This document shows, piece after piece, positions 1 to 64,000 of a DNA stretch of 64,000 bases. The translations under genes were made by a program, and so were the position numbers. Under the pieces are notes generated by a model. The model was not told the DNA's origin and did no database searches. It saw only the letters and a list, made by a program, of their open reading frames with translations. Positions within the stretch are counted from its first letter, which is position 1, and every line of letters begins with the position of its first letter. This DNA is from Terriglobales bacterium (GTDB lineage Bacteria > Acidobacteriota > Terriglobia > Terriglobales > Acidobacteriaceae): contig DASQHA010000244.1 of assembly GCA_035632335.1 (NCBI GenBank), forward strand, positions 16,335-80,334, in the 5' to 3' direction.

Positions 1-8
1 CCGGAAAA

Positions 9-926
9 TTGCTTTCGGTACTGCAGGACGCTCCGAAGGAGGCCGAGGCCTACGAGCGGTGGCGGGACGGGGAGTTCCTCGAGGTTGAGCGCCGTTTTGC
101 GAGGTCGTGGCGAGAAGCCCTGAACGGAATTGATTTGCTCGCTTTAGCTGGAGCGATGCGGTCCTTCGGGGTTACGCCACAGAATTGCAGGTCTCTGGAG
201 GAGGCCAAAGCGATGGCAGATGGCCTGGTGGCGAACACAGACGTTCCTGCCCTCATAAAGCTCGCCGTGATCATGCTGGGAGGGGACCGGACGCTTGAGG
301 AATTAGCTTTGGCGCGGTGGAGGGAATCTGGGCAGAAATCTTTTCCAGAAACGGCACCCTACGCGGCCTATCTAGTGACGGTGGAGGTTTTCTTTCAGAT
401 TGCCCTAGCCGCCGACCAAATCGGCGCGAATCGCAAATCGAACCGCACGGATGTGGCCTACCTGTTCTATCTGCCGTTCTGCAACATATTAGTATCTTCG
501 GACCGCCTGCATGAACGATGTGCCCCGCATTTCCTTCGGAGAGATCAGCGGTTTGTGTGGGGGCCTGACCTGAAAGAGGACCTCAAGAGGTTGGCGGCAC
601 GATATAAAGAGCTGTCTGAGGATGATCAGAAAAGAGGGCTGGTCAGCTTTGCTTCGACGCCCCCTCGAGACGATGAGGATGGTCTGATAGCAAAGCTGTG
701 GGACATGCAAGGGCGTGATTGGCGGAAGGAACGTGAGCCTCTTCCTCCGCAGCTCATTAAGGCACTGGAAGAGGTCATGGCAAAGGCGTCCGTCGGGCAA
801 CCCGCAAGCTCAGACGAGATTGAGGGCGACATCTCGAATGTCGGCATGGTCAGTATGAACCGGACGGTGCGGCTGAAAAAAGGTTCCTTCTGGCAAGGGC
901 CGGCGGATGCAAAAACGGTTGAGTAG
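9..926 (+). CDS. hypothetical protein; 5' end may lie upstream of the window (frame is open back to base 3)
   Basis: 305-codon ORF with protein-like composition and GC-rich third positions. No family recognised. The TTG at 9 is only the first in-window start candidate. Confidence 0.5.
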   Translation: MLSVLQDAPKEAEAYERWRDGEFLEVERRFARSWREALNGIDLLALAGAMRSFGVTPQNCRSLEEAKAMADGLVANTDVPALIKLAVIMLGGDRTLEELALARWRESGQKSFPETAPYAAYLVTVEVFFQIALAADQIGANRKSNRTDVAYLFYLPFCNILVSSDRLHERCAPHFLRRDQRFVWGPDLKEDLKRLAARYKELSEDDQKRGLVSFASTPPRDDEDGLIAKLWDMQGRDWRKEREPLPPQLIKALEEVMAKASVGQPASSDEIEGDISNVGMVSMNRTVRLKKGSFWQGPADAKTVE

Positions 927-1038
927 TGGCGGGCTTGGTACGAGGTTTATGCCTCAGACGTTCGCGACCTTCCGCAGCGCCACCGGGTTCATGCAATAGC
1001 GCAAGCCGCTGGGAGCCGGGCAACCATATACTGGCGGA

Positions 1039-1497
1039 ATGATGCCTGACGAGGAGAATATCGGGGCCTTCCTAGCTGAGATCCGGTTTGATTCTTACAC
1101 CTTCCGGGATCTTCCTGAATCGGACAGGCAAGCCCTCCAAGAAATACTGGAGGCGTCGCCGATTCTCTCAAAAGCCAGAATCAACGATAGGCCACGCGAT
1201 GAGGAGCTGGATGAAGCTTACCTTGCGAGGTATGGCAGGTCAAGGCCGAAGGGTGGTCTTCATAGCGGCTTAGGTGAGGCTGTATATCTTTACCTTGCGG
1301 GCGTCGCCGTGTTGGCGAGCAAGAAAGCCATCGAAAAGGTCGTTGAGGAGCTTACCAAGCGGGTGTTTGAGTGGCTTGATGAGCGTTACAAAAGGCGGAA
1401 GGAAGTGGGCCTTGCGGAAGTGACGCTATATGGCCCTGACGGGCAGCAAATCAACCGTCAGGCAATCGTCTATGACGGCAGATTGCGCAAGCGATAG
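1039..1497 (+). CDS. hypothetical protein (152 aa)
   Basis: ORF follows 9..926 on the same strand. It has an acidic N-terminal half and one hydrophobic segment (AVYLYLAGVAVLA). No family recognised. Confidence 0.4.
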   Translation: MMPDEENIGAFLAEIRFDSYTFRDLPESDRQALQEILEASPILSKARINDRPRDEELDEAYLARYGRSRPKGGLHSGLGEAVYLYLAGVAVLASKKAIEKVVEELTKRVFEWLDERYKRRKEVGLAEVTLYGPDGQQINRQAIVYDGRLRKR

Positions 1498-1508
1498 ACT
1501 GACCACTC

Positions 1509-1540
1509 GACTGCTCGCGGACGGCAGACCGCAGGCAGTC
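1509..1540. terminator. candidate bidirectional stem-loop between convergent genes
   Basis: GACTGCTCGCGG (1509-1520) pairs imperfectly with CCGCAGGCAGTC (1529-1540), with one bulge. It lies between the stop of 1039..1497 and the stop of 1540..3240. There is no clear U-tract. Confidence 0.3.
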
Positions 1541-3240
1541 TATGGGGTGCCGTCGCCGAACAGGCGGGCGCCCAGATCAGCAAAGAAGCTCCGAAACGCG
1601 TCTTCTATTTCATCCCGCGGCTCGGGCTTGTCGTCAAGAAAGGGGATGTTCTTTCTGCGGAGCGGGACGAGCTGATCATGTCCGCCTCCTGCGCTTCGGA
1701 CGTGGGCGCGATAATAGTCGTCAAGCACGGTGGCGAATCCGTAGCTCGCGATGTCCGGCAACAAGTCTTCGAAATGCTCGACGTCAGCCAGGATCAGCGG
1801 CGCGACTTTCGGAGATTTCTTCCTGAAGACAGACCGATCGAAGTGATCATTCAGGTATCCCGACATGCCGGGACACAACATCGAATACTCCAGGCAAGTC
1901 ATCAGGGGGAAGACGATGCTCCATTTACGCATGGGCAACCCGGTCACCGACTCGCCCTGAAGCAGGCGCTCGATGCTCCGACGAAGCTGGGCGATGCCCT
2001 TGCGGCCGTCGTCGTCACCTGTGACGAACTTCTTCTTCACTTCTGGTTCGAGCTCATCAAGCCGACCGCTGAGTTTTGCATCGGCCCTGAGAACGCTGCT
2101 CTTGTACTCGCAGAAGACCAGTGCCGAACCGTCGACGAAGAGCCCGTCGCAGACTTCATCTCCGTTCGCGAATCGCGGGCTCTGAATGTAAGCATTGGCG
2201 GGAAAGCCAGCGTGGCGAATGCGGTCGTGCAAGTACCCTTCAAACGCGAGCCCGTATGCTCCCCCGAGCTTTGCCTTGGTCCCCTTGTCGGCGGCCCCGA
2301 ACAGAGTCCAGTAGAGTCCGCGCCCGGTCTTGTCCATCAAGCTCGCGACGTCGCAGCAATAATAACGCTCGCTGTCCACTTCCCGAACGACCGGCCACGA
2401 TTGGAATATGGTGGTGTCGGCGAGGGGACGCTTGCCCTGGGTTGGCAAGAAAGCCGCGAGTTCCTCGGCGGTGCGAGCCACAGTGGTCAAGAACGCCGTC
2501 AATTCAGCATCGGTCAGCTTCATGTTGCCGAACCGATTCTTGTCAACGAAAAACATGGGATCGTCGGCTATGAGCGACGCAGCCGTGATCATCCGGTATG
2601 GCGTCGCGATCAACAGGCACAATTCGACGAACTGGCGCGGCGCGAGACCAGTGGTGCTCCTGAACTCCGCTTCCAGGTCCACCAGTCCGGGCTGGTTCGC
2701 CAGCAGTTCGCGATTGCGCTCGAACATCTGCAGGCTGCGTATCAGGTCCGCACGGAAATCATAATGCGCCATGGCATTGTGATTGGCGAGTTGGTGGACG
2801 AGCAGATCGGCCACCCCAGTGATGGGCTCCGAACTGGCGGCAAGTTCATTCATCATGAGGCAGCAGGCGAGGATTTGCGCCGCTTGCGGAGGATCTTCAA
2901 TTCCGCGGGCGGCGGGGTTGTCGCAGGCGCTCAGCGCGAGCCGCGCCGTCGCCAGCAAGCCGAGGCGCGTGAAGAACAACCGGCGCGGCTTTCCAGGCAT
3001 CGAGTGCACATCCGCCCTAGCCGCATTCTTGAACACGTCGCGCGCCAAGCCATTGTCCTTTTCATAATCTGGCCGGAACCATAGGCGTAACGACGCGCTG
3101 AGCTTGGCGAGAACGATGAGCACGGATTCGCGCCGGTATTGCGCGAGGATCGTCCGCGCGCCCTCGATCGTCGGCGGGCGACTGAAGATCTCGGAAAAAG
3201 AGACGACGACGCCCATTTCAAGGCTTGGTGGTCTCGGCAT
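1540..3240 (-). CDS. hypothetical protein with PD-(D/E)xK nuclease-like motif near the C-terminal third
   Basis: 566-aa ORF starting at ATG 3240. Hand-counted third-position GC is about 72% in this frame, versus shadow-like composition for the antisense ORF 1678..3084. The segment GLAFEGYLHDRI ... VCDGLFVDGSALVFCEYKSS resembles an E / D / ExK restriction-endonuclease-fold core. Confidence 0.6.
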   Translation of the reverse strand: MPRPPSLEMGVVVSFSEIFSRPPTIEGARTILAQYRRESVLIVLAKLSASLRLWFRPDYEKDNGLARDVFKNAARADVHSMPGKPRRLFFTRLGLLATARLALSACDNPAARGIEDPPQAAQILACCLMMNELAASSEPITGVADLLVHQLANHNAMAHYDFRADLIRSLQMFERNRELLANQPGLVDLEAEFRSTTGLAPRQFVELCLLIATPYRMITAASLIADDPMFFVDKNRFGNMKLTDAELTAFLTTVARTAEELAAFLPTQGKRPLADTTIFQSWPVVREVDSERYYCCDVASLMDKTGRGLYWTLFGAADKGTKAKLGGAYGLAFEGYLHDRIRHAGFPANAYIQSPRFANGDEVCDGLFVDGSALVFCEYKSSVLRADAKLSGRLDELEPEVKKKFVTGDDDGRKGIAQLRRSIERLLQGESVTGLPMRKWSIVFPLMTCLEYSMLCPGMSGYLNDHFDRSVFRKKSPKVAPLILADVEHFEDLLPDIASYGFATVLDDYYRAHVRSAGGGHDQLVPLRRKNIPFLDDKPEPRDEIEDAFRSFFADLGARLFGDGTP

Positions 3241-3757
3241 CGCCCATTCATTATCCGGTACAAGAGAAGCCTTCTGGATCGGGAGTTCCTGCAGGAGAAT
3301 CTAAGTGCCGTTTCATGCGATGTCCCCGTTTCGACGGAGCATCTGCCGAAGGGTCCGCCGCATTTTTGATGGAGCACACTTGCCGCACACAAATCCCATT
3401 CATCGCACCGCAAGCGTAAGAAAACGCTGGACCGGTAGCAGCATTTGCTCTGATCAAAGCGAATCAGTGGCCAGTATCCCACGGGCAAGGCCGAAATGCG
3501 CTCCTGTCTACAAGATCAACGACCGGGGCTGGGAGTGCAAGGGGTCCTGCTCGAATCCGCAGGCTCGGCTGCATGCTTCCGTCTATTCGACTATCGAGGT
3601 AATCACGGTAAAAGCTATTGAGTGGCCTTGGCTTGATCGAGCTGAGGCCCAGCATGTGTAATGGGGATAATCGTCAGAAGTCAGTCCCGCTGGTGGCCCT
3701 TAAACTTTCTGGCAAACTCCTGCCTCCTGAGAACCCTCTTCTCCGCAGCTTGCTAGC

Positions 3758-6127
3758 CTAGTTGGGCAGATCTCTAATCATGACATTTTGAAACTGCACA
3801 TTTCCCGTATGGCACTGCAACCCGATGTGGCCCTCTTGCAGGCGCGGGTTGTTGGCCGGGACTGCGTAATTCGTAACCGGTTGGCCATTGAGCGTGACCT
3901 TGATGGTGGCCGCGGTCGCCTCGATTTCAAACGTGTTCCACTGGCCAGCAGAGTTGGACGCGATTTTCGAGGAAGGTGCCAGACCATAAACGGCACCCGT
4001 CTGGTGTAACGGACTGAAGTTCTGACCGGTGTCCACGTTGAAACCCATGTCATCGATCTGTATCTCGTAGCCTTTGTCGGACGCCAGCTTCCAATCGTTT
4101 GCAGGGTCGCTTGCATTCAGGGCCGGGAAACGGAGCAAAACGCCGGAGTTGTCGGCTCGACCGCCGGGAATGTTGGTCGTCGGATTGAACGAGAGCCAAT
4201 CGACCTTGAGGACAAAATTCCGGAATACCTCGCGCGTGTACCAGAGCAGACCTAGACCGTTCGGTCTCGCTTCTAGGATCGAACCGAAAATCGTCAGAAA
4301 ATCACCGCCACCAGACATTTGCCAGCCCTGACGGGATCCAGTGAACAAGGGCTTGAAGGCAGCACTCGGGGGAGGCGTCCGGCTGGTTACGATGGTATCC
4401 GCCGTTCGGCGGCCGAGTGTGGTGGCCGTGAGGGACGGGTTTGCCGAGCCGATAACGGGAAACAGCGCGGGACCGGCCACGTAGGCGTTTGCCACATGGT
4501 GAAACCTGCCAAACGAATCGGTTACCGACTGACCGGGCGAACCCATCCACAGGGTTCCTGCCTCGTGGTGAGTCGTACCGATTCCGTTCCGACTTACGTT
4601 GATGTTTTGGATGTCTGCGGGGTTTCCGGCCACGGCCTTAGCGAGGGCGACAGCGGCATTTTCCATCTCCTGCCAGGCCGTCATGTCGGCGTCCGACGGT
4701 TCGAGGTTCACCCAGGCGCGGGGACGATTGGTACGCGGGTCGGTCTGCCAGGCGAGGTTGACCCAACTCTTCTTCGTGTCCCCGGGTTGTGCGCTTGGAT
4801 GGCCGATCATCTGACCGATGACCCGGAAGGTGATGGGAATCCATGCTGGATCCTGGTTGGCCCGGATGCTGTCCAGCAAGTCCAGGTCCGGAACCGAAGT
4901 AAAGAGGTTAGCGTCCGAGGCGGGTCCGGCGCTGGCGGTCACCTGAATGTGGTACTCGTGCCCGTCGCTGGTGGCGCCGCGAACCAGCAGGGCGGCGATT
5001 TCCAGATCATTCGGCTGGGCGGGCAGTCCGGGGATCGCCGTGCGGCGGATCCGCGCAGTGATGTCGCTCCGCAGGTGAGCCATCAGATTGGCCCCCATAC
5101 GTCTTGTACCCATGGCCGGGGCGGGCAGGGAGTCCAGTGCGAGACGGGTAGACTCGACGGTACTGGCAGCCATTACAACCGTGCACTCAGTGGATAGCAG
5201 CGGCGGGCGGAGGAACTGCTGCTTACCGTTGACCAGCAGCTCTATTTCGGTGATTCGGTTGCCCGAGGTTTTTAAGCTTACGACTTGGGTCCGCGGCAGC
5301 AACATCAAGCGCCGCCAAGCATCAATGTTGTTCCGCCAGCGCCGCCCGATGTCTTCCCGTATAGCATCAAACAGCAGATACGCGCTGCTGTACTTGTCGA
5401 ACGGGAATAGGCCCGACTGCGGGGCTGCACCCTGCACAGCGAGCGGGGCGGCAAGTGGGTCATCCGCGGCCGTCTCACCAGCTCCCCGGACCAACTGACC
5501 GGCCCCGATGACGCTCTCGAACCGAGATCTCAACTGCTGAAAGAGCGGCCCGGAAATGTAGTCAGTAGTCGGCTGGACTCCCATTTCGGTTTCGACCGCC
5601 CTGTAGTTCGCGAGCAAATACGCGGCGGTATCGGCCGGCCATGCGGCTTGGTCAGCTGGCCGTGGACCAAGGTCGGCATCGGTCAGGCGCGGTGACCATC
5701 CGCCCCAAAACAGCGATCTTCCCCCGAGACAGTAGGCCAGCCCTGGGAACGCTTGATTGCTGTGCCAGGGATGCCCCCAAACTAGATTTTGCGTCCCCGG
5801 ATCCTGTGCGTTTGCGGCGACCACGCTCTCTTGCGGTCCGCCCAGACCCAGGCGGGGCATGTTCTGTACGTGCGTGGGAAGGAGGAACGACCCAGCCTCG
5901 ACCACCAGCACTCGAAGGCCGAGGTTCTCGCCGCGGCGGTAGAGTTTGTCGGCGATGTATCCACCGAACATGCCGGCCCCTATGACGACAATGTCAAACG
6001 GATCGCCGCCGTTGTTACTCACCTCGGGCCAGGTGCTGCACACCCACCGGCCCAGTACGTCGTGGGAAAACGAGGTTTGCTGGACATCTACCAAAGCCTG
6101 GGGATCCGGGTTAAGGGTTGGAAGCAT
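3758..6127 (-). CDS. GMC-family FAD oxidoreductase fused to a C-terminal DUF1080 (3-keto-disaccharide hydrolase family) domain
   Basis: Rossmann motif DIVVIGAGMFGG. GMC C-terminal signature GTTHHEAGTLWMG...NAYVAGPALFPVIGSANPSLT. C-terminal about 200 aa are DUF1080-like (GWQMSGGG...GYEIQIDD...GAVYGLAPS...HIGLQCHTGNVQFQNVMIRDL). Start set at ATG 6127, preceded by GGAGA, rather than the upstream ORF start at 6277. Confidence 0.85.
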   Translation of the reverse strand: MLPTLNPDPQALVDVQQTSFSHDVLGRWVCSTWPEVSNNGGDPFDIVVIGAGMFGGYIADKLYRRGENLGLRVLVVEAGSFLLPTHVQNMPRLGLGGPQESVVAANAQDPGTQNLVWGHPWHSNQAFPGLAYCLGGRSLFWGGWSPRLTDADLGPRPADQAAWPADTAAYLLANYRAVETEMGVQPTTDYISGPLFQQLRSRFESVIGAGQLVRGAGETAADDPLAAPLAVQGAAPQSGLFPFDKYSSAYLLFDAIREDIGRRWRNNIDAWRRLMLLPRTQVVSLKTSGNRITEIELLVNGKQQFLRPPLLSTECTVVMAASTVESTRLALDSLPAPAMGTRRMGANLMAHLRSDITARIRRTAIPGLPAQPNDLEIAALLVRGATSDGHEYHIQVTASAGPASDANLFTSVPDLDLLDSIRANQDPAWIPITFRVIGQMIGHPSAQPGDTKKSWVNLAWQTDPRTNRPRAWVNLEPSDADMTAWQEMENAAVALAKAVAGNPADIQNINVSRNGIGTTHHEAGTLWMGSPGQSVTDSFGRFHHVANAYVAGPALFPVIGSANPSLTATTLGRRTADTIVTSRTPPPSAAFKPLFTGSRQGWQMSGGGDFLTIFGSILEARPNGLGLLWYTREVFRNFVLKVDWLSFNPTTNIPGGRADNSGVLLRFPALNASDPANDWKLASDKGYEIQIDDMGFNVDTGQNFSPLHQTGAVYGLAPSSKIASNSAGQWNTFEIEATAATIKVTLNGQPVTNYAVPANNPRLQEGHIGLQCHTGNVQFQNVMIRDLPN

Positions 6128-6304
6128 GAAAGTCTCCTGAACTTGATTTCGTCTGTCCGTCAATACATTCTTTAACATTCTTTCATGGCGGTGCTGTGAA
6201 TGCCGCCGCCCATTTTGGTTGGGAAAAGCGGCCTCTCTTCCGTCAACTTCTAGACCACCCCGGAGCATCACGTTCAACTGTGCCCACAGTCGTCTCGTAG
6301 CCCG

Positions 6305-6336
6305 TTCAGGTAGTCCTAAGATTGATAGTTAACAAT
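6305..6336 (+). promoter_or_regulatory. copy of the shared TTCAG/TTAAGG box plus -10-like hexamer (weaker variant)
   Basis: TTCAGGTAGTC CTAAGATTGAT AGTT AACAAT has the same 11+11+4+6 geometry as the copies at 39.5-58.2 kb. It lies 94 nt upstream of ATG 6431. Confidence 0.45.
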
Positions 6337-6430
6337 GGTGTGTTATGAGACTACCCTCATGGTCCCGCCGCAGCGTCCCGCTCAGGCTCGAGTCCGAGCC
6401 CGATATCCGCCCGGCGCCGGGACAGCGGCG

Positions 6431-7096
6431 ATGAAAACTTCTCTCTTGCTTATGATTGCCCTTTGCGCCGCGTGGGCCTGTTCCGCAGAAGTCATCAGCT
6501 TTGACAACGCGCAGGTTGGCCCGATGGGCCCCGGCTGGACGGTGGCTATGACTCATTCTGGAGGTGCGCCCCAGTGGGAGGTGCGAAGTGACGATTCGGC
6601 ACCTAGCCAGCCAAATGTGCTGGCGCAGACTTCGACTGACCGCACCGCTGGACGCTTCCCTCTGGCCATCTGGGAGCGAACCCTTGTCAGAAATGGCACA
6701 CTCACCGTCAAATTCAAGGCCGTATCCGGGAGCGTCAATCAAGCAGCCGGCCTCGTTTGGCGCTATCACGATCCTGCCAATTACTATGTCGTGCGCGCCG
6801 ACGCACTTGAAGACAATATCGTAATGTATAAGGTCCAAAGCGGCGTGCGGATCTCTCTGGCTCCCAAGGGAAGGGTCTCGCGGAACTACGGAATCAAGTA
6901 TCAGGTGCCGAAGACGTGGACCACCCTGACCGTCACTTTCCATGGCGACCTCTTCACGGTGAGCATTGATGGCCAAAAACTGCTTGAAGTGGAAGATTCG
7001 ACATTCATCGGAGCCGGTAAGACCGGACTCTGGACCAAGGCCGATAGTGTCATCTACTTCGACGATTTTCAGGTTGTTGACGAAGGAAGCAAGTAG
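6431..7096 (+). CDS. secreted concanavalin/LamG-fold protein (paralog 1 of 3 in window)
   Basis: Signal peptide MKTSLLLMIALCAAWACSA. Clear similarity along its length to 41000..41620 and 54201..54821 (FDN..VG..PPGW, APSQPNVL, VKFK..SG, AGL[IV]WR..D..NYYV.RA, FDG.K..E..D..F..AGK.G.WTKADSV..FDDF). Confidence 0.8.
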   Translation: MKTSLLLMIALCAAWACSAEVISFDNAQVGPMGPGWTVAMTHSGGAPQWEVRSDDSAPSQPNVLAQTSTDRTAGRFPLAIWERTLVRNGTLTVKFKAVSGSVNQAAGLVWRYHDPANYYVVRADALEDNIVMYKVQSGVRISLAPKGRVSRNYGIKYQVPKTWTTLTVTFHGDLFTVSIDGQKLLEVEDSTFIGAGKTGLWTKADSVIYFDDFQVVDEGSK

Positions 7097-7346
7097 TTGG
7101 TAGTCGCACGTTCTGAACATTCAGCCGGTCGGCGAAGAGGCTGATACCTCAACCGTCGGCCGGATAGTCACAGTGACGTTGTGTTGTCTTCAGCCTCAGT
7201 GCCTACCTGGCCGGGCTATCTGGGCAATGGCAGCTACAACAGAGCCGTCTCCGAGTACTTTGCCAACGGTGTATTGATCGGAGCCGGCGGGATTATTGGC
7301 ATCCAGTCATAGCCGAATTCGTTCGTGGCGTTGCGTAACATCTGGA

Positions 7347-8615
7347 TCAATTGATCTTCTCCTCAGGGGGTCGGAGCGCTATGAATCCTCGATACAGCGA
7401 CAGGTCGTAGACGATCTTCAGAGTTCCCGCGACGAAGAATGGCAAGCTGATCAGCGAAGGGCGCGCGAACATAAACCCGACAAACACTGGCGCGATAGAA
7501 GCACCGATGGTTCGGGCGACGCCCGTTACGCCAGCCGCGGCTGACCGTTCTTCGGGGTGAACAACGGCCATGGTGTATGACTGTCTGGTCGGCACGTCCA
7601 TTTGGCTGATACTGAATCGTAGCAGCAGAACGAAGATTGCTAGCGGGAGAGTCGGCATCAGGGGAACGGCAATGAGCAGGACATTTGAAGGAAGATGTGT
7701 GAAAACCATCGTCTTCACCAGACCAAACCGTGTTGCGAGCCGGGAGGCCAATAATGCGGACACTCCCGCAAATACATTTGCCCCAAAGAAGATCGCCCCA
7801 AGGGTCGCAGGATTGACACCAAACCGGAGGTAAAACCAGTAGGCCGCGAAGCTCTGAGCCACAAAGCCACCTGCGAACGAGTCCAGGGCGAACAGGGCAG
7901 ATAGCCTCAGCACCACGTCGCGTGAGCGAGCAACGCCAAAGGAAGCTTTCCCAGCAGCGTGAGAGGGGAATTCTCCAGCCGCTCTTACTTCCACGGCAGT
8001 TGAAAGGCGCGTGAAGAAGAGCGCCAGCAGGATGCCTACCACGGCGTAAAGAATGACCACAGTGCGGTAGCTTGCGGCGGGCGTCATTGCGGTTCGTCGC
8101 AGCATGCTGGGAAGAAGTCCGCCACAAAACGAACCGATGGCGGTGGCAAAGGAGCCTGCCAACGTGTACCAGGCGAACACTGTGGTCCTGGTCCGGTTGG
8201 ACACCACACGAGAGAGCGCGGCCTGTTCAATCGATAGGAATGGTCCCACTTCGTTGCCACTCGGGCTGATCACTCCAATCGTCCCCGCAATCGTCAACGC
8301 CAAGAGGCTGGAAGTGGAGGCGAAGGTCAGACCAGCGCCAGCCATGAGGACAGCGCCAATGATCAGCATGCGCCGGCGTCCGATCCGGTCCGCCCAGGTC
8401 GTCAGAAAGAGGGAGACGAAAGTATCGCCGACGAGCGTCAGAGTGAGAAGCATCCCCGTTTGGGACTCGCTCAACCCAAGGCTGGTCAGATAGAGGACCA
8501 ACACGACGGATAATGCGCCGTAAGCGAACAAGCGCGTGAATCGCGTGACGAACAACAGCCATCCGTCACGCGTCAGGTGCTTGAGCGGATTGTCCTTCAA
8601 GGCGCCAGCCAGCAT
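7347..8615 (-). CDS. MFS transporter
   Basis: 422 aa and about 12 hydrophobic spans. MFS motif A-like WADRIGRRRMLIIGA. Confidence 0.85.
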   Translation of the reverse strand: MLAGALKDNPLKHLTRDGWLLFVTRFTRLFAYGALSVVLVLYLTSLGLSESQTGMLLTLTLVGDTFVSLFLTTWADRIGRRRMLIIGAVLMAGAGLTFASTSSLLALTIAGTIGVISPSGNEVGPFLSIEQAALSRVVSNRTRTTVFAWYTLAGSFATAIGSFCGGLLPSMLRRTAMTPAASYRTVVILYAVVGILLALFFTRLSTAVEVRAAGEFPSHAAGKASFGVARSRDVVLRLSALFALDSFAGGFVAQSFAAYWFYLRFGVNPATLGAIFFGANVFAGVSALLASRLATRFGLVKTMVFTHLPSNVLLIAVPLMPTLPLAIFVLLLRFSISQMDVPTRQSYTMAVVHPEERSAAAGVTGVARTIGASIAPVFVGFMFARPSLISLPFFVAGTLKIVYDLSLYRGFIALRPPEEKIN

Positions 8616-8624
8616 CCGAGCTCG

Positions 8625-9905
8625 CTAGTACATAACATTCCAGATAATCTGCAGCCTGGTGTTCAAGAGATCATCGTTGTGCGAGACGCGATTCTTGAAC
8701 TGGTAGTCCAAGCCGATTCTGGATTTCTCTCCAAGGTATCGGAAGTACCCCAAATTGACAGCGCGGAGGTTCTGGCCAGACACCAGATCCCGATTGAACT
8801 GGTCGTAGCGCCAATAGACTTGATCTTGATGCGCAAGACGGAAGCTGGAGAAAACGGAGCCGCCCGCGGAGTGGGCCCCTGGACTGAAGCGAGGGGCGAA
8901 CTCCGGCTCCAGACCGAGAAGCGTGGAGGGCATGTTGCCGGCGACGAACTCGGCGCGGACACCAAGTCGTTTCCAGGCCCATTGAACATCGACACCGTAA
9001 AGATTCTCCCGGTTGTTGCCACGCGTACCCTCCGGCAGGAGCTGCCGTCCTAGCTGCGCCGACGCGCCGATCGCCAGGGGTAGCCGATCGAAGACCTTGC
9101 GAACCCTTAGATCGTAGTTCAGTTGCCGGTTGTTGTCGGTAAAGAAGCGATTCCCGTTGAAAGCTCCGGCGAAGAGCTGAGTGCCATGCCAGAAGCCGCC
9201 CAAGCGATCCAGTTTTGTGGTCACCATCAACCCGCGGTCCCTTTGGCCCGGAAACAAATAGCCAGCAAAAATGCCGCGCTCCGGCGATTCCCGAACGCTC
9301 GACGACTGCTGGATATCGAACCCAAACGGCTTGACGAACTGGCCAGTGCGGATGGTGACAGCATCGTTAGCATAGTATTCAACAAAGGCATCATTGACCA
9401 ATTCGACAGCGGCTCCTGCGGGGGCAGGATGGTACTGAATCTCAAATCCCATCCCGATCTTGTCGGAAATCCGCCCGGACCACCGCGATTCCATCCGTGT
9501 CAAAACAAAGTTCGAGGGCGCGCTCTGCTGAGTGCCTCCCGAGATCGGGAGCGCCTGGAACCGCGACTGAATGAACAACTCTGGACGGGCCGCCAGGCCC
9601 GATTCCCGCTCGTCCTGGGCGAGGTCAGGGCGCAGGATTTGCTCCCGGAAGGCAGTGGCGGCATCCTCGACTGGCGCCGGCGGAGCGGGGAGCACGGAGA
9701 TTGATGCAGTTGAGGTCGTACCGGGTTGCCGCAGCATTTGCACTTCAGACGTTAACCCTTCGATCGTTTTCTGAAGAGCCGCAACGCTGTTCCTGGCTTC
9801 GGCAAGCTTTCGTTCGAGGTCGGCGATGCGTTCGTCTCGATCCTGCCCGCTCACGGCTAACGGAAGGATACCAACGGCAAGAAGAAGCACCAGAATTCGA
9901 TTCAT
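8625..9905 (-). CDS. outer-membrane porin-like beta-barrel with N-terminal coiled coil
   Basis: Signal peptide MNRILVLLLAVGILPLAVSG, a coiled-coil stretch (IADLERKLAEARNSVAALQKTIEGL), then alternating beta-strand-like sequence ending in an aromatic residue (..IWNVMY). ATG 9905 overlaps the upstream stop (ATGA). Confidence 0.55.
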   Translation of the reverse strand: MNRILVLLLAVGILPLAVSGQDRDERIADLERKLAEARNSVAALQKTIEGLTSEVQMLRQPGTTSTASISVLPAPPAPVEDAATAFREQILRPDLAQDERESGLAARPELFIQSRFQALPISGGTQQSAPSNFVLTRMESRWSGRISDKIGMGFEIQYHPAPAGAAVELVNDAFVEYYANDAVTIRTGQFVKPFGFDIQQSSSVRESPERGIFAGYLFPGQRDRGLMVTTKLDRLGGFWHGTQLFAGAFNGNRFFTDNNRQLNYDLRVRKVFDRLPLAIGASAQLGRQLLPEGTRGNNRENLYGVDVQWAWKRLGVRAEFVAGNMPSTLLGLEPEFAPRFSPGAHSAGGSVFSSFRLAHQDQVYWRYDQFNRDLVSGQNLRAVNLGYFRYLGEKSRIGLDYQFKNRVSHNDDLLNTRLQIIWNVMY

Positions 9906-10324
9906 GTTGCAACTCGCTTGTTGCACTCGGCAAATAGCGCATCGTAAACAATGAATTCTTGCGCGAGGATGTCGCGATCGGCTAGGCCAAGCGCACTGAA
10001 ACCGTGCGCGATCCAGCGAAGACCTTCGCCCGCGGGGTGCGGGTTACTCGGGTGGGAGTCGGCTGCGCGAACGATCTGCGCCAGAAGCGCGAGAGCCAAG
10101 TCTGTCAGCTCGTACTTTCTCAGGATCGCGTCGAATGAAACTTCTTCGCCGTGATGTCCGAGTTCACAGCCGGGAACATCATAGACAATCCCATCCTGAA
10201 TGCTTGCCCAGTCGGTGTCGTGGGGAAGAAAAATGAATTCCGCATCCGGATCGACGAACTTCTTGATGAGCCAGGGGCAGGCTACTCGATCAACCTTGAC
10301 TCTTTCTCTGGTGATCCACTTCAT
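9902..10324 (-). CDS. ChrB C-terminal (chromate resistance) domain protein
   Basis: N-terminus MKWITRERVKVDRVACPWLIKKFVDPDAEFIFLP...ELGHHGEEVSFDAILRKY matches my memory of the Chrome_Resist/ChrB_C family. ATGA overlaps at both ends. Confidence 0.7.
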   Translation of the reverse strand: MKWITRERVKVDRVACPWLIKKFVDPDAEFIFLPHDTDWASIQDGIVYDVPGCELGHHGEEVSFDAILRKYELTDLALALLAQIVRAADSHPSNPHPAGEGLRWIAHGFSALGLADRDILAQEFIVYDALFAECNKRVAT

Positions 10325-10983
10325 ACTGAGACCTCCTTGCCCTCTCGCAGCAGAAGTGCTCTGGTTCCGATTCTCCTCACCTCTTCCGTGCTATGCGTGA
10401 CATAGACGAGTGTGAATGCGAGTTGAGAATGCAAATCCAGGAGATGGCCGCAGAGCTCGTCTTTCAAGTCGTCATCGAGGTTGGAAAGGGGCTCGTCCAT
10501 CAGGAGCGCCAGTGGTTGCGCAACCAAGGCTCGGGCGATGGCGACCCGTTGCTGCTGACCTCCGGACAGACGTGCCGGATACGTCCCACTGAACTCATCG
10601 AGCCGAACGTGTGTCAGCACTTCGCCGATCCGCTGCTTGCGAACGCCCGCAATGAGGCCCTGTGTTTTCAAAGCAAATTCGAGGTTCTGATAGACGGTTA
10701 GATGCGGCCATAGTGCAAGGTCCTGGAAAACCATTCCCAATCTCCTAGACTCCGGGCCGACGTGGATCTTCCCTTTACTCGCAACTTCCTGGCCGCCGAT
10801 TCGAATCGCGCCTTCGTCGGGAGCGAGAAAGCCCGCCAATAAGCGAAGAACTGTCGTCTTCCCACAACCCGATGGGCCGTGGATCGTGATTCTCTCTCCT
10901 TCTTCGATTTGGAACGAAAGATGAGAGACAACAGTGCGGTCGCCATACCTCTTCGAGACTTCCTGAAATTCGATTGCGCTCAT
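10321..10983 (-). CDS. ABC transporter ATP-binding protein
   Basis: Walker A GPSGCGKTT, signature LSGGQQQRVAIARAL, Walker B LLMDEPLSNLD. Start set at ATG 10983 (MSAIEFQEV...), which overlaps the permease stop (ATGA). The 91 upstream codons of the ORF track are not protein-like. Confidence 0.9.
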   Translation of the reverse strand: MSAIEFQEVSKRYGDRTVVSHLSFQIEEGERITIHGPSGCGKTTVLRLLAGFLAPDEGAIRIGGQEVASKGKIHVGPESRRLGMVFQDLALWPHLTVYQNLEFALKTQGLIAGVRKQRIGEVLTHVRLDEFSGTYPARLSGGQQQRVAIARALVAQPLALLMDEPLSNLDDDLKDELCGHLLDLHSQLAFTLVYVTHSTEEVRRIGTRALLLREGKEVSV

Positions 10984-12581
10984 ACCGGCTTGCTCCAAAC
11001 ACGCCACGCCACTCCCAGCGCGCCGAGCGGCAAGAGAGCTAGTAAGACGGCGAGCACACAGAGAGCCGCAATCAGTTCCGGCGAACCGTTGGCCATCAAA
11101 GTCATGGTGCGGGCGGTGAGCGTATCGCGACCGGGAGGCGCCACCAGAAGAGGAAGGGCGACGTCTCGTAGACAGAAGACAAAAGTGACAGCCCACGCCG
11201 CCACCAGCACTGGCCGCACGACAGGCGCTAGAATCCCGAACACCCGGCGGAACCACCCCACCCCGGCTACTTCCGCAGCTTCCTCCAGAGAAGGAGACAC
11301 TTGGGAAAAACCAGCCACAACAATGCGGACGCTAAGTGCAGCGTACTGCGCGACAAAACCGATAAGGAGAATCGCCGGCGTCGCATAGATCCAGTTCGTG
11401 GATGCATGATTCCACAATGCGATCAGTCCGATGGCGATGACCGTCCCTGGAAGCGTGAACAAGAAAAGGGTGAGCGTGTCCAGCCACCACCAGCCCGGTA
11501 GAGAGCGCCTGTGTACCACATAAGCGAGGAAGAATCCGAGCACGCAAAGCACACTGGCCGAAACACCTGCGTAGAGGACACTCCGCATCGCACTGCCCCC
11601 AGCCCGCTGGACAGCGTCGCTGAGCGCGTTGATCGACGAGCCACGCCAGAGGACGCCGCCGAGAGGCATCCCGACCAGGATGACCGCCAGCGCGATCACC
11701 GCGAGAAGCACAAGCGGCTTTTTTCGCCCCAAAGGAATTCGTTCAAAGGCTGGTTGACCTCCCCACCGAAACGAATATGTCTTTCGATGAAGAACGCTCT
11801 CGATGGCGAGCAGTCCCGCAAATACCACTGCGATCATAGGCATTGCCGCCGCAGTTGCGGCGCCGAAGTTGTAGAAGGCCGACGACTGCGTGAAACTTGC
11901 GACCGGGAACACACTGAGACGCAGAAACGCGGGCGCGCCAAACTCTCCCATGCTCAAGAGGAAGACCAAGACCAGCGACAGCACGATGCCTGGCATGATG
12001 AGAGGTATCGTGATCCGCCTGATCACGTCAGGCCAGCCACACGATATTCGTCCGGCTTCTTCAAGACTGGGATTCAGGCCTTGCAAATAGGTGATCGTGA
12101 GCAGCAGTACGATCGGCAGGAAGGCCGACGCGAGCACCAGCACAGCGCCGGGCAGCCCGAACAGCCACCGCGAAGTCGTTTCGCCGGCCGCCAGCCCGAT
12201 CCAGCGAGTCAAGATTCCCCCACGACCGAGGATCTCGAACCAGCCCACGGCGAGGATGTAAGGCGGAAAGAGCAAAGGCAAAGAGAAAATCACTGCAAGA
12301 GAGCTGCTCAACGGGAGATCTGTCCTCGCCACGAGGATGCCCAGCGCCACTCCGGCCAGCCCGGCAACGGCCGTCGTCAAGGTGGCAAGCAACAGGCTGT
12401 TGCGAAACAAGACCCAGGTCCGCGCGTTGCCGAGCACTTCCACGTAGTTCCTTACGCTAAAGCCGCCGTCCACCCACAAGCTGGAACCAATCATCAAGCA
12501 GAGCGGGAGCAAGCCGACGACGCCGAAGACCAAGGCGGCTGCGACAAGCGTGGTCCGTTTTGCGTTCAGTAGCCCACCCAT
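10980..12581 (-). CDS. ABC transporter permease, two-domain Fe(III)/FbpB-like
   Basis: 533 aa and about 12 TM spans in two homologous halves, as in iron(III)-type importer permeases. Confidence 0.8.
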   Translation of the reverse strand: MGGLLNAKRTTLVAAALVFGVVGLLPLCLMIGSSLWVDGGFSVRNYVEVLGNARTWVLFRNSLLLATLTTAVAGLAGVALGILVARTDLPLSSSLAVIFSLPLLFPPYILAVGWFEILGRGGILTRWIGLAAGETTSRWLFGLPGAVLVLASAFLPIVLLLTITYLQGLNPSLEEAGRISCGWPDVIRRITIPLIMPGIVLSLVLVFLLSMGEFGAPAFLRLSVFPVASFTQSSAFYNFGAATAAAMPMIAVVFAGLLAIESVLHRKTYSFRWGGQPAFERIPLGRKKPLVLLAVIALAVILVGMPLGGVLWRGSSINALSDAVQRAGGSAMRSVLYAGVSASVLCVLGFFLAYVVHRRSLPGWWWLDTLTLFLFTLPGTVIAIGLIALWNHASTNWIYATPAILLIGFVAQYAALSVRIVVAGFSQVSPSLEEAAEVAGVGWFRRVFGILAPVVRPVLVAAWAVTFVFCLRDVALPLLVAPPGRDTLTARTMTLMANGSPELIAALCVLAVLLALLPLGALGVAWRVWSKPV

Positions 12582-13582
12582 TGTTTGAGAATTGGCTGAA
12601 TGGCTTGGAGCTTGGTGCCGAGATCTGCGTAATTGACCCTCATCGTCTTGATCTGCTCAATCGGCTTGATCTCTTTCGGCGTTGCCACGCCGGGGTGCAA
12701 TGGGATTTGGGCACAGTCCGCAAACGCCAGCTTGCGTTCGGTCTCCTTCGAGACCAGGTACTCGATCAGCTTTTTCCCGTTATCCGCGTTCGGCCCGCCA
12801 CGAATCAGAGCGACAGCGTTCGGGAGGATCAATACCCCTACTTCACCTTCGCCCTGGTCGGGATAAACGATTTCCAGGGGCTTGCCATGGCGGAGGCGGT
12901 CGACAGCATCATCACTATCGACGAGCGCAAACTCGAACTCACCCGAAGCGACGAAATCGGCACTCTCCCCATTGCTTCCCGCAAGCTTCACCTTGTTTGC
13001 CTTCAGTCCGTCCAAAAACTGCTTGCCCTTTTGGTCGCCCCACACCGAGAACAAGGCGGCCATCTGAGCAGTTGTAGTCCCGAACAACGGATTGGCGATG
13101 ACGCCTTTGCCCTTTGTTTTGGGATCCCCATAGTCGAGTACGCTGGTGGGTTTGTTGCTGGCACTTTTGTTAACCACCAACAAACGCGCGCGCGCGGAGA
13201 AGCCAGTCCAGTAACCTTGTGGGTCCTTGAACTGATCTGGGATCTGCTCAGCACTCGCCGGACGGAACGGTGCCGAAATCCCCTGCTGGCGGAGGACATC
13301 CGCGCGGACTGGCTCGTTCGCCCAGTAGACATCGGCCTGAGGGTTGTTCTTCTCGGCCAACAAGCGGTTCATGACCCCCGTGCTCTTGGCCTCTTCGGTA
13401 TCGAATACCGCGTTGACCTTGATGCCCGTCTCGCGTTCGAAGTCCCTCAGGATCGGTTCAGAGAAGACCTGGTCTTCGCTGACGTAGACGGTAACCGTGT
13501 TTGTCCGGGTGGTGCTGCACCCCGCCAGCGCCAATCCGGCGGCCACCAGCCAAACCACCCGGCTCACTGTGCGACCCGCCAT
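12566..13582 (-). CDS. periplasmic substrate-binding lipoprotein, Fe(III)/FbpA-IdiA-like
   Basis: Lipobox LALAGC after start ATG 13582. Family-1 solute-binding-protein pattern (VTVYVSEDQVF..PIL..FE..TGIKV..., DVYWANEP). The antisense ORF 12560..13645 is a shadow. Confidence 0.8.
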   Translation of the reverse strand: MAGRTVSRVVWLVAAGLALAGCSTTRTNTVTVYVSEDQVFSEPILRDFERETGIKVNAVFDTEEAKSTGVMNRLLAEKNNPQADVYWANEPVRADVLRQQGISAPFRPASAEQIPDQFKDPQGYWTGFSARARLLVVNKSASNKPTSVLDYGDPKTKGKGVIANPLFGTTTAQMAALFSVWGDQKGKQFLDGLKANKVKLAGSNGESADFVASGEFEFALVDSDDAVDRLRHGKPLEIVYPDQGEGEVGVLILPNAVALIRGGPNADNGKKLIEYLVSKETERKLAFADCAQIPLHPGVATPKEIKPIEQIKTMRVNYADLGTKLQAIQPILKQWVGY

Positions 13583-14790
13583 GGTGAGAACTGCGGCCAA
13601 GTCTTTAGTGCATCCGTGGCCCATTGGACGGTCTTATCCGTGTGACACGAATTGCAAGAATTCGGGACCTTTAGCGTTTCCGTCGCGGAAGGCGGAATGA
13701 ATTTGAACGTATGGCTCCGAATATTGATGTCAGCGATCTGCAGCTCGATCTTCGGCATGTGGCACGCCACACAGTCGTTGCCGGCGGAGCCAGCCTGGTG
13801 ATGAGTGTGTTGTTCGATAGTCGCGGCGCGAGGCCCATTCGGTGAGTTCGGCCCGTGGCATTGGAGGCACATGACGCTTGCGGGTTTCAAAAGTAAGGCG
13901 TTGTTTTCAGTCCCATGCACATCGTGACAATTGAAGCACTTCACCCCGTGCGTGTACATGACGCTGGTAACGAAGTCATTGCCTTGCATGCGATTCTTGT
14001 GTGCTGTTCCATCCGCGAAATGCGTGAACGTCGTCTCGCCCAGGTTGTGCGGTTCCAATTTCCAGAAGTTCTTGAGATCCAGGCCCACATGGAATCCCAC
14101 CGGCCAGTCGTACTGCTTCCCCTCGATCGGGTTTGTGAGTGGCCGGCCTTGAGAGTGGCATTGAATGCAGACGTTGTTGGCCTGAACATAATCCAAACGC
14201 GCAGGATTCACAATGTTGGCCCGTGACGGCCGCCGCACATGTTCGCTTCCGGGGCCATGGCACTTCTCGCAGCCCACATTCCATTCCGTGACGGTCTTCG
14301 TTTGGATGTTGTAGTTCACGGCATGGCAGCCGTCACAGAGTGGGCCAGTCGGGCGTGCAGAGACTTCCTGTGGGTAGAGTTTGCTCCACCAATCCGACAC
14401 AGTCGTTATGTTGTATGCACGCCAGACTTGGTGACTCACATCCCACTGCGCGCCCAGAGGGAAGTAGTCATCACCGACCTTCTGAAAGTATCGCTGCTTC
14501 CATTTGGTCCCATACACTTGTGCAATGTCCTCGAGCTTAAAGGTCAGCAGCGGGTCGGCCTTGGTGAGATCAGGGAGGATAACCTCCGGGTGAGCCGTCG
14601 GATCGGTCACGACGTTCGCCATCCGCGTCTTGGTCCAGCGTTCGTACTTCTCGGAATGGCAAGTCTTGCAGGCGGTTGAGCCTACGTATGTGGCGGACAG
14701 CCCTTGAGGTGGGCTCACTGGCTGCGCGTAGAGAGTCGTCGACAACGCAGCCACACTGGCGCTGCAAAGGAATTTTCGAATTATGCTCAT
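13564..14790 (-). CDS. octaheme c-type cytochrome, secreted
   Basis: Eight CXXCH motifs: CKTCH, CDGCH, CEKCH, CIQCH, CFNCH, CLQCH, CVACH, CNSCH. Signal peptide MSIIRKFLCSASVAALSTTLYA. ATG 14790 is preceded by AGGAG. Confidence 0.9.
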   Translation of the reverse strand: MSIIRKFLCSASVAALSTTLYAQPVSPPQGLSATYVGSTACKTCHSEKYERWTKTRMANVVTDPTAHPEVILPDLTKADPLLTFKLEDIAQVYGTKWKQRYFQKVGDDYFPLGAQWDVSHQVWRAYNITTVSDWWSKLYPQEVSARPTGPLCDGCHAVNYNIQTKTVTEWNVGCEKCHGPGSEHVRRPSRANIVNPARLDYVQANNVCIQCHSQGRPLTNPIEGKQYDWPVGFHVGLDLKNFWKLEPHNLGETTFTHFADGTAHKNRMQGNDFVTSVMYTHGVKCFNCHDVHGTENNALLLKPASVMCLQCHGPNSPNGPRAATIEQHTHHQAGSAGNDCVACHMPKIELQIADINIRSHTFKFIPPSATETLKVPNSCNSCHTDKTVQWATDALKTWPQFSPWRVAQ

Positions 14791-14800
14791 GGTAACGCTC

Positions 14801-15124
14801 CTAGATGTTTTGCCAACTACAACCTGGTTTTCGTCTTTCGCAACTGGTTCCCGGCGGAGCCGTCCGTCGCGAAGGATCACCCTGCGGAACGGCGTCGCAG
14901 GAGGTAAGGGCGTGGCGACGGAAGTAGCGAAGCGAACCCTTGCCGCCGAGCACCGTTCTGCGAACAGACGCCCGACTGACGGACGGCGCAGTGGGAACCA
15001 GATGTCTGGATTGCAGCTTTCCACGTTTGCAGGTACCTGCGACTGGTTTTGCAGGCACCTGGGACTGCGCGGAAGCCGCCAATCCAAGCGCAAGTGTCAA
15101 AACAAAAGATTGCCAAGTTCTCAT
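14801..15124 (-). CDS. candidate small secreted basic Cys-containing protein (107 aa)
   Basis: Its ATG overlaps the stop of the upstream cytochrome gene (ATGA). N-terminus MRTWQSFVLTLALGLAASA-QS looks like a Sec signal. The stop TAG is embedded in the AGGAG of the next gene. The mature part is unusually Arg-rich, so coding status is uncertain. Confidence 0.3.
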   Translation of the reverse strand: MRTWQSFVLTLALGLAASAQSQVPAKPVAGTCKRGKLQSRHLVPTAPSVSRASVRRTVLGGKGSLRYFRRHALTSCDAVPQGDPSRRTAPPGTSCERRKPGCSWQNI

Positions 15125-16410
15125 CGGCTAGCCCGTCGCGCCACCTCCATGGGTAGCGATGTGCGATTCATGGTGGTTTGGTCTTCGGTGAACTTCGGGT
15201 CGTTGTAGCGATTCAGGTCATAGATGAGAGTCGCGTGGATCGTGTACGTTCCGGGCTTTAGAACAGGCTCCCATACGACGATCCGCTCTTCGCCTGCACG
15301 GATTGAGCTCTCATGCGGACCCTGAGCATCCGCCTGCGTAGCCGCGACCGCATCCTTGCGCGTTTTGTCTTCATCGAGGAACTTGCGATCGTCTGGCCGG
15401 TCGCCATACCAGGGGGCGAAAAGCCACTCCTGCCTCGCGACGACCGCACCCTTGGCGTTGACTGCTTCGGTCCGGAGATAGAGGCCCCGGCGGTTTGAGC
15501 CGGTAGGCACCGAATGGCCAGATCCTATGTTGACGAGATGGAATTCCAGGCTTGATTTTCCCTTCTCCGGCTGCAGCAGCACCAGGCTGAGCGCGGCGCC
15601 GAGCCGCTGCGGGGAGTGGCCACCCGTCCATAGATGTCGAGAAACTGCTCGCACGGGCACATCAAATTCTTCAGCCGCCTTACGAAGAGTTCGCGGCATG
15701 TGGCAATCCTGGCACTGTTGACTCCCCAGGCCCGGATTGTGGAAGTCTTCTCGCCATTCCAGGAAGGTCTGGGTTTGCTTGCCCACGACGCGCTTCCCAA
15801 GGCTGTGGCAGTAAGCGCACATCGCAGCACTCTGCATATTCGGATCGGCTACAGTCGAGTGAGGAGCATCGACTTTATAGGGTCCACGTATTTTCCCTTC
15901 TTGCGTTAGGTGACAACTGGCGCAGGTTAGTCCAACTGCCTCCTGGCCCTTTGGACGGGCAGCAGGCTTCACAGTCTCTGGATTATCGATCGGCGGTATG
16001 GCGAAGGGCTCGGGGTAATGGCATACGTCACAGGAACGGCCTTCTTCTTCGACATCACGGGCATGAATTGGGAATGGATCCACGCCGGCGACGGCGTGGG
16101 CAGTTGCGCCAGATGCCACGTTGGCAGGCAGAACCAAGCGGCTCTCCTTCACAGACTGATCGATCATGCCCTTGAATTTCAAGTCCGCTCCAAAACCCCA
16201 AGCGAACTCGCGGTAGATCGCTTGATGGCAAGCCCCACAGTTCTCCGATGGTGTCGCCGTGCCCAATGGGAACTCAGAAAACGTCTGGGCGGACTTTTCC
16301 GGCACTGTGATCGCGGGGCCCGCATTGGCCGTATTCGGCCGCTGTCCACGTACGGGCGCCGAAATCGCGGCCGCGACGATCAAAGCAACAATACGCAGTT
16401 TACTGCTCAT
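15121..16410 (-). CDS. pentaheme c-type cytochrome with C-terminal non-heme domain, secreted
   Basis: Five CXXCH motifs: CGACH, CDVCH, CASCH, CAYCH, CQDCH. Signal peptide MSSKLRIVALIVAAAISAP. ATG 16410 overlaps the upstream stop (ATGA). Confidence 0.9.
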   Translation of the reverse strand: MSSKLRIVALIVAAAISAPVRGQRPNTANAGPAITVPEKSAQTFSEFPLGTATPSENCGACHQAIYREFAWGFGADLKFKGMIDQSVKESRLVLPANVASGATAHAVAGVDPFPIHARDVEEEGRSCDVCHYPEPFAIPPIDNPETVKPAARPKGQEAVGLTCASCHLTQEGKIRGPYKVDAPHSTVADPNMQSAAMCAYCHSLGKRVVGKQTQTFLEWREDFHNPGLGSQQCQDCHMPRTLRKAAEEFDVPVRAVSRHLWTGGHSPQRLGAALSLVLLQPEKGKSSLEFHLVNIGSGHSVPTGSNRRGLYLRTEAVNAKGAVVARQEWLFAPWYGDRPDDRKFLDEDKTRKDAVAATQADAQGPHESSIRAGEERIVVWEPVLKPGTYTIHATLIYDLNRYNDPKFTEDQTTMNRTSLPMEVARRASR

Positions 16411-17333
16411 AGCTTTGTCCCTGAGGGCGAAATCGCACCGACCTCGATATCGAGCACATATCGAAGCGCCCTGGCCAGTTCGAGAGCTGTTGCTTGGCCC
16501 CAAAACCGAACAAATACGAACTGCGGTTGTTCGCCAAATGTGTGATTACGAATCGAGGCGATGTTGATACCCTTCGCTCGAAGGGCCGTGAGAACCTTCT
16601 TTAGGTCATCCGCGGTTTCAACAAATTCGCCTTGGGCTACGGCGCGATCATTGGTGCCCGCGAATGAAACCCATGTGCTCATACCCATCTCTCGCCCGAC
16701 CTGCTCCCCGTGGAGCACTGCCCTCTTTCCGATTGCAGCCTGATACACACCTCCGACTACAGTGCCTTTCATCGAAAGGACGGTATCCAATGGCCCGGCA
16801 TCGATTGCGCTCGATATCGGTACAGCAGGAAGCGCGGACTTCGGTCGAGATGTGGTTCTCCGGACGCGTCGAACCTCATCGAGTCCTTTGCGAAATGCGC
16901 CGGCAAGGTTCTGAAACGTGCCGACCCCTGTGACCTCAAGGACTTGAACACGAGGCCCATCGAAGACAGGTGATGGGGCCAAGCCTGTTACTTCCAACCC
17001 GGCATCGAGCACTACGGCGAGTACAGCGTTTGCTTCATCGTCGAGCAGAAGGAATTGGCCGGTGAGAACCGCCTCGTGATGGATTGCCGACGTAAGAGCT
17101 ACCCACGAATTCAGGCTTAGATTTGGAGACAGCGTTCGATCGTCGGTGACGATCGTGGCTTCCTCTCTCGGGAAAATTACCTTGTAAACACCCTCGCCAG
17201 ACACATACGAGCCTTTACCGCCGGTGATGCGGTCAATCGAGGTGCGAACCTGCTGAGGAACTTCGGCCGTTGCCACCGTCGAGAATACAACAGCCACGGT
17301 GCTGAACAACAGACTGGTAAAGATACGATGCAT
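16407..17333 (-). CDS. LppY/LpqO-like family protein (two-repeat secreted protein)
   Basis: Signal peptide. Two internal repeats with NSW.A.....A...G...L...E...V...L...G..[IV]T.. patterns. Paralogous to 24766..25743. The family name is from memory. Confidence 0.65.
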   Translation of the reverse strand: MHRIFTSLLFSTVAVVFSTVATAEVPQQVRTSIDRITGGKGSYVSGEGVYKVIFPREEATIVTDDRTLSPNLSLNSWVALTSAIHHEAVLTGQFLLLDDEANAVLAVVLDAGLEVTGLAPSPVFDGPRVQVLEVTGVGTFQNLAGAFRKGLDEVRRVRRTTSRPKSALPAVPISSAIDAGPLDTVLSMKGTVVGGVYQAAIGKRAVLHGEQVGREMGMSTWVSFAGTNDRAVAQGEFVETADDLKKVLTALRAKGINIASIRNHTFGEQPQFVFVRFWGQATALELARALRYVLDIEVGAISPSGTKL

Positions 17334-17366
17334 AACTACCTCTTTGAACGACTTCTGAAGCGACCA

Positions 17367-18467
17367 TTACTTTGCAGCCGCCTTGGGTTGCACACGAGTG
17401 CCGGCGCGTAGTTCGTCGGTGCCGCGCCTGGCAACCAGGTCTCCACCCTTCAGACTTCCAAACACCTCAACCAACGGCCCGACGGCGGGTCCTCGTGCAA
17501 CCGGCACCCATTCCACTACTCCGTCCTTCACCCGAATGACGAACGTTTGTTCGGTGGTAGTCACAATGCTCGTGGGCGGAACCAGAAGAGACGGCTTAGG
17601 ATTCCGAACGGGCCACCGAACCTCGGGGTACATGCCGGGCGCCAGTCTCAAGCCAGGGTTATTCACGTCAAGTTCCACAGCCATGGTCCTGGTCTTGTCA
17701 TCGAGGGAATGTGAAATGCGGGAGATTACGCCACGGAACGTCTCGCCTGGAAACGCCGGCAAAGTAAAGGGAACCTGAGCTCCATTCATGATGGCGCCAA
17801 CAACAGCCTCCGGCACAGCCACCACCAGCCGAAGACGGGAGGTTTGATGCAGTCTTAGCAATGGAGTCGAGCCGGAACCAGAACCCGGGCCAACGAGGGC
17901 GCCAGGGTGGGCATCCCGCTCCACGATGACCCCATCAAATGGAGCCGTAATTGTGAGGTACTGCTCAAGATCTTTCAGCGACCGAATCGACGCTTGGGCA
18001 GCCTTGAGAGTGCCGTCATAGGAATTCACGCTCGCCCGAGCCGCCTCTACGGCTTTTTCCGCGACCATGAGGTCGTTACCCGCTACCACTCCGGGGGTTG
18101 CCGAAGCCGCTTTCAGACTATCGTATGTACTCTCAAACGAAGCCAGCTTAGCTTCCGCCTCGGCTCTTTGCAGCTGGATTGACTGAGCCTTGGACTCAGC
18201 CTCCACTATTTGCGTTTGCATCTCCGGCGCCTCGAGTGTCGCCAGCGTCTCCCCTTCTTTCACAACGCTGCCTCGGTCCACGTTGATTTTCTTCACGAAG
18301 CCGGTCACTTTGGCGTGAATGGGAACAGTCAGATACGGTAGAATCTCTCCCGGCAAGCGTATTTCCCGTTCAATCATCTTCGCTTGTACGGGGACCACCT
18401 CCACGGGCGCTTGCGCCAGAAGAGATGTCAGGAACAATAAAGGAATTAGTATTCTATGTGCGTTCAT
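17367..18467 (-). CDS. efflux RND periplasmic adaptor (MFP/HlyD family)
   Basis: Signal or anchor segment, lipoyl-like and coiled-coil segments (TLATLEAPE...[12 protein letters not shown]), and a beta-barrel domain. Confidence 0.9.
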
Positions 18468-21400
18468 AGTACCTGCTGGTTGGATCTTGGGGATCTAGGG
18501 AGGCTGTGCTCGTTGACGCCCACCCTTGGAGAATTGCATACACGGCCGGAAGCACCGTCAAAGTCGCGAATGTTGCCACGAGCAGGCCGCCGATGACTGC
18601 CTTTCCGAGAGGCGCTGCCTGAGCTCTTTCACCCGTGGCGATCGCCATAGGGATCATCCCGGCAGTCATGGCTGTGGCTGTCATCAGAATCGCGCGAAGG
18701 CGGCTGCGCCCTCCTTCGACGGCGGCTTCTCGCGCCGACGCGCCTCCGGTGCGGGCATGCTCGGCGAAGGAGACCAGCAAGATCGCGTTTGCTACCGAGA
18801 TGCCGATCGCCATAATCGCACCCATGAACGACTGAATGTTGAGAGTCGTCCCTGTAAGTTGCAACATGAGGAGCACTCCGCAGATAACCGCTGGCACGGT
18901 CGAAACGACTGCAATCGACAACCGAAAAGACTGGAAGTTAGCGGCGAGAAGCAGGAAAATCACGCCGACGGCCAGCAACAAACCCGTACGCAGGCCCGAG
19001 AAGGTCTCCTGAAACGCAGGAATCTGCCCACGGTTGATAACGACTACTCCACGCGGGGGAGTTCCAGCCCGCTTGATGGCGGCTTGAACCTCCTCGGAAA
19101 CCTGCCCCAGCGCTTTGCCGTGGATGTTGGCGGTTAAGCTGACCAGCCGCTGCATGTTGTAACGGTCCACTTCCCCCGGTACGGTCCCAAATTCGACCTT
19201 GGCCAGATCGCTGACCAGAGGCCGGGAGATTCCGCTGCGAAGCGATTCCTCCGTCATGAGAGGCAGTTCTTCCACATCCCTGAGTGAGGTCATTTTGGAT
19301 TGTGGAACTTCCACCTGAATCTGGAATCCGTTGCCGCTGCGTGGATCGCGCCAAAAGTTCAGGTTGGTGTACCGGCTGGAAGAGGTAGCGGCTACCATCG
19401 ACCTTCCCACGTCTGCCATTGCGATTCCGAATTGTCCGGCGCGATCCCGGTCGATGGTGACTTCGAGGCTCGGGTAGTCCAAGGGTTGGGCATACTGGAG
19501 GTCCCGAAGAGAGGGAAGCTTTGCTAGCTCGACGCGGATCTTCTCGGCAAATCCCCGGTCATCCGCAAGGCTCGGACTCTGGACAGCGACCTCAATCGGT
19601 GTTGCGGACCCAAAACTCAATACCTGGCTGATGATGTCACCCGGCTCAAAAGAAAAGGTGACCCCTGGCAGGGCCTCTGCCAGCTTTTGGCGCAATTGTT
19701 CCTTCGTCGCCTCGCTTATAGAAGGCGCACTGGGCTTCAAAGCCACTCCTATCACAGCTTCATGCTGCCCACTGGTGAACAAGTAAATGGTGTTGATCGG
19801 ATAGTTGGATGACGGCGTGCCAACGAAGGCCGCGGTAATGTCCACGTTCTCCGGCCCAACGTACTGTTTAATGACGTCCAACGCCTTCAGTTCGAGGACC
19901 TCGGTCCTTTCCATCCTGGTGCCGGTGGGTGCTCGCATGCGAACCTGCAACTGCCGGCTTTGACTAGCTGGGAAGATTTCGGTGCCCATCCGGGGAAGCA
20001 ATGTGTAGATAAGAAATCCCGCGGCGGCCAGGTACCCGGCTACCAGCGGCCAACGGAGCTTCAGAACGAACGTGAGGTAGCGGCCATAGAAGGAGCGCAG
20101 CTTCGCAAAGAGGCCTTCCTCTTCGCTCCGATGGCTGGTCTGCTTCATCATCCAGGTCGAGAGAACCGGCACCAAGGTGCTCGAGAGGACGTACGAGGAA
20201 AGCATCGAAAAACCGACAGCGAGAGAGAGCGGCACAAACAGTTGCCGTCCCACTCCAGTCATAAAGAAAGACGGTATGAACACAGCCAGGACGCAGAGCA
20301 TCGCGAGAAAACGGGGGATGATCGTCTTTCGGCAGGCTTCTACCACTGCTTTTGCGCGGGGGACGCCCTCGGACATGTGCGTGTGGATATTCTCAATTTC
20401 GACCGTCGCTTCATCCACCAGTACGCCAACGGCAAGTGCGAGGCCACCCAAGGTCATAATGTTGATGGTCTGACCCGAAATCCACATCCACACAACCGCC
20501 GCGAGCAATGAAACCGGGATGGTCGCGACGACGATGAGAGCGCTTCTCCAGTCTCGTAGAAAAATCAGCACCATCAAGCCCGTCAGAAGAGCTCCCAGCA
20601 GTCCTTCGTTAACCAGGTTTCGAAGAGCATTGACGACGTAGCTGGATTGGTCAAAGATCAACTCGATCTTGACGTCCTCCGGCGCGACGGCTTGCATCGC
20701 CGGAAGAGCTTGCCGGACATTCCGGATCACGTCCAGGGTGGAAGCGTCGGCCCGCTTTGTCACAGGGATGTAAACCGTCCGCTTGCCGTCTACCTGTGCA
20801 TAACCGGTGACCACGTCATTGCTGTCCGCGATTGTTCCGATGTCGCGCAGGTACACCGTGGGGCCCGATCCCAATCGTACTGGCTGATCCAGCATTTCAT
20901 TGATATTTGCGCCTAACGCGGCGTTGGTATGCGATATGCGGATCAAATCTCCAGTTCGGACGTTTCCGGATGGCAAGACAGTGGAGGCACTTCCAATGGA
21001 TGCAACTACCTCCTCCGGCGATAGCCGATACTGCCTCAACCTTTCGGGATCAACTCGCACGACGATGGTTCTCTGGTTGCCGCCAAATGGGGGCGGCGCC
21101 GACACGCCAGGGAGCGTCGCAAAGATGGGCCGAACCCGGTTCAGCGCGATATCCTGCATCTCCGCCACAGTGCGAGTTGGGCTCGAAAAAACCAGCTGAG
21201 CCACCGGGACGCTGCCCGCGTCGAACCTTGTGACAAACGGAGGGACGGCTCCAGGGGGCATGAAGGCTCGGGCACGATTTACATACCCAACCACCTCCGC
21301 CATCGCTTGGTTCATGTCCATATCCTGATGGAAGACGAGCTTCATCAGTGCAATACCCTGAATGTTCTTAGACTCGACGTGCTCGAGGCCCGTAATGTAT

Positions 21401-21615
21401 AGGAAGTGATATTCGTAGTAATAGGTGAGATAACCTTCCATTTGAGAAGGATCCATTCCGCCATAGGGCTGCGCCACGTAAATTGCGGGCGCTCCCAGTT
21501 GCGGGAAAATGTCGACCTTCATCCCGCGGATGGCCAGCCAGGAGGCAAGGGCGACCGTCAGGACGGCCACCAAAATCGTGATCGGCCGTCGCATTGCGGT
21601 GTGTACAAGCCACAT
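18454..21615 (-). CDS. RND efflux transporter, inner-membrane permease
   Basis: 1053 aa with AcrB/CzcA-type 12-TM architecture and two large periplasmic loops. Confidence 0.95.
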
Positions 21616-21632
21616 AGTTCAAATCCTCTCTC

Positions 21633-23006
21633 TTACTTGAGTGTCTGCTGCACAAACGGCTGCACGTCGCCGGCAGCGACGGCAGCTCGCAGCAGAGCAC
21701 GCCATACGCCTAGCTTCGCCAAAGCATCGTCGATCTCCGCTTGCGTCAAGATACGATCTGCTTCAGCGACTTCCACGATATTGCCAAGCCCGGTCCGGTA
21801 CCGGGCGGTTGCTTGCTGTTCCGTCACGCGAGCCGATTCAAGCTCTATGGGGGTGTTCTGAGACACCCGTTGCGCTCCGACCAGGGTGGCCCGCGCACTT
21901 TCCACTTGGCCGGTCACGTCTTGAAGAATCTGGTCGTAGCGAGCCACCTCGGTACGCTCGTTGTGCGTTTCTATCTGTTTGCGTACCCGGATCGAGGCGA
22001 TGTCGAAGATCGGAAACGTAACGGTCATTCCGAGACCCCAGTTCTGAATGTTCGGCCCAAGTCCGCTCACGGGGTTCCCGGTATCGCCATTGGGCTGAAT
22101 ACCGGTGCCGCGTGCGTAAATGGTTCCCTGCAGGTAGAAGCGCGGGAAATACGACCGGTCGAGAGCCTTCTCTCGCGATTTGACTTCTTCAATCGCTAGA
22201 TTCTGTGCGACTGCCACAGGGTGATTGGAGGCGGTTAAGGCCGCGATCTGTTGGTCGCTCGGCAGATTCAGAAGTGGACCCGATTCAATGTTGATGGTTT
22301 GAGGCGGGACTCCCAGCACTTGCCCTAGCGCCGCGCGGCCAACCTCGACAGCCGCCTCGGCCTGAATGAGCTGAGTCTGCGCCAGTGCAAGTTCCGCTCG
22401 AGTCCGGGAGGCGTCGGCCCCGGGACGCAATTGGTTCTTGACCAGCGTTTCAACGGTCTGATTCAGGACTGTTGCGCGATCGACACCAGCCCTCGCGGCA
22501 GTCACAGTCTGCTGGGCGGCAAGGATGGTAAGAAACGCGTCTGCGGCCGCTGCCGCGACTTGCAGCTTGGTGACATTGACTTGGGCGTTCAGTTGTTCCC
22601 GAACGGAGGTCGCGGCCTTCACGTTTGCTTGCCGCAAACCGAAGTCGAAGGGTTCCCATGTAACCGTGCCGCCGATCGCCGTCCCCCACACATTTCCGAG
22701 CCCATTGGTGCCTAGAACAGGCCCGGATATGGAAGGGAGGACCGGCTGAGGAAGAAGCATCCCGAAGACGTTGTTGTGGGTCGCACGGTTCACTTGGGCA
22801 AGGGCGTCCGCTCTGGGGAGATAGGCGGTGCGGGCCAAGTTGATTCCTTCCGCTGCAGCCGACACCTGCTCGAGGGAGCTTCGAATAGCGGGATATTTCT
22901 GGACCGCCGCATCCACGGCCTGCCCTAACGTCAGCGGGGGCGTCTGCGCCGCGGTAAAATCCATAATCAAGAACGCAGACATTACCACTCCGGTTACGAT
23001 CCTCAC
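21633..23006 (-). CDS. TolC-family outer-membrane efflux protein
   Basis: 457 aa with two OEP repeats (LTLGQAVDAAV...). GTG start at 23006 is preceded by GGAGAA. Confidence 0.9.
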   Translation of the reverse strand: MRIVTGVVMSAFLIMDFTAAQTPPLTLGQAVDAAVQKYPAIRSSLEQVSAAAEGINLARTAYLPRADALAQVNRATHNNVFGMLLPQPVLPSISGPVLGTNGLGNVWGTAIGGTVTWEPFDFGLRQANVKAATSVREQLNAQVNVTKLQVAAAAADAFLTILAAQQTVTAARAGVDRATVLNQTVETLVKNQLRPGADASRTRAELALAQTQLIQAEAAVEVGRAALGQVLGVPPQTINIESGPLLNLPSDQQIAALTASNHPVAVAQNLAIEEVKSREKALDRSYFPRFYLQGTIYARGTGIQPNGDTGNPVSGLGPNIQNWGLGMTVTFPIFDIASIRVRKQIETHNERTEVARYDQILQDVTGQVESARATLVGAQRVSQNTPIELESARVTEQQATARYRTGLGNIVEVAEADRILTQAEIDDALAKLGVWRALLRAAVAAGDVQPFVQQTLK

Positions 23007-23057
23007 GCTGTGTTTTTCTCCTCGATCATGAGCTTGACCTCTTTGTTTCTAAAACTT

Positions 23058-24263
23058 TCAATGATGTAGCACCAGGCCCACGACTGCTGCCATGAGAATC
23101 AGCGCCGGTTCAGGAACCTTCTTGAACGTGATCAATACGGTCAGAACGATGAGCGCTATCGCCACCGTGGCAAGGTCGACAAGCGCTCGCTTGGCGAGAA
23201 TTACGGCTGCCCCAGCGATGGCGCCGACTGCCGCGGCAGTCACGCCCTGAACGAATGCCTTGACCTGCCGGTTACTCGCGAACCGCCGATAATAAGGAGC
23301 GGCCAAAATGACGATGAGAAACGGAGGAGCGAAGACAGCGACGGCTGCGGCTGTCCCTCCAAGGAATCCGGCCACGAGGTAGCCAATGAACGCCGCGGTG
23401 ATGACCACTGGTCCCGGAGTGATCATGGCCACGGCCACGGCGTCCAAGAACTGCTGTTCCGTGAGCCAGTGGAACTGGCTCACGACCCCGCCGTAGAGAA
23501 ATGGCACGATGGCCAAGCCACTGCCAAACACAAACGCTCCCGCCTTCAAGAAGAAAAAAGAGAGGCTCCACAGCAGGCCCGCCGAGGCCGTCCCCTTCGC
23601 GCCGGTGATCAGAAAACCGAAGCCGCCTGCGACTGATGGGGCAACGGGCTTCGATAGGAATGTAGGTGTCGCCTTGACGAGAACAGATACCACGCCACAC
23701 AAGACGAACAGCCACACAATCTCCGAACCTGTCCATACAGTCGTGACCGCGACGCTTGCGAAAACAAGCCAGAGGAATAGATCTTTGCCCAGGGTCTTTC
23801 GAGAGAGCCGGAACGCGCTTTGGCCGATGATCGCAATCACTGCAGCGCCGATGCCGTAGAACATTCCCTGAATCCAGGAGAGCTGGCCGAAGTGCACGTA
23901 AGTGGCGGCCAGGGCCACTGCCATCAAGAACGAGGGCAGGATGAATGCCGCGCTTACGACGGCCGCGCCGAAACGCCCTGCGCGCACCCACCCCAAGTAC
24001 ATCGCCAACTGGGCTGCCAAAGGTCCAGGAGAAAGCTGTGAAAAAGCCAAACCCTCAACATAGTCCTGTCGTGAGACCCAGCCTCGCTCTTCGACCAGAT
24101 CTTTCTCCATCCGCGCAGCAAGCACGATAGGGCCGCCAAAACCGAATGTTCCCAATCGAACAAAATACTGCAGGAAGTCACGCAACGAACATGGAACGGC
24201 AGCCCTCTCCGTCGAAAGAGCAGAGCTCATCGTTGCCGTCGTTTGGTTTGCTCTGTTTTCCAT
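23058..24263 (-). CDS. chrA: chromate ion transporter (CHR family, two-domain)
   Basis: 401 aa. Motifs FGFGGPIV...LAFSQLSPGP in the first half and ITPGPVVITAAFIGY in the second half. Confidence 0.9.
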   Translation of the reverse strand: MENRANQTTATMSSALSTERAAVPCSLRDFLQYFVRLGTFGFGGPIVLAARMEKDLVEERGWVSRQDYVEGLAFSQLSPGPLAAQLAMYLGWVRAGRFGAAVVSAAFILPSFLMAVALAATYVHFGQLSWIQGMFYGIGAAVIAIIGQSAFRLSRKTLGKDLFLWLVFASVAVTTVWTGSEIVWLFVLCGVVSVLVKATPTFLSKPVAPSVAGGFGFLITGAKGTASAGLLWSLSFFFLKAGAFVFGSGLAIVPFLYGGVVSQFHWLTEQQFLDAVAVAMITPGPVVITAAFIGYLVAGFLGGTAAAVAVFAPPFLIVILAAPYYRRFASNRQVKAFVQGVTAAAVGAIAGAAVILAKRALVDLATVAIALIVLTVLITFKKVPEPALILMAAVVGLVLHH

Positions 24264-24301
24264 TCAAAGAAATTTCGGCACAGGGGTGTCCCACCGTGTG
24301 A

Positions 24302-24329
24302 ATCGGCGGAACCCAATGAGTCCGCCGAT
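24302..24329 (-). other. perfect 9-bp stem-loop in intergenic spacer
   Basis: ATCGGCGGA (24302-24310) and TCCGCCGAT (24321-24329) with a 10-nt loop, between the stop of 24343..24702 and the start of chrA. There is no U-tract, so it is more likely a processing or stability element than a terminator. Confidence 0.4.
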
Positions 24330-24342
24330 CAGCACAACGGGT

Positions 24343-24702
24343 CTACTGCACGGACTTAACGAACAGCATTTTCGTTCCGCCCTTCGTCACAAGTGTTCCT
24401 GTCACGGTGACCTGTTCGCTCATCTTGTTGAGCAGTAGATCGCGAGCGGGTTGATGATCCTGGAGCCCCGCCGTGAGATAGATGTCTCCTTTCGCGTCGA
24501 CGATGCCAATCGGGTTTCCAGCCTTGGCACACATCGTGGCGCAAGCCTTGTGGGTTGGTCCATGATCGCCGCCTTCCATGAAGCACCACATGTCGACGGC
24601 TTCGCCTTTTACAGTCACGGTCGGTCCCTTCGGTTCTGCTAGCCCAATGAGTGCGGTCAAGAGGACCATCGCCACACTCAGACCAAGAGTCTGTCGCTTC
24701 AT
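24343..24702 (-). CDS. small secreted protein with His/Cys/Met cluster (candidate metal-binding)
   Basis: Signal peptide MKRQTLGLSVAMVLLTALIGLA. The mature part contains WCFMEGGDHGPTHKACATMC. No named family recognised. Confidence 0.7.
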   Translation of the reverse strand: MKRQTLGLSVAMVLLTALIGLAEPKGPTVTVKGEAVDMWCFMEGGDHGPTHKACATMCAKAGNPIGIVDAKGDIYLTAGLQDHQPARDLLLNKMSEQVTVTGTLVTKGGTKMLFVKSVQ

Positions 24703-24765
24703 ATATAGTTCTCCTTTAGTTCTAGTTCTCGCTTTTTGAGACCCATTCGATCGATTCGCAGCGGG

Positions 24766-25743
24766 CTAATGGGATGCTTTGCCCTTGCCCAACTCGTTCA
24801 GCGCGGCTTTGAATCCAGTGGCAAGCTTCTCGGCCGGACCTGTTCCCCAGTAGTGCAGGAAATAAATGGCCGGCTGAGTGCCTGTCATGTGGTGGTGGAT
24901 CGCAACCACGTTTAGGCCGTTCGCGCGCAGTGCCTTTAGAACAGGAGTGACTTCGTTGGACAGCATGGCAACATCGCCGGCGACCTCCGCGTTCGCATCG
25001 CTGCCGTAAAACGCGGCCCAGGTGTTCAGGCCCATTCGCGAATTAATCAGAGCGCCCATTTCCTTGAGTTTCAGATCGTCTCGACCGACCGTGATCTTGT
25101 ACACTGCTCCGTTCTGCTCACCGTCGTGGCCGGCGATCTTAGCGAGTTTTGCCGTGTCCATTTGTCCGGCTGTGACGTTAGAGGCCGCGCCGGTTATCGA
25201 GCTTTGATGCTGTGCCGGGCCCTTGCCAATCAGGTCCACGGCGGGCTTGGCCATTTTCGCCAGATCGGCGGCCTTCCCGTGACCGTGCACATGCATGTAG
25301 AAGATGCGCGGGCTTTCAAAGAAAAAGTGATTGTGGACGGCCGTTACCTCGAGTCCGTTATCGAGCAGCGCGGACATGACTGGATTCACCTCGTCTTCTT
25401 GAAGCACAAGGTCGCCCATCATTACGTCCATTCCACCGTCGCCCTTGGTCATCGCCAGCCATCCTCCAAAGCCGAAGGGTGTCGGGGTTGCGATGCCATC
25501 GATGGTGACCTTCAGGTCGTTCCGAGGGATATTGAGCTTTAGGACTCCGTCTTTGAAGTCCCCTGTTTTGCCGAGGGTTTTCATCGCGGCATCGTACTCC
25601 GGCGGCATCTGCTGCGCATAGGCCGCAAACATCGTCATCGAGCCCGCCATGAGCGCCATGGCTCCCAGCCGGCGTACGGTTCGGTTCAATCGTGTATTCA
25701 TCGGTTTTACTCCTTCTTGAGTTTTGCTGTTTATGCCAATCAT
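24766..25743 (-). CDS. LppY/LpqO-like family protein (paralog of 16407..17333)
   Basis: Two repeats (GGWLAMTKGDGGMDVMMGDLVLQEDEVNPVMSALLDNGLEVTAVHNH... and NTWAAFYGSD...GDVAMLSNEVTPVLKALRANGLNVVAIHHH). ATG 25743 overlaps the kinase stop (ATGA). An alternative ATG at 25701 is preceded by AAGGAG. Confidence 0.7.
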   Translation of the reverse strand: MIGINSKTQEGVKPMNTRLNRTVRRLGAMALMAGSMTMFAAYAQQMPPEYDAAMKTLGKTGDFKDGVLKLNIPRNDLKVTIDGIATPTPFGFGGWLAMTKGDGGMDVMMGDLVLQEDEVNPVMSALLDNGLEVTAVHNHFFFESPRIFYMHVHGHGKAADLAKMAKPAVDLIGKGPAQHQSSITGAASNVTAGQMDTAKLAKIAGHDGEQNGAVYKITVGRDDLKLKEMGALINSRMGLNTWAAFYGSDANAEVAGDVAMLSNEVTPVLKALRANGLNVVAIHHHMTGTQPAIYFLHYWGTGPAEKLATGFKAALNELGKGKASH

Positions 25744-27194
25744 GACTCCACAACTTCCTTTTCGGGCATCGAGCTCGTGCCCGGTGCCCGACTGACGTCA
25801 ATGGCGGGCAACGTAATCCGGAAAGTGCTGCCCCGATCCGTCTCCGAGAAAAGCTCAATACTCCCTCCATGAGCTTCTACTGCCCAGCGCGCAATCGAGA
25901 GTCCGAGTCCCGAACCGCCAGCATCCCGCGATCGAGCTTTATCCACACGGTAAAATCGATCGAACACCTTGTCGCGATGCTCGGGCGGAATCCCCGGACC
26001 ACTGTCGATGACGTCGAGGAAGCAACGATCGCTTTGTCTCTCCACTCGCACTCTGACTGAACCGCCCACGGGTGAGTACTTGACGGCGTTGTCGATAACA
26101 TTCATCACTGCATGCCGGAGGATCAAACGGTCTGCCAGCACTACGGCGGAATCGTCTCCCTCGACAGTCAAATGCTGGGCTTTTTCGTCGGCCAGATCCT
26201 CAAGCAAAGCGGCGGCGTCTCTTGCCAAGTCCCGCAGTCGCAGTGGAGAACACTCTAGTTGAACGTGACCTGCATCCGCACGCGAGATAGTCAATAGATT
26301 CTCAACCATTGAAGTCAGCCTGTTTGCCTCCTCGAGCATGCTGCCAATGATCTCGCGGTAGTGTTGCGCATCCCCGTCCTTTTGCATACCGACCCAACCG
26401 ACGCTGCGAATTGCGGTCAGAGGTGTTCTGAGTTCGTGCGAAGCGTCTGCCGTGAATCGCCGAAGCCTCTCGAAAGACTGCTCCAGCCTGGCGAGCGTAT
26501 TATTGAAGATTCGCGCCAGGTGACCCAGTTCGTCATCAGGGTTTTCAACCGGTAGGCGCTCGTTCAGGCGCTCAGCGGTGATCTCTTCGGCTCTCGCCGC
26601 CATCGCGCCCAGGGGAGCTAAGAAGCGCTTGGCAAGCCCAAATGCAACAAACCCGGCGATGACGAGAACGATGGGGAAGGCCGCCAGAACGGCCCATGCC
26701 GATTCCCGGATATCGTTCCACAGACGTTCCTCGCTCGAAGCAAGGCGGATCAAAACAGGGTGAGATTCGACGAAATCAACACGGCTCGCCAGCCGAATTC
26801 TTGTCCCGTCCGGCAAGGCCGAGGATCGAGGTGAGTAGCCGTATGCGCCCTCGCCCGGGGTTGGCATTCCATCCAGTTGCGCGCCAGCGAGGCTATGATT
26901 GCGATACAAAAGCGCACCGTCTAACTCGCGAATTTCAAGGTAGGGTTCCGCTGTCCGGTCGGGGTCAGTGTGATCGCTAGCTTGCCCGACTTCGAGCTTC
27001 CCATCGGGACCGAAGCTCAGCCCTTGTTCTACGCTCTCGATCTGGTCCGCCAGCTCGCGGTCCAACTCGCGCCTCAAATTAAAAAACAAGAAGCCCGCCG
27101 CCGCCGCAATGAACAGCGCCAATATACCCCCGAGGAGCACAAGATACCAGAGCGTGAGGCGGGTTCTGACGTGCTTTGGCCGAAGGCGCATCAT
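25740..27194 (-). CDS. sensor histidine kinase, heavy-metal (CusS/CzcS)-like
   Basis: RTRLTLWY N-terminus, two TM segments plus a periplasmic loop, HAMP, H-box ADASHELRTPLTAI, and G-boxes DSGPGIPPEHRDKVFDRFYR / GGSGLGLSIA. Confidence 0.9.
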   Translation of the reverse strand: MMRLRPKHVRTRLTLWYLVLLGGILALFIAAAAGFLFFNLRRELDRELADQIESVEQGLSFGPDGKLEVGQASDHTDPDRTAEPYLEIRELDGALLYRNHSLAGAQLDGMPTPGEGAYGYSPRSSALPDGTRIRLASRVDFVESHPVLIRLASSEERLWNDIRESAWAVLAAFPIVLVIAGFVAFGLAKRFLAPLGAMAARAEEITAERLNERLPVENPDDELGHLARIFNNTLARLEQSFERLRRFTADASHELRTPLTAIRSVGWVGMQKDGDAQHYREIIGSMLEEANRLTSMVENLLTISRADAGHVQLECSPLRLRDLARDAAALLEDLADEKAQHLTVEGDDSAVVLADRLILRHAVMNVIDNAVKYSPVGGSVRVRVERQSDRCFLDVIDSGPGIPPEHRDKVFDRFYRVDKARSRDAGGSGLGLSIARWAVEAHGGSIELFSETDRGSTFRITLPAIDVSRAPGTSSMPEKEVVES

Positions 27195-27874
27195 TCAGCA
27201 CCGTCCTTGAGAACAAAGCCAACTCCTCGCACCGTGTGAAGCAGCTTGGTCTGGAACGGATCGTCCAATTTGCGCCTCAGCCTCGCAATGTTTACGTCGA
27301 TGACGTTGTCGAGCGGCGTGTGTCGAGGGCCTTCCTTCCAGACATCATGGGCGATCATTTCGCGTGAGATCACGCGCCCCTGATTCCGCACAAGGTATGC
27401 GAGCAAGTCGAACTCGCGGGCGGTCAGATCCAGCGTTTGTTGAATGCGCGTAGCCGTGCGCGTCGTCACGTCCATTTCGAGATCCGCGATCTTCATCCGG
27501 ACCGGTGCATCCAGGCGCCCCCGGCGGAGAAGCGCGCGAACGCGCGCAAGCAATTCGGGAAACTCGAACGGCTTGACGAGGTAGTCGTCCGCGCCGGTAT
27601 CCAGACCCAACACCCGATCATTAACGGAGTCCCTCGCCGTCAGCAGCAGGACTGGTAGCTGCGAGTTCGCCTTGCGAATAGCCCCCAAGATCTCGAACCC
27701 GTCCCGGCCTGGAAGCATCACGTCCAGAATCACGAGATCGAAAATCTGGGCATTGAACAGAAAAAAGCCTTCCTCGCCTGTGTGGGCCAGCGTCACCTGG
27801 TACTGTTCCGCTTCTAGTCCCTCGCGCAATGCATTGGCCACTTTTCTTTCGTCTTCGACGACCAGAATGCGCAC
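27191..27874 (-). CDS. OmpR/CusR-family response regulator
   Basis: Receiver domain (MRILVVEDE...DLVILDVMLPG...) plus winged-helix domain (LTAREFDLLAYL...TVRGVGFVL). GTG 27874 is preceded by GGAGG. Confidence 0.95.
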   Translation of the reverse strand: MRILVVEDERKVANALREGLEAEQYQVTLAHTGEEGFFLFNAQIFDLVILDVMLPGRDGFEILGAIRKANSQLPVLLLTARDSVNDRVLGLDTGADDYLVKPFEFPELLARVRALLRRGRLDAPVRMKIADLEMDVTTRTATRIQQTLDLTAREFDLLAYLVRNQGRVISREMIAHDVWKEGPRHTPLDNVIDVNIARLRRKLDDPFQTKLLHTVRGVGFVLKDGAE

Positions 27875-27914
27875 ACGCGTTCCTCCCCTTCTTTATAGCT
27901 CTGTCTGCTGTTCA

Positions 27915-27962
27915 GGGCACCTTACGTTTTCCTGACGTTTCATCTGACGCGTTTGTCAGAGA
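27915..27962 (-). promoter_or_regulatory. array of 11/12-nt phased GTCAG/GTAAG direct repeats upstream of the response-regulator gene
   Basis: Read on the minus strand: CTGACAAACGC GTCAGATGAAAC GTCAGGAAAAC GTAAGGTGCCC, followed by TATAAA and the GGAGG RBS. It is collinear with the array at 58121-58166. Confidence 0.55.
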
Positions 27963-28109
27963 CTTCTTCACCCACCAGATTAGAGTCAATGATTGCAGGG
28001 TATTGCATCCTGCCGGCAGCCGCACCATCACGGTCTCGGGAGACTCTCACAAGTTGACATGCGAGCAGCCCGCTCCTAAGCTAGCTCTATTCGTAATCGC
28101 ACGCCGACA

Positions 28110-28283
28110 ATGAAGTCTAGTAGAAATGATCCAGCCGCAGACCGGGATCTGTACTCGGGGCTGATTCGCCTTCATGTCTTGCACCATGCCGTGGAGGAAT
28201 CCATTTTCGGCCTCGGCATGATCGAAGAACTCGCTCGCCACGGTTATAAAATCAGCCCAGGAAGTTTATACCCCCTATTGCGG
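28110..28283 (+). pseudogene. PadR-family transcriptional regulator, 3'-truncated (about 58 codons left)
   Basis: LIRLHVLHHAVEESIFGLGMIEELARHGYKISPGSLYPLL is the PadR winged-helix core. Family-like sequence stops at about 28283, where the frame runs into the antisense of a beta-propeller fragment. Confidence 0.7.
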
Positions 28284-28647
28284 AACGGCTCGGCATACGC
28301 GCTTCCGTCCGGCTTTGCTTCGGTAGGAAGCGTCTTGATTACGGTCATCGTTTTCAAATCCACCACGCCGATCTTGTTGTCGCCGGAGTCCGAGGTGTAC
28401 ACTTTCTTGAGTTTTGGCACATACTCGACGCCCTCGACGCCAGGCACGCCCGGGATCGCTTTGACTAACTTGTTCGTACGGACATCGATTACGTAGAGGA
28501 TTCCGGCCGCAAGGTGCGCGGAGAGCAAGTAGTGGTCCTCGTAATCCATCGTCAGATAGTCGAAGCGTTTTCCTGCGGGCCCCGGAAGATCGAAAGCCGC
28601 GACCTGCTTGAGCGTCTGACCAAACGTGGACCCGACGCAGGCAACTA
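28280..28647 (-). pseudogene. YVTN-like beta-propeller gene fragment (paralog of 39642..40667), 3'-truncated and split from its 5' end by IS630
   Basis: GQTLKQVAAFDLPGPAGKRFDYLTMDYEDHYLLSAHLAAGILYVIDVRTNKLVKAIPGVPGVEGVEYVP...SAYAEPFR aligns with residues of 39642..40667. Similarity ends at PFR (about 28280). Confidence 0.8.
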
Positions 28648-28702
28648 GTGTAGTGTCCAACAAATAGCTAGACAGGTACCGCGAATTGTTTTACGCTGGT
28701 GC

Positions 28703-29299
28703 ATGAGCGATTCTTGTGCTCTTTCTGTTTCCGATCAGCAGAAGTTAGAGCAGTGGGTTGCCGCGCATGGCACCCCGCAGCAAGTGGCGTTGCGCTGCCG
28801 AATCGTTCTGGCGAGCGCGGCGGGCGAGTCCGATGTCTCCGTTTCCAGGCGGCTCACGGTGAACCGCAACACGGTGATTTTGTGGCGCAAGCGTTTTGTC
28901 GCCGAGGGGTTGGACGGCTTGTGGGACATCGCTGCCGGTCGGGGACGAAAGCCCAAGTATTCCATCGACAAGATTGCCGCCATCGTGGAAGCGACGCTGC
29001 AGACCAAACCAGCCGGGATGACGCACTGGAGTTGCCGCACCATGGCGGAGAGCCAAGGCGTCGGCAAATCCACCGTGAACAATATTTGGCGCGCTCACAA
29101 GCTACAGCCCCATCGCACGAAAACATTCAAGCTGTCGCGTGATCCGAAGTTTCTGGAAAAGATGACCGATGTGGTGGGTCTGTACTTGAATCCGCCGCAA
29201 CAGGCGTTGGTGCTGTGCGTGGACGAGAAGAGCCAGATTCAGGCCTTGGATCGCACCCAGCCGGGCAAACCCTTAAGAAGGGCCGCTGCGGCACGATGA
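28703..29299 (+). CDS. IS630 transposase, N-terminal part (HTH plus first catalytic D)
   Basis: HTH-rich N-terminus and LVLCVDEKSQIQALDRTQPG, typical of IS630/Tc1-mariner-like DDE transposases. Confidence 0.8.
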   Translation: MSDSCALSVSDQQKLEQWVAAHGTPQQVALRCRIVLASAAGESDVSVSRRLTVNRNTVILWRKRFVAEGLDGLWDIAAGRGRKPKYSIDKIAAIVEATLQTKPAGMTHWSCRTMAESQGVGKSTVNNIWRAHKLQPHRTKTFKLSRDPKFLEKMTDVVGLYLNPPQQALVLCVDEKSQIQALDRTQPGKPLRRAAAAR

Positions 29300-29820
29300 C
29301 TCACGACTATAAACGCCACGGTACCACCACCCTGTTCGCCGCTCTGGAAACACTGGAAGGCAAGGTGGTCGGGGAATGCTATTCCAGACACCGGCATCAG
29401 GAGTTCCTGCGATTCCTGCGCCGCATCGAAGCCGAGTTCCCCGGGGACGTCCCGTTACATCTGATCATGGACAACTACGGTACGCACAAGCATGCCAAAG
29501 TGAAAACCTGGCTGAAGCGTCACCCGCGTTTCGTGCTGCATTTCGTCCCCACCAGTTCCAGCTGGATGAATCTGGTCGAGCGATGGTTTGGCCACTTGGA
29601 CAACAAGGCCATTCGCCGGGGCGTCTTCCTCAGCGTCGCCGACCTGCAGGCTTCCATCCAAGCATTCCTACTGGCCTGGAATGAACACCCCAAACCCTTC
29701 GTTTGGACCGCGACCGTCGACTCTATCCAAGAAAAACTCACCCGCTGCCGACGCACACTGGAGCAGGTCCAGCCCGGTTGCACCAGTCCTAACTCTAGAA
29801 AACGAAAAAACACTGTATAG
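29215..29820 (+). CDS. IS630 transposase, C-terminal part (second D and E), in the -1 frame relative to 28703..29299
   Basis: LKKGRCGTMTHDYKRHGTTTLFAAL...HLIMDNYGTHK...SSWMNLVERWF. The frame switch must occur near 29264-29274 (GGCAAACCCTT). Confidence 0.8.
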   Translation: MRGREEPDSGLGSHPAGQTLKKGRCGTMTHDYKRHGTTTLFAALETLEGKVVGECYSRHRHQEFLRFLRRIEAEFPGDVPLHLIMDNYGTHKHAKVKTWLKRHPRFVLHFVPTSSSWMNLVERWFGHLDNKAIRRGVFLSVADLQASIQAFLLAWNEHPKPFVWTATVDSIQEKLTRCRRTLEQVQPGCTSPNSRKRKNTV

Positions 29821-29842
29821 TTATTTTGCAGACACTACACTA

Positions 29843-29873
29843 GCACGATCGTTGGAACGATGGATGTCTTCAT
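29843..29873 (-). pseudogene. first 10 codons of the IS-interrupted beta-propeller gene
   Basis: ATG at 29873 preceded by GGAGG. MKTSIVPTIV joins in frame through the duplicated TA to LVACVGSTFGQTLK at 28647, giving a plausible signal peptide. Confidence 0.7.
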
Positions 29874-29879
29874 AGCTCT

Positions 29880-29911
29880 ACAATAGCCCTCCTCCCTGAA
29901 TATTGCCTGAC
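29880..29911 (-). promoter_or_regulatory. degenerate copy of the shared box upstream of the disrupted beta-propeller gene
   Basis: Minus strand reads GTCAGGCAATA TTCAGGGAGGA GGGC TATTGT, the same 11+11+4+6 geometry. It ends 6 nt before ATG 29873. Confidence 0.35.
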
Positions 29912-30066
29912 TTTGATCACGAAATCTCGACGCGCGGACCGTCCGGTTCGCGTTGGCCGCTATTGACCAACTGCCGAAGTTCTGACAGGAGTTCTTGCTC
30001 CGCTAGCTGTCGGACGATATGCGAGCAAAGAGCTGCCCACAATTGTAATTCTGACTTCCTGAGTGA

Positions 30067-32223
30067 CTACGGCAGCGCGAACACGTACAGCGCATGGCCC
30101 TGCGTGCCCGGTTCGATTTCCGGAGCCACGTAGCTCGGCACCTGGCGCGGGCTGCCGCCGCCCTGGCCCGTCGTCACCACGATGTACTGCTTGCCGTCCA
30201 CGCTGAACGACAGCGGGAACCCTTGCACGGAAGTGATCAGGCGCGTCTTCCACAGCACGTTGCCGTTGCGGACATCAACCGCTTTGAATTCGCGGTTAAG
30301 GTCGCCGACGAAGGCCAGGTTTCCGGCGGTGGTTAGCGCGCTGGTCAGGAACGGAGCGCGCTGTTCCAGCTTCCACTTCTCCTGCAAGGTGCGGACGTCG
30401 TAGGCCGCCAGCTTGCCAATATTACCGTTTGAACCGGGCATCTCCCAGAAGCGCCGCAGTGCGCCGCCGCCGTTGCCGCCGCCCGCGACTTTTTCAACTT
30501 CCTGTGGGAAGAGATCGAGGCAGGTCTGGCTCAGCGGAGCGACGATGGTGTTGGTGGGCCGGTGGTAACTCATCGAAGGCCAGTTTTTACCGCCCTCGGT
30601 GGAGGGGCATCCCGTGTACCAGTTGCCGAACTGCTGCTCGACCAGATCATTGCGATAGTGCGGCTCGCCCGTTACCGGATCGAAAGAATCGTAGACGTTC
30701 TGGAACACCATCTCCTTATGGCCGATGTGCTTGCCGCTGGTGCGGTCCAGCTTCCACAAGATGCCCGTCTTGCCGGCGCTGAACACGTATTTCTGCCCGC
30801 CGTCGTCCACCAAGATGCGCTCGAACACTTCGTCCAGATCCAGCGTTTCGCCGGGCGCATGCGAGTAGTACCACTTCAGCTTGCCCGTATCTCCGTCCAG
30901 AGCGACGGTCGAGTTGGCGAACAGCGTCGATCCATTGCCCGTGCCGCGGCTGATGCGGAACCATGGTTTGGACTGCGCCACGCCCCAGAAAGTGGTGTTC
31001 ATGTCCGGATCGTAGCTCCCCGTGATCCAGGTCTCGGCGCCCGCGCGGAAGATATCCTGCAATCCGCCCCAAGTGTCGCCCCCAGGCTCGCCGGTCTTCG
31101 CGACGGTGATGAAGCGCCAAATCTGGCGGCCGGTGTTGGTGTCATAAGCGCTGATGAAACACTTCTCATCGCGATACACTTGGCATCCGCCGAGACCCTG
31201 CACCACGCGGTTGTTACCAATAGCAAGGGGGCCGCTGGATGTGCTGTAGTTTCCGCCGCTGCGATCGCCGATGGTGGTGTCCCACAGATCCTTACCGGTA
31301 CGCGCATCGAACGCCCGGATGTGCGCGTCCGAGGTCGCAAGGATAATCTTATCCTGATAGATTGAGATGCCGCGCATGGCGGCGGCTCCGGCGTTGGCGC
31401 CGTAGTTGTTCTCCCAGATCAGGTCGCCAGTCTTAGCGTCCAGCGCCTGCAAAATGTTGCCGGTGTTGTTCAGATACAGGATGCCGTCGTGCACGAGTGG
31501 CGCCGGCTGATTGGTGCCGCCGTTATTCATCGACCAGCTCCACACCAGTTGCAGGCTCTTCACGTTATCAGCGGTGATCTGGTTCAGTGGGCTGAAATTG
31601 TGCGCGGAATAGTTGCCGCGAATCATCAGCCAGTCGTTGGCCGGAGGATTGCGCAGCATCGCGTCGGTGACGTTGTGGTAATTCTTCACTTCGCCGGCGT
31701 GCGTGATTCCTTTGGCCTTCGCGGCAGCCGCCTGCTTGCCCTGCCCGCCGGCCGGAGCGCCTTTGCCCTTAGCCTGCGCGCCGCCCCCAGGAGCCGCCTG
31801 CTGGCCTGTGGCGAACGTGCCAATCGCGGTGGTGTTATTCGCGGTCAGTGCCTGCGCGCCGGCCGTGCCGCCGTTGTAACTCAGAACGTAAGCTGTAATG
31901 TTGAGGTAGGCTGCCTCGCCCAGGCTCGCGGGCCGTTCGGGCGGCATCGAGGTCGAAATGAAACTGAAGAGCTGCCCTGCGGTGCGCGCACTCCAACTCG
32001 ACATGAAGGGCGTCCCGGCCAGCGCGGAGGCATCGCCGCTGCCACTCAAGTTCGGCATGTGACACGAGGCGCACGCGGTCTCATATGCGGAGCGTCCGGC
32101 GTCGGCCTGTGCCGCGGTGAACGGAGCGGCGGGACGCTGCTGCGCGGGCAGCTGCATCGTCACGATCGCGGCTCCGCTGATGGCCAGAGCGGCAGCGGCC
32201 ACAAACATCTTTCTGTTCTTCAC
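30067..32223 (-). CDS. PQQ-dependent dehydrogenase (8-bladed propeller) with N-terminal mono-heme cytochrome c domain
   Basis: CASCH within a cytochrome c-like N-terminal domain, then an Ala/Gly/Lys-rich linker. Repeated A.D..TG...W blade motifs follow ([65 protein letters not shown]). Start is GTG 32223 (7 nt after AAGGAG) or ATG 32208. Confidence 0.85.
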
Positions 32224-32234
32224 CGTGATTCTCC

Positions 32235-32681
32235 TTAAGGCAACAGCCAGCCCCATAAGTGACCTTCGGGACCCTTTTCACTGTCAATCTGAATATAGAG
32301 CTTTCCGGCCTTCAAGCTGTCGATTTGAGATGCGCTCAGGTCGACGGCCCCGCTGATGGTTCCGTCGGCGGCTTTGGTGACGGTTAGGTCGCCGACGGCT
32401 TTTCCGCGTATGCCGCGCATCTTGCTTTCATACAGGCGGGCAGTGGTGGCCGGAGTCAGCATGCCTTCAAACCTTCCGCTGATGGTCACCCGGGTGCCCG
32501 CTAACTGCGCGGTGGCCGTGCCTGTACCGACGATGATCGGTACCATTTTGGCGTCTACAGGGACCTTGGACAGGCGACCCTTGAACGTGTTGCCGCCTTG
32601 GGCAAATCCCGGCATCCCGATCCATCCCAGCGCGCAGCCCAGGACGATGGCCACCAAGTATCGCGCGAACCGCATACACAC
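32235..32681 (-). CDS. secreted CHRD-like domain protein
   Basis: Signal peptide, then a pattern resembling CHRD ([18 protein letters not shown]...GKAVGDLTV...[41 protein letters not shown]). The assignment is from memory of the domain pattern. Confidence 0.5.
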
Positions 32682-32765
32682 CTCCCAATCGCGGCTCAGC
32701 TTAACACAGTCAGATGGCCGTTTGACAGTAGGTGGGGGCTAACCTTGGCTCGTTGCTCCGCACGG

Positions 32766-33194
32766 TTACGGCTTAATCGCGCCGGAGGGCGACTTCTTGG
32801 TTCGACCAGTTTTGTAGCCCTTTGTCTTCCAATCTTCCAGTGCACAGAAGGTAGTAGCTTTGTACCCGTTCTGTTGAAACAGTTCCGCGGCACGTGAACT
32901 TCGATTGCCGTGATCGCACGCGAATACGATCTGAACATCTTTAGAAATATCCTTCATGCGCGCCTCAAGTTCGGACATCGGGATATTGATAGCGCCTGGA
33001 ATGGATCCCGACTTCACTTCGTCTGCATTGCGCACGTCGATGACCAAAACCTTTTCTCGTTTGTCCAATTTGTGCTTGAGCGTGTCGACATCAGTTTCCA
33101 CGGCGGTCTGAGAACGTTGTGCCGCCAGTGTCAGAGTCATGGCGGTCATGCCCATCATGAGGGCGACGAGCCTTCCCACCGTTTTACGCGTCAT
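32766..33194 (-). CDS. secreted rhodanese-domain protein
   Basis: VLVIDVRNADEVKSGSIPGAINIP...VFACDHGNRSSRAA contains the catalytic Cys loop. Signal peptide after ATG 33194, preceded by GAAGGAGG. Confidence 0.85.
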   Translation of the reverse strand: MTRKTVGRLVALMMGMTAMTLTLAAQRSQTAVETDVDTLKHKLDKREKVLVIDVRNADEVKSGSIPGAINIPMSELEARMKDISKDVQIVFACDHGNRSSRAAELFQQNGYKATTFCALEDWKTKGYKTGRTKKSPSGAIKP

Positions 33195-33311
33195 AGGCGA
33201 TCCTCCTTCACTGAACTTCCGTTGTGTGTTTCTGACGATAGTATACATACGCTAAGCCGCCTCCCATAAGCGCACTCCCCTTGGACCGCAAAGCGCATCC
33301 TCTCCATCAGC

Positions 33312-33914
33312 TTAGGTCTGGCCCTGACTCCGAGCGGGCGGCGTAACGGTGCGCAGGCCTGTCGCCTCGAATACATCGCGCACCCGTCGCCGGGCGCTGG
33401 ACAGTCTCTGCTTAAGGGCATTTGCGTTAACGGAGTAAACGTTTTCGAGCTCCTTCAACGAAAGTCCCTCCACGTACTTGAGCATCAGAAGAACTTGATC
33501 CTGTTCTGAAAGCGCCCCGAGTAGCGAGTCGACAAACGCCTTCACGTCCCTCTGCCTTTGCTCCTCGATCGAAACCCGGCTACTGGCCGCTGCGTCTGCC
33601 ATCAGGATCTCGTGCTCGCTTAGGTCCGATATTCGGGGCCAGCGCCGCCCGCGTTGCTTTCGCAAATAGTCGTAGGAAAGATTGACCGTCAACCGGTACA
33701 ACCACGACTCAAACACGTCCGAGACCCGAAGTTGGTCAAGCGAATCGTACAGCCGAAGGTACACTTCCTGCGCTACGTCCTCGGCCTCGTCGGGTCGCCT
33801 TATCACCTGAACGATCGTTCCTAAGATCCGTTTTCGATAAGCTATGATCACGTGGGCGAACGCAGCGCCATCACCAGCTTGTGCCTTCTGAATCTGCTCG
33901 AATTCAACCAGCAT
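33312..33914 (-). CDS. ECF-type sigma-70 family factor
   Basis: Region 2 (AFAHVIIAYRKRILG...DVAQEVYLRLY...WLYRLTVNLSYDYLRK) and region 4 (LKYVEGLSLKELENVYSVNANALKQRLSSARRRV). Start set at ATG 33914. The upstream 56 codons of the ORF track are not sigma-like. Confidence 0.85.
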   Translation of the reverse strand: MLVEFEQIQKAQAGDGAAFAHVIIAYRKRILGTIVQVIRRPDEAEDVAQEVYLRLYDSLDQLRVSDVFESWLYRLTVNLSYDYLRKQRGRRWPRISDLSEHEILMADAAASSRVSIEEQRQRDVKAFVDSLLGALSEQDQVLLMLKYVEGLSLKELENVYSVNANALKQRLSSARRRVRDVFEATGLRTVTPPARSQGQT

Positions 33915-33990
33915 GTGATTCCAAGGGGCCACGCTGCCCACACCGACAGTCGTGTCCGAGCTCGATTGCGTAACTAGTGGTGGTTCGCAT

Positions 33991-36564
33991 CTAGAAGCTA
34001 AGCCGAAAAGAGACTTGGAGTCTCCTGGTTGGCTGGGCGGCGATCGGTTTGCCGAAGAAGGGAGAGTTAAGATCCCCGACATAGTTCACGTAATTCACGC
34101 GGTTCAGGACATTGAAGGCGTCGATTCCAAGCGTGACCGTCGGTCCTTTGTCCTTCTTGGAAGGGGAGAGAAAGAAGTCGCGCGACCAGCGGAGATCCAG
34201 ATCTGCGTAGCCAGGGCCCTGCAAACTGTTGCGACGCACACCAGGAGGCCGGTCGTTCGCCAGCCCGTCGTGATTGTCATCCCGCCCCGACGTCTCGGTG
34301 TAGGGTTGACCAGAATACAAGGACAACGAGACTCCCAGCTTGAAGTATCTTCCGGGCGTCACAGTTCCTAACAGGCTGAAACGGTTTCGTTGGTTGAAAT
34401 CGGCTCGCGACCATTCGCCTGAGAGGTCGTAATTGTTGGCAGGGAAACTGTTGATGCCGCTGGCGCGCCCCCCGCCAGCCGTGGTTCCGCCGACGTTATT
34501 GTACGCGCGGCCGAGAGTGTACTGCACCATGCCCGTGAAATATCGCGTTACGTTGCCGCGTAATCCAATCTCCAGGGAGTGGCTCTCCAGATCGCCGGCT
34601 GATTCAATCTGCCGCCAGACGCTGAGACTGGAGTCTGGACGCGCGGTATATGGCGGCGGCGGCGCGTTCACGTCGCGCGACCGAAACAGGTGAACCCCGC
34701 GCAGGCCGGTGTAGCTCACCGTGAGAATGGTCGATTTACCCACTTGCCGCTCTACGCTGGCGCCGTATTGCAAGCTGTAAGGGATCTGTACGGTGGGATC
34801 GAGCCGGACTACGCTGGTGGGCCCGACTGCGAGGGGATCGGGGAAGATCGGATTGTTGATCAGGTACTGGCGCAGACGGTTGCCGTCGTAGCGGATCAGA
34901 TCGAAGATAGGTCCTGGTCCAGTCCGGTCGTAGAAGAACCCTGCGCCGCTGCGGATGACCGTCTTTTTGGCTTTGCCCGGCGCGTAGGCGAGGGAGAACC
35001 GCGGAGAGAAGTTGTTGTTGTCGTGGAAATAGTTCTGCCAATCGTAGCGCACCCCAGCCGAGATCTGGAGATTCGGAAACACGCGGAATTCATCCTGAAA
35101 GAACCCTCCCAAGACTTTCTCGACGAACACGACGTGCCCATTTCCGGACTGCCTTAGTAGCGAAAACGGATGGTTCTGCTGATAATCTTGCAGTGTCGAA
35201 AAAGTATAGGTGCCGGCCGTATTGGTGTTGTCGTCCAGTCCCCTGCGGCTGATATCTGGAACATTGATTCCGGTCCGGATTGTGTGTTTGGCCCCGGACC
35301 ACACCAGGATTTCATTGAGAGCGATGTGATTCTCTGTCTGCAGCCGGTCGCCCTGAGCGCCTCCACCTGTGAACGCGCCGAGTACCACGATTTTGGGACC
35401 GGGATTAATGCTCGTGGTGGGCGTGTGCTGCCTAGCGACCAGCAACCGGAATTGGTTCGCGAGCCTCTTCGTGAGCAGACCGTTATGGTTGAAATAAATG
35501 ATGTCTTCCCGGTCTTCAAAATTAGTGCCAGCCTCGGGAAGAGTGAAGCCGCCCACTCCCTGGTTCTGGATGGTCCGATCGGTATACACACCTCGGATCG
35601 AGATGAGATGGTTGCCGCTGATCTGATAGTTCATGCCGCCCGTAAGTTCCGTGTTCCGCTGAGGCGTGGCGACCGTCTGCCGAATTTCTCCGGAGGGTCC
35701 CAGCGCAAAGACAGTGGCCTGCGCGTCCTCCTCCTCTCGATTTGCCGAGATTAAGAAGGACGTTTTTTTGCCCTTGCCCAGAGGACCGGTAAGGTTGCCC
35801 TCAAAGATGCGACGCTGCTCCGGAGGGCGCGTGAGTGCAAAGGGATCGCGCGCATTCAAACGGTAGTCTCGGAAGAGAAAGTTGAAGGTGCCGTGGAATT
35901 CCGCCGATCCAGGTTTGGTGATAATCTCGATTCGGCCCCGGCCGGGCCTGGAGTACTCCGCCGAATAGGGATCCTGGTTGATCTTGACCTCTTGAATGGC
36001 CGATGCGGAAATCCCCGCTCGGGATGCCTCGACGCCGTCCACCACTAAGGTGACGCCGGTCGTTCCCATGGAGCTCGAATCGAGGAAGCGGGACATGGTT
36101 GCGATGTAGTCCTGGTCGAAGATCGGCAAGTTATCGAGGGCCGAACGGTTCAGTGTGACGGTATCCAGGTTCGCCGACGTAGCCGTGCTCACCTGTAATT
36201 CGTCGCCGCCGACTGTAATCTCCTGACGCACATCCGCAATGGCGAGCAGAACCGTAAGTGGACGCGGCGCTTGCGTTCCCACCTGAACTCGGGCGATGGA
36301 TGGTTTGAAGCCCTGGTGCTCTATCCGGACGTCGTAGTTTCCAGGCGGCACTCCTTCAAATCGAAACGCCCCCCGCGAGTCCGCGACCGTGACTTGCATC
36401 TCCGCGCCGTCCGCTCGCTTGAGCGTGACTTTGGCTTCTAAAACTCCCGCCCGCTGGGGGTCCAATACCGTGCCCGTGACCGCGAAACCGGACCCATCCT
36501 GAGCCCGTAGGACCATTGGAAAGACGGTGCTCAGGAGCAAAAGCCGTGTCAGCGCTCGTGTCAT
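33991..36564 (-). CDS. CarboxypepD_reg-domain TonB-dependent-receptor-like outer-membrane barrel (857 aa)
   Basis: Signal peptide, N-terminal carboxypeptidase-regulatory-like domain (GTVLDPQRAGVLEAKVTL...GNYDVRIEHQGF), a plug-like region, a long barrel, and terminal ..FRLSF. Confidence 0.85.
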   Translation of the reverse strand: MTRALTRLLLLSTVFPMVLRAQDGSGFAVTGTVLDPQRAGVLEAKVTLKRADGAEMQVTVADSRGAFRFEGVPPGNYDVRIEHQGFKPSIARVQVGTQAPRPLTVLLAIADVRQEITVGGDELQVSTATSANLDTVTLNRSALDNLPIFDQDYIATMSRFLDSSSMGTTGVTLVVDGVEASRAGISASAIQEVKINQDPYSAEYSRPGRGRIEIITKPGSAEFHGTFNFLFRDYRLNARDPFALTRPPEQRRIFEGNLTGPLGKGKKTSFLISANREEEDAQATVFALGPSGEIRQTVATPQRNTELTGGMNYQISGNHLISIRGVYTDRTIQNQGVGGFTLPEAGTNFEDREDIIYFNHNGLLTKRLANQFRLLVARQHTPTTSINPGPKIVVLGAFTGGGAQGDRLQTENHIALNEILVWSGAKHTIRTGINVPDISRRGLDDNTNTAGTYTFSTLQDYQQNHPFSLLRQSGNGHVVFVEKVLGGFFQDEFRVFPNLQISAGVRYDWQNYFHDNNNFSPRFSLAYAPGKAKKTVIRSGAGFFYDRTGPGPIFDLIRYDGNRLRQYLINNPIFPDPLAVGPTSVVRLDPTVQIPYSLQYGASVERQVGKSTILTVSYTGLRGVHLFRSRDVNAPPPPYTARPDSSLSVWRQIESAGDLESHSLEIGLRGNVTRYFTGMVQYTLGRAYNNVGGTTAGGGRASGINSFPANNYDLSGEWSRADFNQRNRFSLLGTVTPGRYFKLGVSLSLYSGQPYTETSGRDDNHDGLANDRPPGVRRNSLQGPGYADLDLRWSRDFFLSPSKKDKGPTVTLGIDAFNVLNRVNYVNYVGDLNSPFFGKPIAAQPTRRLQVSFRLSF

Positions 36565-36582
36565 ACGGGGAATTCCCAGGAG

Positions 36583-39489
36583 TTAGAAGGTGAACCGCAC
36601 TTGCATTTCCAGGCGCCGGTTGTTGGCGTTTTCCGAGAAACCACCGCCGCCACCACCAGCCATTTGATTCGCTTGACCGAACAGCGGTGAGGTGACGTTC
36701 CCGATGATCGGCCCCGGATTCGTGTGGTTCAAGAGGTTGCGCACCGACAGGGAGATCGACATGTTATAACGGCGGCTGGTGGTCGGACCGCCTCCGAAGC
36801 CGCCGCCGCCCTGGCCGCCGCCACCCGAGCCTCCTCCGCTGCGGCCACCTCCGCCACGCTCCGGTCCGAATCCGAAGGTCTTCGCAAGCCGCATATTCAC
36901 AGAAATCTGACCTGGGCCGCGTCCGTAATTGCGAGACAAGATCGTCTCCCCCGGTGCCGGATTCGGATCGAGCAACCCGTACTTGGTCGGGATCAGTCCG
37001 GGCCGACTCGGATCGGTGGCGATTCCGGGACGGGCGTTGAACAAAGTCGTGCCGTAGAGATCACTCCCCGTGGTGATATCGAACGGCGATCCGGACTGAA
37101 TGTTCAGCAGCGGGCTGAACCGAATACCCCACTTCGTGTCGATCGATCCATTGAGGCTGACGGTGTGGTGGACGTCGCTCGACGCGGGACCATACTCGCC
37201 GGAATAATTGTACGGATTCGCCGGATAGGTACCGAGTCCGTCCGTGTTGCTCCTCGCGTGGTTCCAGGTGTAGGTGCCAGTCAAGGAGACGTCTCTATTC
37301 ACCCTGGCGTTCACATTGACTGACACTTGATTCTGGTTGTACAGCCCCGAAGATGTCATCAGGAACAGCGGGTTCGAATTCCCGAGTGGAAACACGCCGC
37401 TCCCCCGGATGCTGGGATCGTAGGTGCCCGGTAGCGGGGCGTTGATATCCAACGAGCGCGGCACATGGAGCCCGCGCGAACCGGTGTATGTTACCGCCAA
37501 AGTGCTGCCCCGTGGAAGCTGGCGTTCGACCGTGAATGCCGCTTGGTAGGTATAGGGCGCTCGCAAATCCGACTCGACCTCACGCGTCACCTGCGTCGTC
37601 TGAAACGCGCCGAGCGTGGATATTGTCGGAATCGTTGAGAAGAAATCCGGATTCGTGACCACATATTGCTGCTGGATGATGCCATTGAAGCGTCTTGCCG
37701 TGAGCGTGTTATTCAAGCCAAAGCGGTCATAGAACATTCCGAATCCGGCCCGAAAGACCGTCTTCGGTTGCTGCTTGGCGCTGCCTCCGGGCGCCCAGGC
37801 GAGGCCGATGCGCGGGGCCCAATCGCCCCAGTCATGAATATTGGTCTGCGTTTCGTATCGCAGGCCCAGACTCATCGTAAAATTCGGGCGCAACTTCCAG
37901 TCGTCTCCAAAAAACAGACTGACGTCGGTCTGATTGCCCGAGATCTCTGGTATGCCCGAGTTGATGCTGAACTGGGTGGCTCCGCCGCCCAAAGCCCGGA
38001 TTTGCGTCGGCGTGTAGCCGAGCTGTTGAAATAACAGCGTCCGGCGGTATCGCTCAATCGACTGGATTCCGATGAATACCGGCTGGCCGGAAGGGTCCAA
38101 TACTAGCTGGTTGTTGGCATCCAACATCGGAGCCTGACCGCCGCCAAACGTGAAAGTTCCGTTGTAATTCTGGGGTGAAGTGCTGTCGATCGACTGTGTC
38201 CGCGTACGCACGCCAAACTTCATCACGTGGCCGCCGTGGATCATGGTCGTATAGTTCTGCAGCTCATAGTTGTTCTGTGTGTTGAAGGCATGTCCTGTCT
38301 GCGCGCCGCCTCCGTTGAACGATCCCAGGACCTGGATGGTGGGACTCTGCAGGTTAGGGATGGTTTCGCTGGCGTTTCGGCTGTACTGAAAACGGGTTTC
38401 ATTGATGGTAGTTCCAAACACCGCGGTCTCGGTTGCCTGCAGCGTCTGGTTGGTGCTTGGCGTATGGTAGGCCCGTGAGAGCAGGTCGAAACTACCGATC
38501 CCGGCGTCTTGGATGTCACTACGCGAGTACTGATAGCTGACCGTTAGTGTGTTATTGGCATTGAGTTGATAATCGGCGCGTGGCCGCACCTGGGTGCGCC
38601 GCTGCAGCGCGGCTGGTACGGCCGTGAAAGGCGTCGCGACGAGACTCACAGGATCGAGTATGATCGCATTCACGATGGAGCCGTTATCGATGGACTCGCG
38701 TGAGACATCCAGAGTGAACGATGCGCGGCGATTCAGGGAACCGCTCAAATTGCTTCGAAATTCATTGAGCTGCAAGGGCGCCTTTTGAGCCGCGTAAGGG
38801 TTCCGGGAATTCCAGAAGTCGCCCATGTAGTTGTAAGAGACCGAACCGCGCAGTTTGTCCGTGCCCGGTTTGGTAAGAATCTCGATGCGCCCCAAGCCGA
38901 TCTTGTCATATTCTGGCGAAAACGGATTCTGGTTAATACGAACTTCACGGATCGATTCTTTCGGTGGAAGCTCCCCACCGCTGAATCCATCGACGAAGAT
39001 CTGACCACCGTTCGGTCCCGCCGAGGGACCGGCGAGCGCTTGGAGGTCCGCTTGAAGATCAGCCGGATCGTCGGAGAGCGCATCCAGGGCGGCGCCCTTA
39101 ATGATCACCGCGCTGGCGTTGCCGGCGGCATCTGTACTCACCGCGGGGGCATCGCTGTCCGCCACTGTTATCTGCTGGGTTGTTACGGCGATCCTCAACT
39201 GGAGGTTGAGCGTCCCGAACCCCGAGCCGAGGGCGATCTTGGCTGGCTGAAGCATCCCCAGGTTGGGCGCCGAGGCCTGCACGCTGTAATCGCCGAGGCG
39301 GAGTCCGGTGATCACATAGGAGCCGTCTTTGCCGGTGGTCGCGGATCTGGTGCCGCCCGGCCCGTTTACCGCTACATTCGCGGACGGAATTACTGCCCCT
39401 GTTTCATCAGTGACGACGCCGCGCAGTGTTGACGTCTGCCCCATGAGCGAAGCGGAAAGAACAAAGAAGAGTGAAAGAGAGAGTTTCAT
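36583..39489 (-). CDS. CarboxypepD_reg-domain TonB-dependent-receptor-like outer-membrane barrel (968 aa) with Gly-rich C-terminal insertions
   Basis: Signal peptide, GVVTDETGAVIPSANVAV...GDYSVQASAPNL, barrel, Gly runs (GGGGRSGGGSGGGGQGGGGFGGGP; MAGGGGGGF), and terminal ..VRFTF. Confidence 0.85.
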   Translation of the reverse strand: MKLSLSLFFVLSASLMGQTSTLRGVVTDETGAVIPSANVAVNGPGGTRSATTGKDGSYVITGLRLGDYSVQASAPNLGMLQPAKIALGSGFGTLNLQLRIAVTTQQITVADSDAPAVSTDAAGNASAVIIKGAALDALSDDPADLQADLQALAGPSAGPNGGQIFVDGFSGGELPPKESIREVRINQNPFSPEYDKIGLGRIEILTKPGTDKLRGSVSYNYMGDFWNSRNPYAAQKAPLQLNEFRSNLSGSLNRRASFTLDVSRESIDNGSIVNAIILDPVSLVATPFTAVPAALQRRTQVRPRADYQLNANNTLTVSYQYSRSDIQDAGIGSFDLLSRAYHTPSTNQTLQATETAVFGTTINETRFQYSRNASETIPNLQSPTIQVLGSFNGGGAQTGHAFNTQNNYELQNYTTMIHGGHVMKFGVRTRTQSIDSTSPQNYNGTFTFGGGQAPMLDANNQLVLDPSGQPVFIGIQSIERYRRTLLFQQLGYTPTQIRALGGGATQFSINSGIPEISGNQTDVSLFFGDDWKLRPNFTMSLGLRYETQTNIHDWGDWAPRIGLAWAPGGSAKQQPKTVFRAGFGMFYDRFGLNNTLTARRFNGIIQQQYVVTNPDFFSTIPTISTLGAFQTTQVTREVESDLRAPYTYQAAFTVERQLPRGSTLAVTYTGSRGLHVPRSLDINAPLPGTYDPSIRGSGVFPLGNSNPLFLMTSSGLYNQNQVSVNVNARVNRDVSLTGTYTWNHARSNTDGLGTYPANPYNYSGEYGPASSDVHHTVSLNGSIDTKWGIRFSPLLNIQSGSPFDITTGSDLYGTTLFNARPGIATDPSRPGLIPTKYGLLDPNPAPGETILSRNYGRGPGQISVNMRLAKTFGFGPERGGGGRSGGGSGGGGQGGGGFGGGPTTSRRYNMSISLSVRNLLNHTNPGPIIGNVTSPLFGQANQMAGGGGGGFSENANNRRLEMQVRFTF

Positions 39490-39520
39490 TGATGTTCGTA
39501 GAAGGCGTCGTCTGGCGTGC

Positions 39521-39583
39521 CTCCGTTACAGAATACAGGCGGGACCTTAATATCCTCTGAACCGTCGGAAGAATTCTGTGGCC
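39521..39583 (-). repeat. 63-nt leader/promoter segment nearly identical to 48742..48804
   Basis: Hand alignment gives 57 of 63 identical positions. It contains the shared box and a GTAACGGAGG segment. Confidence 0.85.
39530..39561 (-). promoter_or_regulatory. shared box plus -10-like hexamer upstream of 36583..39489
   Basis: Minus strand reads TTCAGAGGATA TTAAGGTCCCG CCTG TATTCT. The hexamer ends 40 nt before ATG 39489. Confidence 0.6.
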
Positions 39584-39641
39584 GGGGATTGTATTTGAAC
39601 TTGAAGTGCCGCTGACCCTTACCGCTTCAAGGCATGCCTGC

Positions 39642-40667
39642 TCAGCGCTTTCCAGGCGCACGGTCAACTGGTTCGTAGATGATCATCCGTGCGACGGGCT
39701 GGCCATCCTCCTGCTGCTCTGGAGCGTAAACCCGATGAGTCGCTGTATCCACCGCAAGGCTGTGCACCATCGGCTGGACTGGGAAATCTTCAAGCTTTCG
39801 GAAGTGATCCGGATCGTCCTCCTGATACACGCCAATGACTCCGCTGGAACAAGCGGCATAAATCCGGCCGAGGCCTGGATCGAATTTGACGACGTCGGCG
39901 CCCTGAGCGAGCGGCAGGTGCGCAATGGCGCGGTGTGAATCCAAGGCGAATACAGTTAGCGTTCTGCTTCCGCCGCAAAGCAGGAATGCCCGATGATGCT
40001 CCGAATCGACGGCCATCCCGTGGTTGCCTCGACACCCTTCAACGGGATATTTACCGACCACGGTATCCGTGGCAGGGTCAATTTCCGCGACTTGGTTCAC
40101 GCTACGGAGATTAACGTAGACTTTTCGCGCGACTGAATCGTACTGCGGCATTCCGGTTTCGCTGTCGAATCTCACGGTTTTGACGATCTCGTCTTTATCC
40201 ACATCCACGATCGCGACCGCCTTACCGTTGGAATCGGAAACGTAAACTTTTCGGAACGGAGCAGCATACGCGCTCCCGTTTGGTTTTTCGGCAGTGGGCA
40301 GTCGCTTCATGACGCTCATGGAACGGAGATCCACAATGCCGATCTTGTCTTCTCCCCAGTCGGACGTATAGACCTTGCGAAGTCCGGGGACGTATTCCAG
40401 ACCCGTAATGCCCGGCACGCCAGGAATCGCCTTGACAAGCTGATTTGTTCGCACGTCGATGACATACAAGATACCGGGCCCGAGGTGCGCCGACAGCAGG
40501 TAGTGGTCCTCATCGTCCATCGTTAGATAGTCGAAACGCTGCCCTTTTGGGCCAGGAAGATCGATAACGCCAGCCTTCTTCAGCGTCTGACCAGTCAAGG
40601 GACACGCAAGCCAGAGCCAAGCGACAAGAGAGCAGCAGAAGATCTGAATCGGACGAAGATTGTTCAT
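39642..40667 (-). CDS. secreted YVTN-like beta-propeller protein (intact copy of the family disrupted at 28.3 kb)
   Basis: Signal peptide. Repeated ...YV.D......V.V.D... blades (ILYVIDVRTNQLV, KVYTSDWGEDKIGIVDLRS, KVYVSDSNGKAVAIVDVDK, KVYVNLRSVNQVAEIDPAT, RIYAACSSGVIGVYQ). Confidence 0.8.
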   Translation of the reverse strand: MNNLRPIQIFCCSLVAWLWLACPLTGQTLKKAGVIDLPGPKGQRFDYLTMDDEDHYLLSAHLGPGILYVIDVRTNQLVKAIPGVPGITGLEYVPGLRKVYTSDWGEDKIGIVDLRSMSVMKRLPTAEKPNGSAYAAPFRKVYVSDSNGKAVAIVDVDKDEIVKTVRFDSETGMPQYDSVARKVYVNLRSVNQVAEIDPATDTVVGKYPVEGCRGNHGMAVDSEHHRAFLLCGGSRTLTVFALDSHRAIAHLPLAQGADVVKFDPGLGRIYAACSSGVIGVYQEDDPDHFRKLEDFPVQPMVHSLAVDTATHRVYAPEQQEDGQPVARMIIYEPVDRAPGKR

Positions 40668-40716
40668 AGCTTTGTCCCTGAAGACCGGAACGCGCGAACC
40701 TCTCGCCTCCGTTACC

Positions 40717-40748
40717 AGGATACGCGGTTAACCTTAACATCCGCTGAA
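40717..40748 (-). promoter_or_regulatory. shared box plus -10-like hexamer upstream of 39642..40667
   Basis: Minus strand reads TTCAGCGGATG TTAAGGTTAAC CGCG TATCCT, followed by GGTAACGGAGG. Confidence 0.6.
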
Positions 40749-40904
40749 CGGCCATCGGCGACGCGACATCGCGTCCGCGGCTGGAAGGCACAAACTCAAC
40801 CAAACGACGCGGAGCTGAAGGCGTCTTGCTTTGGCGTGCACCTGCACGGACCCGGCTTGCCGGGGATCACGTCTGTTCTACCTGCACACGCTCCAGGCTG
40901 ACCG

Positions 40905-40936
40905 TTCAGTAGAAATTAAGGTTGCGGGTGTACTCT
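40905..40936 (+). promoter_or_regulatory. shared box plus -10-like hexamer upstream of 41000..41620
   Basis: Plus strand reads TTCAGTAGAAA TTAAGGTTGCG GGTG TACTCT, followed by GTAAAAAC. It is divergent from the copy at 40717-40748. Confidence 0.6.
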
Positions 40937-40999
40937 GTAAAAACTTACACAGTTGCGGATTTTCTGGAGGCGGGACTGAGCCAAAGAACGGAGATCCCC

Positions 41000-41620
41000 A
41001 TGAAGACTTTAACTGCGAGTGCTTTCGCCAGCGTCATGCTGGCCGGTGCGGCGCTCGCCGACACGGTCAACTTCGACAAGCTCAAGACTGGTGCGCCGCC
41101 GCCCGGGTGGACCGCCGGTCAGACCGGCAGCGGCGCAGCGAAGTGGTCGATCGAACGCGACGACACGGCGCCCAGCCAGCCGAACGTGCTCAAGCAATCC
41201 GGCCAGGCTACTTACGGGGTGTGTATCAAGGACGACGCCAGCATCAAGGATGGATTCGTCGAGGTGAAGTTCAAACCCATTTCCGGCACTACAGACCGGG
41301 CCGGCGGCCTGATCTGGCGCGCCAAAGATACGGATAATTACTACGTGACGCGGGCCAATGCGGTGGGAGGCAATATTTCCATCTATCACACCATCAAGGG
41401 TCAGCGAGTTGCGTTCAAGAGCATAAGTATGAACGTCGCGTCCGGCGAATGGCACACGCTGCGCGTCGATTTCCAGGGGAACCAATTCGCCGTGTCCTTC
41501 GATGGAAAGAAGGTTATTGAAGCCGCGGACGACAGCTTTGCCGACGCCGGTAAAGTGGGAGTGTTTACCAGGGCTGATAGCGTGACGCTGTTCGACGATT
41601 TCACCTATGGCGCGAAATAG
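41000..41620 (+). CDS. secreted concanavalin/LamG-fold protein (paralog 2 of 3)
   Basis: Signal peptide MKTLTASAFASVMLAGAALA. Very similar to 54201..54821 over its full length. ATG 41000 is preceded by GGAG. Confidence 0.85.
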   Translation: MKTLTASAFASVMLAGAALADTVNFDKLKTGAPPPGWTAGQTGSGAAKWSIERDDTAPSQPNVLKQSGQATYGVCIKDDASIKDGFVEVKFKPISGTTDRAGGLIWRAKDTDNYYVTRANAVGGNISIYHTIKGQRVAFKSISMNVASGEWHTLRVDFQGNQFAVSFDGKKVIEAADDSFADAGKVGVFTRADSVTLFDDFTYGAK

Positions 41621-42656
41621 CCTCAGGATCCTCGCATTGAAACACAGTCCGTTCTTGCCAGCCTTGTCGTGCTGCCTCACCGCAGTGTCGCTGCTGTCCG
41701 GCCTCGTCCCTGCACAAGAGAGCGAAGCCTCTCCGATGCGCAAAGTGCAGAGTCTCCCGCTCTCCGGTGTGCGGGGCCGCCTCGACCACTTCACAATCGA
41801 TAGGCAGCACAAGCGGATAATCTTTTCCTGCCTCGACAACAGCACTGTGCAAATCGTCGACGCGTTTGACGGCAGCCGGATTCATCAGATCCAAGGGCTT
41901 TCGCAGCCACGAGGCACGTTCTACCTTGCCGAAGGAGACAAGCTCTACGTTGCCAACGGGGCCGGCGGGCGCGTCAACGTTTACGACGGAATGAAATTCA
42001 CGCTCATCACGGCCATAGACTTCGGCAAAGACCCGGACACACTCCGCTTCGACGCCGCGGCGAAGCGCCTTTACGTCGGCTACGGCGCTGGCGCTATCGG
42101 CGTCATCGACGTCATGACGAATAAGCGGCTCGATATCGACTACAAACTCGAGGGCCATCCCGCGGATTTCCAGCTCGCGACGAAAACCCCGCAGATTTTC
42201 GTCAACGTCGCGGGCAAGAAAGACATCGCTGTTGTCGATCGCGCGACAGGCAAAGTCACAGATTGGGCGCTGCCCGCCGACCTCTCGGCGAATTCCCCGT
42301 TGGAGCTCGACGAGGTGCACCGCCGCGTGCTTATCGGCTCCCGAATGCCGTCGCACCTCATCGTCCTCAACATGGACACCCGTGCCGTCGTTGCAAACCT
42401 GCCGCTCACGGGCGACATAGATGGCATTTTCTACGACGCGGAGCGCAAGCGCGTCTACGTCGCGGGCGGCGAAGGTATCCTCAGTGTCTTCCAGCAGACC
42501 GGCGCCGACCGCTACTCAGACATGGGTAAGTATCCCAGCGCGGTCGGCGCGCGCACGGGCGTGTGGTATGCGAATCGCGACCAACTCTACATCGCCGCAC
42601 CGTCCAGCGGAACCATTGATGCGCGCCTGCTGGTGTTCGAGGCGCAGAATAACTAG
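41607..42656 (+). CDS. secreted beta-propeller protein (paralog of 53157..54164)
   Basis: Shares with 53157..54164 motifs such as GR.DH...D.....[IL]F...L.N.TV...D, RLY.ANG..G....[FY]DG..F, [PA]..FQL, VFVNV, [IL][IL]V[LF][ND][MT], D.[DI]..FYD.ER.RVYV.GG.G. Its start overlaps the LamG gene end by 14 nt. Confidence 0.8.
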   Translation: MARNSLRILALKHSPFLPALSCCLTAVSLLSGLVPAQESEASPMRKVQSLPLSGVRGRLDHFTIDRQHKRIIFSCLDNSTVQIVDAFDGSRIHQIQGLSQPRGTFYLAEGDKLYVANGAGGRVNVYDGMKFTLITAIDFGKDPDTLRFDAAAKRLYVGYGAGAIGVIDVMTNKRLDIDYKLEGHPADFQLATKTPQIFVNVAGKKDIAVVDRATGKVTDWALPADLSANSPLELDEVHRRVLIGSRMPSHLIVLNMDTRAVVANLPLTGDIDGIFYDAERKRVYVAGGEGILSVFQQTGADRYSDMGKYPSAVGARTGVWYANRDQLYIAAPSSGTIDARLLVFEAQNN

Positions 42657-42709
42657 GCCCCGCAAGAATGAGAGCTCATATTGTTTTCGCTTACAAAGGA
42701 GTGACACCC

Positions 42710-43096
42710 ATGTTGGCCCTGCTTTCCCTGAAGAACGCGTTTCTGGCTGGCGCTGTTTGTGCGACGCTGTGCGTCCTCGCGCCCGCTTCGTCGGCCGCGC
42801 CAGCGGCCTACACCTACGACATGACGCCGTACGAAACAATGGCTAAGGAATCGCTCAAGCTGGTCGCCGCCGGCGACATGAATGGGGCGTTGAAAAAGGC
42901 GCGGGAGCTGGAAGCAAAGTGGGACGCCGAAGCAACCGACCTGCGGGCGGCTGACCCGGACCTGTGGAACCTGATTGACGGGCAAATGGACGCCGCGATT
43001 GCGGCCCTGATGACGACCGACGCCAAGAAGGCTACCGAGGAGTTGAACAGCTACCTGGAAAAAGCGGCGCGTGTCCCGAAGCCGGACAAGAAGTAG
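42710..43096 (+). CDS. small secreted helical protein, unknown function
   Basis: ATG 42710 preceded by AAAGGAG. Signal peptide MLALLSLKNAFLAGAVCATLCVLAPASSA. The mature part is Ala/Lys/Glu-rich and helical-looking. Confidence 0.6.
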   Translation: MLALLSLKNAFLAGAVCATLCVLAPASSAAPAAYTYDMTPYETMAKESLKLVAAGDMNGALKKARELEAKWDAEATDLRAADPDLWNLIDGQMDAAIAALMTTDAKKATEELNSYLEKAARVPKPDKK

Positions 43097-43118
43097 CCCG
43101 GCGCCTGGATCGTCCCCG

Positions 43119-45248
43119 TTACTGCACCAGCATGAGCGGCGTGCGCCAGAAAGCTACCTTCTGACCATTGGGATCGATCACATAGACCTGACAGGTGTAC
43201 TTGCCCGGCTCCAGCTTCCCCAGTGGCACGCTGAACTTCAACGGCAACGCCTTTGATTTGGGATCGAGGCCCTCGGCCACCTGGAGCGGCGCCGTTTCAA
43301 ATGCCTTCACGCTGCCGCGATAGAAGCTCACGGTCGCGACCAGGGGTTGTGTCGTCTCCGCGGTTGGTTCATACGCTTGCAGATAGACGTACATTTCCTG
43401 AGTTCTGTTGAACACGTTCGTCACACTCGGAATCAGTTTCTTTTGGTCCTCGATTAAGGGGTTGGCGGCGTCCAGCTTCTTGTCTTTTTGAGCGTTGAAC
43501 AGCGCGGCGGTCATGTCCATCCGCTGGCTGCTCAACACAACCGAACTGATGGGTAGTACGGTTGTCTGGCTCGTAAGATCGGGAATCACGAACGCCCTCT
43601 CATAGGTCCCGATCTTTCCCGTTTCGTTGTCACGGGCGAGGAACTTGATGCGATACTTTCCGGGCGGAAGAGTAAAGCCTGTATCGTATTCCAGCGGACG
43701 CTTGGCCAATTGCCCCGCCAGCTCACCCTTTAATTTGACATCGATGATATCGCGCACGTTGCCTTTGGTCACACCACGGTCGTCTTTGATCTCACCGATG
43801 AAATCGATCTTCGTACTCTCAGCGCCGCCGTGCAGGGCGAGTTCGAGTTCGCTTCCAGGAATCTTAACCGATATAGGAACGAAATACCGGTCGCGCGCCA
43901 GCCGGAAGTAATCGATCTCCATGGCGATATCGATATCCGTAACCGGGTCTCCCAACATCAACGCCTGCTGGAGCTGCCGTTCCCTGTCGGCGGACGTGAA
44001 CTTGCTGAACTCCTTTCCAGCGTAGTAGCCGCGGCGATAGTCCAGGCCTTTCCCTACCAATGCCATCAAGGGGCCGTTCAGTGAGATCTTAATGCTGCGG
44101 AACTGGCCATCCAGTTTGTCGTTGGTGGGGTAGTATCCGAGGATGTAGTAACTGGAAATCGCCTGCTGTGCCTGCACGATTCCCGTCGCAAGCTCGCCGT
44201 TGTCGAGGAGAGCCTTGCCCCCAGTATCCGCAGCCAGGGTATAGAGAGTCTCCTGCTGTGCCTGGAAGTTGCTTGTCGCCGACCGCGCTGAACTACCGGT
44301 ATACATCCCCTGGCCGCCTGGGGATCCTTTGGTAGCATCCCCGAGGGGAGCGGTCGCAACCAAGCCCCGCGCGTCGATCGGATAAAACGACACGTTAGCA
44401 CGGATAGCCGCGTTGATGGTGGCCTGAAGTTGCGACTGGTTGTCCGTACCGCTTTGTTGCATGCCGCTGGTGAAATACACCAGCGCCTTCTTTTCCTGAA
44501 GAGTCCCTAACATCTTGACCGCCGTTTCGAGAGCCGACAACTGGCGATTGGTATTAAAAATGTTGAACTCCGAATCGTCCTGCTGGAACGCGGCGCCGGC
44601 ATCGGACGCGCTGTCATCGGCGGTGGTGACCCCAAAGCCTTGTCCCTCGCCAATCACCAAGCCCTTAATATCCTTGGACAATTGGTCGCGATCGTCAGTG
44701 AAGTCCTCCACGACCTGGAGGTCCGTGGAGAACTTCATGATCGCCATCAGATCGGATTTGGTCATCTGCGTTGTCAGGAACTTCAGTGCCGCGGCCCGAG
44801 CCCGAAGCTGGTCCCCGATCGGCATGGAGGTCAGGTCAAAGAACATGACGAGGAGACGGCGATCTCGATATTTGATATCGCCGGGTTTCTCCGAAGCGAT
44901 CTGAACGGCGGTCAGGGATTTGACCGGAGCCTCTCGTTTGTCCACCGGTTTCAGTGGTTCCGAAGGCTTAGGCCCTGTCTCGGCTTGCGGAGCCGCGGTT
45001 TCGTCCAGTTTCTGGAATTCGATGAAGCTGATCTTTTGGGGCTTGCCGTCTTCAGTCAGATTGAAATCCTTGGCCGTCAGCCCTTCGATGGGATTGCCGT
45101 TCTTATCCTTGACGATGACGTTTTCGACCACCAGGTTGGACGTGACCTTGAACGTGGGGATCTGCGCCGGCGACTGCGGAGATGCCTGTTGTGCGGCGCC
45201 GGACAACATCCAGATGAGAAGTGCTGCCGCAATGGGTCGCATAGTCAT
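43119..45248 (-). CDS. VWA-domain protein of the acidobacterial VWFA-related type
   Basis: Signal peptide. N-terminal FKVTSNLVVENVIVKDKNGNPIEGLTAKDFNLTEDGKPQKISFIEF resembles the VWFA-related acidobacterial domain as I remember it (TIGR03436). It is followed by a VWA-like core (LLVMFFDLTSM...). Confidence 0.75.
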   Translation of the reverse strand: MTMRPIAAALLIWMLSGAAQQASPQSPAQIPTFKVTSNLVVENVIVKDKNGNPIEGLTAKDFNLTEDGKPQKISFIEFQKLDETAAPQAETGPKPSEPLKPVDKREAPVKSLTAVQIASEKPGDIKYRDRRLLVMFFDLTSMPIGDQLRARAAALKFLTTQMTKSDLMAIMKFSTDLQVVEDFTDDRDQLSKDIKGLVIGEGQGFGVTTADDSASDAGAAFQQDDSEFNIFNTNRQLSALETAVKMLGTLQEKKALVYFTSGMQQSGTDNQSQLQATINAAIRANVSFYPIDARGLVATAPLGDATKGSPGGQGMYTGSSARSATSNFQAQQETLYTLAADTGGKALLDNGELATGIVQAQQAISSYYILGYYPTNDKLDGQFRSIKISLNGPLMALVGKGLDYRRGYYAGKEFSKFTSADRERQLQQALMLGDPVTDIDIAMEIDYFRLARDRYFVPISVKIPGSELELALHGGAESTKIDFIGEIKDDRGVTKGNVRDIIDVKLKGELAGQLAKRPLEYDTGFTLPPGKYRIKFLARDNETGKIGTYERAFVIPDLTSQTTVLPISSVVLSSQRMDMTAALFNAQKDKKLDAANPLIEDQKKLIPSVTNVFNRTQEMYVYLQAYEPTAETTQPLVATVSFYRGSVKAFETAPLQVAEGLDPKSKALPLKFSVPLGKLEPGKYTCQVYVIDPNGQKVAFWRTPLMLVQ

Positions 45249-45250
45249 AG

Positions 45251-48200
45251 TCAGAATTGAAACCTCAGATTGGCTTGCAGGACGCGCATGCCGTTTGCGT
45301 TATTGGGTAATCCGAATTGAGTGCTTCCGATTGTTGTATCCCAATTAGGGAAAGTCACATGGTTGAGCACATTGGTAGCTTGCACACTGATATCGCAGTC
45401 GCGACGCTCCCCGAACTGGAAGTTGCGTTGCACCGAGGCGTTCACATTCAACTGGCCTGGGCCCATAATGATGTTTCGGCCGGCATTTCCCCATTGGCCC
45501 GGCGGCGGGGCGATAAAGGCGGCTGGGTTGAGGTGCAACCCTGATCCGGGAACAACCGCATAAATGGAGGCCCCGGTCAGATTCGGGCGTTCGCTTCCGG
45601 TGACGCCGGTACCTTTCACTGTGAGGGGCAGGATGGGGGTCAGGGGTGCGCCGCTGGCCACCGTGAGGTCGGAGGTAATGGTCCAACCTCTGACGAGGGC
45701 CCCCTTCTTTCCCTTCATCAGCGCCAAGCCTCCCGTTCCCACTTCGTCGCTGAATTGCATACGCACATTCAGAGTCTGGTTGCGGACGCCGCTGGTAGGT
45801 CCCCGCTCGGCCGACAAGTCCAGCCAGTTCTGCGCCACCACGCTCCCCAGAGCATCGTCGAAGGCCTTCGCGAAAATGTAGCTGACGTTGCCGGAAAAGC
45901 CTCCGCGCGCGCGCCGCTGCAACTGCAAGATCGCAGAGTTATAGGTGTTATTGCCGTTTGAAGTTTCGTAGGTATAGCCAGCCGGACCACTCAGCGCGCC
46001 GGTATATCCGCTCGGCACCGAATTCGGCAGGAATTGCTGGGGAAGCCGCGTGCCCTTGGAACCGGAGTACGTGGCGGTCCCCACCAGCGCCCATGCCAGG
46101 CTCTGCTGAACGGAAGCCTGCCAGTTCTGCGAGTAGCCCACGCGGAAGTTCGGGTCGATGGCAAAGGTGTTGGTAGCAGTATTCGCGGGAAGCAGGAGGC
46201 CGGAACCTAGCGTCAACAAGTTGCCAGGCGAACTGGACAAGCGGGCGCTGGTGGAAATCGGCGATTGCTGCGCCATCTGGTTAGCAATGCTCGTGTAGAC
46301 CGAGCTGTTGTAGTAGACGCCGTATCCGGCACGCAGCACCGTGGACCTCTTGGCGAAAGGCCGGTACGCAATGCCGAGACGCGGCGCGAAAGCATGCTTG
46401 TCCGGGCTGACCAGTGAGCTGGGCAGATTCGCCTGGGCAGCGGAGGTGCACCCAGCGACGTACGCGCCACAAACCGGGGCGATCGCCGAGAACCCCGGCG
46501 CGATATTCAGATTCACCAGCCGGCCATACAACTCGGTAATCGGCGCGCCGTATTCCCAGCGAAGGCCCGAGGTGATGGACAGCGCGGGTGTCACTCGCCA
46601 ATCATCGTTGATGAAGGCGTCATACCAGGACGTCCGGAAGTATTTATCGGCATTTCCGAATGCGATCGCGACGGTATCCGCGTAGCCAAGGAAGAAATCG
46701 GCAAAGTCGTGGCCGGTTCCAACCACGCCCACCCCGTTCACAACCTGCTGTGTGGCTGTGCCGTTGAATGTGAACTGCCCGCGGGCATTCTGTTGCAAAA
46801 GAGGATTGATCTGGAGCCGCCGGAAATCTCCGCCGAACGTGAGTTGATGCGGCCCGTGCGACCAGGTCAAACTCTCGCCTACCGCACTCGTCTGATTGCG
46901 ATTGAGCGCCTCTTGCCCGTCGGAAAGACCAGCGAAGCCATTCGAAAAGGACAGACTGGGAGGTCCCCAGTTCAGCGGGTCCCCGCTCGTGCCAGCGATC
47001 CCAGCCTGCTGCGCCACGTTCGCGCGGTTCGCGAAGTACGGCGTCGCCAGGGTCGAGGAACGGCTCCACGTATATCGCACGCTGCTGAAGAGCAGCGGCG
47101 TAATGCGATAGGTCCACGTGACGTCCGCGTTGATCCCCGTCATGGAATTGGCGTCTTGGAAGTTGAAAACGCTCTGACTGGTCCCGTTGCTGCGCTGATA
47201 GCCGAGTGCGCCGCTCAACTGGTTCTTGGGATTGATCCTGACGTTGCTGATTCGCAGGTTTACATTGTCCTGGTTCGTCGTGCCCACCAGCGGCGTCTGG
47301 TAATTGAAACGGTTGTTCGCGTTAAAGTTCGGCAACGGATAAAAGTTCAATAGGCTGGCAGCCTGAGGGCTGATCCGGCTCGGAGGAATGACATTGTTCG
47401 GGAACGGATTCCCGCTGAGCGGATCAAAGATCTGCACTGGCTTCCCTCGCGAGTCCACCGTCTGCGAGAAATCTCCCATGCGCTCGGCCGCAGTGGGCAT
47501 TAGGGCGGAACTGGTGCTTCCGTTTCGGGTTCGAGCCAACTGATAGGTGACGGTGAATGCCGGAGCATTCGTGAACTTCAGCAAGCGCGGAATTCTGATG
47601 GGGCCGCCAACCGTGACCGACATGCGAGATTTGGCATAGGCCGCTTTGGGGGTGTCCTGACCCGTGAGGGAATAACTGCGCGCATCAAGCGCTGAGTTGT
47701 CCAAGAAGGATGAGAAGTTGCCGGTGTATTGTGGCCGGGAACTGCGGCGTCCGTTGCCAAACGACGCCTGGGTATTCCCTCGTCCTCCCGGACCGCCACC
47801 GCCGCGGCCGCCCTGGCCGCCACCGCCCGGACCACCACCGCGGCCGCCTTGCCCGCCACCGGGACCGAATCCACCGCCGCCGCGGCCACCGCCACCACCA
47901 CGGCCCCCACCATCGCCAGGTCCGCCCCCCGGTCCGCCGACGTCACCGAGGCTGGTGATACCCAATGCGCCTGGAATGCCTCCATCTCCGCCGCGGCCGC
48001 CACCGCCGCCGAAGCCCCAATCATTCTGGTGGGGCACACCAAGTCCGCTGCTCACGCTGCCATTGACCACGACCGCATCGGCGCTCTGAGTAATGTCGCC
48101 GGCAGAAATGCTGGCACCGCCTATCCCGACGGCCGACAGATCGCCAGACTGGTTCACATTTGCGAGCTGGAATCCGCCACCTCGAGCGGCCTGTCCTATG

Positions 48201-48730
48201 GAAGGCCGCCCATTCCCCCCAGATGTGCCTCGCCCACCGCCCTGACTCGAAGGCCGGACCGGTGTCTGCACGCTCTCCGCCACTGGCGTGGGCCGCGCCG
48301 CGGCCGGCGTTATGAGGGTGGCACCGGTCGGCGCGACCGCAACCTGTAATGTTACCGTCTCAGCTGCCGGCGCCTGAGGCGGCGCCGAGGCAGCCGCAAC
48401 CGCCGCTTTGATGCCTTCCGGGGACAGCAGCTTTAGGTCCCACTCGGCGCTGGGTGCGGAGACACCCACCCCAACCTCTCTTGTAGACTTCGCGAAGGCC
48501 AACATCTCGATCTCAACGGTCCAAACCCCGTCCGCCAGATCAGGGAACGAATACACACCCTGGTCGTCGGTGGTAGTGAGCACTTTCTTATCGCCCATGG
48601 TGGCAGTCACCGCAGCGCCGGGGACGGGTAATCCACTGTATTTCACGATGCCATGATTCTCAGAAGCGTCCAGCCTCGTCACGGCGATCAACGCGACCAA
48701 CAGGCAAATAATGTAGGTGTGAACGCGCAC
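45251..48730 (-). CDS. CarboxypepD_reg-domain outer-membrane barrel (1159 aa) with about 230-aa Ala/Pro/Gly/Arg low-complexity linker
   Basis: GTG start 48730. Signal peptide, GIVKYSGLPVPGAAVTAT...GVWTVEIEMLAF, a long low-complexity region, barrel, and terminal ..LRFQF. The stop is 2 nt from the VWA gene start. Confidence 0.85.
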   Translation of the reverse strand: MRVHTYIICLLVALIAVTRLDASENHGIVKYSGLPVPGAAVTATMGDKKVLTTTDDQGVYSFPDLADGVWTVEIEMLAFAKSTREVGVGVSAPSAEWDLKLLSPEGIKAAVAAASAPPQAPAAETVTLQVAVAPTGATLITPAAARPTPVAESVQTPVRPSSQGGGRGTSGGNGRPSIGQAARGGGFQLANVNQSGDLSAVGIGGASISAGDITQSADAVVVNGSVSSGLGVPHQNDWGFGGGGGRGGDGGIPGALGITSLGDVGGPGGGPGDGGGRGGGGGRGGGGFGPGGGQGGRGGGPGGGGQGGRGGGGPGGRGNTQASFGNGRRSSRPQYTGNFSSFLDNSALDARSYSLTGQDTPKAAYAKSRMSVTVGGPIRIPRLLKFTNAPAFTVTYQLARTRNGSTSSALMPTAAERMGDFSQTVDSRGKPVQIFDPLSGNPFPNNVIPPSRISPQAASLLNFYPLPNFNANNRFNYQTPLVGTTNQDNVNLRISNVRINPKNQLSGALGYQRSNGTSQSVFNFQDANSMTGINADVTWTYRITPLLFSSVRYTWSRSSTLATPYFANRANVAQQAGIAGTSGDPLNWGPPSLSFSNGFAGLSDGQEALNRNQTSAVGESLTWSHGPHQLTFGGDFRRLQINPLLQQNARGQFTFNGTATQQVVNGVGVVGTGHDFADFFLGYADTVAIAFGNADKYFRTSWYDAFINDDWRVTPALSITSGLRWEYGAPITELYGRLVNLNIAPGFSAIAPVCGAYVAGCTSAAQANLPSSLVSPDKHAFAPRLGIAYRPFAKRSTVLRAGYGVYYNSSVYTSIANQMAQQSPISTSARLSSSPGNLLTLGSGLLLPANTATNTFAIDPNFRVGYSQNWQASVQQSLAWALVGTATYSGSKGTRLPQQFLPNSVPSGYTGALSGPAGYTYETSNGNNTYNSAILQLQRRARGGFSGNVSYIFAKAFDDALGSVVAQNWLDLSAERGPTSGVRNQTLNVRMQFSDEVGTGGLALMKGKKGALVRGWTITSDLTVASGAPLTPILPLTVKGTGVTGSERPNLTGASIYAVVPGSGLHLNPAAFIAPPPGQWGNAGRNIIMGPGQLNVNASVQRNFQFGERRDCDISVQATNVLNHVTFPNWDTTIGSTQFGLPNNANGMRVLQANLRFQF
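47780..48015 (-). repeat. GGN-codon low-complexity tract (Gly/Arg/Pro-rich coding repeat)
   Basis: Encodes GGGGGRGGDGG...GGGRGGGGGRGGGGFGPGGGQGGRGGGPGGGGQGGRGGGGPGGRG. The coding (minus) strand is extremely G-rich, and its antisense gives the Pro-rich shadow ORF 47697..48089. Confidence 0.9.
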
Positions 48731-48741
48731 GGCGACCTTTC

Positions 48742-48804
48742 CTCCGTTACAGAATACACGCGCGACCTTAATATCCTCTGAACCGTAAGCAGAACTCTGT
48801 GGCC
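48742..48804 (-). repeat. 63-nt leader/promoter segment nearly identical to 39521..39583
   Basis: 57 of 63 positions identical by hand alignment. Confidence 0.85.
48751..48782 (-). promoter_or_regulatory. shared box plus -10-like hexamer upstream of 45251..48730
   Basis: Minus strand reads TTCAGAGGATA TTAAGGTCGCG CGTG TATTCT. The hexamer ends 20 nt before GTG 48730, with GGAGG between them. Confidence 0.6.
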
Positions 48805-48843
48805 AGGCACTTGAATTTGAGGTTCCTGCCGAGCCTCACAGCT

Positions 48844-50745
48844 TCACAGAGCGTAGGCCAACGCAATGGCTGCCCAGGAAGTAGCAGACGCGGAGATGAA
48901 CTGGTCCGTCCCATGCGGGAAACCGGATTCGAAATACGGCTGGAATCCGAACGCACGGGAGCGCACGAGCCAGGTGCCGTCTTCGAGCTGAGTGCGAAGC
49001 AGGTACGCCACCCCGTTCTTATAGGCAGCGCTTTTCGGGGACATGCCGCTGGTCTGAAGCGCGTAGAGAGCCTGCCCGGTGGCATAGGCGTCCGAAGTCA
49101 TCGTGGGCAACTGAGCCCAGCCGCCGTCGGCACGCTGGAGCGCCAGCAGGCGCTTCGCTTGCCCGGAAATCTCCGCAGCCGGCACGCGGGACCAAACGAA
49201 TCCAAGCAGCTTGAAGGCTTCGTCTTGGGTGGAAACAGGCGAAGCGGCGCGCAGGAATTCGCGGGCCCGCGCGGTGCGCGCCCGGATGTCTTGTCGCTGG
49301 CCCGGCGGCCCGTACACATCAAGGCCGCGGATGGCCATCGCCGTAAACGGGATGCGGCTGTTGTCGGCCTGAGGCGGTCGAGTGTCTAGAAACACCCAGC
49401 TCCCATCGGCTCGCTGTGTACTGGCCAGATTTACCATTGCCGCATCGGTCGCCGAATTCGGTGGCACCCCTGCTTCGGCTAGTGCAACAAGCCCGTAAGT
49501 GAGCTCGTTGGCGCCGCCGCCAACCTCGCGGCCGAGCATGAGGTCTTCGCGACGTCCAGTCCACACTTCGAGTATCGACTGAACGGGATGCGCTGCGGCT
49601 GCGGCGCCGATGGTGATCCCTCGTGCAGCGCCAAGTTTTATGGCCATCAGCGGAAGGATCTGGTTGTGACACGAGATGCATTTCCTGGTCTCGTAGGAGA
49701 CTGGGCTGGTGGGCGCCAATCTGGCTAGGGCCTGTTCGATGGCGGCCCGAGCCGATCGCGGCTTCTCTCGCGCCGCCGGCGGCAACGGAGGCGCTATGGC
49801 GGTCGCTCCCGCTGTTCGCAGGACGCGGGCCACTTCCGTGTCGCCCTGCATCAACGCCCAGTCCAGCGCGGTGCGGCCCGCCTTATCGCGGGCTCCGGGG
49901 TCGGCGGCTTTCTCGATCAACAGGCGCACCATTGCCGGGTCTGGACGAGGAGCCGCCGCCGCCATCATCAGCGGCGTCACATCCTGCTGGCTCTTAGCGT
50001 TGGGATTTCCTCCGCGTTCCATCAGCAGCCGCGCTGTGTCCAACTGCCCCTGAAAGGCCGCGGCCGCGACGATCGGAAACCTCCCCCTTGGATTCGGGTT
50101 GGCTCCTAGATCCAGGAGCTCCCGGATCACCACCGTGTTCGCGAGCGAAAAATTCGCCAGGCTTGGCGCCCCTGACTTTGCCAGGTCCTTTAGCTCGATT
50201 CCGGCAGCCGCGAGGATCTGGCGCGTCTCCGGATGCTCGCCATAGACGATTCGAAGCAGCTCGGCTTCCTCATTCACAGACGCTTTTGGACCGGATCCGC
50301 GAGCGAGCAACAACCGCATGACCTCGGTGTTTCCGCGGCGCGCGGCAGTGACTAGCGCGGTGCTGCCGTCCTTCAATCTGGCGTTAGCTTCGGCGCCGTG
50401 GTCGAGCAGCAGGCGGACTTTCGTTGTATCGCCGGTGGCCCACATGAGCGCCGTGGCGCCGCCCTTGCTGGAGGCGTTCACGTCGGCGCCCGCGTCGATC
50501 AGGACGCGCAGACAGTCCGGCGCCGCGAAGGCAGCCGCGTACATTAAGGCCGTCGCACCGATGTCATCGCGCGTGTTCGGATCGGCGCCGGACTTGAGCA
50601 ACGCAGTAACTGCACGAGTGTCGTTGCCGCGGACAGCGTCCAGCAGCCGCATTTCTGCGGCGCCAACAGCTCCCGTCAGGATCAGAGCGATGATCGCCGT
50701 CAAGCCGAAAGCCGCGACATCGAGTTTCGCGTGCGTCACCTCCAC
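48844..50745 (-). CDS. ankyrin-repeat / CXXCH / prenyltransferase-terpene-cyclase-like toroid fusion protein
   Basis: N-terminal hydrophobic segment, at least 7 ankyrin-like repeats (G.T.L..A......V..LL..GA..N), a single CISCH motif, and C-terminal repeats with QRADGSW / QRADGGW / QLEDGTW (QW-like motifs). Confidence 0.8.
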   Translation of the reverse strand: MEVTHAKLDVAAFGLTAIIALILTGAVGAAEMRLLDAVRGNDTRAVTALLKSGADPNTRDDIGATALMYAAAFAAPDCLRVLIDAGADVNASSKGGATALMWATGDTTKVRLLLDHGAEANARLKDGSTALVTAARRGNTEVMRLLLARGSGPKASVNEEAELLRIVYGEHPETRQILAAAGIELKDLAKSGAPSLANFSLANTVVIRELLDLGANPNPRGRFPIVAAAAFQGQLDTARLLMERGGNPNAKSQQDVTPLMMAAAAPRPDPAMVRLLIEKAADPGARDKAGRTALDWALMQGDTEVARVLRTAGATAIAPPLPPAAREKPRSARAAIEQALARLAPTSPVSYETRKCISCHNQILPLMAIKLGAARGITIGAAAAAHPVQSILEVWTGRREDLMLGREVGGGANELTYGLVALAEAGVPPNSATDAAMVNLASTQRADGSWVFLDTRPPQADNSRIPFTAMAIRGLDVYGPPGQRQDIRARTARAREFLRAASPVSTQDEAFKLLGFVWSRVPAAEISGQAKRLLALQRADGGWAQLPTMTSDAYATGQALYALQTSGMSPKSAAYKNGVAYLLRTQLEDGTWLVRSRAFGFQPYFESGFPHGTDQFISASATSWAAIALAYAL

Positions 50746-50778
50746 CTCACCACTGAGCTGATGCTCCCCCCTGTTGCT

Positions 50779-51963
50779 TCACTTGCCCGGCGCCACGACG
50801 AAGATGCCCTTCCCGGCAACTGGAACGAAGATGTGTCTGTTTTTCGCATTAACGGCAACCGAGTGGCTCCCGAGGGGAATGTTGACAACGAACTTTTCAG
50901 TACTGCCGTTAACCACGGCCACCCCTCCGTTTGCCGAGGAACGCGAGAAGTAGTAGTTATTGGACCCCGGATCGTACCAGACTTCGTCTGCGTCGGCCCC
51001 TTGGGGCACGGTCTTTAAAATCTTCCCGGTTTTAGGATCGATAGACACGCCGCCCACGCTGCCACACACGGTCATTAGACGCCCGTTCGGCCCAACCGTG
51101 AGGCCGCTAACGGTAAGGCCGAGCAATCCTCCGGTACACTCCACCGGGAAGCTCCTGACCGGATTCGGGAGCTTGTGGGGATCGAACACATCGATACGAT
51201 TCTTCTTCCCAGGAACGTTCTGGTAAAACAACCCGGTCTGGCGAACCCAAACGGGTTGTTCCATGCCATCCTGTTCCGCCGGATAAACGTAGTGGCCCAA
51301 CACGGCCCCATCGATAACGGAGATGAAAGTGATGAGCGGCGGTGAATCACCATCATTCTCAGTTAGCAGAATCCGATTGATCGGATCATAAGCCATTTCA
51401 TCGACCCGTCCCTTCCCGCCGGTTGGGATCGACCGAATGATGGCAGTGCCCGGTTTCGCTGCGTCGGCTTCAATGATGTTGCCATCACCGTCTCCAGCCC
51501 ATACGTGGCCGAGGTTATCGGTGACGACTCCATTTGGCCCAGCGCAGTGGCGCAGCTCTCTGGGTTGGCCAGGGCAAGGTCTGCTCCCGGTGTAGTGACC
51601 GCGTCCGATGAACCCTAGGAACGTATCGGTGGCGGAATCAACCAAGTCGATGGCGTTGTTCGCACGGTCGGCGAGGTAGTACCTTTGCGTGGAGTTGTCG
51701 TTCCAACTGACATCGAAGGCGCCGAGATTGGTAGGCGAACCCTTGACCAGAACCGGTGCAGTAAACATCTGCCCGGATTCACGTGGCGCGGGGGTGGATT
51801 GGGCGGACTTGGTTGACCGCGGGGTTTGGCCCGATGACGATGGTGCACCTCCAACGGCGGCCAGCAATGCCGAGCAGACGATGGAGCAGATCCTGATTCG
51901 TATGGTCGTCATGGTTACGAGCGTTTTCGTGACAGACTTTCTGGCTTGCATTACAGGAGGCAC
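50779..51963 (-). CDS. secreted beta-propeller-like protein; start uncertain (GTG 51963, ATG 51951 or ATG 51912)
   Basis: Signal-like MTTIRIRICSIVCSALLAAVGG. Repeated blade-like segments (YYLADRANNAIDLVD, VWAGDGDGNIIEAD, NRILLTENDGD, NYYFSRSSANGGVAVVN, HIFVPVAGKGIFVV). Confidence 0.7.
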   Translation of the reverse strand: MPPVMQARKSVTKTLVTMTTIRIRICSIVCSALLAAVGGAPSSSGQTPRSTKSAQSTPAPRESGQMFTAPVLVKGSPTNLGAFDVSWNDNSTQRYYLADRANNAIDLVDSATDTFLGFIGRGHYTGSRPCPGQPRELRHCAGPNGVVTDNLGHVWAGDGDGNIIEADAAKPGTAIIRSIPTGGKGRVDEMAYDPINRILLTENDGDSPPLITFISVIDGAVLGHYVYPAEQDGMEQPVWVRQTGLFYQNVPGKKNRIDVFDPHKLPNPVRSFPVECTGGLLGLTVSGLTVGPNGRLMTVCGSVGGVSIDPKTGKILKTVPQGADADEVWYDPGSNNYYFSRSSANGGVAVVNGSTEKFVVNIPLGSHSVAVNAKNRHIFVPVAGKGIFVVAPGK

Positions 51964-51983
51964 GACCCTTTACGCCTCATTTC

Positions 51984-52015
51984 AGGATACGCGGCCAACC
52001 TTAATATCCGCTGAA
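51984..52015 (-). promoter_or_regulatory. shared box plus -10-like hexamer upstream of 50779..51963
   Basis: Minus strand reads TTCAGCGGATA TTAAGGTTGGC CGCG TATCCT. Confidence 0.6.
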
Positions 52016-52046
52016 CGCTTGCCCAGCGCGGTAGCTTGCCTGGGCG

Positions 52047-53114
52047 TTATGGGTTGCCGATGTCCAGAGTCCAGGACCCGAGCGACATCTCCTGTGTGCC
52101 AGGACGCCTCAGAATCGGTTCCACACCGGTCATCAGTGTGATCGCCGTGACGCGGTCCGCGATCGAACCCACTGTGCTCGATATGACGATCGCATCACCA
52201 GCCTTCAGATCCGTGAGCGCGATGCTCGGACTGCTCTCCAACATCTGCTGCAAGTCATCGCCGCGCGGTCCGCCTCCTTGCGCGGACGCCCCGCGGCCTT
52301 TCCCAGTCCCTTCCGTGCTCCCGTGAACTCGCTGGGCTATGGCTTGCGCAACTTGGGGCTGGAGCTTCCGCAAACTTGAATCTCCACTTACCTTCACCAC
52401 CAGCGCCTTCTTGGTATCGAGGTCGTTAATCCGTAGTTCATTCTGTTGCGGATTGAGCGAGAGGATGACACCGGCGATAGTGCGGAAACTTCCGGACACG
52501 ACTTCCTCGGCTATCATCCTGCTTCCGTCGCCAGTGCGGTTTCCGCGCGCCCGGACTTGATCTCCGGTCTTGATCTCACCCAGTGTAGACGGGCGAGCAT
52601 CCACGAACCGAACGGAATCGGGCGCGTAGCGTCTCACGTTGGCGTTCGACGCGAGCGTGATCGCTACAGAGGTAACACTCCCCGAAGTGCGCACGTTGAT
52701 TACGACCTGGTCGGCGCCCGCCATTGTGACCAAACCCACGACGCCGCGGCGATCCCAGTCTGCGCGGTCGGCCGCCTGCTGCTGGGCAATATCCCCCTGA
52801 GACATGACCACAACGAGCGTGGCTGCGACAGCGTTGCCATTCGCCCCGGCGCTCCCACGGGCCAGCACGCGATCACCCACGGAAATATCATTGAGTGTTA
52901 TTGTGGCGGCTTTCTGGAGGTCGGTTTCCCTCGGGGCAACTCGGCGGAAACTGGCTGAAGGCTGGGCGGTCACCACCAGCTCGGTCCCGGTATCTGTCAT
53001 GAGTGTGATCCGGCGGCCGCCGAGATCCACATTAGTGACCGCACCCAGCACGCGGTCCGTTTGCGCGAAAACCGGGACGATAAGAACAAAGGCGAGACAA
53101 CAAGCGAGCTTCAT
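52047..53114 (-). CDS. secreted repeat protein, unknown function
   Basis: Signal peptide MKLACCLAFVLIVPVFA. Three to four internally similar segments of the form G.V..V......I.[LV]........V......R........[LI]..I..GD.V.ARG. Gly-rich loop (GTGKGRGASAQGGGPRG). Confidence 0.65.
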   Translation of the reverse strand: MKLACCLAFVLIVPVFAQTDRVLGAVTNVDLGGRRITLMTDTGTELVVTAQPSASFRRVAPRETDLQKAATITLNDISVGDRVLARGSAGANGNAVAATLVVVMSQGDIAQQQAADRADWDRRGVVGLVTMAGADQVVINVRTSGSVTSVAITLASNANVRRYAPDSVRFVDARPSTLGEIKTGDQVRARGNRTGDGSRMIAEEVVSGSFRTIAGVILSLNPQQNELRINDLDTKKALVVKVSGDSSLRKLQPQVAQAIAQRVHGSTEGTGKGRGASAQGGGPRGDDLQQMLESSPSIALTDLKAGDAIVISSTVGSIADRVTAITLMTGVEPILRRPGTQEMSLGSWTLDIGNP

Positions 53115-53156
53115 TAGATCCTCCCTAGTATCAGGCGAGCGTTGCCCTTGTGCTCC

Positions 53157-54164
53157 TCATTTTGTCTCGTACACGAGGATTTCGGAAGGCTGCTCGCCCC
53201 GGTGTGGTACGGCGGCGAAGAGTTTCCCCAATTCTGGTACGAAGAGTCCGGTTCGGGTGCCCGGTGGGGTAGGATAGCGCGCGATCCTGTCGTAATGATC
53301 GGTGTCTTTCTGCTGCAAGACATCGATGAAGCCTTGACCTCCGATCACGTAGACCCGGCTTCTTTCGGAGTCGTAAAAGAGGTCGTCCGTATCGCCAATA
53401 ATTTCGGGGGATGCTACTGTCTGGCCACTCTCTGTGTCGAAGACCAGCAAACGCGCTGGCATGCGGCATCCGCTAAATAGCCGATGATGAGCCTCATCGA
53501 GCGCCATCGGGAAACACGTCTTCGCGGTGGTAGTGGGCCAACGGGCGAGGATCGTTCCCTTCACAAAGTCCGCGACTTGGACTTCTTGCTTATCGGGGAC
53601 ATTCACGAAAACGCGAGTCCCCGTCTTCTCAAGCTGGAACGATTCGGGGTGAGCATCCACGACAATCTCCCGGATCAGCTTCCCGCTGGAATCCAGAATC
53701 CCTAGCGCCCCGGCTCCCTGTGTCCGTCCCCTCAGCCCCTTTTCCCCGCCATATCCGACGGCCACGCCGCGGCTCCGGGCGTCGTAGCGAATATTATCGG
53801 CGTCGTCTGAGAACTTAACCGTATCGAGGAGCTGAAAGGTCGCACCATCGAAGATTCGCGTGGAGCCGTCAACACCGTTGGCGGCATACAGGCGATTGGT
53901 CGAAGCATCGTAGAACAATCCTTGCGGCTCCGCCAAACCCGGCAGCGTCCGGACCCGCTGGCCGGATTGCAGGTCGATCACTTCGACAGTGTTGTTGCCC
54001 AGGGCGGACACGAAGAGACGCTGGCCTTTGATGTCCACGCTGAGGTGATCCATCCGTCCATCGACGTTGGGCAGCGCGATGCGCGTTTTCAGCGACAAAG
54101 CCGAGGTCTCTTGCCCGGCGGCCAAACTGCTCAAGAGTAGAAGTGTTGCGATGCAGTATTTCAT
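53157..54164 (-). CDS. secreted beta-propeller protein (paralog of 41607..42656)
   Basis: Signal peptide MKYCIATLLLLSSLAAG. Collinear similarity with 41607..42656 along the whole length. Confidence 0.8.
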   Translation of the reverse strand: MKYCIATLLLLSSLAAGQETSALSLKTRIALPNVDGRMDHLSVDIKGQRLFVSALGNNTVEVIDLQSGQRVRTLPGLAEPQGLFYDASTNRLYAANGVDGSTRIFDGATFQLLDTVKFSDDADNIRYDARSRGVAVGYGGEKGLRGRTQGAGALGILDSSGKLIREIVVDAHPESFQLEKTGTRVFVNVPDKQEVQVADFVKGTILARWPTTTAKTCFPMALDEAHHRLFSGCRMPARLLVFDTESGQTVASPEIIGDTDDLFYDSERSRVYVIGGQGFIDVLQQKDTDHYDRIARYPTPPGTRTGLFVPELGKLFAAVPHRGEQPSEILVYETK

Positions 54165-54200
54165 TTGACCTCGTCCTCACTCTCACTATTGCGGGCGCTC

Positions 54201-54821
54201 CTACTTTGCGCCGTAGGCGAAGTCATCGAACAACGTCACGCTGTCGGCCTTGGTCCAGACACCGACTTTTCCCGCGTCCTTGAACTTCTCGTCGTCCCAT
54301 TCAATAGCTTTCTTACCGTCGAATGTCACCGTGAAGTGACTGCCCTGGAAATCGACCCTCAAAGTGTGCCACTCGCCAGTGGCCACTTTCATGTTCGTCC
54401 GCTTCCTTTCAGTGCGCCGCGCGTTGACGGTGTCGTAAATGGTGACATTGTCTTCGAGCGCATTGGCGCGAGCGACGTAGTAATTGTTCGAATCCTTGGC
54501 CCGCCAGATGACACCACCCGCCTGGTCCGTCTTGCCGGAGATTGGCTTAAACTTCACTTCGACAAAACCGTCCTTAAGGCTGCTGTCGTCCTTGATGCAA
54601 ACCGGATAGGTGGCCTCACCGGATTGCTTTAAAACGTTTGGCTTGCTAGGTGCCGTAGGGTCGCTCTCGATTGTCCACTTCGCGTCGCCGGTGCCGGTTT
54701 TGGTGCCGGTCCAGTTGGGCGGCAACGCGCCGGTTTTGAGGTTGTCGAAATTCACGGTTTGGGCCAGCGCTGCGCTGGCCAGTATCGTGGTAGCGAGTAT
54801 CACTACTGCTCGTGTTCTCAT
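54201..54821 (-). CDS. secreted concanavalin/LamG-fold protein (paralog 3 of 3)
   Basis: Signal peptide. QTVNFDNLKTGALPPNWTGTKTGTGDAKWTIESDPTAPSKPNVLKQSGEATYPVCIKDD... is nearly collinear with 41000..41620. ATG preceded by GAGGAG. Confidence 0.85.
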   Translation of the reverse strand: MRTRAVVILATTILASAALAQTVNFDNLKTGALPPNWTGTKTGTGDAKWTIESDPTAPSKPNVLKQSGEATYPVCIKDDSSLKDGFVEVKFKPISGKTDQAGGVIWRAKDSNNYYVARANALEDNVTIYDTVNARRTERKRTNMKVATGEWHTLRVDFQGSHFTVTFDGKKAIEWDDEKFKDAGKVGVWTKADSVTLFDDFAYGAK

Positions 54822-54877
54822 TGGGGTCTCCTCTGTCTGCCTTTCTTTTCATGCGGTGCATCGTGAGTTGTGCCGGT

Positions 54878-55894
54878 TCACTCCCGGTCCAGAAACACCG
54901 CGGCGCTGTGGGTCCGCGGCTGGAAAGCATAGATCTTGTTTCGCGCGGCGTCGAACGCAATCGTGTTCGCGCCTTTCTCGGTCGGCACGGTCTGAATAAG
55001 TTCTAACGCGTCAACTTCGAAGACGTCGATGACGCCTGGATCGCCGACGGCGGCGTAGAGATGACGGCGGGCGGCGTTGAGGAAAAGCACGTCCGGCCCG
55101 CCGCTCAATTCCAGCGTGCGCTGCACTTCACCGGTGTCCGCCGAGAGCACGATAAGTTTCTTCGCATCGCAAGCGCAGAACAGCCGCCGTGTCTTCGAAT
55201 CGAGCGCAAGCCCGTGAGGTCCCGCCGCTGGGACTTTGTAAGTGCGTGCGATTTCACCCGGCTGGTTTGACTTGATGCCTACAATGACGGGCGGGTCGGA
55301 TATATTCACGAAGAACATTTCCTGTTGCGGGTCGAAAACGGCCCAGCGCGTCCGGCCCGGCACTGTGATGGTGCTCAGCGCCGTTCGCTTCGCCGCGTCG
55401 ACGATGATCACGGTCGCAGGGTTACCGCCGTGTGCAACCAGCAGCAGATTGCGTTTGGGGTCATGGGCCAGTCCGTTGGGGCTCGCGCCAACCGGGACTT
55501 TCACGAGCGCGCCCTCATCGTTGAACGGGAAGATCCCGACCGTGTTTTCTCCCCGATTGGAGGTGAACACCAAGTTCGCTTCGGGAGTCACCAGCGCGCC
55601 GGCGACGCCCTTGAGGTTCGGAATCGAATGAAGAAAACGATCGTTTGCGCCATCAATGACGTCCAAGGAATCGTTCGCAGTGTGGGCAACGAAAATTCGG
55701 CCCGTGGCCGGATGTATGTCCGCGTGATCGAATCCGCCGGGGCCTATGTGCGCAGGCAACTCGATCTGGCCGTGCAGCTGTAGAGGCCCTTTCGGCTGGC
55801 TGAGCGCCGGCACGCCTAGGAAACTCATCATCACCATCACGACGGCAAGCGCCTCCACTATTCTGCGTTTCCTGCTGCTGAGTTCTGTGTTCAT
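54878..55894 (-). CDS. secreted YVTN-like beta-propeller protein
   Basis: Signal or anchor segment. Blades such as RIFVAHTANDSLDVIDGA, LVFTSNRGENTVGIF, LLLVAHGGNPATVIIVD, MFFVNISDPPVIVGI, RLFCACDAKKLIVLS, HLYAAVGDPGVIDVFEV, KIYAFQP. The ATG overlaps the kinase stop (ATGA). Confidence 0.8.
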   Translation of the reverse strand: MNTELSSRKRRIVEALAVVMVMMSFLGVPALSQPKGPLQLHGQIELPAHIGPGGFDHADIHPATGRIFVAHTANDSLDVIDGANDRFLHSIPNLKGVAGALVTPEANLVFTSNRGENTVGIFPFNDEGALVKVPVGASPNGLAHDPKRNLLLVAHGGNPATVIIVDAAKRTALSTITVPGRTRWAVFDPQQEMFFVNISDPPVIVGIKSNQPGEIARTYKVPAAGPHGLALDSKTRRLFCACDAKKLIVLSADTGEVQRTLELSGGPDVLFLNAARRHLYAAVGDPGVIDVFEVDALELIQTVPTEKGANTIAFDAARNKIYAFQPRTHSAAVFLDRE

Positions 55895-57321
55895 GTCGGC
55901 ACACTTGTCCTAATCGAATTCAATGGAATGCTCACTCGAAATACAGATCCTTGTCCAGGTGCGCTCTCCACCTGGATGTTAGCGCCGTGGGCCTCGGCGA
56001 TCCATTGCGCGATGGAGAGCCCTAACCCAACGCCGCCCATGTCCCGCGAACGCACCTTATCGGCACGATAGAAGCGCTCGAAGATGTTCGGCAGATCCTC
56101 GGCTGCGATGCCGATACCAGTGTCTCTGACTTCGACGATGCCGAATCCATCTACTTGGTGCATCCCGACCGACACGCGGCCGCCCGAAGGCGTGTACTTG
56201 AGAGCATTGTCGATCAGAATCAGAAACAACTGGCGAAGTGCATTCGGGTCTCCCTTGATGTTCATCGGCTGTTCCGGGACCTGCCAGTCGAATGCAACGT
56301 TTCGAGGCCCGGCCAGTGTCGAACCTTGGGAGCAGGATTCCTTGACCGCCGTGCCGAGATCCATGTCCGAAACTTGTAGCGTCGCAGCCCCTGAATCCGC
56401 GCGAGCGAGCGTCATCAGATCGTCGAGCAACACGCTGGTGCGCTCAGATTCGGCGAGGACTCCGCGCAGGACCTCTTCATACTCGGGAGCCGTGCGGCTC
56501 TTTTGCAGTGCTACTTCCGTGGTCGTCCGGACGAGCGCCACAGGCGTTCGCAACTCGTGCGATGCGTCGGCAGTGAACCGGACGATTTTCTTATAGGCGG
56601 CGTCCAACCGCTTAAACGCGGTATCGAGCCGCGCCATCATGTCGTTCAAAGTTTCGGAGAGCCTCTGCAACTCATCGCCTGTCTCCGGAACCGCCAACCG
56701 CTGTGATAGATTGTGCCCGCTGATCGAGCGCGCGGTATTTGTAATCTGGTCAACAGGGGCGAGCGCGCGCCGACTCATCCAGTAACCGCTCACCGTAGCG
56801 ACGATCAGCACCGCAGGCACGGACCATAGGATCAGCCACCCGAAGCGATGCAGCACGCCGTAAAATCCGCCCAGCGGAGTGGCCAACTGCACTATGTATT
56901 GTTGACCATCGGCTTGAACCCTCGCCGTGAGGATTCGTAGCGGACTACTGGCAACATCGATCGTCTTGAGCTCCGCGCGGTTCGTTTGCGGGCTGCCTAC
57001 CGGTATGTTGTACGGACGAATCGAACCCGACTGAAAGATCCAGTTTCCACGCGCATCGCTGATCTGCAGGAGATCGCCTCCAGGCTTCATCCCTGAGTGT
57101 TCGCGAAACTCATACCGAACGTCCTCCACCGTACTTCCGGGGAACACTCGCTGGACAAATCGTTGGACGCCGTTGAAACGAACCGCGAGCTCATCATCCA
57201 CCGCAGTGTGAACACTTTGCCGCATGACCAGAAACATCCCCGCGCCGAACGATGAAAGCGCTATGGTGAGGATCATGAAATACCAGGCTGTGAGCCGGAC
57301 GCGAATGGACGCGATCTTCAT
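55891..57321 (-). CDS. sensor histidine kinase, heavy-metal-sensor-like architecture
   Basis: SIRVRLTAWYF N-terminus, two TM segments flanking an about 130-aa periplasmic loop, HAMP, H-box ADASHELRTPVALV, DTGIGIAAEDLPNIFERFYRAD, GGVGLGLSIA. Confidence 0.9.
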   Translation of the reverse strand: MKIASIRVRLTAWYFMILTIALSSFGAGMFLVMRQSVHTAVDDELAVRFNGVQRFVQRVFPGSTVEDVRYEFREHSGMKPGGDLLQISDARGNWIFQSGSIRPYNIPVGSPQTNRAELKTIDVASSPLRILTARVQADGQQYIVQLATPLGGFYGVLHRFGWLILWSVPAVLIVATVSGYWMSRRALAPVDQITNTARSISGHNLSQRLAVPETGDELQRLSETLNDMMARLDTAFKRLDAAYKKIVRFTADASHELRTPVALVRTTTEVALQKSRTAPEYEEVLRGVLAESERTSVLLDDLMTLARADSGAATLQVSDMDLGTAVKESCSQGSTLAGPRNVAFDWQVPEQPMNIKGDPNALRQLFLILIDNALKYTPSGGRVSVGMHQVDGFGIVEVRDTGIGIAAEDLPNIFERFYRADKVRSRDMGGVGLGLSIAQWIAEAHGANIQVESAPGQGSVFRVSIPLNSIRTSVPT

Positions 57322-57995
57322 GCCTCGCCCTCATGCAAGCGGTACCCGAAGCCGCGCACAGTGTGAATCAGCTTGACGTTGTAGCCGTCGTCCACCTTGT
57401 TCCGCAAATGCTTGATGAAGACGTCCAGCGTATTGTTTTCGACCTCTTCATGGGTGCCCCAGACAGTGTTGATGATGGTTTCACGTCGCAGGACGCGTCC
57501 CGCGTTGCGCAACAGTAACTCAAGGAGTAGGTACTCTTTTCTGGTAAGGGAAATTCGCTCGTCCCCACGGTAGACCTCGTGTGTGGATGGGTCGAGCACC
57601 AGATCGGCCGTCTTCAGCTTAGATGATCGCAAAGCAGACGCTCGGCGGGAAATGGCGTGTAATCGGGCCACGAACTCGACAAAGGAGAATGGCTTGGTCA
57701 GGTAATCGTCGGCACCGAGATTCAATGCCTTAACAAGGTCCGCCTCCCCGTCGCGAGCGGTCAGGATCAGGATGGGTATACCGTCGTCAGCCTTTCGGAG
57801 CCGCCGCGCGACCTCGAAGCCATCAAGACCGGGCAGCATGATGTCCAGCACCATCGCCTCGAAGCTGAGTGTCTCCGCCAGTGCGAGACCTTCTGTGCCC
57901 GTGTGGGCGAGAGTCACCGAATGACCCTGCTCCTCCAGACCTTTCTTGAGGACGTCGGCCATCTTCCTTTCGTCTTCGACGATCAGCACGCGCAC
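57318..57995 (-). CDS. OmpR-family response regulator
   Basis: Receiver plus winged-helix domain (LTRKEYLLLELLLRN...TVRGFGYRL). GTG start 57995. ATGA overlap with the kinase gene. Confidence 0.95.
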   Translation of the reverse strand: MRVLIVEDERKMADVLKKGLEEQGHSVTLAHTGTEGLALAETLSFEAMVLDIMLPGLDGFEVARRLRKADDGIPILILTARDGEADLVKALNLGADDYLTKPFSFVEFVARLHAISRRASALRSSKLKTADLVLDPSTHEVYRGDERISLTRKEYLLLELLLRNAGRVLRRETIINTVWGTHEEVENNTLDVFIKHLRNKVDDGYNVKLIHTVRGFGYRLHEGEA

Positions 57996-58021
57996 TGTGA
58001 AACCCCAGGGCTCCTGGCAAG

Positions 58022-58054
58022 ATCATAGCGTGCGGAACCTTAAGATCAACTGAA
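58022..58054 (-). promoter_or_regulatory. shared box plus -10 hexamer upstream of the response-regulator gene (candidate autoregulation site)
   Basis: Minus strand reads TTCAGTTGATC TTAAGGTTCCG CACGC TATGAT. The hexamer ends 26 nt before GTG 57995. Confidence 0.6.
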
Positions 58055-58120
58055 TGATCGCAGCGCGGGCCGGGGTTTCGGTGCGACCAGCTTCCTGAAG
58101 CGATAGCGCAACGCCCGGGT

Positions 58121-58177
58121 TTCTGACAACAGCGTCAGGGAAACGTCAGAGAATCTTAAGGGAAAGCACACTACTCT
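58121..58177 (+). promoter_or_regulatory. four phased GTCAG/TTAAG repeats plus -10-like hexamer, oriented away from the regulator gene
   Basis: Plus strand reads CTGACAACAGC GTCAGGGAAAC GTCAGAGAATC TTAAGGGAAAG CACAC TACTCT. The last two repeats plus the hexamer fit the shared-box geometry. Confidence 0.5.
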
Positions 58178-58471
58178 AAGAGACTCTAATCAGCGCAGGA
58201 GATAGGCATTTCCGAGACCAAGTATGAAGCTAGACAATGTAGCGGAAGGTAATCAGGCGTTCCTGTTTATGGAGAGATATGTCGATGAAGGGGCGAAAAC
58301 CTACAGCCCTTTTGCTGCGAGGTCGGAGGTTGCGCCCAAATACCAGCGGATTCAAGTGGAACACAAATTGCTGAATTTTCTGTGGAGGCAGCAAATGAGG
58401 CTCTCGAAATGGTCGTATCTGAGGTGGTTTATCGCCGCACTTGCTGCGACGGCGGATGCGACACGCCACAC

Positions 58472-58654
58472 CTATCGCCTCTCAAGGGGCAATTGAGCAA
58501 TCCCTTCGACAATAGGCGTGGTGTCGTTGTCTTGCAGTCCCGCCTTCATCAGCCGCAGGTACGGCTGCATATCCGGAGAAGTTGCCAGTTCATGCGCTCC
58601 ATCCTCGCTGACCAGATCTTTGATCGGGATTGATTTGGGCTTCTTGTCGCTCAT
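58472..58654 (-). CDS. candidate small acidic protein (60 aa)
   Basis: ATG preceded by GGGAGG at 9-nt spacing. Protein-like composition. No family recognised. Lies in a lower-GC stretch. Confidence 0.35.
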   Translation of the reverse strand: MSDKKPKSIPIKDLVSEDGAHELATSPDMQPYLRLMKAGLQDNDTTPIVEGIAQLPLERR

Positions 58655-58918
58655 GATGCTAAGCCTCCCATTCGCTTCAGTATACGGTTCGACGAAATAG
58701 CGAATCGAGCTTCATCGCGCGCCGTGCGGGAACATAGCTTGCAAAGAGCGCGACAACGGTGAGTAGGATTGTACGCTAGAAATGGCTTCGGGTCGAACGT
58801 CTTTTAGCGACAGATGCGTTGACGCTCGACCGGCCTATTATCCATGAGCTGGCGTTCTCGATTGTCGACAGCCGCGGAAGTCCAACCTCCACTCGCACGG
58901 TGGTTATCGGCGGGCTAT

Positions 58919-60205
58919 TCACTGAGCGAATGCGTCGCCGCGCATGCCCTCCGATTCCTTCGGCATGGGACGAAACGGCAAGCATCCTTGCTGGTCATCC
59001 GTGCAGAACGGGGGCAGCGTGTTCACGTCGAGCAGCGCGCCAAGATATACATGCTGTACGACTGCCGCATCGTAACGCTGCGCCGGCGCGCCAGTTCGAA
59101 TCTGCCGGCCGATCTGCAGAATCCGCGGCAGCTTGAAATAGCCCATGACGGTCATCGCGTCGCCCGGTGCGAAATTGTGCCGCAGGCCGAGCGCATGACC
59201 GACTTCGTGCGCCACGATGTACCTCAGGTGATCGTTCTGCTGTTCGAGCTCTCCATCCATCATGGTCTCGGGCAAGACGAAGACGTCCGCGTGGAGGATC
59301 TGTCCCGTCAATGGGTCGCTCTGGATATATGACGTGGACGCAAAGTCACCAGAAGTCACCCACTGAATGACGTTGTAGTCCGGACTCGGCGCCCGGACCG
59401 AGGGAGGCGCATCGATCACCCGAATCAGGGATTTACCAAACGCGCGGTTCCAATACAACACGCCGTCGCGTACGGCCGCTCGATGACGCTTGGGAATGGC
59501 AGACGACAGTGCGAACACGATCGGCTCGTGAAGGTCGAACTTCATGGCATACAGAACCCAATGGCCCGAACGCCACTGCGGGTAGGTCTCGTAGAACCCG
59601 AACCGTCGTAAGTTCTTCATCTCGAACGGGCGGAAATCGGGAGACGGATTGTACAGACTTAGATAGTAGTGAACGACGATGCGCTGGCCGTCGTCGGTAT
59701 GGGCGTCCTGGTCGAAGACGAGCATTGCATCGTGGTACGACACGGATACGACCTTCCGGTCGAAGAGCCTGAATGTTGTCTGATCATGCCGATCGATCCG
59801 TCCGTAATAGTCTTCCCCCGTGCGGTCTTCCTCGGAATGAACCATATCGAACCCTTCATTCAGATCGACTTCGACTGTGGTCCCAGTCTCGTGACGGATG
59901 GGAATAGTCGCCAGGACGTGCGCGGGAGAGACGTCTCGCGGATCGGACACATCGAGCATGTGCAGGACCGCGCCAGCTCGCTCGAAGACAACAATCCGAC
60001 TGCGGCTCGTTCGGAAATCCTGACGCCCACTCTGCTGTTCGTAATTAACCTGCAGAAGAAATCGATGCTCCAACTCAGCTTTTTTTAACGTGGCCGGCTG
60101 CGGTGGCACAGCTTGCACGTCTGGCAAACCAATCGCGACCAGGAGTCCGGCCGCAAGTAGGTTCAGCAATCGCATCGCCGAGTGTTGTCGTCCTCCCAAA
60201 GCCAT
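58919..60205 (-). CDS. secreted zinc metalloprotease (zincin, HExxHxxGxxH)
   Basis: IVAHEVGHALGLRHNF motif. Signal-like MRLLNLLAAGLLVAIGLP (alternative start ATG 60175). Confidence 0.85.
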   Translation of the reverse strand: MALGGRQHSAMRLLNLLAAGLLVAIGLPDVQAVPPQPATLKKAELEHRFLLQVNYEQQSGRQDFRTSRSRIVVFERAGAVLHMLDVSDPRDVSPAHVLATIPIRHETGTTVEVDLNEGFDMVHSEEDRTGEDYYGRIDRHDQTTFRLFDRKVVSVSYHDAMLVFDQDAHTDDGQRIVVHYYLSLYNPSPDFRPFEMKNLRRFGFYETYPQWRSGHWVLYAMKFDLHEPIVFALSSAIPKRHRAAVRDGVLYWNRAFGKSLIRVIDAPPSVRAPSPDYNVIQWVTSGDFASTSYIQSDPLTGQILHADVFVLPETMMDGELEQQNDHLRYIVAHEVGHALGLRHNFAPGDAMTVMGYFKLPRILQIGRQIRTGAPAQRYDAAVVQHVYLGALLDVNTLPPFCTDDQQGCLPFRPMPKESEGMRGDAFAQ

Positions 60206-60684
60206 TCTATCGCCGCTGACATTACGGTCGTCGTTTCCCTCCAGAAATCATCAGCTATTTACCATCGTTTCTGCCTGAACTTCCGGGATGTCGAGGATCT
60301 TCCCCATTCGAATCTGGTGTCAGAAGTTATGCGCGGATCGCCCAGCCGGCTGTGGCGCCGTATGGCCAAGCCACCGTTGAGGCACTGAAGTCCTCCGGCT
60401 TATGGAACAGAGTGCAGACGAAAGGCGTGTATCCCGACAACATCAGCCAAGCGAAACAGTTCGGCGCGTGGGGCAATGCCGACGCCGTCTTCACCGCCTA
60501 CTCGCTGGTACTTCGGGAATCGGGCACGGTCATTAAAGTAGACCCGAAACTCTGTCGACCCATTGACCAGGCCCTTGGGGCGATCGCAGCTTCGGGCAGG
60601 CTTGCCGAGGCGAAGCAATTCGCACTTTTTGTCTTAGGCCCTGAAGGAAGATCAATCCTTAGCCAGAACGGGTACGAGCTACCG
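60200..60684 (+). pseudogene. modA: molybdate-binding protein ModA remnant (N-terminal third missing, at least one frameshift near 60325)
   Basis: ARIAQPAVAPYGQATVEALKSSGLWNRVQTKGVYPDNISQAKQFGAWGNADAVFTAYSLV...FALFVLGPEGRSILSQNGYE aligns with the C-terminal half of E. coli ModA as I remember it. An upstream piece (ITVVVSLQKSS...FRDVEDLPHSNLV) is in another frame. There is no signal peptide or N-terminal lobe. Confidence 0.65.
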
Positions 60685-60763
60685 TCAACTGGACTCTCAG
60701 CGCTGCCGTCGATGCCCCCACGATTCGCGAGTTGTACGTTGAATGGCGGGTACACTCCCCTTG

Positions 60764-62781
60764 CTATGGGAGCCTATAAGCCATCAACTGCGCTGGGAAT
60801 CCCTGCCCCCCAATCGCGACGACGATGTATTGTTTGCCATTGACCATGTACGTCATGGGGGTTCCCGTCTGTCCATTCGGCATCGCGACCGCGGCCAATT
60901 CTCTGCCGGTGGCCTTGTCGTAAGCGCGAAGCATAGCCGACTTCTGCCCGTCGGGCCGCGTCGTCAACTGCTTGTCGGCCGCGATCACCAGCGTCTTTGT
61001 CACCAAAACGCCGAAGATACCCGGCTGGCCGGTGCGCGGAATATTCAGACCGCGCAGCGCTGGATTGTCGCGGATGTTATCCGGAGTCTCGCCATGAGCG
61101 ATCCGCCAGAGAATGTCGCCCTTGTTCAGATCAATCGCTGTGATGCTTCCGTAGGGAGGTTTCATCAACGCGAGTCCTTGAACGCTCAGACCGCCTCCGG
61201 AATTCGCGACCGGAGCAGCGCCAGATTCCGCGCCCGCCCCGCCGGTCGTGCGAGGGCCCTCCGTGGCCGTCCCCTGAATATAGTTCATGTCCGACATTCC
61301 CGGCCCCGGTGGAACCAATCCCAGCGTGGCGAGCGATCGCTGCGAAGGCAAATAAGCGATGTGCGTCTCCGGGTCATACGATCCGCCCTGCCAAACCGTT
61401 CCTCCACTCGACGCACCCAGCGCCAACGTCGCCAAAGGGGTTTCCGACTTGCTTGCCGACGGCGGCGTGAAAATCGGACCTAATTTATAGCGCGACGCCA
61501 CCCGGATGCCCTCTGCGCGCAGCTCCGGCGTGAAATCGATGATGTCCTCCGTCTGGAATCCCGCGAGATCGTAGGCCGGAGGCTTGGTCGGATACGGCTG
61601 CGTCGGCGAATACCACTCGCCCGACACATTCCCCTTTTCCACCGGCTTCTCCGGAATCGGCCAGATGGGTTGCCCGGTAACCCGGTCGAATACATAAAGA
61701 ATTGCTTGCTTGGTAGGCTGCGCAACTGCCTTCACTGCGCGCCCGTTGACCATCGCGTCCACCAGAATCGGCGCGCACGGGATGTCCATGTCCCAGATGC
61801 CGTGATGCACCAGTTGAAAGTGCCATTTGCGAGCGCCCGTCTTGAGATCCACGGCCACGATCGATTCTCCAAAGAGTCCGTTGCCGGGACGATGTCCGCC
61901 ATAGTAGTCGCCGGTGGGCAGTTCGACCGGCAGACACACCATGCCGATTGTTCGTCCACCGTAATCTGCCCCCATACGCCCGCATTGCCCGTGTAGTCAG
62001 CCGAATCTTTTTCCCACGAATCGTAGCCGAACTCGCCCGGCTTGGGAATCGTATGGAAGATCCACAAACGGCGCCCCGTGCGGACGTCAAAGCCGCGTAC
62101 GTACCCCTTTACGTTAGCTTTGCTCTTGGGAACGCCGCCGGATTTGTGAGCCGCGCCGACAATCACCGTATCGCCTGCGACCACTGGCGTTGCGTGCAAG
62201 CCGATGTCGGGGCTAAGTGGATCGATTGCCTGGTCGTCGTTCTCTTTCAGATCCACGGCGCCGTTGCGGCCGAAGCCCGCGACGGGATTCCCGGTCTTCG
62301 CGTCCAGCGCGATTAACCGGTACCCGGGAGTGACGTAGAGAATCCGTTCTTCGCGTCCATCGGTCCAATAGCCGAGTCCTCGTCCAGAAAGCTGCCGCGG
62401 CGCCGCCGTTCCGCGCGCACCCTCGCGCTCGCCATGGACCCACAGCAGTTCGCCTGTAACGGCGTCCAGCGCGACCACCGACCGGCGCGTCCCCGCTGTC
62501 GAATAGACCACGCCGTTGGCCATCAACGGAGTGCCTTCCATGTTGTACTCAGGCCGCGGACCCAAGTTCTCCGTATGAAATCGCCACGCTAGTTCGAGCT
62601 TGCCGAAGTTCGTAGCGTCAATCTGATCGGCGGGCGAGTAGTGTGTGTTCCCGAGGTCCGACCCATAGTAGCGCCACTCGATATTCTTACCTGACGATTG
62701 CCCGGTAGCAGGCAGCGTCGCCAACACCAGCAACCCGGCCAAAGCCGCGCATCCAGCCAACAAAGAAATATCCCGCTTCAT
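60764..62781 (-). pseudogene. PQQ-dependent dehydrogenase (no cytochrome domain) interrupted by a 1-nt frameshift near 61947-61953
   Basis: The N-terminal ORF (MKRDISLL...GVWGQITVDE) and the C-terminal ORF (..IGMVCLPVELPTGDYYGGHRPG...) are consecutive parts of one propeller. They join as ITVDE-x-IGMV if one base is added in GACGAACAATCGGC (minus strand). ATG 62781 is preceded by GAAGGAGG. Confidence 0.75.
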
Positions 62782-62904
62782 CGCGTCCTCCTTCATGGGA
62801 GCTCTGTCTCTAACTGACGTGCGGCAGGATGTCATGTTGCGCGACGGCCGCCGACCGCCGTTGCCACCATATTCCGCAAGTCACACTAGAACGCTGTCTC
62901 TGTC

Positions 62905-63010
62905 AATGTACCTCGATAAAGCGTCGCGAGTCCGGGAACGTATTCCAGACCTGTAATTCCCGGCACGCCGGGAATCGCCTTGACGAGTGCGGCCCTTCTG
63001 GCGTTGTCGA
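62905..63010 (-). pseudogene. about 35-codon relic of the 39642..40667 beta-propeller family
   Basis: The minus strand encodes FDNARRAALVKAIPGVPGITGLEYVPGL. The VKAIPGVPGITGLEYVPGL part is identical at protein level to the intact copy, and the DNA is clearly alignable with 40370-40460. No start and no continuation. Confidence 0.7.
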
Positions 63011-63090
63011 ACCTGCTCGGTAGCGATTCGTTAATCCCAGGCATAACGGGGCTCTCGCGACATCGCCCAGCTAACTTGTGTAAACTTACG

Positions 63091-63489
63091 ATGATGCGTT
63101 GTTTCGCGGCCCTACAGACCTGTCTGGCACTTCTGCTGGCCTTCTTTGTGGCGCCGTTTCAGCATGTCCACACCGGACCGGACTCGGATCACGGTCATGC
63201 TGGCCTCATCCATGCGCATTTCTATAACGTACATTCCAATAGCGTTAGTGGTTTCGTCGAGGAACACCAAGGACGCCAACTTGTAGACTCAGACGACCAC
63301 GCGACAGCCCGCGCACTAGATACATTCACGTTGGTCCTGACTACGGGGCTATCACCCTTCATTCCATCGCTTGGTGGAGTCTTCCCCTTCGTTCTCTCCG
63401 ACACTTTTCAGCCGGTCGAAGTGGTTGAAGAGCGAGGACATGATCCTCCCTGCCTGGACCGTTCGATTCCCAGAGCCCCTCCCGCCTAG
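63091..63489 (+). CDS. small His-rich membrane-anchored protein, unknown function
   Basis: MMRCFAALQTCLALLLAFFVAPF, then HVHTGPDSDHGHAGLIHAHFYNVH. Sits immediately upstream of an efflux outer-membrane factor gene. Confidence 0.5.
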   Translation: MMRCFAALQTCLALLLAFFVAPFQHVHTGPDSDHGHAGLIHAHFYNVHSNSVSGFVEEHQGRQLVDSDDHATARALDTFTLVLTTGLSPFIPSLGGVFPFVLSDTFQPVEVVEERGHDPPCLDRSIPRAPPA

Positions 63490-63576
63490 CCTTCCCAAGA
63501 CAAATCCGTATACGTGTGTCCTGACTTGGCGTGTCGCCGCGCCCGAGATCTGTCATCGAGCGTGGGAAGGAGTTCC

Positions 63577-64000
63577 GTGAAAAGAAGCAATATTGTTTTT
63601 TGGGGTTCGGTTGTCCTCATCCTATTGAATGCAGGCCCATGCCTCGCGCAGGCTGGACTCACCCTTCAGGAAGCGATCGACAAAGCGCTTCAATCGCGCG
63701 CATCGCTGAAGGCAGAAGCTGAACGCGTGTCCACCGCCGAAGGCTTGAGAAAGCAGGCCGGGCTCCTCCCCAACCCGGAATTCCAGTTTCAGAATGAGAA
63801 CTTGCGGCCTGGACAAACCTACAGCCGCGATGTGGATACGCTGGCGCTCATCAATCAGCCGCTCGACGTGTTAGGGAAACGGAAGCAGCGAGTCGGCCTG
63901 GCAGGCGAGGGCGTCACCCGGTCCCAAGCGGAATACGAATTGGCCCGATGGCAAGTCGCTCAGAAAGTGAAGTTCGCTTACTGGACCGCGCGGGGTTCTC
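63577..64000 (+). CDS. TolC/CzcC-family outer-membrane efflux protein, 5' part (runs off the window)
   Basis: My own translation from GTG 63577 (preceded by GAAGGAG) gives VKRSNIVFWGSVVLILLNAGPCLAQAGLTLQEAIDKALQSRASLKAEAERV...NPEFQFQNENL..., a typical OEP N-terminus. It is absent from the ORF track because its in-window part has no stop codon. Confidence 0.8.
   Translation, partial: MKRSNIVFWGSVVLILLNAGPCLAQAGLTLQEAIDKALQSRASLKAEAERVSTAEGLRKQAGLLPNPEFQFQNENLRPGQTYSRDVDTLALINQPLDVLGKRKQRVGLAGEGVTRSQAEYELARWQVAQKVKFAYWTARGS

Follow-up and report, generated by a model that had tools for sequence, protein, structure and literature searches.

A run of 17 minus-strand genes (positions 27874 to 7347, ~20 kb) from a soil acidobacterium appears to encode a modular envelope defence, headed by a two-component system (TCS), against chromate-type oxidising oxyanions and including their periplasmic reduction. 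We give this reading slightly better than even chances, and we infer chromate as the substrate purely by association with chr-family genes. Gene families were assigned by Pfam and NCBIfam profile matches in the window, by which we mean the whole 64-kb stretch of DNA that was analysed. The array was compared with ~170 related loci from many phyla, which were gathered with two independent anchors, namely a pentahaem cytochrome (cyt5) and an importer. The linkage of chr genes, multihaem cytochromes, and importer that the first-pass annotation had pointed out is borne out by this comparison, since the families recur together in these loci and relatives keep the long array.

The array had been described as 18 genes with very short spacers. 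Seventeen of these genes are present in the proposed order, all with positive codon-usage log-odds, but the remaining 'small ORF' (14801-15124) is not coding-like. It was rejected because its own frame has a log-odds value of -0.144 and none of the frames across the stretch is positive. This ORF also has no Pfam match and no homologue among 85 related loci. On the basis of coding score and homologue search, the region is a non-coding spacer of 330 nt (14791-15120) between cyt5 and the octahaem cytochrome gene cyt8. The spacer has no Rfam match, and the hairpin past the cyt5 stop codon does not exceed shuffled sequence in stability. All other gaps are at most 79 nt, as had been claimed in general, and those of 51-79 nt flank the genes for a small orphan protein (small119), ChrA, and the outer-membrane factor (OMF). 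Each of the seven proposed four-nucleotide overlaps indeed reads ATGA on the minus strand, and six are meaningful once the small ORF is dropped. Such junctions cross module borders, for example between the genes for the histidine kinase (HK) and the first DUF1259 protein, the second DUF1259 protein and cyt5, the ATPase and ChrB_C, and ChrB_C and the porin.

Co-direction by itself is weak evidence because 35 of the 44 long ORFs across the whole window lie on the minus strand. The 330-nt spacer is the sole gap in the array with room for an obvious internal promoter. This gap, together with the shuffling of gene content and order among relatives, argues against a single obligatory transcript. The array is probably transcribed as at least two units, running from the response regulator (RR) gene to cyt5 and from cyt8 to the MFS gene. 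A single 20.5-kb super-operon, as first proposed, cannot be shown by sequence and is not supported.

The first gene (27191-27874) encodes an OmpR-family RR of the heavy-metal (CopR/CusR/CzcR) class with Response_reg and Trans_reg_C domains, which scores 254 bits against TIGR01387, below the cut-off of 279. It is 60-67% identical to cyt5-adjacent regulators of Geobacteraceae and Anaeromyxobacter and 48% identical to the second RR in the window. The HK gene (25740-27194) has an ATGA overlap at each end and encodes a HAMP-HisKA-HATPase_c protein of the heavy-metal sensor class (289.3 bits against TIGR01386, cut-off 292.55), the periplasmic sensor domain of which is unconserved among orthologues. 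A candidate operator for the RR (27920-27959, minus strand) is located 46-85 nt upstream of its start codon and has the form CTGAC-N6-GTCAG-N7-GTCAGG-N5-GTAAGG, with (G/T)TCAG-type direct repeats at ~11-bp spacing. The composite motif CTGAM-N6-KTCAG-N6/7-KTCAG has 16 sites in the 1.42 Mb searched, 14 of them just upstream of RR orthologues or cyt5; two sites lie in the window. Variants also precede the RR gene of L082, L167, and L168. The (G/T)TCAG operator is conserved 5ˊ of orthologous RR genes or cyt5, as well as of the RR gene in the window.

Several members of the array belong to families associated with chromate resistance. ChrA (23058-24263) is a long-chain CHR-family chromate efflux transporter with two PF02417 domains (270 bits) that clearly passes TIGR00937 (357.5 bits, cut-off 171.7). 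Two genes encode DUF1259 (LppY/LpqO) proteins. Copy a (24766-25743; PF07485, 260 bits) is a secreted, ChrL-type protein with His-rich motifs, whereas copy b (16407-17333; Pfam match) is 27% identical to copy a and has lost these motifs. A stand-alone cytoplasmic ChrB_C protein (9902-10324; PF09828, 141 bits) is also encoded, and full-length ChrB is absent from the window. The layout had not been recognised from described chr, czc, or cus loci. However, the combination of ChrA, LppY/LpqO, and ChrB_C is already known from Arthrobacter FB24, where LppY/LpqO (chrL, the same family as DUF1259 of the array), a YVTN propeller (chrK), and a split ChrB_C are among the chromate-induced resistance genes (PMC2751784). 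Between the genes for DUF1259 copy a and ChrA lies small119 (24343-24702), which has a positive coding score and encodes a 119-aa secreted orphan of a conserved family that lacks a Pfam model (305 homologues at 63-94% identity).

The OMF (21633-23006) is TolC-like with two PF02321 OEP domains and forms a predicted tripartite pump with an RND inner-membrane protein (18454-21615) and a membrane fusion protein (MFP, 17367-18467), whose gene shares 14 nt with the RND gene. The RND protein matches ACR_tran at 616 bits and reaches the cut-off of no NCBIfam model (multidrug, 524 of 1250 bits; CusA/CzcA, 368 of 701 bits). The MFP has an HlyD_D23 domain and passes TIGR01730 (194 bits, cut-off 95). At the other end of the array are an OprO/P-type porin of an anion-selective family with an N-terminal coiled coil (8625-9905; Porin_O_P, 23.9 bits, cut-off 20.9) and an MFS transporter (7347-8615; MFS_1).

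The cyt5 gene (15121-16410) encodes a secreted c-type cytochrome with five CxxCH motifs and a C-terminal Ig-like domain, which is a β-sandwich in the AF2 model; the haem domain is poorly modelled (pLDDT 48). Its orthologues form a tight group at 55-70% identity in at least eight phyla, with values of 55-82% across Acidobacteriota, Desulfobacterota, Myxococcota, Planctomycetota, Armatimonadota, Nitrospirota, and Proteobacteria. A search across 1.84 billion representative proteins yielded only about three full-length clusters with more than 460 bits, below which scores fall to ~110 bits. Profile matches identify 5ze8 and MccSep as distant relatives. MccSep reduces polysulfide and selenite, and its active-site residues have been described (bioRxiv 10.1101/2025.11.18.688581). 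The cyt5 loop GHSVPTGSNRR, invariant in our orthologue comparison, aligns weakly (2.9 bits for the segment) with the loop that carries the catalytic Sec in MccSep, and here it reads Ser-Asn-Arg-Arg, with Ser in place of Sec/Cys325, and the haem-ligating Cys239 is replaced by Thr. We consider cyt5 a candidate periplasmic oxyanion (chromate) reductase. The second cytochrome, cyt8 (13564-14790), is secreted, has eight CxxCH motifs, and is related to the N-terminal part of OcwA (PDB 6i5b, E 4.9e-26), with 6727 homologues found. A TTG at 15093 was rejected as the cyt8 start; the true start is MSIIRKF.

The genomic context of cyt5 was examined in 80 genome loci from many phyla by counting neighbours within 10 kb. 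ChrA is present in 29 of the 80 loci, a ChrB_C domain in 27, the orthologous substrate-binding protein (SBP) of the importer in 17, an RR with at least 55% identity in 13, and DUF1259 in 12. Full-length ChrB, a ChrC-like SOD domain, and YncE/ChrK-type propellers are also recurrent. In Geobacteraceae/Deltaproteobacteria MAGs, chrB and chrA enclose cyt5, as in the orders chrB–cyt5–chrA (L006) and chrB–cyt5–DUF1259–chrA (L012, a Geobacteraceae MAG with a 4-nt chrB/cyt5 overlap). The same core lies on a single strand in L082, where the RND pump and cyt8 are missing. In other phyla cyt5 occurs within chrB–chrA operons, and this cytochrome is a testable candidate chromate reductase.

The importer comprises a lipoprotein SBP with the FbpA fold (12566-13624), a fused two-domain FbpB/PhnU2-like ABC permease (10980-12581; BPD_transp_1 twice, and NCBIfam), and a 220-aa ATPase without a C-terminal regulatory domain (10321-10983), whose gene has an ATGA overlap at each end. 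The SBP had been called Fe(III)-type, which holds for the fold but not for the iron ligands, as all four of FbpA are replaced (His9 by Asp, Glu57 by Asn, and Tyr195/196 by Asp/Asp). The D-[ST]-D-D motif is invariant across 19 orthologues. Linkage to chr genes was seen for this importer family in 38 of 80 metagenome loci, or 28 of the 42 loci of at least 6 kb. DUF1259 adjoins the SBP family in 29 of the 80, and ChrB_C is encoded in 18 of 21 importer-carrying loci. The modules are nevertheless separable, because chr, ABC, and TCS genes are all missing from within 10 kb of cyt5 in 33 of its 80 loci, and cyt5 itself is absent from all 80 loci sampled with the importer.

The genes are not scattered in relatives: cyt5 lies within 10 kb of a chr-type gene (ChrA, ChrB, or DUF1259) in 38 of its 80 loci, and the importer is independently chr-linked. 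The long TCS–RND–DUF1259–cytochrome–ABC–ChrB_C array is kept in acidobacterial relatives (L086, L087, L088, L167/L169, and L168), with the order retained at 50-85% protein identity and recurring in L167-L169. Within this lineage, the backbone is TCS–small119–RND–DUF1259b–cyt8–ABC–ChrB_C–MFS, and ChrA/DUF1259a, cyt5, and the porin are variable cassettes. ChrA is not assigned to the backbone because it is missing from L088 and L168. In L167 and L168, small119 comes after the RR-HK pair and the OMF-RND-MFP order is also found; DUF1259 copy b follows the MFP gene in both as well as in L087 and L088. Orthologues of the OMF (66%, same position) and RND protein (62%) occur in L088. L086, L088, and L115 have cyt8 beside the SBP gene, and L169 has it beside cyt5. 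ChrB_C follows the ATPase gene in L086, L087, L088, and L009, and MFS orthologues lie downstream of ChrB_C in L018 and L088 (63-66%) and L082 (39%). A porin orthologue (54%) is located beside ChrA in L009, and L086 keeps only a remnant.

In the proposed defence, the CopS/CusS-class kinase would sense a periplasmic signal, and the RR would bind the (G/T)TCAG repeats at 27920-27959 and drive transcription from its own gene downstream, consistent with the conservation of the operator. ChrA would export cytoplasmic chromate, an activity known for its family. The enzyme-like cyt5, with five haems and an Ig-like domain carrying the MccSep-aligned loop, and the OcwA-like cyt8 may reduce the oxyanion in the periplasm with electrons from the periplasmic cytochrome/quinol pool. 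The RND pump and OprO/P-family porin might conceivably carry substrate or product across the outer membrane. The importer, ChrB_C, and the ChrL-type DUF1259 proteins may act to import a solute that is short under stress, other than canonically bound Fe(III). Several observations count against this defence: the modules are separable, ChrA is missing from some related arrays and full-length ChrB from the window, the RND protein fits no subtype model, the loop alignment and haem-domain model of cyt5 are poor, no electron donor of the NapC/CymA quinol dehydrogenase type is found among the array genes, and the TCS is of a metal-cation sensor class with an unconserved sensor domain.

A TCS of that class would fit homeostasis of Cu/Ag/Zn-type cations, in which a CusRS/CzcRS-like TCS controls the RND exporter, the chr-family genes are accessory, and the cytochromes, DUF1259 proteins, and small119 are periplasmic metal redox or chaperone factors. 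Both TCS proteins score just below the heavy-metal cut-offs, the MFP matches CzcB/CusB-type domains, DUF1259 copy a and small119 have a high His, Cys, and Met content, and the backbone TCS–small119–RND sometimes occurs without ChrA. Cation homeostasis is nonetheless improbable, given that the RND protein fails the CusA/CzcA model and scores higher with multidrug models, and the array yielded no genes of the CusF/CopC/P-type ATPase kind. The steady companions are instead the chr-associated DUF1259 and ChrB_C plus an anion-type porin, one relative has a ModA-type oxyanion SBP and an LMWPc/ArsC-like gene, and in other phyla chrB and chrA, not cation pumps, lie on either side of cyt5. It also seems unlikely that independently regulated operons (TCS with chr, RND, cytochromes, ABC, and porin/MFS) lie head-to-tail by chance with no shared function. 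The strand bias of the window, the wider gaps, the shuffled gene order of relatives, and the fact that RND, cyt8, and porin are not cyt5 neighbours outside Acidobacteriota in the 80 loci would all be expected from such a juxtaposition. Against it stand the recurrence of the families with both anchors, the six translationally coupled junctions across module borders, and the retained order of the long array.

Chromate is a sulfate analogue, and cyt5 and cyt8 could act on S/Se oxyanions or polysulfide while ChrA and the importer move sulfate-like anions. The distant similarity of cyt5 to MccSep/ExtKL and to pentahaem c552 of a purple sulfur bacterium is in keeping with such a role, as are sulfur genes in two loci, with DsrE, cysteine desulfurase, and rhodanese encoded next to cyt5 in L084 and rhodanese in L167. 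Such sulfur genes occur in just a couple of loci, however, and neither residue that defines MccSep is present in cyt5. ChrA scores above the cut-off of the chromate-efflux model, and ChrB, ChrC-like SOD, and ChrK/ChrL-type genes are chromate-specific associates, which leaves S/Se chemistry quite unlikely. Reductive iron acquisition, whereby the cytochromes reduce Fe(III) and the FbpABC-type importer and a YncE-like propeller take up iron, draws on the recurrence of YncE-type propellers in cyt5 clusters, the FbpB-like permease, and the ferric-binding proteins that are the closest structural relatives of the SBP (E 2e-39). We judge it highly improbable in view of the replaced ligands and the invariant motif, and neither Fur-type nor siderophore genes were seen among those of the array. 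The iron uptake suggested by the first-pass annotation is thus unsupported. Other FbpA-fold matches have names unrelated to iron, including pyridoxal-5-phosphate-binding and 2-aminoethylphosphonate-binding proteins. Structures 4r72-4r75, which we take to be AfuA, were deposited as "ABC-type Fe3+ transport system", and AfuA reportedly binds hexose phosphates.

A remnant of a ChrK-like YVTN β-propeller gene (28247-29873, minus strand) is interrupted by an IS630-family element (28645-29843) with 31-nt inverted repeats and a transposase gene on the plus strand. The chrK product of Arthrobacter FB24 is a secreted YVTN propeller of 344 aa (PMC2751784). Intact YncE-type propellers are encoded in the cyt5 clusters of L009, L050, and L082.

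The first-pass annotation, made from the sequence alone, proposed a super-operon of about 18 minus-strand genes extending from 27874 to 7347. ORF listing together with Pfam and NCBIfam searches confirms 17 of these genes in the order proposed. The array is headed by a response regulator (RR, 27191-27874) and a histidine kinase (HK, 25740-27194), which form a two-component system (TCS). These are followed by a first LppY/LpqO-type gene (DUF1259a, 24766-25743), a gene for a secreted orphan of 119 amino acids (small119, 24343-24702), chrA (23058-24263), and the tripartite pump genes OMF (21633-23006), RND (18454-21615) and MFP (17367-18467). The lower half begins with a second LppY/LpqO-type copy (DUF1259b, 16407-17333), a secreted pentahaem cytochrome (cyt5, 15121-16410) and a secreted octahaem cytochrome (cyt8, 13564-14790). 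It continues with an ABC importer formed by an FbpA-fold substrate-binding protein (SBP, 12566-13624), a fused permease of 533 amino acids with two BPD_transp_1 stretches (10980-12581) and an ATPase of 220 amino acids (10321-10983). The last three genes encode a ChrB_C protein of 140 amino acids (9902-10324; PF09828, 141 bits), an OprO/P-type porin (8625-9905) and an MFS protein (7347-8615). ChrA scores 357.5 bits against the cut-off of 171.7 for TIGR00937, and matches PF02417 in two stretches (269.6 bits). ChrB_N is absent from the gene products of the array, and ChrB is represented only by the ChrB_C protein. A Logan contig matches the upper half of the array.

The remaining proposed gene, a small ORF of 107 amino acids at 14801-15124, was rejected. 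Scored by codon usage, it is negative in all frames, whereas the 17 real genes are positive, and it has neither a Pfam match nor a homologue among the related loci. Moreover, a close relative carries a DUF1259a orthologue, and not the small ORF, upstream of cyt8. Loss of this ORF leaves a non-coding gap of 330 nucleotides (14791-15120) between the two cytochrome genes, and the very short spacers described initially therefore hold for every other junction (gaps of at most 79 nucleotides) but not for this one. All seven of the quoted ATGA junctions do read ATGA. Co-direction alone is weak evidence for a single transcript because 35 of the 44 long ORFs in the 64-kb window are on the minus strand. 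Six ATGA overlaps and the other short gaps favour coupling of the array genes, whereas the 330-nucleotide gap, and a gene order that varies among relatives, point to at least two transcription units. Consensus scans for sigma-70 promoters and terminators returned sites no more commonly than in shuffled sequences; the sole promoter-like site on the minus strand lies immediately next to the start codon of cyt8. A hairpin with a T-tract after the cyt5 stop codon does not exceed shuffled sequence in stability (z = 0.65), and an Rfam search of the whole window, including the 330-nucleotide spacer, yielded zero matches.

A candidate operator provides a further indication of how the array might be controlled. 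Upstream of orthologous RR genes we find (G/T)TCAG repeats at 11-bp spacing, which conform to the composite pattern CTGAM-N6-KTCAG-N6/7-KTCAG. In strict form, this pattern occurs at 16 sites in 1.42 Mb, with 14 located upstream of RR orthologues or cyt5 and two in the window. The first of these two (27932-27959) lies 58-85 nucleotides upstream of the RR start, and the second (58123-58149) is upstream of a second, paralogous TCS. The candidate operator is also located directly upstream of cyt5 in one genome (L010) and in the divergent gap between RR and cyt5 in Anaeromyxobacter, and variants precede RR in the acidobacterial contigs L082, L167 and L168. No copies beyond the one upstream of RR are present inside the 20-kb array, and thus the only recognisable regulated promoter is at its head. 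This arrangement modestly favours read-through from RR to at least cyt5. A 10-mer (AAACGTMAGG) considered as an operator was not enriched (nine matches compared to 5.6 expected), and the TCAG-repeat motif was used in its place. The best-scoring families for the two regulators are TIGR01387 for RR (254.4 bits, cut-off 279.2) and TIGR01386 for HK (289.3 bits, cut-off 292.55), with both proteins falling just under the cut-off. No conserved His, Cys or Met ligands are apparent in an alignment of the HK sensor domain.

We rate the array as an expanded chr determinant. Its closest described counterpart is the CRD of Arthrobacter sp. FB24, which is chromate-induced and carries chrA, separate genes for the N-terminal and C-terminal domains of ChrB, chrJ (oxidoreductase), chrK (YVTN propeller) and chrL (LppY/LpqO lipoprotein) (PMC2751784). 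Shared between the two systems are ChrA, a ChrB C-terminal domain encoded as a separate protein, a secreted LppY/LpqO (DUF1259) protein, a YVTN propeller (an IS-disrupted remnant in the window) and a redox enzyme. However, the system in the window resides in a Gram-negative envelope and is headed by a TCS, whereas FB24 has the ChrB N-terminal-domain protein. Two periplasmic multihaem cytochromes take the place of the Mqo-like flavoenzyme as redox partner. Beyond the FB24 gene set, it has a tripartite RND pump, a porin of the anion type, an MFS protein, an FbpA-fold ABC importer and a second DUF1259 copy. Thus, the layout that had initially seemed unfamiliar is partly known: the ChrA, split ChrB_C, LppY/LpqO and YVTN components have a precedent in FB24, but we found no literature description of multihaem cytochromes (above all cyt5) inside chrB…chrA operons, of an FbpA-fold importer as a chr module, of TCS control of chr genes via a conserved operator, or of chr genes fused with an RND pump.

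Two other types of systems share parts of this architecture. In the chrBACF and chrBAC operons of Ochrobactrum tritici TnOtChr and Cupriavidus metallidurans, which are cited in PMC2755013 and PMC2751784, ChrA is the exporter. Relatives of our locus resemble these operons in having full-length chrB directly upstream and a gene for a ChrC-like SOD domain nearby, but differ from them by the presence of a pentahaem cytochrome gene between chrB and chrA. The window itself lacks both full-length ChrB and the SOD gene. Like cusRS–cusCFBA and czcCBA-RS, the array pairs an OmpR/EnvZ-class TCS, which scores best, though just below cut-off, against the heavy-metal subfamily, with OMF, RND and MFP genes. 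Unlike those systems, it has chr genes separating the TCS from the pump and lacks a CusF-type chaperone, and its RND protein fails the CusA/CzcA model TIGR00914 (368.4 bits, cut-off 701.45); the best match is a generic multidrug model, also below its threshold (524 versus 1250 bits). The OMF–RND–MFP order (17367-23006), in which MFP overlaps the end of RND by 14 nucleotides, is likewise unusual and differs from that of cus and czc, but recurs in L088, L167 and L168.

The proposal that these genes are functionally linked is backed by two independent comparative samples, one collected through cyt5 and the other through the SBP family. For the first, 80 genome loci encoding cyt5 were searched with the proteins of the window across 10-kb flanks. 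At least one chr-type gene is near cyt5 in 38 of the 80 loci, with ChrA in 29 and a ChrB_C-domain gene in 27. Orthologues of the importer components are also recurrent (SBP in 17 loci, permease in 15, ATPase in 13), as are RR at 55% identity or more (13) and DUF1259 (12). Cyt8, the porin and the MFS gene are each found once, and RND (at least 35% identity) is not found in any of the 80. Clustering of all neighbours revealed full-length ChrB in 13 loci, at least five of which have it directly before cyt5. Additional recurrent neighbours are a ChrC-like gene with an Fe/Mn-SOD C-terminal domain, an outer-membrane barrel of about 250 amino acids (Phenol_MetA_deg) that is often directly downstream, a DUF1080 protein of about 235 amino acids and a YncE/YVTN propeller of about 337 amino acids. 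In one of the two clearest cases (L012), the arrangement is chrB (5330-6319), cyt5 (6316-7596, a 4-nucleotide overlap), DUF1259 (7662-8567) and chrA (8542-9750), while L006 has the order chrB–cyt5–chrA. The acidobacterial contig L082 carries, on one strand, RR-HK-DUF1080-cyt5-barrel-propeller-SBP-permease-ATPase-DUF5818-ChrB-ChrB_C-MFS-DUF1259-ChrA, which corresponds to the core of the window without the RND pump and cyt8. Convincing similarity between small119 and the DUF5818 protein of this contig is absent; small119 instead belongs to a conserved family of secreted orphans with 305 homologues and no Pfam model.

The locus nominates one sharply delimited and highly conserved pentahaem cytochrome family, which lies between chrB and chrA in some genomes and under the TCS operator in others. 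Chromate resistance is understood chiefly in terms of efflux by ChrA and of promiscuous cytoplasmic flavin reductases. To our knowledge, whether bacteria possess a dedicated chromate reductase that is genetically coupled to resistance is still an open question, and we know of Cr(VI) reduction by c-type cytochromes only as a side activity. From the gene content we infer that the array might reduce Cr(VI), and cyt5 is a precise candidate for a dedicated periplasmic chromate reductase. Because cyt5 is present in cultured Geobacteraceae and Anaeromyxobacter strains, the reductase question is directly testable. The cultured carriers have simpler clusters and include Geomesophilobacter sediminis Red875 (L021), with the order RR-HK-cyt5-DUF1080-DUF1259-ChrA, Anaeromyxobacter terrae SG22 (L034/L035) and Geotalea sp. 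SG265 (L018). The findings on this locus, its importer and the related arrays also bear on Cr(VI) bioremediation and on how the thousands of soil-metagenome genes called ‘hypothetical cytochrome’ are annotated.

The cyt5 protein has a signal peptide and five CxxCH motifs, whose ten haem-binding cysteines are its only invariant Cys residues. The window is from a metagenome-assembled genome (MAG) of an uncultured member of the Terriglobales (Acidobacteriota), and the exact cyt5 protein is on record as ‘MAG TPA Terriglobales VEU11_11960’. Homologues with 55-82% identity are found in Acidobacteriota, Geobacteraceae, Desulfarculales, Anaeromyxobacter, Brocadiaceae, Armatimonadota, Nitrospirota and a few Proteobacteria, and carry the label ‘hypothetical’ or generic cytochrome names. 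An exhaustive profile search of 1.84 billion representative proteins recovered only about three full-length clusters (at 50% identity) that score more than 460 bits, after which scores dropped to about 110 bits, indicating that cyt5 is a tight orthologous group within a wider pentahaem superfamily. Orthologues with 55-57% identity also occur in the aerobic Proteobacteria Paraburkholderia ultramafica LMG 28614 (L066), whose species name derives from ultramafic (Cr/Ni-rich) soil, and in a Caenispirillum bisanense MAG (L080). No chr genes are present within 10 kb of cyt5 in the former. Because a search of 72,556 plasmids produced zero matches to cyt5, a plasmid-borne cluster is without support.

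All Pfam and NCBIfam models of characterised cytochrome families score below cut-off for cyt5, including NF040886 (35 bits, cut-off 250). The nearest solved structures, both remote, are the pentahaem cytochrome c552 of Thermochromatium tepidum (5ze8, E 2.7e-4) and MccSep/ExtKL (E 0.03-0.04). With these cyt5 shares its length of about 420 amino acids, an Ig-like domain at the C-terminus and the presence of five CxxCH motifs. MccSep/ExtKL (PDB 9wt8) is a pentahaem selenoprotein and polysulfide reductase with five CxxCH motifs, a conserved Sec/Cys site and a haem-ligating Cys (bioRxiv 10.1101/2025.11.18.688581). Cyt5 likewise has the GH-x-x-P-x-G loop that in MccSep bears the catalytic residue beside haem 2, and the two proteins probably share an enzyme-like architecture. 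However, a weak HMMER alignment places the invariant Ser305 of the cyt5 motif GHSVPTGSNRR at the position of Sec325, and Thr215 at that of the haem ligand Cys239, so cyt5 is not an MccSep. The genomic contexts also differ, with chr genes around cyt5 and ext clusters around MccSep/ExtKL. The cyt5 loop runs on with invariant Asn-Arg-Arg residues, and the resulting Ser-Asn-Arg-Arg loop would suit an anionic substrate. A far-reaching and rather doubtful extension of these observations is that cyt5 would be the founding member of a family of dedicated periplasmic Cr(VI) reductases, co-inherited either with chrB/chrA or with a specific TCS and its TCAG-repeat operator. Such a ‘sense–export–reduce’ resistance operon would be distributed among anaerobes and soil bacteria of many phyla, and the active site would comprise haem 2 and the invariant loop of the Ig-like domain, which would bind a tetrahedral oxyanion. 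An AlphaFold2 model built from a 23-sequence alignment has a mean pLDDT of 48 and is confident only in the C-terminal β-sandwich, and a Foldseek search of the PDB with this model gave only generic Ig-like sandwiches.

The importer was first read as an Fe(III)-type system contributing iron uptake. Its general architecture does resemble FbpABC/HitABC: the SBP has the FbpA fold, the permease combines two domains in one protein, and there is one ATPase gene. By profile, the SBP is closest to ferric-binding proteins (E 2e-39 to 7w3w). However, alignment to 1d9v and 7w3w reveals that all four Fe(III) ligands of FbpA are replaced (His9 by Asp, Glu57 by Asn, and Tyr195/196 by Asp/Asp), and 19 SBP orthologues share the resulting acidic motif, D-[ST]-D-D, without exception. 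The same search also returned FbpA-fold proteins named for pyridoxal phosphate or 2-aminoethylphosphonate binding. These substitutions contradict a role in iron uptake and, together with the non-iron names of relatives, leave that reading unsupported. In annotation, this SBP subfamily, which abounds in soil metagenomes (more than 551 confirmed matches), would be mistaken for a ferric-iron transporter.

Genomic context also distinguishes this importer from FbpABC/HitABC. Among 80 metagenome loci chosen via the SBP family, independently of the cyt5 sample, 29 carry DUF1259, 23 ChrB_C and 16 ChrA. One or more of the three are found in 38 of the 80, and in 28 of the 42 loci that are 6 kb or longer. 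Cyt5 is absent from all 80, which indicates that the importer is a chr-associated module in its own right and is separable from cyt5. Of the 21 cyt5-sampled loci that have the importer, 18 also carry a ChrB_C gene. This FbpA-fold importer, easily misread as an iron transporter, is thus part of the chr neighbourhood. The ChrB_C gene of the window overlaps the ATPase stop codon. The ATPase differs from the FbpABC/HitABC type in that it lacks a C-terminal regulatory domain of the TOBE type, and an ATPase gene followed by ChrB_C is also seen in four other loci (L009, L086, L087 and L088). We speculate that stand-alone ChrB_C may be a detachable oxyanion-sensing regulatory subunit of the TOBE-less ATPase.

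In Acidobacteria, chr-type modules are assembled into long arrays that recombine. L088 has the order DUF1080–DUF1259a–OMF–RND–MFP–DUF1259b–cyt8–SBP–permease–ATPase–ChrB_C–MFS at 50-85% identity. Shorter versions are MFP–DUF1259b–SBP–permease–ATPase–ChrB_C (L087), DUF1259a–cyt8–SBP–permease–ATPase–ChrB_C (L086, with a porin remnant after ChrB_C), and RR–HK–small119–OMF–RND–MFP–DUF1259–cyt8 (L168). L167 and L169 are parts of one 42.5-kb contig, which begins with RR–HK–small119–DUF1259–ChrA–LMWPc–OMF–RND–MFP–DUF1259, a 189-amino-acid protein, a ModA-type SBP and a permease/ATPase. It continues with cyt8–cyt5 (55%), a divergent HK-RR pair, a 373-amino-acid protein and DUF1080–ChrB_C–SBP–permease–ATPase. 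From these arrays we derive a backbone of TCS–small119–RND–DUF1259b–cyt8–ABC–ChrB_C(–MFS), within which ChrA/DUF1259a, cyt5 and the porin are cassettes that have been inserted or lost. Located among the same modules are the ModA-type (SBP_bac_11) oxyanion-binding protein with its fused permease-ATPase (L169, 6918-9547) and the ArsC/LMW-phosphatase-like LMWPc gene (L167, 12597-13076), whose presence fits an oxyanion theme.

The two DUF1259 copies are 27% identical. DUF1259a keeps His-rich motifs (HNHFF…HVHGHG and HHHM…HYWG) that are lost in DUF1259b, which suggests that they have different roles; a search of the PDB found zero relatives of DUF1259. Cyt8 (408 amino acids, eight haems) aligns with the N-terminal 200 residues of PDB 6i5b (E 4.9e-26), deposited as ‘Uncharacterized protein’, which we take to be the nonahaem cytochrome OcwA of Thermincola potens. 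Unlike OcwA, cyt8 is an octahaem, periplasmic protein of a Gram-negative bacterium, from a soil-metagenome family without an assigned function. This unnamed family is very large, with 6727 matches among 8000 candidates scored, the best 120 of which are about 70% identical. Cyt5 and cyt8 are adjacent in L169 and in the window. In L085, cyt8 follows DUF1080 beside a divergent TCS, which is the position of cyt5 in L082, and the two cytochromes therefore look interchangeable in this context. A porin–cytochrome (Mtr/Pcc) conduit was considered and rejected: the OprO/P-family porin lies six genes from the cytochromes, a third, lipoprotein cytochrome is absent, and MtrC-domain matches are only faint.

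Upstream of RR, the window carries what remains of a gene for a secreted β-propeller (YVTN/YncE), the type of protein that chrK encodes in Arthrobacter FB24. This gene is split by an IS630-family element (28645-29843), which is bounded by 31-nucleotide terminal inverted repeats and encodes its transposase in two frames of the plus strand. The pieces are located at 28247-28644 and about 29838-29873, with the N-terminus MKTSIVPTIVLV on one side of the element and about 135 amino acids on the other, and the 3ˊ end is also truncated. A second cluster at about 50779-58149 comprises RR2 (57318-57995, 48% identical to the array's RR), HK2, a β-propeller, DUF1080 (54201-54821, with 42-54% identity to the most frequent neighbour of cyt5), a further β-propeller and two genes without an assigned identity. 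The second of the two β-propellers shares 75% identity with the gene that flanks the TCS in L085. Components that are grouped with cyt5 elsewhere are thus split over two operator-bearing arrays in this genome.

Follow-up and report, generated by a model that had tools for sequence, protein, structure and literature searches.

A candidate OmpR-family operator–promoter element recurs across a 22-kb island of exported-protein genes in a soil acidobacterium

Gene content and transcription units of the island

We analyzed a 64-kb stretch of DNA (hereafter, the window) from an uncultured soil acidobacterium. It contains a 22-kb island (36.6–58.5 kb) with 16 recognizable genes and one unsupported 90-aa ORF, tiled by seven copies of a promoter element that are numbered here as in the next section. 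The main features are:

28645–29843, plus strand: IS630-family insertion sequence with 31-nt inverted repeats, separating copy 8 from its gene
33991–39489, minus strand: unit of copy 1, two barrel genes (968 and 857 aa) separated by 18 nt
39642–40667, minus strand: unit of copy 2, YVTN/YncE-like propeller bp341
41000–43096, plus strand: unit of copy 3, LamG/DUF1080 protein (206 aa), propeller bp349, and a 142-aa exported ORF
43119–48730, minus strand: unit of copy 4, 1159-aa CarboxypepD_reg + OMP_b-brl_4 barrel and 709-aa acidobact_VWFA protein
48844–51963, minus strand: unit of copy 5, p394 (weakly propeller-like) and a 633-aa ankyrin + squalene-cyclase-like protein
52047–55894, minus strand: remainder of the regulator operon, propeller bp338, LamG206, propeller bp335, and p355
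55891–57321, minus strand: cognate sensor kinase with two transmembrane segments, HAMP, HisKA, and HATPase
57318–57995, minus strand: RR1, OmpR-family response regulator (Response_reg + Trans_reg_C), the proposed binder

The kinase has a periplasmic domain of ∼125 aa, and its gene shares 4 nt with that of the regulator. In the rest of that operon, neighboring genes overlap by 4 nt at the tightest and lie 56 nt apart at the widest, and all four of its products (bp338, LamG206, bp335, and p355) have signal peptides. Signal peptides occur in every class of exported protein in the island. The gene classes proposed by a first-pass annotation made from the sequence alone were borne out: YVTN-type propellers, DUF1080/LamG proteins, CarboxypepD_reg + OMP_b-brl_4 barrels, an acidobact_VWFA protein, and a fusion of ankyrin repeats with a squalene-cyclase-like domain.

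All genes from 36583 to 58496 are covered by the seven promoters, with no unrelated gene among them, and a box can follow the preceding stop codon by as little as 31 nt. As far as the window shows, the regulon is a single contiguous island.

A composite element in front of the transcription units

Searching the 64-kb window for TTCAGNNNNNNTTAAGG with at most one mismatch returned seven matches versus 0.58 expected (100 shuffled windows; standard deviation 0.87, maximum three matches). The core pattern, TTCAG-N6-TTAAGG with the one mismatch allowed, matched once at each of 39561 (−), 40748 (−), 40905 (+), 48782 (−), 52015 (−), 58054 (−), and 58145 (+). These copies, and two weaker ones, are as follows:

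39530–39561, minus strand: copy 1, TTCAG AGGATA TTAAGG N9 TATTCT; ATG of the 968-aa barrel 40 nt downstream
40717–40748, minus strand: copy 2, TTCAG CGGATG TTAAGG N9 TATCCT; start of propeller bp341 49 nt downstream
40905–40936, plus strand: copy 3, TTCAG TAGAAA TTAAGG N9 TACTCT; ATG at 41000 (LamG, 206 aa) 63 nt downstream
48751–48782, minus strand: copy 4, TTCAG AGGATA TTAAGG N9 TATTCT; GTG of the 1159-aa barrel 20 nt downstream
51984–52015, minus strand: copy 5, TTCAG CGGATA TTAAGG N9 TATCCT; start of p394 20–32 nt downstream
58022–58054, minus strand: copy 6 (promoter of the regulator operon), TTCAG TTGATC TTAAGG N10 TATGAT; GTG 26 nt downstream
58134–58177, plus strand: copy 7, GTCAG GGAAAC GTCAG AGAATC TTAAGG N10 TACTCT
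29880–29911, minus strand: copy 8, GTCAG GCAATA TTCAGG N9 TATTGT; in front of an IS-interrupted bp341 paralog
6305–6336, plus strand: doubtful copy, TTCAG GTAGTC CTAAGA N9 AACAAT; upstream of a LamG paralog with probable start 6431

The seven strong copies lie exactly where the first-pass annotation had placed them, and their described layout stands: two half-sites forming a direct repeat with an 11-bp period, followed at a fixed distance (9 nt in five copies, 10 nt in two) by a −10-like TAnnnT hexamer. All seven fall outside the ORF set; because the coding fraction of the window is 0.88, the probability of this by chance is about 3e-7. A TTG-extended ORF at 40922 overlaps one copy, and with the real ATG at 41000 there is no overlap. 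Every copy faces the next gene, with 20–63 nt between hexamer and start. Within the 64-kb window, two or fewer substitutions plus the hexamer give just these seven copies and 29911 (−).

In six of the seven copies no sigma-70 −35 is present. The exception is copy 6, which indeed sits on the promoter of the OmpR-family regulator (57318–57995) and whose inter-half-site TTGATC doubles as a weak −35 with a 16-nt spacer; this fits basal expression of an autoregulated system. We conclude that the element is probably a composite promoter and operator that is autoregulated and stands in for the −35 element.

Copy 7, divergent from copy 6, has a third, in-phase upstream half-site at 58134. Downstream from it is only a 90-aa ORF, for which no homologs were found, and this lack of a credible cargo gene counts against our main reading.

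A repeated element of 32–45 nt with a sharp consensus might also act as RNA once transcribed, or be a small mobile repeat, rather than a DNA site for a protein. We consider this exceedingly unlikely: no Rfam family matches the element, RNAalifold gives no predicted pairing for the set of seven, terminal inverted repeats and target duplications are absent, and in every copy the orientation is strict and the start codon close by.

A promoter for an alternative or ECF sigma factor, with TTAAGG or TTCAG as its −35 and an element downstream as its −10, would account for the missing sigma-70 −35 in six copies. A candidate ECF sigma gene (33312–34082) follows transcription unit 1 in the same orientation, and transcription of that unit may run into it; some copies also carry GTAACGG 16–17 nt past TTAAGG. 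Two equivalent, interchangeable half-sites with an 11-bp period, and a third in phase, however form the hallmark pattern of a tandem winged-helix dimer, one that sigma region 4 does not show, and the TAnnnT hexamer is itself sigma-70-like. Moreover, conservation of GTAACGG does not extend to other organisms, most ortholog loci have the box with no ECF gene within 10 kb, and the sigma gene has no box directly in front of it. A sigma-factor promoter thus seems very improbable.

Conservation of the element in relatives

Among 11 loci selected by their ortholog of the regulator gene, nine (all from metagenomic relatives; regulator identity 61%–88%) have the box just upstream of the regulator operon, in the form TTCA[G/C]-N6-TT[C/A]AGG-N9-10-TAnnnT. 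Regulator identities at these loci are 88% (L134), 77% (L135), 74% (L136), 71% (L139), 70% (L047), 64% (L052 and L053), 63% (L140), and 61% (L141), and the copy 6 site itself is also present in L134 and L135. The remaining two of the 11, L048 and L050 (67%–69% identity), have another gene context and no box. The box also precedes neighboring orthologs, namely p394 (L135), a propeller (L053), barrels (L052, L053, and L141), and a 391-aa protein (L140).

Comparing 23 sites, we found the half-site and hexamer columns nearly invariant and the spacers diverged. The order of TTCAG and TTAAG is swapped or homogenized between organisms, and such interchangeable half-sites fit two equivalent protomer sites. 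With a matrix built independently, from the 15 foreign sites only, the seven best of ∼128,000 window positions were six of the window copies together with 29911.

These data bear on whether cassettes and promoters were simply duplicated, with the shared 32 nt reflecting recent descent and no common regulator. Some duplication is evident. Copy 4 is paralogous to copy 1 (48782 and 39561), flanks included, and copy 5 (52015) is near-identical to copy 2 (40748), leaving about five independent instances within the genome; the target genes form paralogous families; and GTAACGGAGG follows the hexamer in several copies and is absent from other organisms. Yet the paralogous proteins are just 22%–35% identical (one LamG pair, 68%) while their boxes are nearly identical, and half-sites and hexamer stay fixed where spacers differ. 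Retention of the box at 61%–88% regulator identity and recovery of the window copies with foreign sites likewise speak against inherited similarity as the whole explanation, which we regard as highly unlikely.

The first-pass count of at least nine transcription units was overstated, with seven solid copies, one relic, and one doubtful. Copy 29911, which had been listed as weak, follows the canonical layout (GTCAG-N6-TTCAGG-N9-TATTGT) and is seventh in the window when scored with the foreign-site matrix. The IS630-family element lies 36 nt downstream from it, and excision of 1201 bp recreates a signal-peptide ORF that is 75% identical to the beta-propeller at 39642–40667. We take this copy to be genuine, apparently the relic promoter of an eighth unit inactivated by the insertion sequence. 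The copy at 6305 scored at noise level (10 bits, rank 14th with the same matrix), and coding sequence and a ribosome-binding site gave similar scores; it is indistinguishable from chance, though the LamG protein downstream is 40% identical to two island genes.

Pattern-only matches in GTDB genomes included Bryobacteraceae sites whose distance to the downstream gene is 6–7 nt; these genes encode a CarboxypepD_reg barrel (L016) and a probable exported protein, judged by its N-terminus (L042). Some relatives have a GGAG-like stretch immediately after the hexamer, which fits poorly with a transcription start 7 nt downstream.

The regulator as candidate binder

The element could be a real operator–promoter read by another protein, either the paralogous CusR-like regulator at 27191–27874 or an unlinked factor, the link to 57318–57995 being positional only. 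The paralog (48% identical to RR1) has GTCAG-N6-GTAAGG in its upstream region, differing from 58134–58149 at two of 16 positions, and copies 7 and 8 open with GTCAG, not TTCAG. Sharing of the sites between the two regulators, or competition for them, is also conceivable. Since the loci were picked via the regulator gene, co-occurrence of regulator and box is also partly built into the sampling. Even so, promoters of 57318-type regulators carry the box in nine of 11 ortholog loci from different organisms, the recognition helix of the paralog (LDNVIDVNIARLR) is unlike that of RR1 (ENNTLDVFIKHLR), and the paralog's own site has another geometry, with the nearest TATAAA 22 nt away. We consider a different binder unlikely, though less so than the other alternatives.

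The response-regulator interpretation of the first-pass annotation is supported, and we think it likely that a dimer of the 57318–57995 regulator occupies the half-sites, recruits polymerase, and activates its own operon and six neighboring units. Under this model, two hexameric half-sites TT[C/A]AG(G), arranged as a direct repeat one helical turn (11 bp) apart, would occupy the −35 position, with 9–10 bp between them and a sigma-70-type −10 hexamer, TAnnnT. The phosphorylated OmpR-family regulator, the predicted binder, would bind the two half-sites as a head-to-tail dimer and recruit RNA polymerase as PhoB or PmrA does. Its own operon and the six neighboring transcription units would then be turned on, presumably by activation rather than repression. 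The output would be exported YVTN propellers, DUF1080/LamG proteins, giant TonB-receptor-like barrels, a VWA protein, and the ankyrin fusion. Transcription would start ∼7 nt past the hexamer, placing the box at about −38 to −22.

Comparison with known systems

The best-scoring curated families for both regulator and kinase are the heavy-metal CusRS/CopRS/CzcRS systems (TIGR01387/TIGR01386), at 243 bits for the regulator (cut-off 279.2) and 269 bits for the kinase (cut-off 292.55); the kinase aligns over its full length, periplasmic part included. Genes for efflux pumps, multicopper oxidases, or metallochaperones, in contrast, are absent from the island. Described CusR/CopR boxes differ in sequence from the window box.

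The pho box of PhoB class II promoters likewise consists of tandem direct repeats with an 11-bp period over the −35 region of promoters without a −35, and the PhoB two-component system is autoregulated, as is predicted for that of the window. The pho box half-site is, however, of TGTCA type, as opposed to TT[C/A]AG in the window. The window regulator scores 198 bits against a PhoB cut-off of 296 (TIGR02154), and phosphate-acquisition genes are absent.

A comparable format is the pmra-box of PmrA/BasR (Salmonella, Klebsiella, E. coli), with two TTAA-type hexamers (CTTAAT / CCTAAG) in direct repeat, 5 nt apart, replacing the −35 of sigma-70 promoters and read by an OmpR/PhoB-family dimer (PMC10570014). 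The downstream half-site of the window, nTTAAG, literally fits the pmra-box hexamer, and the predicted position of the window box (−38 to −22) is within 1–2 bp of that deduced for the pmra-box from the same source, in which PhoB is positioned at −41 to −25 (PMC10570014). The window box differs in its upstream half-site, TTCAG, and in its acidobacterial host. The window regulator is not an ortholog of PmrA (170 bits vs. a cut-off of 330; NF007928), and PmrA targets LPS-modification genes, whereas the genes behind the window boxes encode exported propellers, LamG proteins, and barrels.

Several homologs of the window regulator in JGI are named "MprA". The MprA motif of Corynebacterium glutamicum, defined by EMSA and MEME, is TKTTAAGAAM, with variants TGTTAAGAAA and TTTTCAGCAA (PMC12113857). 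It differs in coming from Actinobacteria, in being described as a single loose 10-mer, and in its targets (sigE, htrA, and cell-wall genes). MprA is like the window regulator in motif and family: it is an OmpR-family, positively autoregulated protein whose motif shares the core TT[A/C]AG with the window element.

A recurring promoter box in one contiguous gene island

Scanning the 64-kb window for TTCAGNNNNNNTTAAGG with at most one mismatch, we found seven matches where 0.58 were expected, the expectation being taken from 100 dinucleotide-preserving shuffles (shuffle maximum of three). These matches, at 39561, 40748, 48782, 52015 and 58054 on the minus strand and at 40905 and 58145 on the plus strand, coincide in position with the seven strong copies proposed in the first-pass annotation, and the observation of a recurring promoter element is confirmed. 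The two half-sites in direct repeat before a −10-like hexamer that the annotation had described were seen in all seven: each copy is followed by a TAnnnT hexamer, with a gap of 9 nt in five and 10 nt in two. A third half-site lies in phase at 58134. A whole-window search for the 17-mer with up to two substitutions plus the hexamer recovered the seven copies, one further copy at 29911 (minus strand) and nothing else.

The seven copies are all non-coding (P ~3e-7, using a crude gene set that covers 88% of the window, with the LamG gene begun at its real ATG, 41000), and all point to the next gene, whose start codon is 20–63 nt away. The intergenic, correctly oriented placement claimed earlier thus holds for the strong copies. 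Copies 39561 and 48782 have common flanks and copies 40748 and 52015 are near-identical, so the window copies represent about five independent instances. Directly after the hexamer, three copies carry GTAACGGAGG (39520–39529, 40706–40716 and 48741–48750, minus strand) and copy 52015 carries GAAATGAGG. This segment acts as a Shine–Dalgarno sequence only at 48782. As other organisms have not conserved it, it is probably left over from promoter duplication.

The source of the window is a metagenome-assembled genome of a soil acidobacterium, and its contig is also present in the Logan assembly SRR6788486. Together, the seven promoters cover a single uninterrupted island (36583–58496), with no unrelated genes between them and gaps from a stop codon to the next box down to 31 nt.

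Transcription units behind the seven copies (start coordinate and strand of the box; genes that follow)
39561, minus: two barrels, 968 and 857 aa
40748, minus: YVTN/YncE-like propeller bp341
40905, plus: LamG/DUF1080 protein (206 aa), propeller bp349, 142-aa ORF
48782, minus: 1159-aa barrel, acidobact_VWFA protein
52015, minus: exported protein p394, ankyrin plus squalene-cyclase-like protein
58054, minus: response regulator, kinase, propeller bp338, LamG protein LamG206, propeller bp335, exported protein p355
58145, plus: unsupported 90-aa ORF only

All island products but three (the regulator, the kinase and the 90-aa ORF) begin with a signal peptide, and the domain and signal-peptide annotation bears out the earlier gene descriptions for the island. 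The gene at 57318–57995, annotated as an OmpR-family regulator, does encode Response_reg and Trans_reg_C domains and has a box on its promoter. A two-gene cassette, a 206-aa LamG/DUF1080 protein and then a YVTN propeller, is present twice, at 41000–42656 (plus) and 53157–54821 (minus), with 68% identity between the LamG proteins and 35% between the propellers; a third LamG paralog (6431–7096) stands alone.

Two stretches adjoin these units. Downstream of the two barrels and on their strand, 30067–34082 (minus) encodes an ECF sigma factor, a rhodanese-domain protein, a CHRD-domain protein and a cytochrome-c-fused PQQ dehydrogenase, all of which may be read through from the promoter at 39561. 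Beyond the box at 58145, the 740 bp of 58178–58918 have a lower G+C content (53% vs. 58%) and contain only the 90-aa ORF and a 60-aa ORF; neither has a Pfam or Rfam match or a homolog in any fetched locus, and a permissive Rfam scan of 58100–58950 gave no matches.

A disrupted eighth promoter

The two weak copies that had been proposed fared differently. The one at 29911–29880 (minus) is real: it reads GTCAG-N6-TTCAGG-N9-TATTGT, in the canonical geometry, and an IS630-family element (28645–29843), bounded by terminal inverted repeats of 31 nt and carrying HTH and DDE_3 ORFs, begins 36 nt downstream. When 1201 bp are removed in silico, the ATG at 29873 is joined to a signal-peptide-bearing ORF whose product shares 75% identity with the propeller at 39642–40667, itself a target. 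This marks the copy as a true eighth promoter that has lost its gene. The element entered a bp341-like propeller gene at its 5′ end; no more than 142 codons of that gene are left after the excision. The transposase is encoded in two overlapping ORFs (HTH, 28703–29299; DDE_3, 29215–29820).

The copy at 6305–6336 scored 10 bits and ranked 14th in the window with a matrix independent of the window copies, about the score of a chance match that falls on the ribosome-binding site of a GMC oxidoreductase gene (at 6141), and so it stands at chance level. The gene after it encodes a LamG protein that shares 40% identity with two island genes, and on that account the copy may be a decayed box. The GMC oxidoreductase (3758–6141, minus) is fused to a C-terminal DUF1080 domain, and its translation truly begins at ATG 6126 (GGAG, 7 nt, ATG) rather than at TTG 6277.

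The box accompanies most orthologs of the regulator

We took the loci of the regulator's closest homologs from public assemblies. A box lies directly upstream of the regulator operon in nine out of 11 ortholog loci.

Boxes at loci of regulator orthologs (locus; identity of its regulator; box)
L134; 88%; TTCAGTTGATCTTAAGG-N9-TATGAT
L135; 77%; TTCAGTTGATCTTCAGG-N10-TATGAT
L136; 74%; TTCAC-N6-TTCAGG-N9-TATACT, before the bp335 ortholog preceding the regulator
L139; 71%; box of the same format
L047; 70%; box of the same format
L052/L053; 64%; box of the same format
L140; 63%; box of the same format
L141; 61%; box of the same format

L048 and L050, where the regulator homologs are 67%–69% identical and the genes around them differ, lack a box even when three mismatches are allowed. 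In the relatives that carry it, propeller, p355, p394 and barrel orthologs are kept beside the system, and the box also precedes neighboring genes: p394 (L135), a propeller (L053), a 391-aa protein (L140) and barrel genes (L052, L053 and L141). The half-sites occur as TTAAGG-N5-TTCAGG in L052/L053 and as TTCAG-N6-TTCAGG upstream of most regulators; such swapping or homogenization between organisms indicates that both are equivalent versions of TT[C/A]AG(G). Sequence hardly varies in the half-site and hexamer columns of 23 sites, whose spacers are unconstrained apart from A-T at positions 9–10; 17 of these sites have a gap of 9 nt between half-site and hexamer, and six have one of 10 nt. At three sites (L016, 3786–3817; L042, 1539–1570; L139, 2700–2732), the start codon follows 6–8 nt past the hexamer; if the hexamer is a −10 element, transcripts of this type would be leaderless or nearly so.

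A matrix built from 15 foreign sites only placed six window copies and 29911 as its top seven positions in the window. A strict motif scan of 185,579 GTDB species genomes, a set from which the source species is apparently absent, returned 45 matches, about the number estimated for chance, with no genome containing more than one. Only those in two Bryobacteraceae loci (L016 and L042) looked real to us, and one in Granulicella (L021) is possible. The Bryobacteraceae sites, found through the pattern only, lie 6–7 nt before a CarboxypepD_reg barrel and a protein with a signal-peptide-like N-terminus. As a control we used a metagenome search with the regulator protein in which, among the matches listed, regulators were at most 57% identical; the 754 kb around them held eight matrix matches. 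All eight fell in the loci of the closest regulators (47%–57% identity), three of them adjoining the regulator gene, and TTCAG-type specificity may therefore predate the island.

A candidate response-regulator operator

A consensus RNA fold of the seven copies contained zero pairs, and the RNA reading was dropped; Rfam gave no matches across the whole window. An ECF sigma promoter comes to mind with an ECF sigma gene lying downstream of the first unit. Several features argue against this reading: the half-sites are repeated and interchangeable, the hexamer has the form TAnnnT, no box precedes the sigma gene (33312–34082), and relatives keep the box with no ECF gene nearby.

Interpretation of the box as a putative response-regulator operator is supported by phylogenetic footprinting, and the direct-repeat half-sites, the fixed distance to the hexamer and the apparently cognate winged-helix regulator are traits of an OmpR/PhoB-type class II operator, in which the box takes over the position of the −35 element. 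We infer that the hexamer serves as the −10 element and that the regulator encoded at 57318–57995 binds the boxes, probably as an activator and not a repressor. In the proposed mechanism, a head-to-tail dimer of winged-helix domains would read a direct repeat of two hexamers with 5 nt between them; with a predicted transcription start ∼7 nt past the hexamer, the box would sit at about −38 to −22.

A sigma-70 scan found a −35/−10 pair in one out of seven promoters, the regulator's own:

58022–58049, minus: TTGATC, 16-nt spacer, TATGAT, with TTGATC between the half-sites of the regulator promoter

This −35 arrangement between the half-sites is conserved in L134 and L135. Confinement of the pair to the regulator promoter is the expected design for basal expression of the sensor and activator-dependent targets.

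The window contains a second CusRS-like two-component system (25740–27874, minus), whose regulator is 48% identical to that of the island. Upstream of it, GTCAGGAAAACGTAAG (27920–27936) differs at two out of 16 positions from GTCAGGGAAACGTCAG at 58134–58149, a likeness that may point to cross-regulation of the divergent promoter beside the island regulator.

Possible function and significance

Sequence searches of the PDB returned only generic YVTN/YncE/WD40 matches for the propellers and no matches for p355 and LamG206. PQQ-dependent dehydrogenases flank the island (30067–32256 and 60764–62835), another lies near the regulator homolog in L048, and PDB entries of YncE-type propellers carry the label "PQQ-dependent catabolism-associated." Any connection between the regulon and periplasmic oxidation or the supply of metal is no more than a lead. 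The dehydrogenase at 60764–62835 (minus) is split into overlapping N-terminal (61732–62835) and C-terminal (60764–61975) halves, either as a frameshifted pseudogene or through an assembly error.

Tentatively, and with less than even confidence, we suggest that the box and its CusRS-like system could constitute a lineage-specific envelope regulon conserved across uncultured Terriglobia and Bryobacteraceae. It would coordinate families that have undergone massive expansion in Acidobacteria and have no assigned function (CarboxypepD_reg giant barrels, acidobact_VWFA proteins, YVTN propellers and DUF1080 lectin-like proteins). The cue may be a metal or a signal connected with PQQ-dependent oxidation in the periplasm, and the second, paralogous two-component system would act through hybrid GTCAG/TTCAG operators.

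In soils, Acidobacteria rank among the most abundant bacteria, and to our knowledge almost nothing is known of their transcriptional regulation or of the expanded families (giant outer-membrane barrels, VWA proteins and secreted propellers) that they encode. A sharp operator with a named candidate regulator, in a compact island of eight promoters, provides a directly testable handle, a search matrix for co-regulated genes in related genomes and a way into the envelope biology of these bacteria. No such operator or regulon was found in a literature search for Acidobacteria. The operator and its candidate regulon are previously undescribed; their mechanism is of a well-known kind and adds nothing new to the OmpR/PhoB paradigm.

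Comparison with known systems

The best-scoring curated families are TIGR01387 for the regulator and TIGR01386 for the kinase (55891–57321, minus). Assignment to the heavy-metal two-component systems was rejected, both proteins being below cut-off (243 vs. 279.2 bits and 268.9 vs. 292.55 bits, respectively), and there are no metal-efflux or detoxification genes among the island genes. The regulator was also far below the equivalog cut-offs for PhoB (198.2 vs. 296.2 bits, TIGR02154), PmrA (169.7 vs. 330 bits, NF007928), OmpR and CusR. The island has no phosphate genes, and Pfam and NCBIfam annotation found no LPS-modification genes (pbgP/arn, ugd, pmrC) among its genes.

The closest PDB relatives of the regulator's DNA-binding domain are CovR, DrrD and PcoR. 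The TT[A/C]AG core is common to the box and the Corynebacterium MprA motif TKTTAAGAAM, derived by EMSA, with its variant TTTTCAGCAA (PMC12113857). A literature search for a Mycobacterium tuberculosis MprA box sequence found nothing, and that comparison was not used.

The box was also compared with that of PmrA/BasR. The pmra-box consists of two TTAA-type hexamers, 5 nt apart, that replace the −35 element (cryo-EM study of PmrA, PMC10570014), and the position predicted here, −38 to −22, matches its geometry to within 1–2 bp, subject to the inferred start. The downstream half-site, nTTAAG, fits as well. The upstream half-site is TTCAG here, and in the relatives both half-sites are often TTCAG. 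With the cut-offs missed and metal, phosphate and LPS genes absent from the island, we file the box as working, by its predicted layout, like a PhoB/PmrA-type operator that is not a member of any named regulon.

Follow-up and report, generated by a model that had tools for sequence, protein, structure and literature searches.

Gene content of the locus

The locus lies in a metagenome-assembled genome and consists of ten minus-strand open reading frames at 43119-57995 of the window (the whole 64,000-nucleotide stretch that was analysed). An ORF check confirms the genes, coordinates and order given in the original prediction, and the domains agree: a regulator, a kinase, exported propellers, a LamG-like protein, a triple-OB repeat protein, an ankyrin/CxxCH/toroid protein, a barrel and a VWA protein. 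All eight non-regulatory products carry an N-terminal hydrophobic, signal-like segment (hydropathy heuristic, not SignalP), in line with the export predicted for them. ATGA overlaps occur at the regulator/kinase junction and, as had been described, at the kinase/YVTN1 junction. The genes are indeed co-directional, but this is not distinctive, since the minus strand carries about 33 of the about 38 domain-supported genes of the whole window (tally of ORF and Pfam results). Metal-handling genes (ChrA, CzcCBA-like efflux, DUF1259, multihaem cytochromes) are abundant in the window, which also holds a GMC oxidoreductase fused to DUF1080 and PQQ dehydrogenases.

The regulator (57318-57995, minus strand) is of the OmpR/PhoB family, with Response_reg and Trans_reg_C domains (REC and winged helix) and the phospho-acceptor context LDIMLPGLDG. 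The sensor histidine kinase (55891-57321, minus strand) comprises two TM segments, a periplasmic loop of about 125 aa, HAMP, HisKA (SHELRTP) and HATPase_c. The closest NCBIfam families of the pair are the heavy-metal regulator and the heavy-metal sensor kinase. Neither protein reaches its cutoff: the regulator scores 243 bits against TIGR01387, its best match (cutoff 279.2), and the kinase scores 268.9 bits in a full-length match to TIGR01386 (cutoff 292.55). No similarity was found between the sensor loop and solved sensor domains, CusS included. With these scores, the name "heavy-metal-type" holds for the pair at family level only.

Downstream of the kinase gene lie the exported soluble proteins, all on the minus strand. 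YVTN1 (54878-55894) is an exported YVTN/YncE-like beta-propeller that reaches the Lactonase propeller family (23.9 bits, cutoff 21.7). It has no orthologue in the operons of relatives and is therefore treated as a lineage-specific insertion. LamG1 (54201-54821) is an exported LamG-like/DUF1080 protein (3keto-disac_hyd, PF06439, 34.5 bits, cutoff 26.8), is 68% identical to LamG2, and is lineage-specific in the regulator-kinase operon. YVTN2 (53157-54164), an exported YVTN beta-propeller, is a core member, with orthologues (81-90%) encoded after the kinase gene in relatives. The secreted repeat protein Rep355 (52047-53114), also a core member, is built from three OB-fold domains in tandem, of the DUF5666/CusF-like kind, and its structural model shows the three folds (pLDDT 83.2). 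Its relatives give faint CusF_Ec/DUF5666 matches and are named CusF by some sources; direct reading of the Rep355 sequence shows no Met/His-rich motifs.

Prop394 (50779-51963) is exported and weakly YVTN-like, with a TIGR03866 match at E = 2.5e-4, a BLAST match to YVTN1 at E = 7e-6, and no Pfam family. It is a lineage-specific addition. AnkTor (48844-50745) comprises an N-terminal signal/anchor, ankyrin repeats, an invariant CxxCH, and C-terminal squalene-cyclase-like alpha/alpha-toroid repeats. Its family has members in Acidobacteriota, Planctomycetota and Verrucomicrobiota.

Barrel1159 (45251-48730, minus strand) contains CarboxypepD_reg and OMP_b-brl_4 (E = 2.7e-158) and ends in Phe. The predicted Gly/Arg-rich linker is present as a low-complexity region at residues ~100-335, where 76 of 235 residues are Gly. 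No plug motif like that of the core barrels was detected in this protein, and its alignment to the core barrel family is limited to residues 614-1159. The VWA gene follows after 2 nt, as stated originally, and encodes VWA709 (43119-45248, minus strand), an exported acidobact_VWFA protein (TIGR03436, 271.5 bits, cutoff 81.25).

The promoter box

A 19-nt box, GTTCAGnGGATaTTAAGGT, is a TTCAG-N6-TTAAG direct repeat with an 11-bp period. It sits 8-9 nt upstream of a -10-like hexamer, TAyyCT or TATGAT, which follows every copy at a fixed distance. The window has six copies against 0.03 expected, and more than one match occurs in 0/100 shuffled sequences. The six sites have PWM scores of 28-33 bits, the next-best site 12.7 bits. 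All six are oriented toward a start codon, at a distance of 34-77 nt. The box is not palindromic and has no flanking repeats.

Three copies belong to the ten-gene locus. Box 6 (ATTCAGTTGATCTTAAGGT, 58037-58055, minus strand) lies upstream of the regulator gene and is a predicted autoregulation site. It overlaps a sigma-70-like promoter, TTGATC-16-TATGAT (feature 58022-58055), the sole above-noise sigma-70-like call of the promoter scan; terminator and promoter scans of the region are otherwise at chance level. Box 5 (GTTCAGCGGATATTAAGGT, 51998-52016, minus strand, with TATCCT) precedes Prop394, at the position where relatives have a box before the first transporter gene. Box 4 (GTTCAGAGGATATTAAGGT, 48765-48783, minus strand, with TATTCT) precedes the gene of the 1159-aa barrel. 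Boxes 5 and 4 are the two elements marked in the original prediction, and both are real.

The other three copies lie outside the locus, at 39.5-40.9 kb. Box 3 (40904-40922, plus strand) heads a plus-strand unit (40904-43096) of LamG2 (41000-41620), the YVTN propeller Prop349 (41607-42656) and a small exported 142-aa protein (42668-43096). Box 2 (40731-40749, minus strand) precedes Prop341 (39642-40667, minus strand), an exported YncE-like propeller. Box 1 (39544-39562, minus strand) precedes Barrel968 (36583-39489, minus strand), which pairs with Barrel857 (33991-36564, minus strand). The ORF coordinates of the original cluster are thus correct, but the box-marked set spans 33991-58055, so that 43119-57995 does not delimit the functional unit.

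Barrel968 and Barrel857 are TonB-dependent-transporter-like. Both sequences end in Phe and show a TonB-box-like QITV/EITV and the plug motif IREVRINQNPFSPEYDK..GRIEILTKPG. Barrel968 was modelled with AlphaFold at moderate confidence (pLDDT 64.8), and the model matches PfeA, FepA, YddB, FusA, PirA and SusC with E about 1e-20 and probability 1.00. Pfam does not detect a Plug domain in Barrel968.

The box is common to the promoter regions of the regulator gene, Prop394/AnkTor and Barrel1159/VWA709. The two-component system that heads the cluster therefore probably controls it, as was proposed, with the ten genes under one shared regulator. The position of the box and its co-occurrence with the regulator suggest that the regulator binds it, and presumably activates transcription there. 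A PWM scan of the window finds no box at metal-efflux or oxidase genes. The inner-membrane transporter and TonB-ExbBD genes are missing from the box-marked set within the window. Chimeric assembly is formally possible for a metagenome-assembled genome, but is made less likely by the box copies at each junction.

Conservation in relatives

Neighbourhoods of about 20 kb were compared at 84 loci anchored on the ankyrin/toroid protein. Orthologues of the regulator-kinase pair, the propellers, the repeat protein, the barrel and the VWA protein occur in 0/84, and the LamG-like gene is the sole member that recurs beside the anchor. The ten-gene set is thus not co-conserved, the outcome that had been named in advance as refuting its unity. 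Elsewhere AnkTor adjoins a LamG-like gene and an ABC importer rather than the orthologous two-component system, and its orthologues also adjoin ChrB, DUF1259 and Czc genes. VWA709 was never seen in the related loci examined.

In close relatives, whose regulator is 88-90% identical, the operon is a different and compact one, in the order box, regulator, kinase, YVTN propeller, triple-OB protein, box, and two TonB-dependent-transporter-like barrels. This operon is seen twice, in L092 and L098, with differing upstream neighbours. The identities are 88-89% for the regulator, 86-87% for the kinase, 81-82% for YVTN2, 78% for Rep355, 75% for Barrel968 and 77-79% for Barrel857. In both loci a gene for a Tat-signal LigI-like lactonase lies 12 nt downstream, and no homologue of it is present in the window. 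The Rep355 gene also pairs with a barrel gene in L093 and L094, which are more distant genomes, as well as in L092 and L098. Operons of relatives with the orthologous two-component system have no YVTN1, LamG, Prop394, ankyrin/toroid, Barrel1159 or VWA gene; these six are additions specific to the genome of the window. The sensor/outer-membrane-transporter operon is small and conserved, and belongs to soil Acidobacteria. In the window it is split, with its conserved barrel pair at 33991-39489, away from the regulator-kinase part. Gene order is highly fluid, close relatives included.

A strict search for the box pattern returns six metagenome contigs, all six with orthologues of regulon genes (regulator-kinase 86-90%, Barrel968 73-79%, Rep355 66-71% or YVTN2 90%), and the box is kept at orthologous positions in seven other contigs. 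L086, L088, L092 and L098 each have one box ahead of the regulator gene and another ahead of the first barrel gene. The box was not found at 85 ankyrin/toroid-anchored loci, nor at three solitary Barrel968 orthologues (62-71% identity) without a neighbouring two-component system. In other contigs the box is found only with the orthologous regulator-kinase pair or accompanying regulon genes. Solitary Barrel968 orthologues are frequent at 62-72% identity, and across the phylum this barrel is therefore not bound to the two-component circuit.

Interpretation

On balance, the region appears to be an autoregulated two-component regulon for inducible outer-membrane uptake rather than a single machine. 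Several observations run against this reading. Heavy-metal-responsive two-component systems, those most similar to this regulator-kinase pair, normally turn on efflux or detoxification, not uptake. The box-marked set lacks the inner-membrane and TonB-ExbBD components of import, Barrel968 has a model of moderate confidence without a Pfam Plug domain and often solitary orthologues, and the window holds no counterpart of the lactonase from the compact operons.

The original prediction of one dedicated, conserved envelope machine, made of all ten products under the kinase, is very unlikely. Its contiguous co-directional genes with short gaps, ATGA couplings and the 2-nt barrel/VWA junction, its exported-looking structural products, and the common boxes that suggest co-regulation are set against the 84 loci without other members (LamG-like gene excepted) and the six members missing from the operons of relatives. 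In addition, Rep355 and YVTN2 have their conserved partners in Barrel968 and Barrel857, outside the locus, and the minus-strand bias extends over the whole window. The opposite extreme, in which chance neighbours from expanded families form no functional unit and the box is a dispersed repeat or mobile-element relic, is most improbable. OMP_b-brl_4, acidobact_VWFA and YVTN families are hugely expanded in Acidobacteria, a barrel search gives E <= 1e-10 for 8000/8000 candidates, and the fluid gene order and chance-level scans would fit. A relic would not explain a non-palindromic box unflanked by repeats, always oriented toward the downstream gene at a fixed distance from a -10-like hexamer, kept in seven other contigs and missing where the two-component system is missing.

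A response to metal excess is a rather unlikely alternative, in which a CusS/CopS-like kinase senses toxic periplasmic metal and the regulon, with no role in import, binds and sequesters it through CusF-like OB repeats, propellers and VWA and also remodels the outer membrane. The top family matches of the pair, the faint CusF_Ec/DUF5666 matches of Rep355 relatives, the density of metal-handling genes in the window, and the ChrB, DUF1259 and Czc genes beside ankyrin/toroid orthologues favour it, whereas both sub-cutoff scores, the sensor loop unlike any solved domain, the efflux and oxidase genes without a box, and Rep355 without Met/His-rich motifs do not. A conserved output of two transporter-like importers, with a lactonase in relatives, is also atypical for detoxification. 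An organic-nutrient locus, analogous to a polysaccharide-utilisation locus, is unlikely as well. Here the substrate would be, for example, a glycoside or a sugar or aromatic lactone. SusC-like CarboxypepD_reg barrels would import it, and its periplasmic processing would fall to DUF1080/LamG proteins, a LigI-type lactonase and lactonase-like propellers. The SusC/RagA-type N-terminal domain of the barrels and their fold matches to SusC and RagA, the LamG-like proteins within the 3-keto-disaccharide-hydrolase family, the Lactonase match of YVTN1, the Tat-exported lactonase that ends the compact operons, and the GMC oxidoreductase-DUF1080 fusion and PQQ dehydrogenases are consistent with it. However, the LamG genes are outside the conserved core, the lactonase is missing from the window, the regulon has no SusD-like partner, glycoside hydrolase or sugar transporter, and the type of two-component system indicates metals.

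In the uptake regulon favoured here, the periplasm-sensing kinase would control the OmpR/PhoB-type regulator, which is predicted to bind the TTCAG-N6-TTAAG tandem direct repeat at six promoters in the window. The conserved core is the regulator, the kinase, one exported YVTN propeller, one triple-OB protein and the two TonB-dependent-transporter-like barrels. In the genome of the window it has been enlarged by units that brought their own box or settled behind an existing one, namely YVTN1 with LamG1, Prop394 with AnkTor, the 1159-aa barrel that lacks the plug motif with its VWA protein, LamG2 with Prop349 and the small exported protein, and Prop341. The barrels would carry a scarce substrate, tentatively a metal or metal-chelate complex, into the periplasm. 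The soluble exported proteins would bind or process it there, and its detection by the kinase would raise expression of the whole set.

The box, 8-9 nt before the -10-like hexamer, would replace the -35 element. This layout is that of an activator-dependent promoter, like pho boxes. The proposed circuit as a whole resembles PfeS/PfeR, which controls PfeA/PfeE and serves as its precedent (PMC8001512).

Gene content of the cluster

The ten minus-strand genes between 43119 and 57995 were confirmed by ORF and domain searches, each at its predicted position and with its expected domains. They encode an OmpR-type regulator (57318-57995), a kinase with two transmembrane segments, HAMP, HisKA and HATPase domains (55891-57321), two YVTN propellers (YVTN1 and YVTN2), a LamG-like protein (LamG1; PF06439), a repeat protein (Rep355), the weakly propeller-like Prop394, an ankyrin/toroid protein with ankyrin, CxxCH and squalene-cyclase-like segments (48844-50745), Barrel1159 with CarboxypepD_reg and OMP_b-brl_4 domains and a Gly/Arg-rich region (45251-48730), and VWA709 (43119-45248). 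Over residues 31-410, the last of these scores 271.5 bits with TIGR03436 (acidobact_VWFA) and passes its cutoff of 81.25. Also present are the ATGA couplings, a gap of 2 nt between the barrel and VWA genes, and signal-like segments at the N-termini.

The original prediction read these ten genes as one dedicated envelope machine. Its observation stands and that reading does not, as the members are not co-conserved in related loci. The broader idea of a co-regulated extracytoplasmic module headed by a two-component system (TCS) survives only once modified: its boundaries shift, and the core that is conserved is far smaller. The co-directionality of the cluster is a weak argument, because about 33 of the roughly 38 domain-supported genes across the whole window lie on the minus strand (tally of ORF and Pfam results). 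No RNA genes were found by Rfam and tRNA scans of the window.

The 19-nt box

Two intergenic boxes had been noticed within the cluster, and both are true copies of a 19-nt motif, GTTCAGnGGATaTTAAGGT, of which the window has six in all (0.03 expected). The six sites score 28-33 bits with the position weight matrix (PWM), and the next best site scores 12.7 bits. All copies are oriented toward a gene start 34-77 nt away, with a -10-like hexamer (TATTCT, TATCCT, TACTCT or TATGAT) 8-9 nt downstream of each copy. The motif is built as a direct repeat (TTCAG-N6-TTAAG) that has a period of 11 bp. Tandem repeats of this kind, where they cover the -35 region, are targets of OmpR/PhoB-family regulators, pho boxes being one example.

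The first box, a degenerate copy overlapping a TTGATC-16-TATGAT promoter, precedes the regulator gene. The second precedes Prop394 and the ankyrin/toroid gene, and the third Barrel1159 and the VWA gene. The fourth stands before a plus-strand unit of a second LamG-like gene (LamG2), the propeller Prop349 and a 142-aa exported protein (40904-43096), the fifth before the propeller Prop341 (39642-40667), and the sixth before the barrel pair Barrel968 and Barrel857 (33991-39489). The last three sites lie outside the original cluster, and the box-marked set therefore runs from 33991 to 58055. Within the window the box is found only before the regulator gene, barrels, propellers and LamG2; the PWM scan placed none at the Czc/ChrA or PQQ genes. 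Generic promoter and terminator scans gave chance-level results, except for the regulator's own promoter.

An ECF sigma gene is present at 33312-34082. The identity of the box as an ECF-sigma promoter was considered and dropped, as the operons of relatives keep the box and lack the sigma gene. The box also has no known ECF-type promoter motifs.

On its upstream side the regulator gene is bordered by a gene-poor gap of about 900 bp (57996-58918). A weak box-like site in the opposite orientation (58144-58162, 12.7 bits) is present there and may be the relic of a divergent Rep355 promoter such as that in the related loci L088 and L089.

Conserved core in related loci

The strict box pattern retrieved six metagenome contigs, every one with orthologues of regulon genes (identities of 86-90% for regulator and kinase, 73-79% for Barrel968, 66-71% for Rep355, or 90% for YVTN2). 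Two loci found by Rep355 and Barrel968 anchoring, L092 and L098, differ in their upstream neighbours and share a compact operon in the order box, regulator, kinase, YVTN2, Rep355, box, Barrel968 and Barrel857. It is closed, 12 nt downstream, by the gene for a LigI-like lactonase (Amidohydro_2) with a Tat signal (TRRDIL), at 16681-17643 in L092 and 15477-16439 in L098. The best solved relative of this lactonase is 2-pyrone-4,6-dicarboxylate hydrolase (PDB 4d8l, E = 2e-40), and the window has no homologue of it. In L088, a YVTN gene and Rep355 are divergent from box, regulator, kinase, box and Barrel968, with housekeeping genes next. The more distant genomes of L093 and L094 keep the Rep355-barrel pair alone. 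Orthologues of Barrel968 with 62-72% identity often stand alone, and the solitary ones have no box. Because these solitary-barrel loci and the ankyrin/toroid loci are box-free, the box and the TCS are seen to travel as a pair.

Set against the compact operon, the window shows two insertions. One, of YVTN1 and LamG1, separates the kinase gene from YVTN2, and the other, of about 12.4 kb, separates Rep355 from the box of Barrel968. The larger insert comprises Prop394, the ankyrin/toroid gene, Barrel1159, the VWA gene and Prop341 on the minus strand, and LamG2, Prop349 and the 142-aa protein gene on the plus strand, with four box copies among them. The transporter pair lies 12.5 kb away in the window and retains its own box. 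LamG1 shares 68% identity with LamG2, and the window's five propellers are paralogues at 21-35% identity. The conserved core thus consists of two divergent TonB-dependent-transporter-like barrels, a triple-OB protein and a YVTN propeller, headed by a TCS of the periplasm-sensing type.

Gene order around the box is very fluid, near relatives included. In L091, a rhodanese gene (1099-1527) takes the place of Rep355 and YVTN2 is 90% identical. Second, divergent boxes occur in L089 (1584, driving Rep355) and in L086 (7428)/L087.

The ankyrin/toroid family

The ankyrin/toroid family is large, well conserved and uncharacterised, with invariant C356, C359 and H360, and is found in Acidobacteriota, Planctomycetota and Verrucomicrobiota. 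With this protein as the anchor, a scan of a genome collection gave 80 loci; 84 anchored loci, mostly with 10 kb of flank on either side, were searched with all cluster proteins. The whole ten-gene set occurs in 0 of the 84, and the only cluster protein that recurs is the LamG-like one, in the closest relatives only. No box is present in any of 85 ankyrin/toroid loci. YVTN1, Prop394, the ankyrin/toroid protein, a Barrel1159 orthologue and the VWA protein are likewise absent from all 13 box-, Rep355- or barrel-anchored loci, and none of the fetched loci showed a homologue of Prop394 or, at E < 1e-10, of VWA709.

In the closest relatives, the ankyrin/toroid gene consistently has as neighbours the LamG-like (DUF1080) gene and the genes of an Fe3+-type ABC importer, namely its binding protein, a permease of about 513 aa and an ATPase. 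Genes for ChrB, DUF1259, Czc-like efflux or multihaem cytochromes are found close by. Members of these families also occur at scattered places in the rest of the window. An ankyrin/toroid-anchored ten-gene unit was rejected, as only the LamG-like neighbour, the ABC importer, ChrB and DUF1259 recur. The ankyrin/toroid protein, the DUF1080/LamG-like protein and the Fe3+-type ABC importer are instead a candidate for a separate periplasmic module.

The ankyrin, CxxCH and alpha/alpha-toroid family occurs with those neighbours in L001, L002, L085 and the P0006 contig. The window has an ABC importer of the type that flanks ankyrin/toroid orthologues elsewhere (10321-13624, minus strand; binding protein 12566-13624, permease of 533 aa 10980-12581, ATPase 10321-11256), here about 35 kb from the ankyrin/toroid gene.

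Barrels, triple-OB protein and propellers

The AlphaFold model of Barrel968 (pLDDT 64.8, moderate) matches PfeA, FepA, YddB, FusA, PirA and SusC/RagA, with E of about 1e-20, probability 1.00 and a target TM-score of about 0.6; the best match is PfeA. At this moderate model confidence, its predicted fold is a 22-strand barrel with an N-terminal plug, of the TonB-dependent-transporter type. Pfam gives no Plug (PF07715) match for Barrel968 or Barrel857, and TonB_dep_Rec (PF00593) matches Barrel857 only, at 30.7 bits. Sequence comparison of the barrels with the PDB returned nothing useful, a barrel profile reached only Cir, weakly (E = 0.0055), and the fold search alone was informative. Since sequence searches of solved structures see almost nothing, the two barrels are very divergent. 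A plug-like motif, IREVRINQNPFSPEYDK..GRIEILTKPG, can be read directly from both sequences, and QITVAD / EITVGG just before the plug region resemble a TonB box by motif. Both proteins end in F.

Barrel1159 aligns to the core barrel profile only over residues 614-1159, as a C-terminal barrel. No plug motif is seen in it, and residues of about 100-335 form Gly/Arg-rich low complexity instead. This Gly/Arg-rich segment is encoded by imperfect GC-rich tandem DNA repeats (47769-48037), spaced 9-27 nt.

The model of Rep355 (pLDDT 83.2) comprises three tandem OB folds of the DUF5666/CusF-like type. Its fold search found generic tandem OB folds and no functional match, and no functional study of DUF5666 was found in the literature. 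YVTN2 is a generic YVTN propeller. The propellers score 41-67 bits against the TIGR03866 cutoff of 287.3, and 39-49 bits against the NF052280 (YncE) cutoff of 400.

Candidate substrates

A metal or metal chelate is the substrate toward which we lean, because of the TCS family, the CusF-like OB protein and the metal-rich surroundings. An organic substrate, for example a lactone or glycoside, is a serious rival, and it is favoured by the lactonase of the compact operons, the DUF1080 proteins and the SusC-like N-terminal domain of the barrels. Lanthanide or PQQ acquisition by the regulon is possible and unsupported by synteny. The lut/ped clusters combine the LutH receptor, the YVTN propeller LutB/PedA2 and an ABC transporter (PMC9291206, PMC6839425, bioRxiv 10.1101/2022.06.07.495086), and Terriglobia lack PqqU, the known PQQ importer (PMC12124388). 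The pairing of a transporter with a YVTN protein parallels LutH/LutB and PqqU/YncE: as in lut/ped and E. coli yncD (pqqU)-yncE, a TonB-dependent transporter gene goes with an exported YVTN/YncE-like seven-bladed propeller gene, and PQQ dehydrogenase genes lie near or flank the regulon in the window. Unlike in those systems, the propellers are far below the TIGR03866 and YncE cutoffs, the regulon has no ABC transporter, and the PQQ dehydrogenases have no box and are not conserved by the compact operons.

The compact operons L092 and L098 have no PQQ dehydrogenase within 10 kb, and the overall rate is 10 in 98 loci. Both PQQ dehydrogenases of the window have a D-x-D motif, which was judged non-diagnostic because lanthanide-independent glucose dehydrogenases share it. 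The lanthanide/PQQ link was put aside as the main reading on account of the propeller scores, the non-diagnostic D-x-D and the lack of conserved PQQ genes. It is quite improbable that the conserved core is a Terriglobia route for a periplasmic cofactor, bringing lanthanide, a lanthanide chelate or PQQ to the many PQQ dehydrogenases of these bacteria; were it so, the core would represent a kind of cofactor uptake not described before, with a defined regulator box of its own. The metal or metal-chelate substrate is the preferred reading.

The PQQ-dependent dehydrogenase at 60764-62835 (minus strand) has a frameshift between 61732 and 61975; its N-terminal part (61732-62835) covers positions 1-239 of the Pfam PQQ profile and its C-terminal part (60764-61975) positions 240-595, and the split gene is either a pseudogene or an assembly error. 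Between it and the regulon lies an exported Met-zincin (58919-60205, minus strand; HEVGHALGLRH, DUF4953/Matrixin), with no box and no homologue in the related loci. An IS630-like transposase in two overlapping ORFs (HTH_32/HTH_23, then DDE_3; 28703-29820, plus strand) stands between a second TCS and a cytochrome-c-fused PQQ dehydrogenase (30067-32256). An 839-aa protein (3758-6277, minus strand) joins a GMC-oxidoreductase C-terminal domain to a 3-keto-disaccharide-hydrolase domain (DUF1080), the family of LamG1 and LamG2.

Significance

Acidobacteria are among the most abundant soil bacteria. To our knowledge, their families of CarboxypepD_reg/OMP_b-brl_4 barrels, YVTN, DUF5666 and VWA proteins are very large and almost wholly uncharacterised. 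With its defined box of 19 nt and a putative cognate regulator-kinase pair, the locus gives a handle on regulation that can be tested, and it supplies a minimal conserved operon for studying what the barrels import. It is a clear case of regulon growth via inserted promoter-bearing gene units. It also illustrates that a tidy co-directional cluster can mislead, as the unit here is set by a shared promoter element and by relatives, not by adjacency. Its value lies in a cleanly defined regulatory motif and a minimal operon that is tractable, both from a phylum that has received little study, and it holds no evidence of a new principle.

Comparison with known systems

Heavy-metal two-component systems: The system is related to the heavy-metal TCSs. 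The original assignment to this type is borne out by the top-ranked families of both proteins, and weakened by scores under the curated cutoffs (268.9 bits against 292.55 in TIGR01386 for the kinase, and 243 bits against 279.2 in TIGR01387 for the regulator). The best-scoring families, the full-length match of the kinase including its sensor region, the domain architecture and the predicted autoregulation are shared with CusRS, CopRS, CzcRS and HprRS. The kinase has two transmembrane segments, a periplasmic loop, HAMP, HisKA and HATPase, and the regulator has REC and an OmpR-type winged helix. The sensor loop has no informative match and no solved relative in the PDB. Unlike in the four named systems, the predicted regulon consists of transporters and exported beta-propellers, not of efflux pumps and oxidases, and the metal efflux and detoxification genes of the window (Czc/ChrA) show no sign of control by the TCS, as no box is found near them. 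The CusR box is palindromic, in contrast to the direct repeat found here.

A second heavy-metal-type regulator-kinase pair (25740-27874, minus strand) is 47% (regulator) and 31% (kinase) identical to the first. It heads a minus-strand run (13564-27874) of DUF1259, chromate transporter, OEP, AcrB/CzcA-type pump, HlyD, DUF1259 and two multihaem cytochrome genes, none of which has a box.

SusC/RagA: As in these proteins of Bacteroidota, the barrels have an N-terminal carboxypeptidase-regulatory-like domain before the TonB box, plug and large barrel, and fold matches to SusC and RagA were found. They differ in having no SusD-like lipoprotein, a secreted triple-OB protein as the partner, and classical TCS control.

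PfeS/PfeR-PfeA-PfeE: This system and PirS/PirR-PirA of Pseudomonas aeruginosa are TCS-controlled, substrate-inducible TonB-dependent uptake systems; in the former, sensing of the imported substrate takes place in the periplasm, where a hydrolase also processes it (PMC8001512). Membership of both the Pfe-type and the heavy-metal systems fails at the sequence or regulon level. Unlike PfeA, the barrels form a pair, have an N-terminal CarboxypepD_reg domain and show no detectable sequence relationship. Unlike in Pfe, there are YVTN and triple-OB partners, the hydrolase is a LigI-type lactonase and not a PfeE-type esterase, and the operon of the window is split and enlarged. The accessory proteins of the regulon are uncharacterised. 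The layout of PfeRS-PfeA is nevertheless found in L086, L088, L092 and L098, where adjacent OmpR-family regulator and kinase genes come immediately before the transporter gene and run in the same direction, and where the transporter gene has a predicted regulator site in front of it. In L092 and L098 a periplasmic hydrolase gene ends the operon, as does PfeE, and the outline order of the compact operon is that of Pfe, with propeller and OB-protein genes in between. The kinase would sense a periplasmic signal and phosphorylate the regulator, which is predicted to bind the direct-repeat box over weak -35 regions and would thereby activate all six units, its own operon among them. The box-marked set includes no efflux pump and no inner-membrane transporter, and the output would be mostly TonB-dependent-transporter-like importers and exported soluble proteins, by the same logic as in PfeS/PfeR-PfeA-PfeE. 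By analogy, the system probably works like a PfeRS-type inducible transporter circuit.
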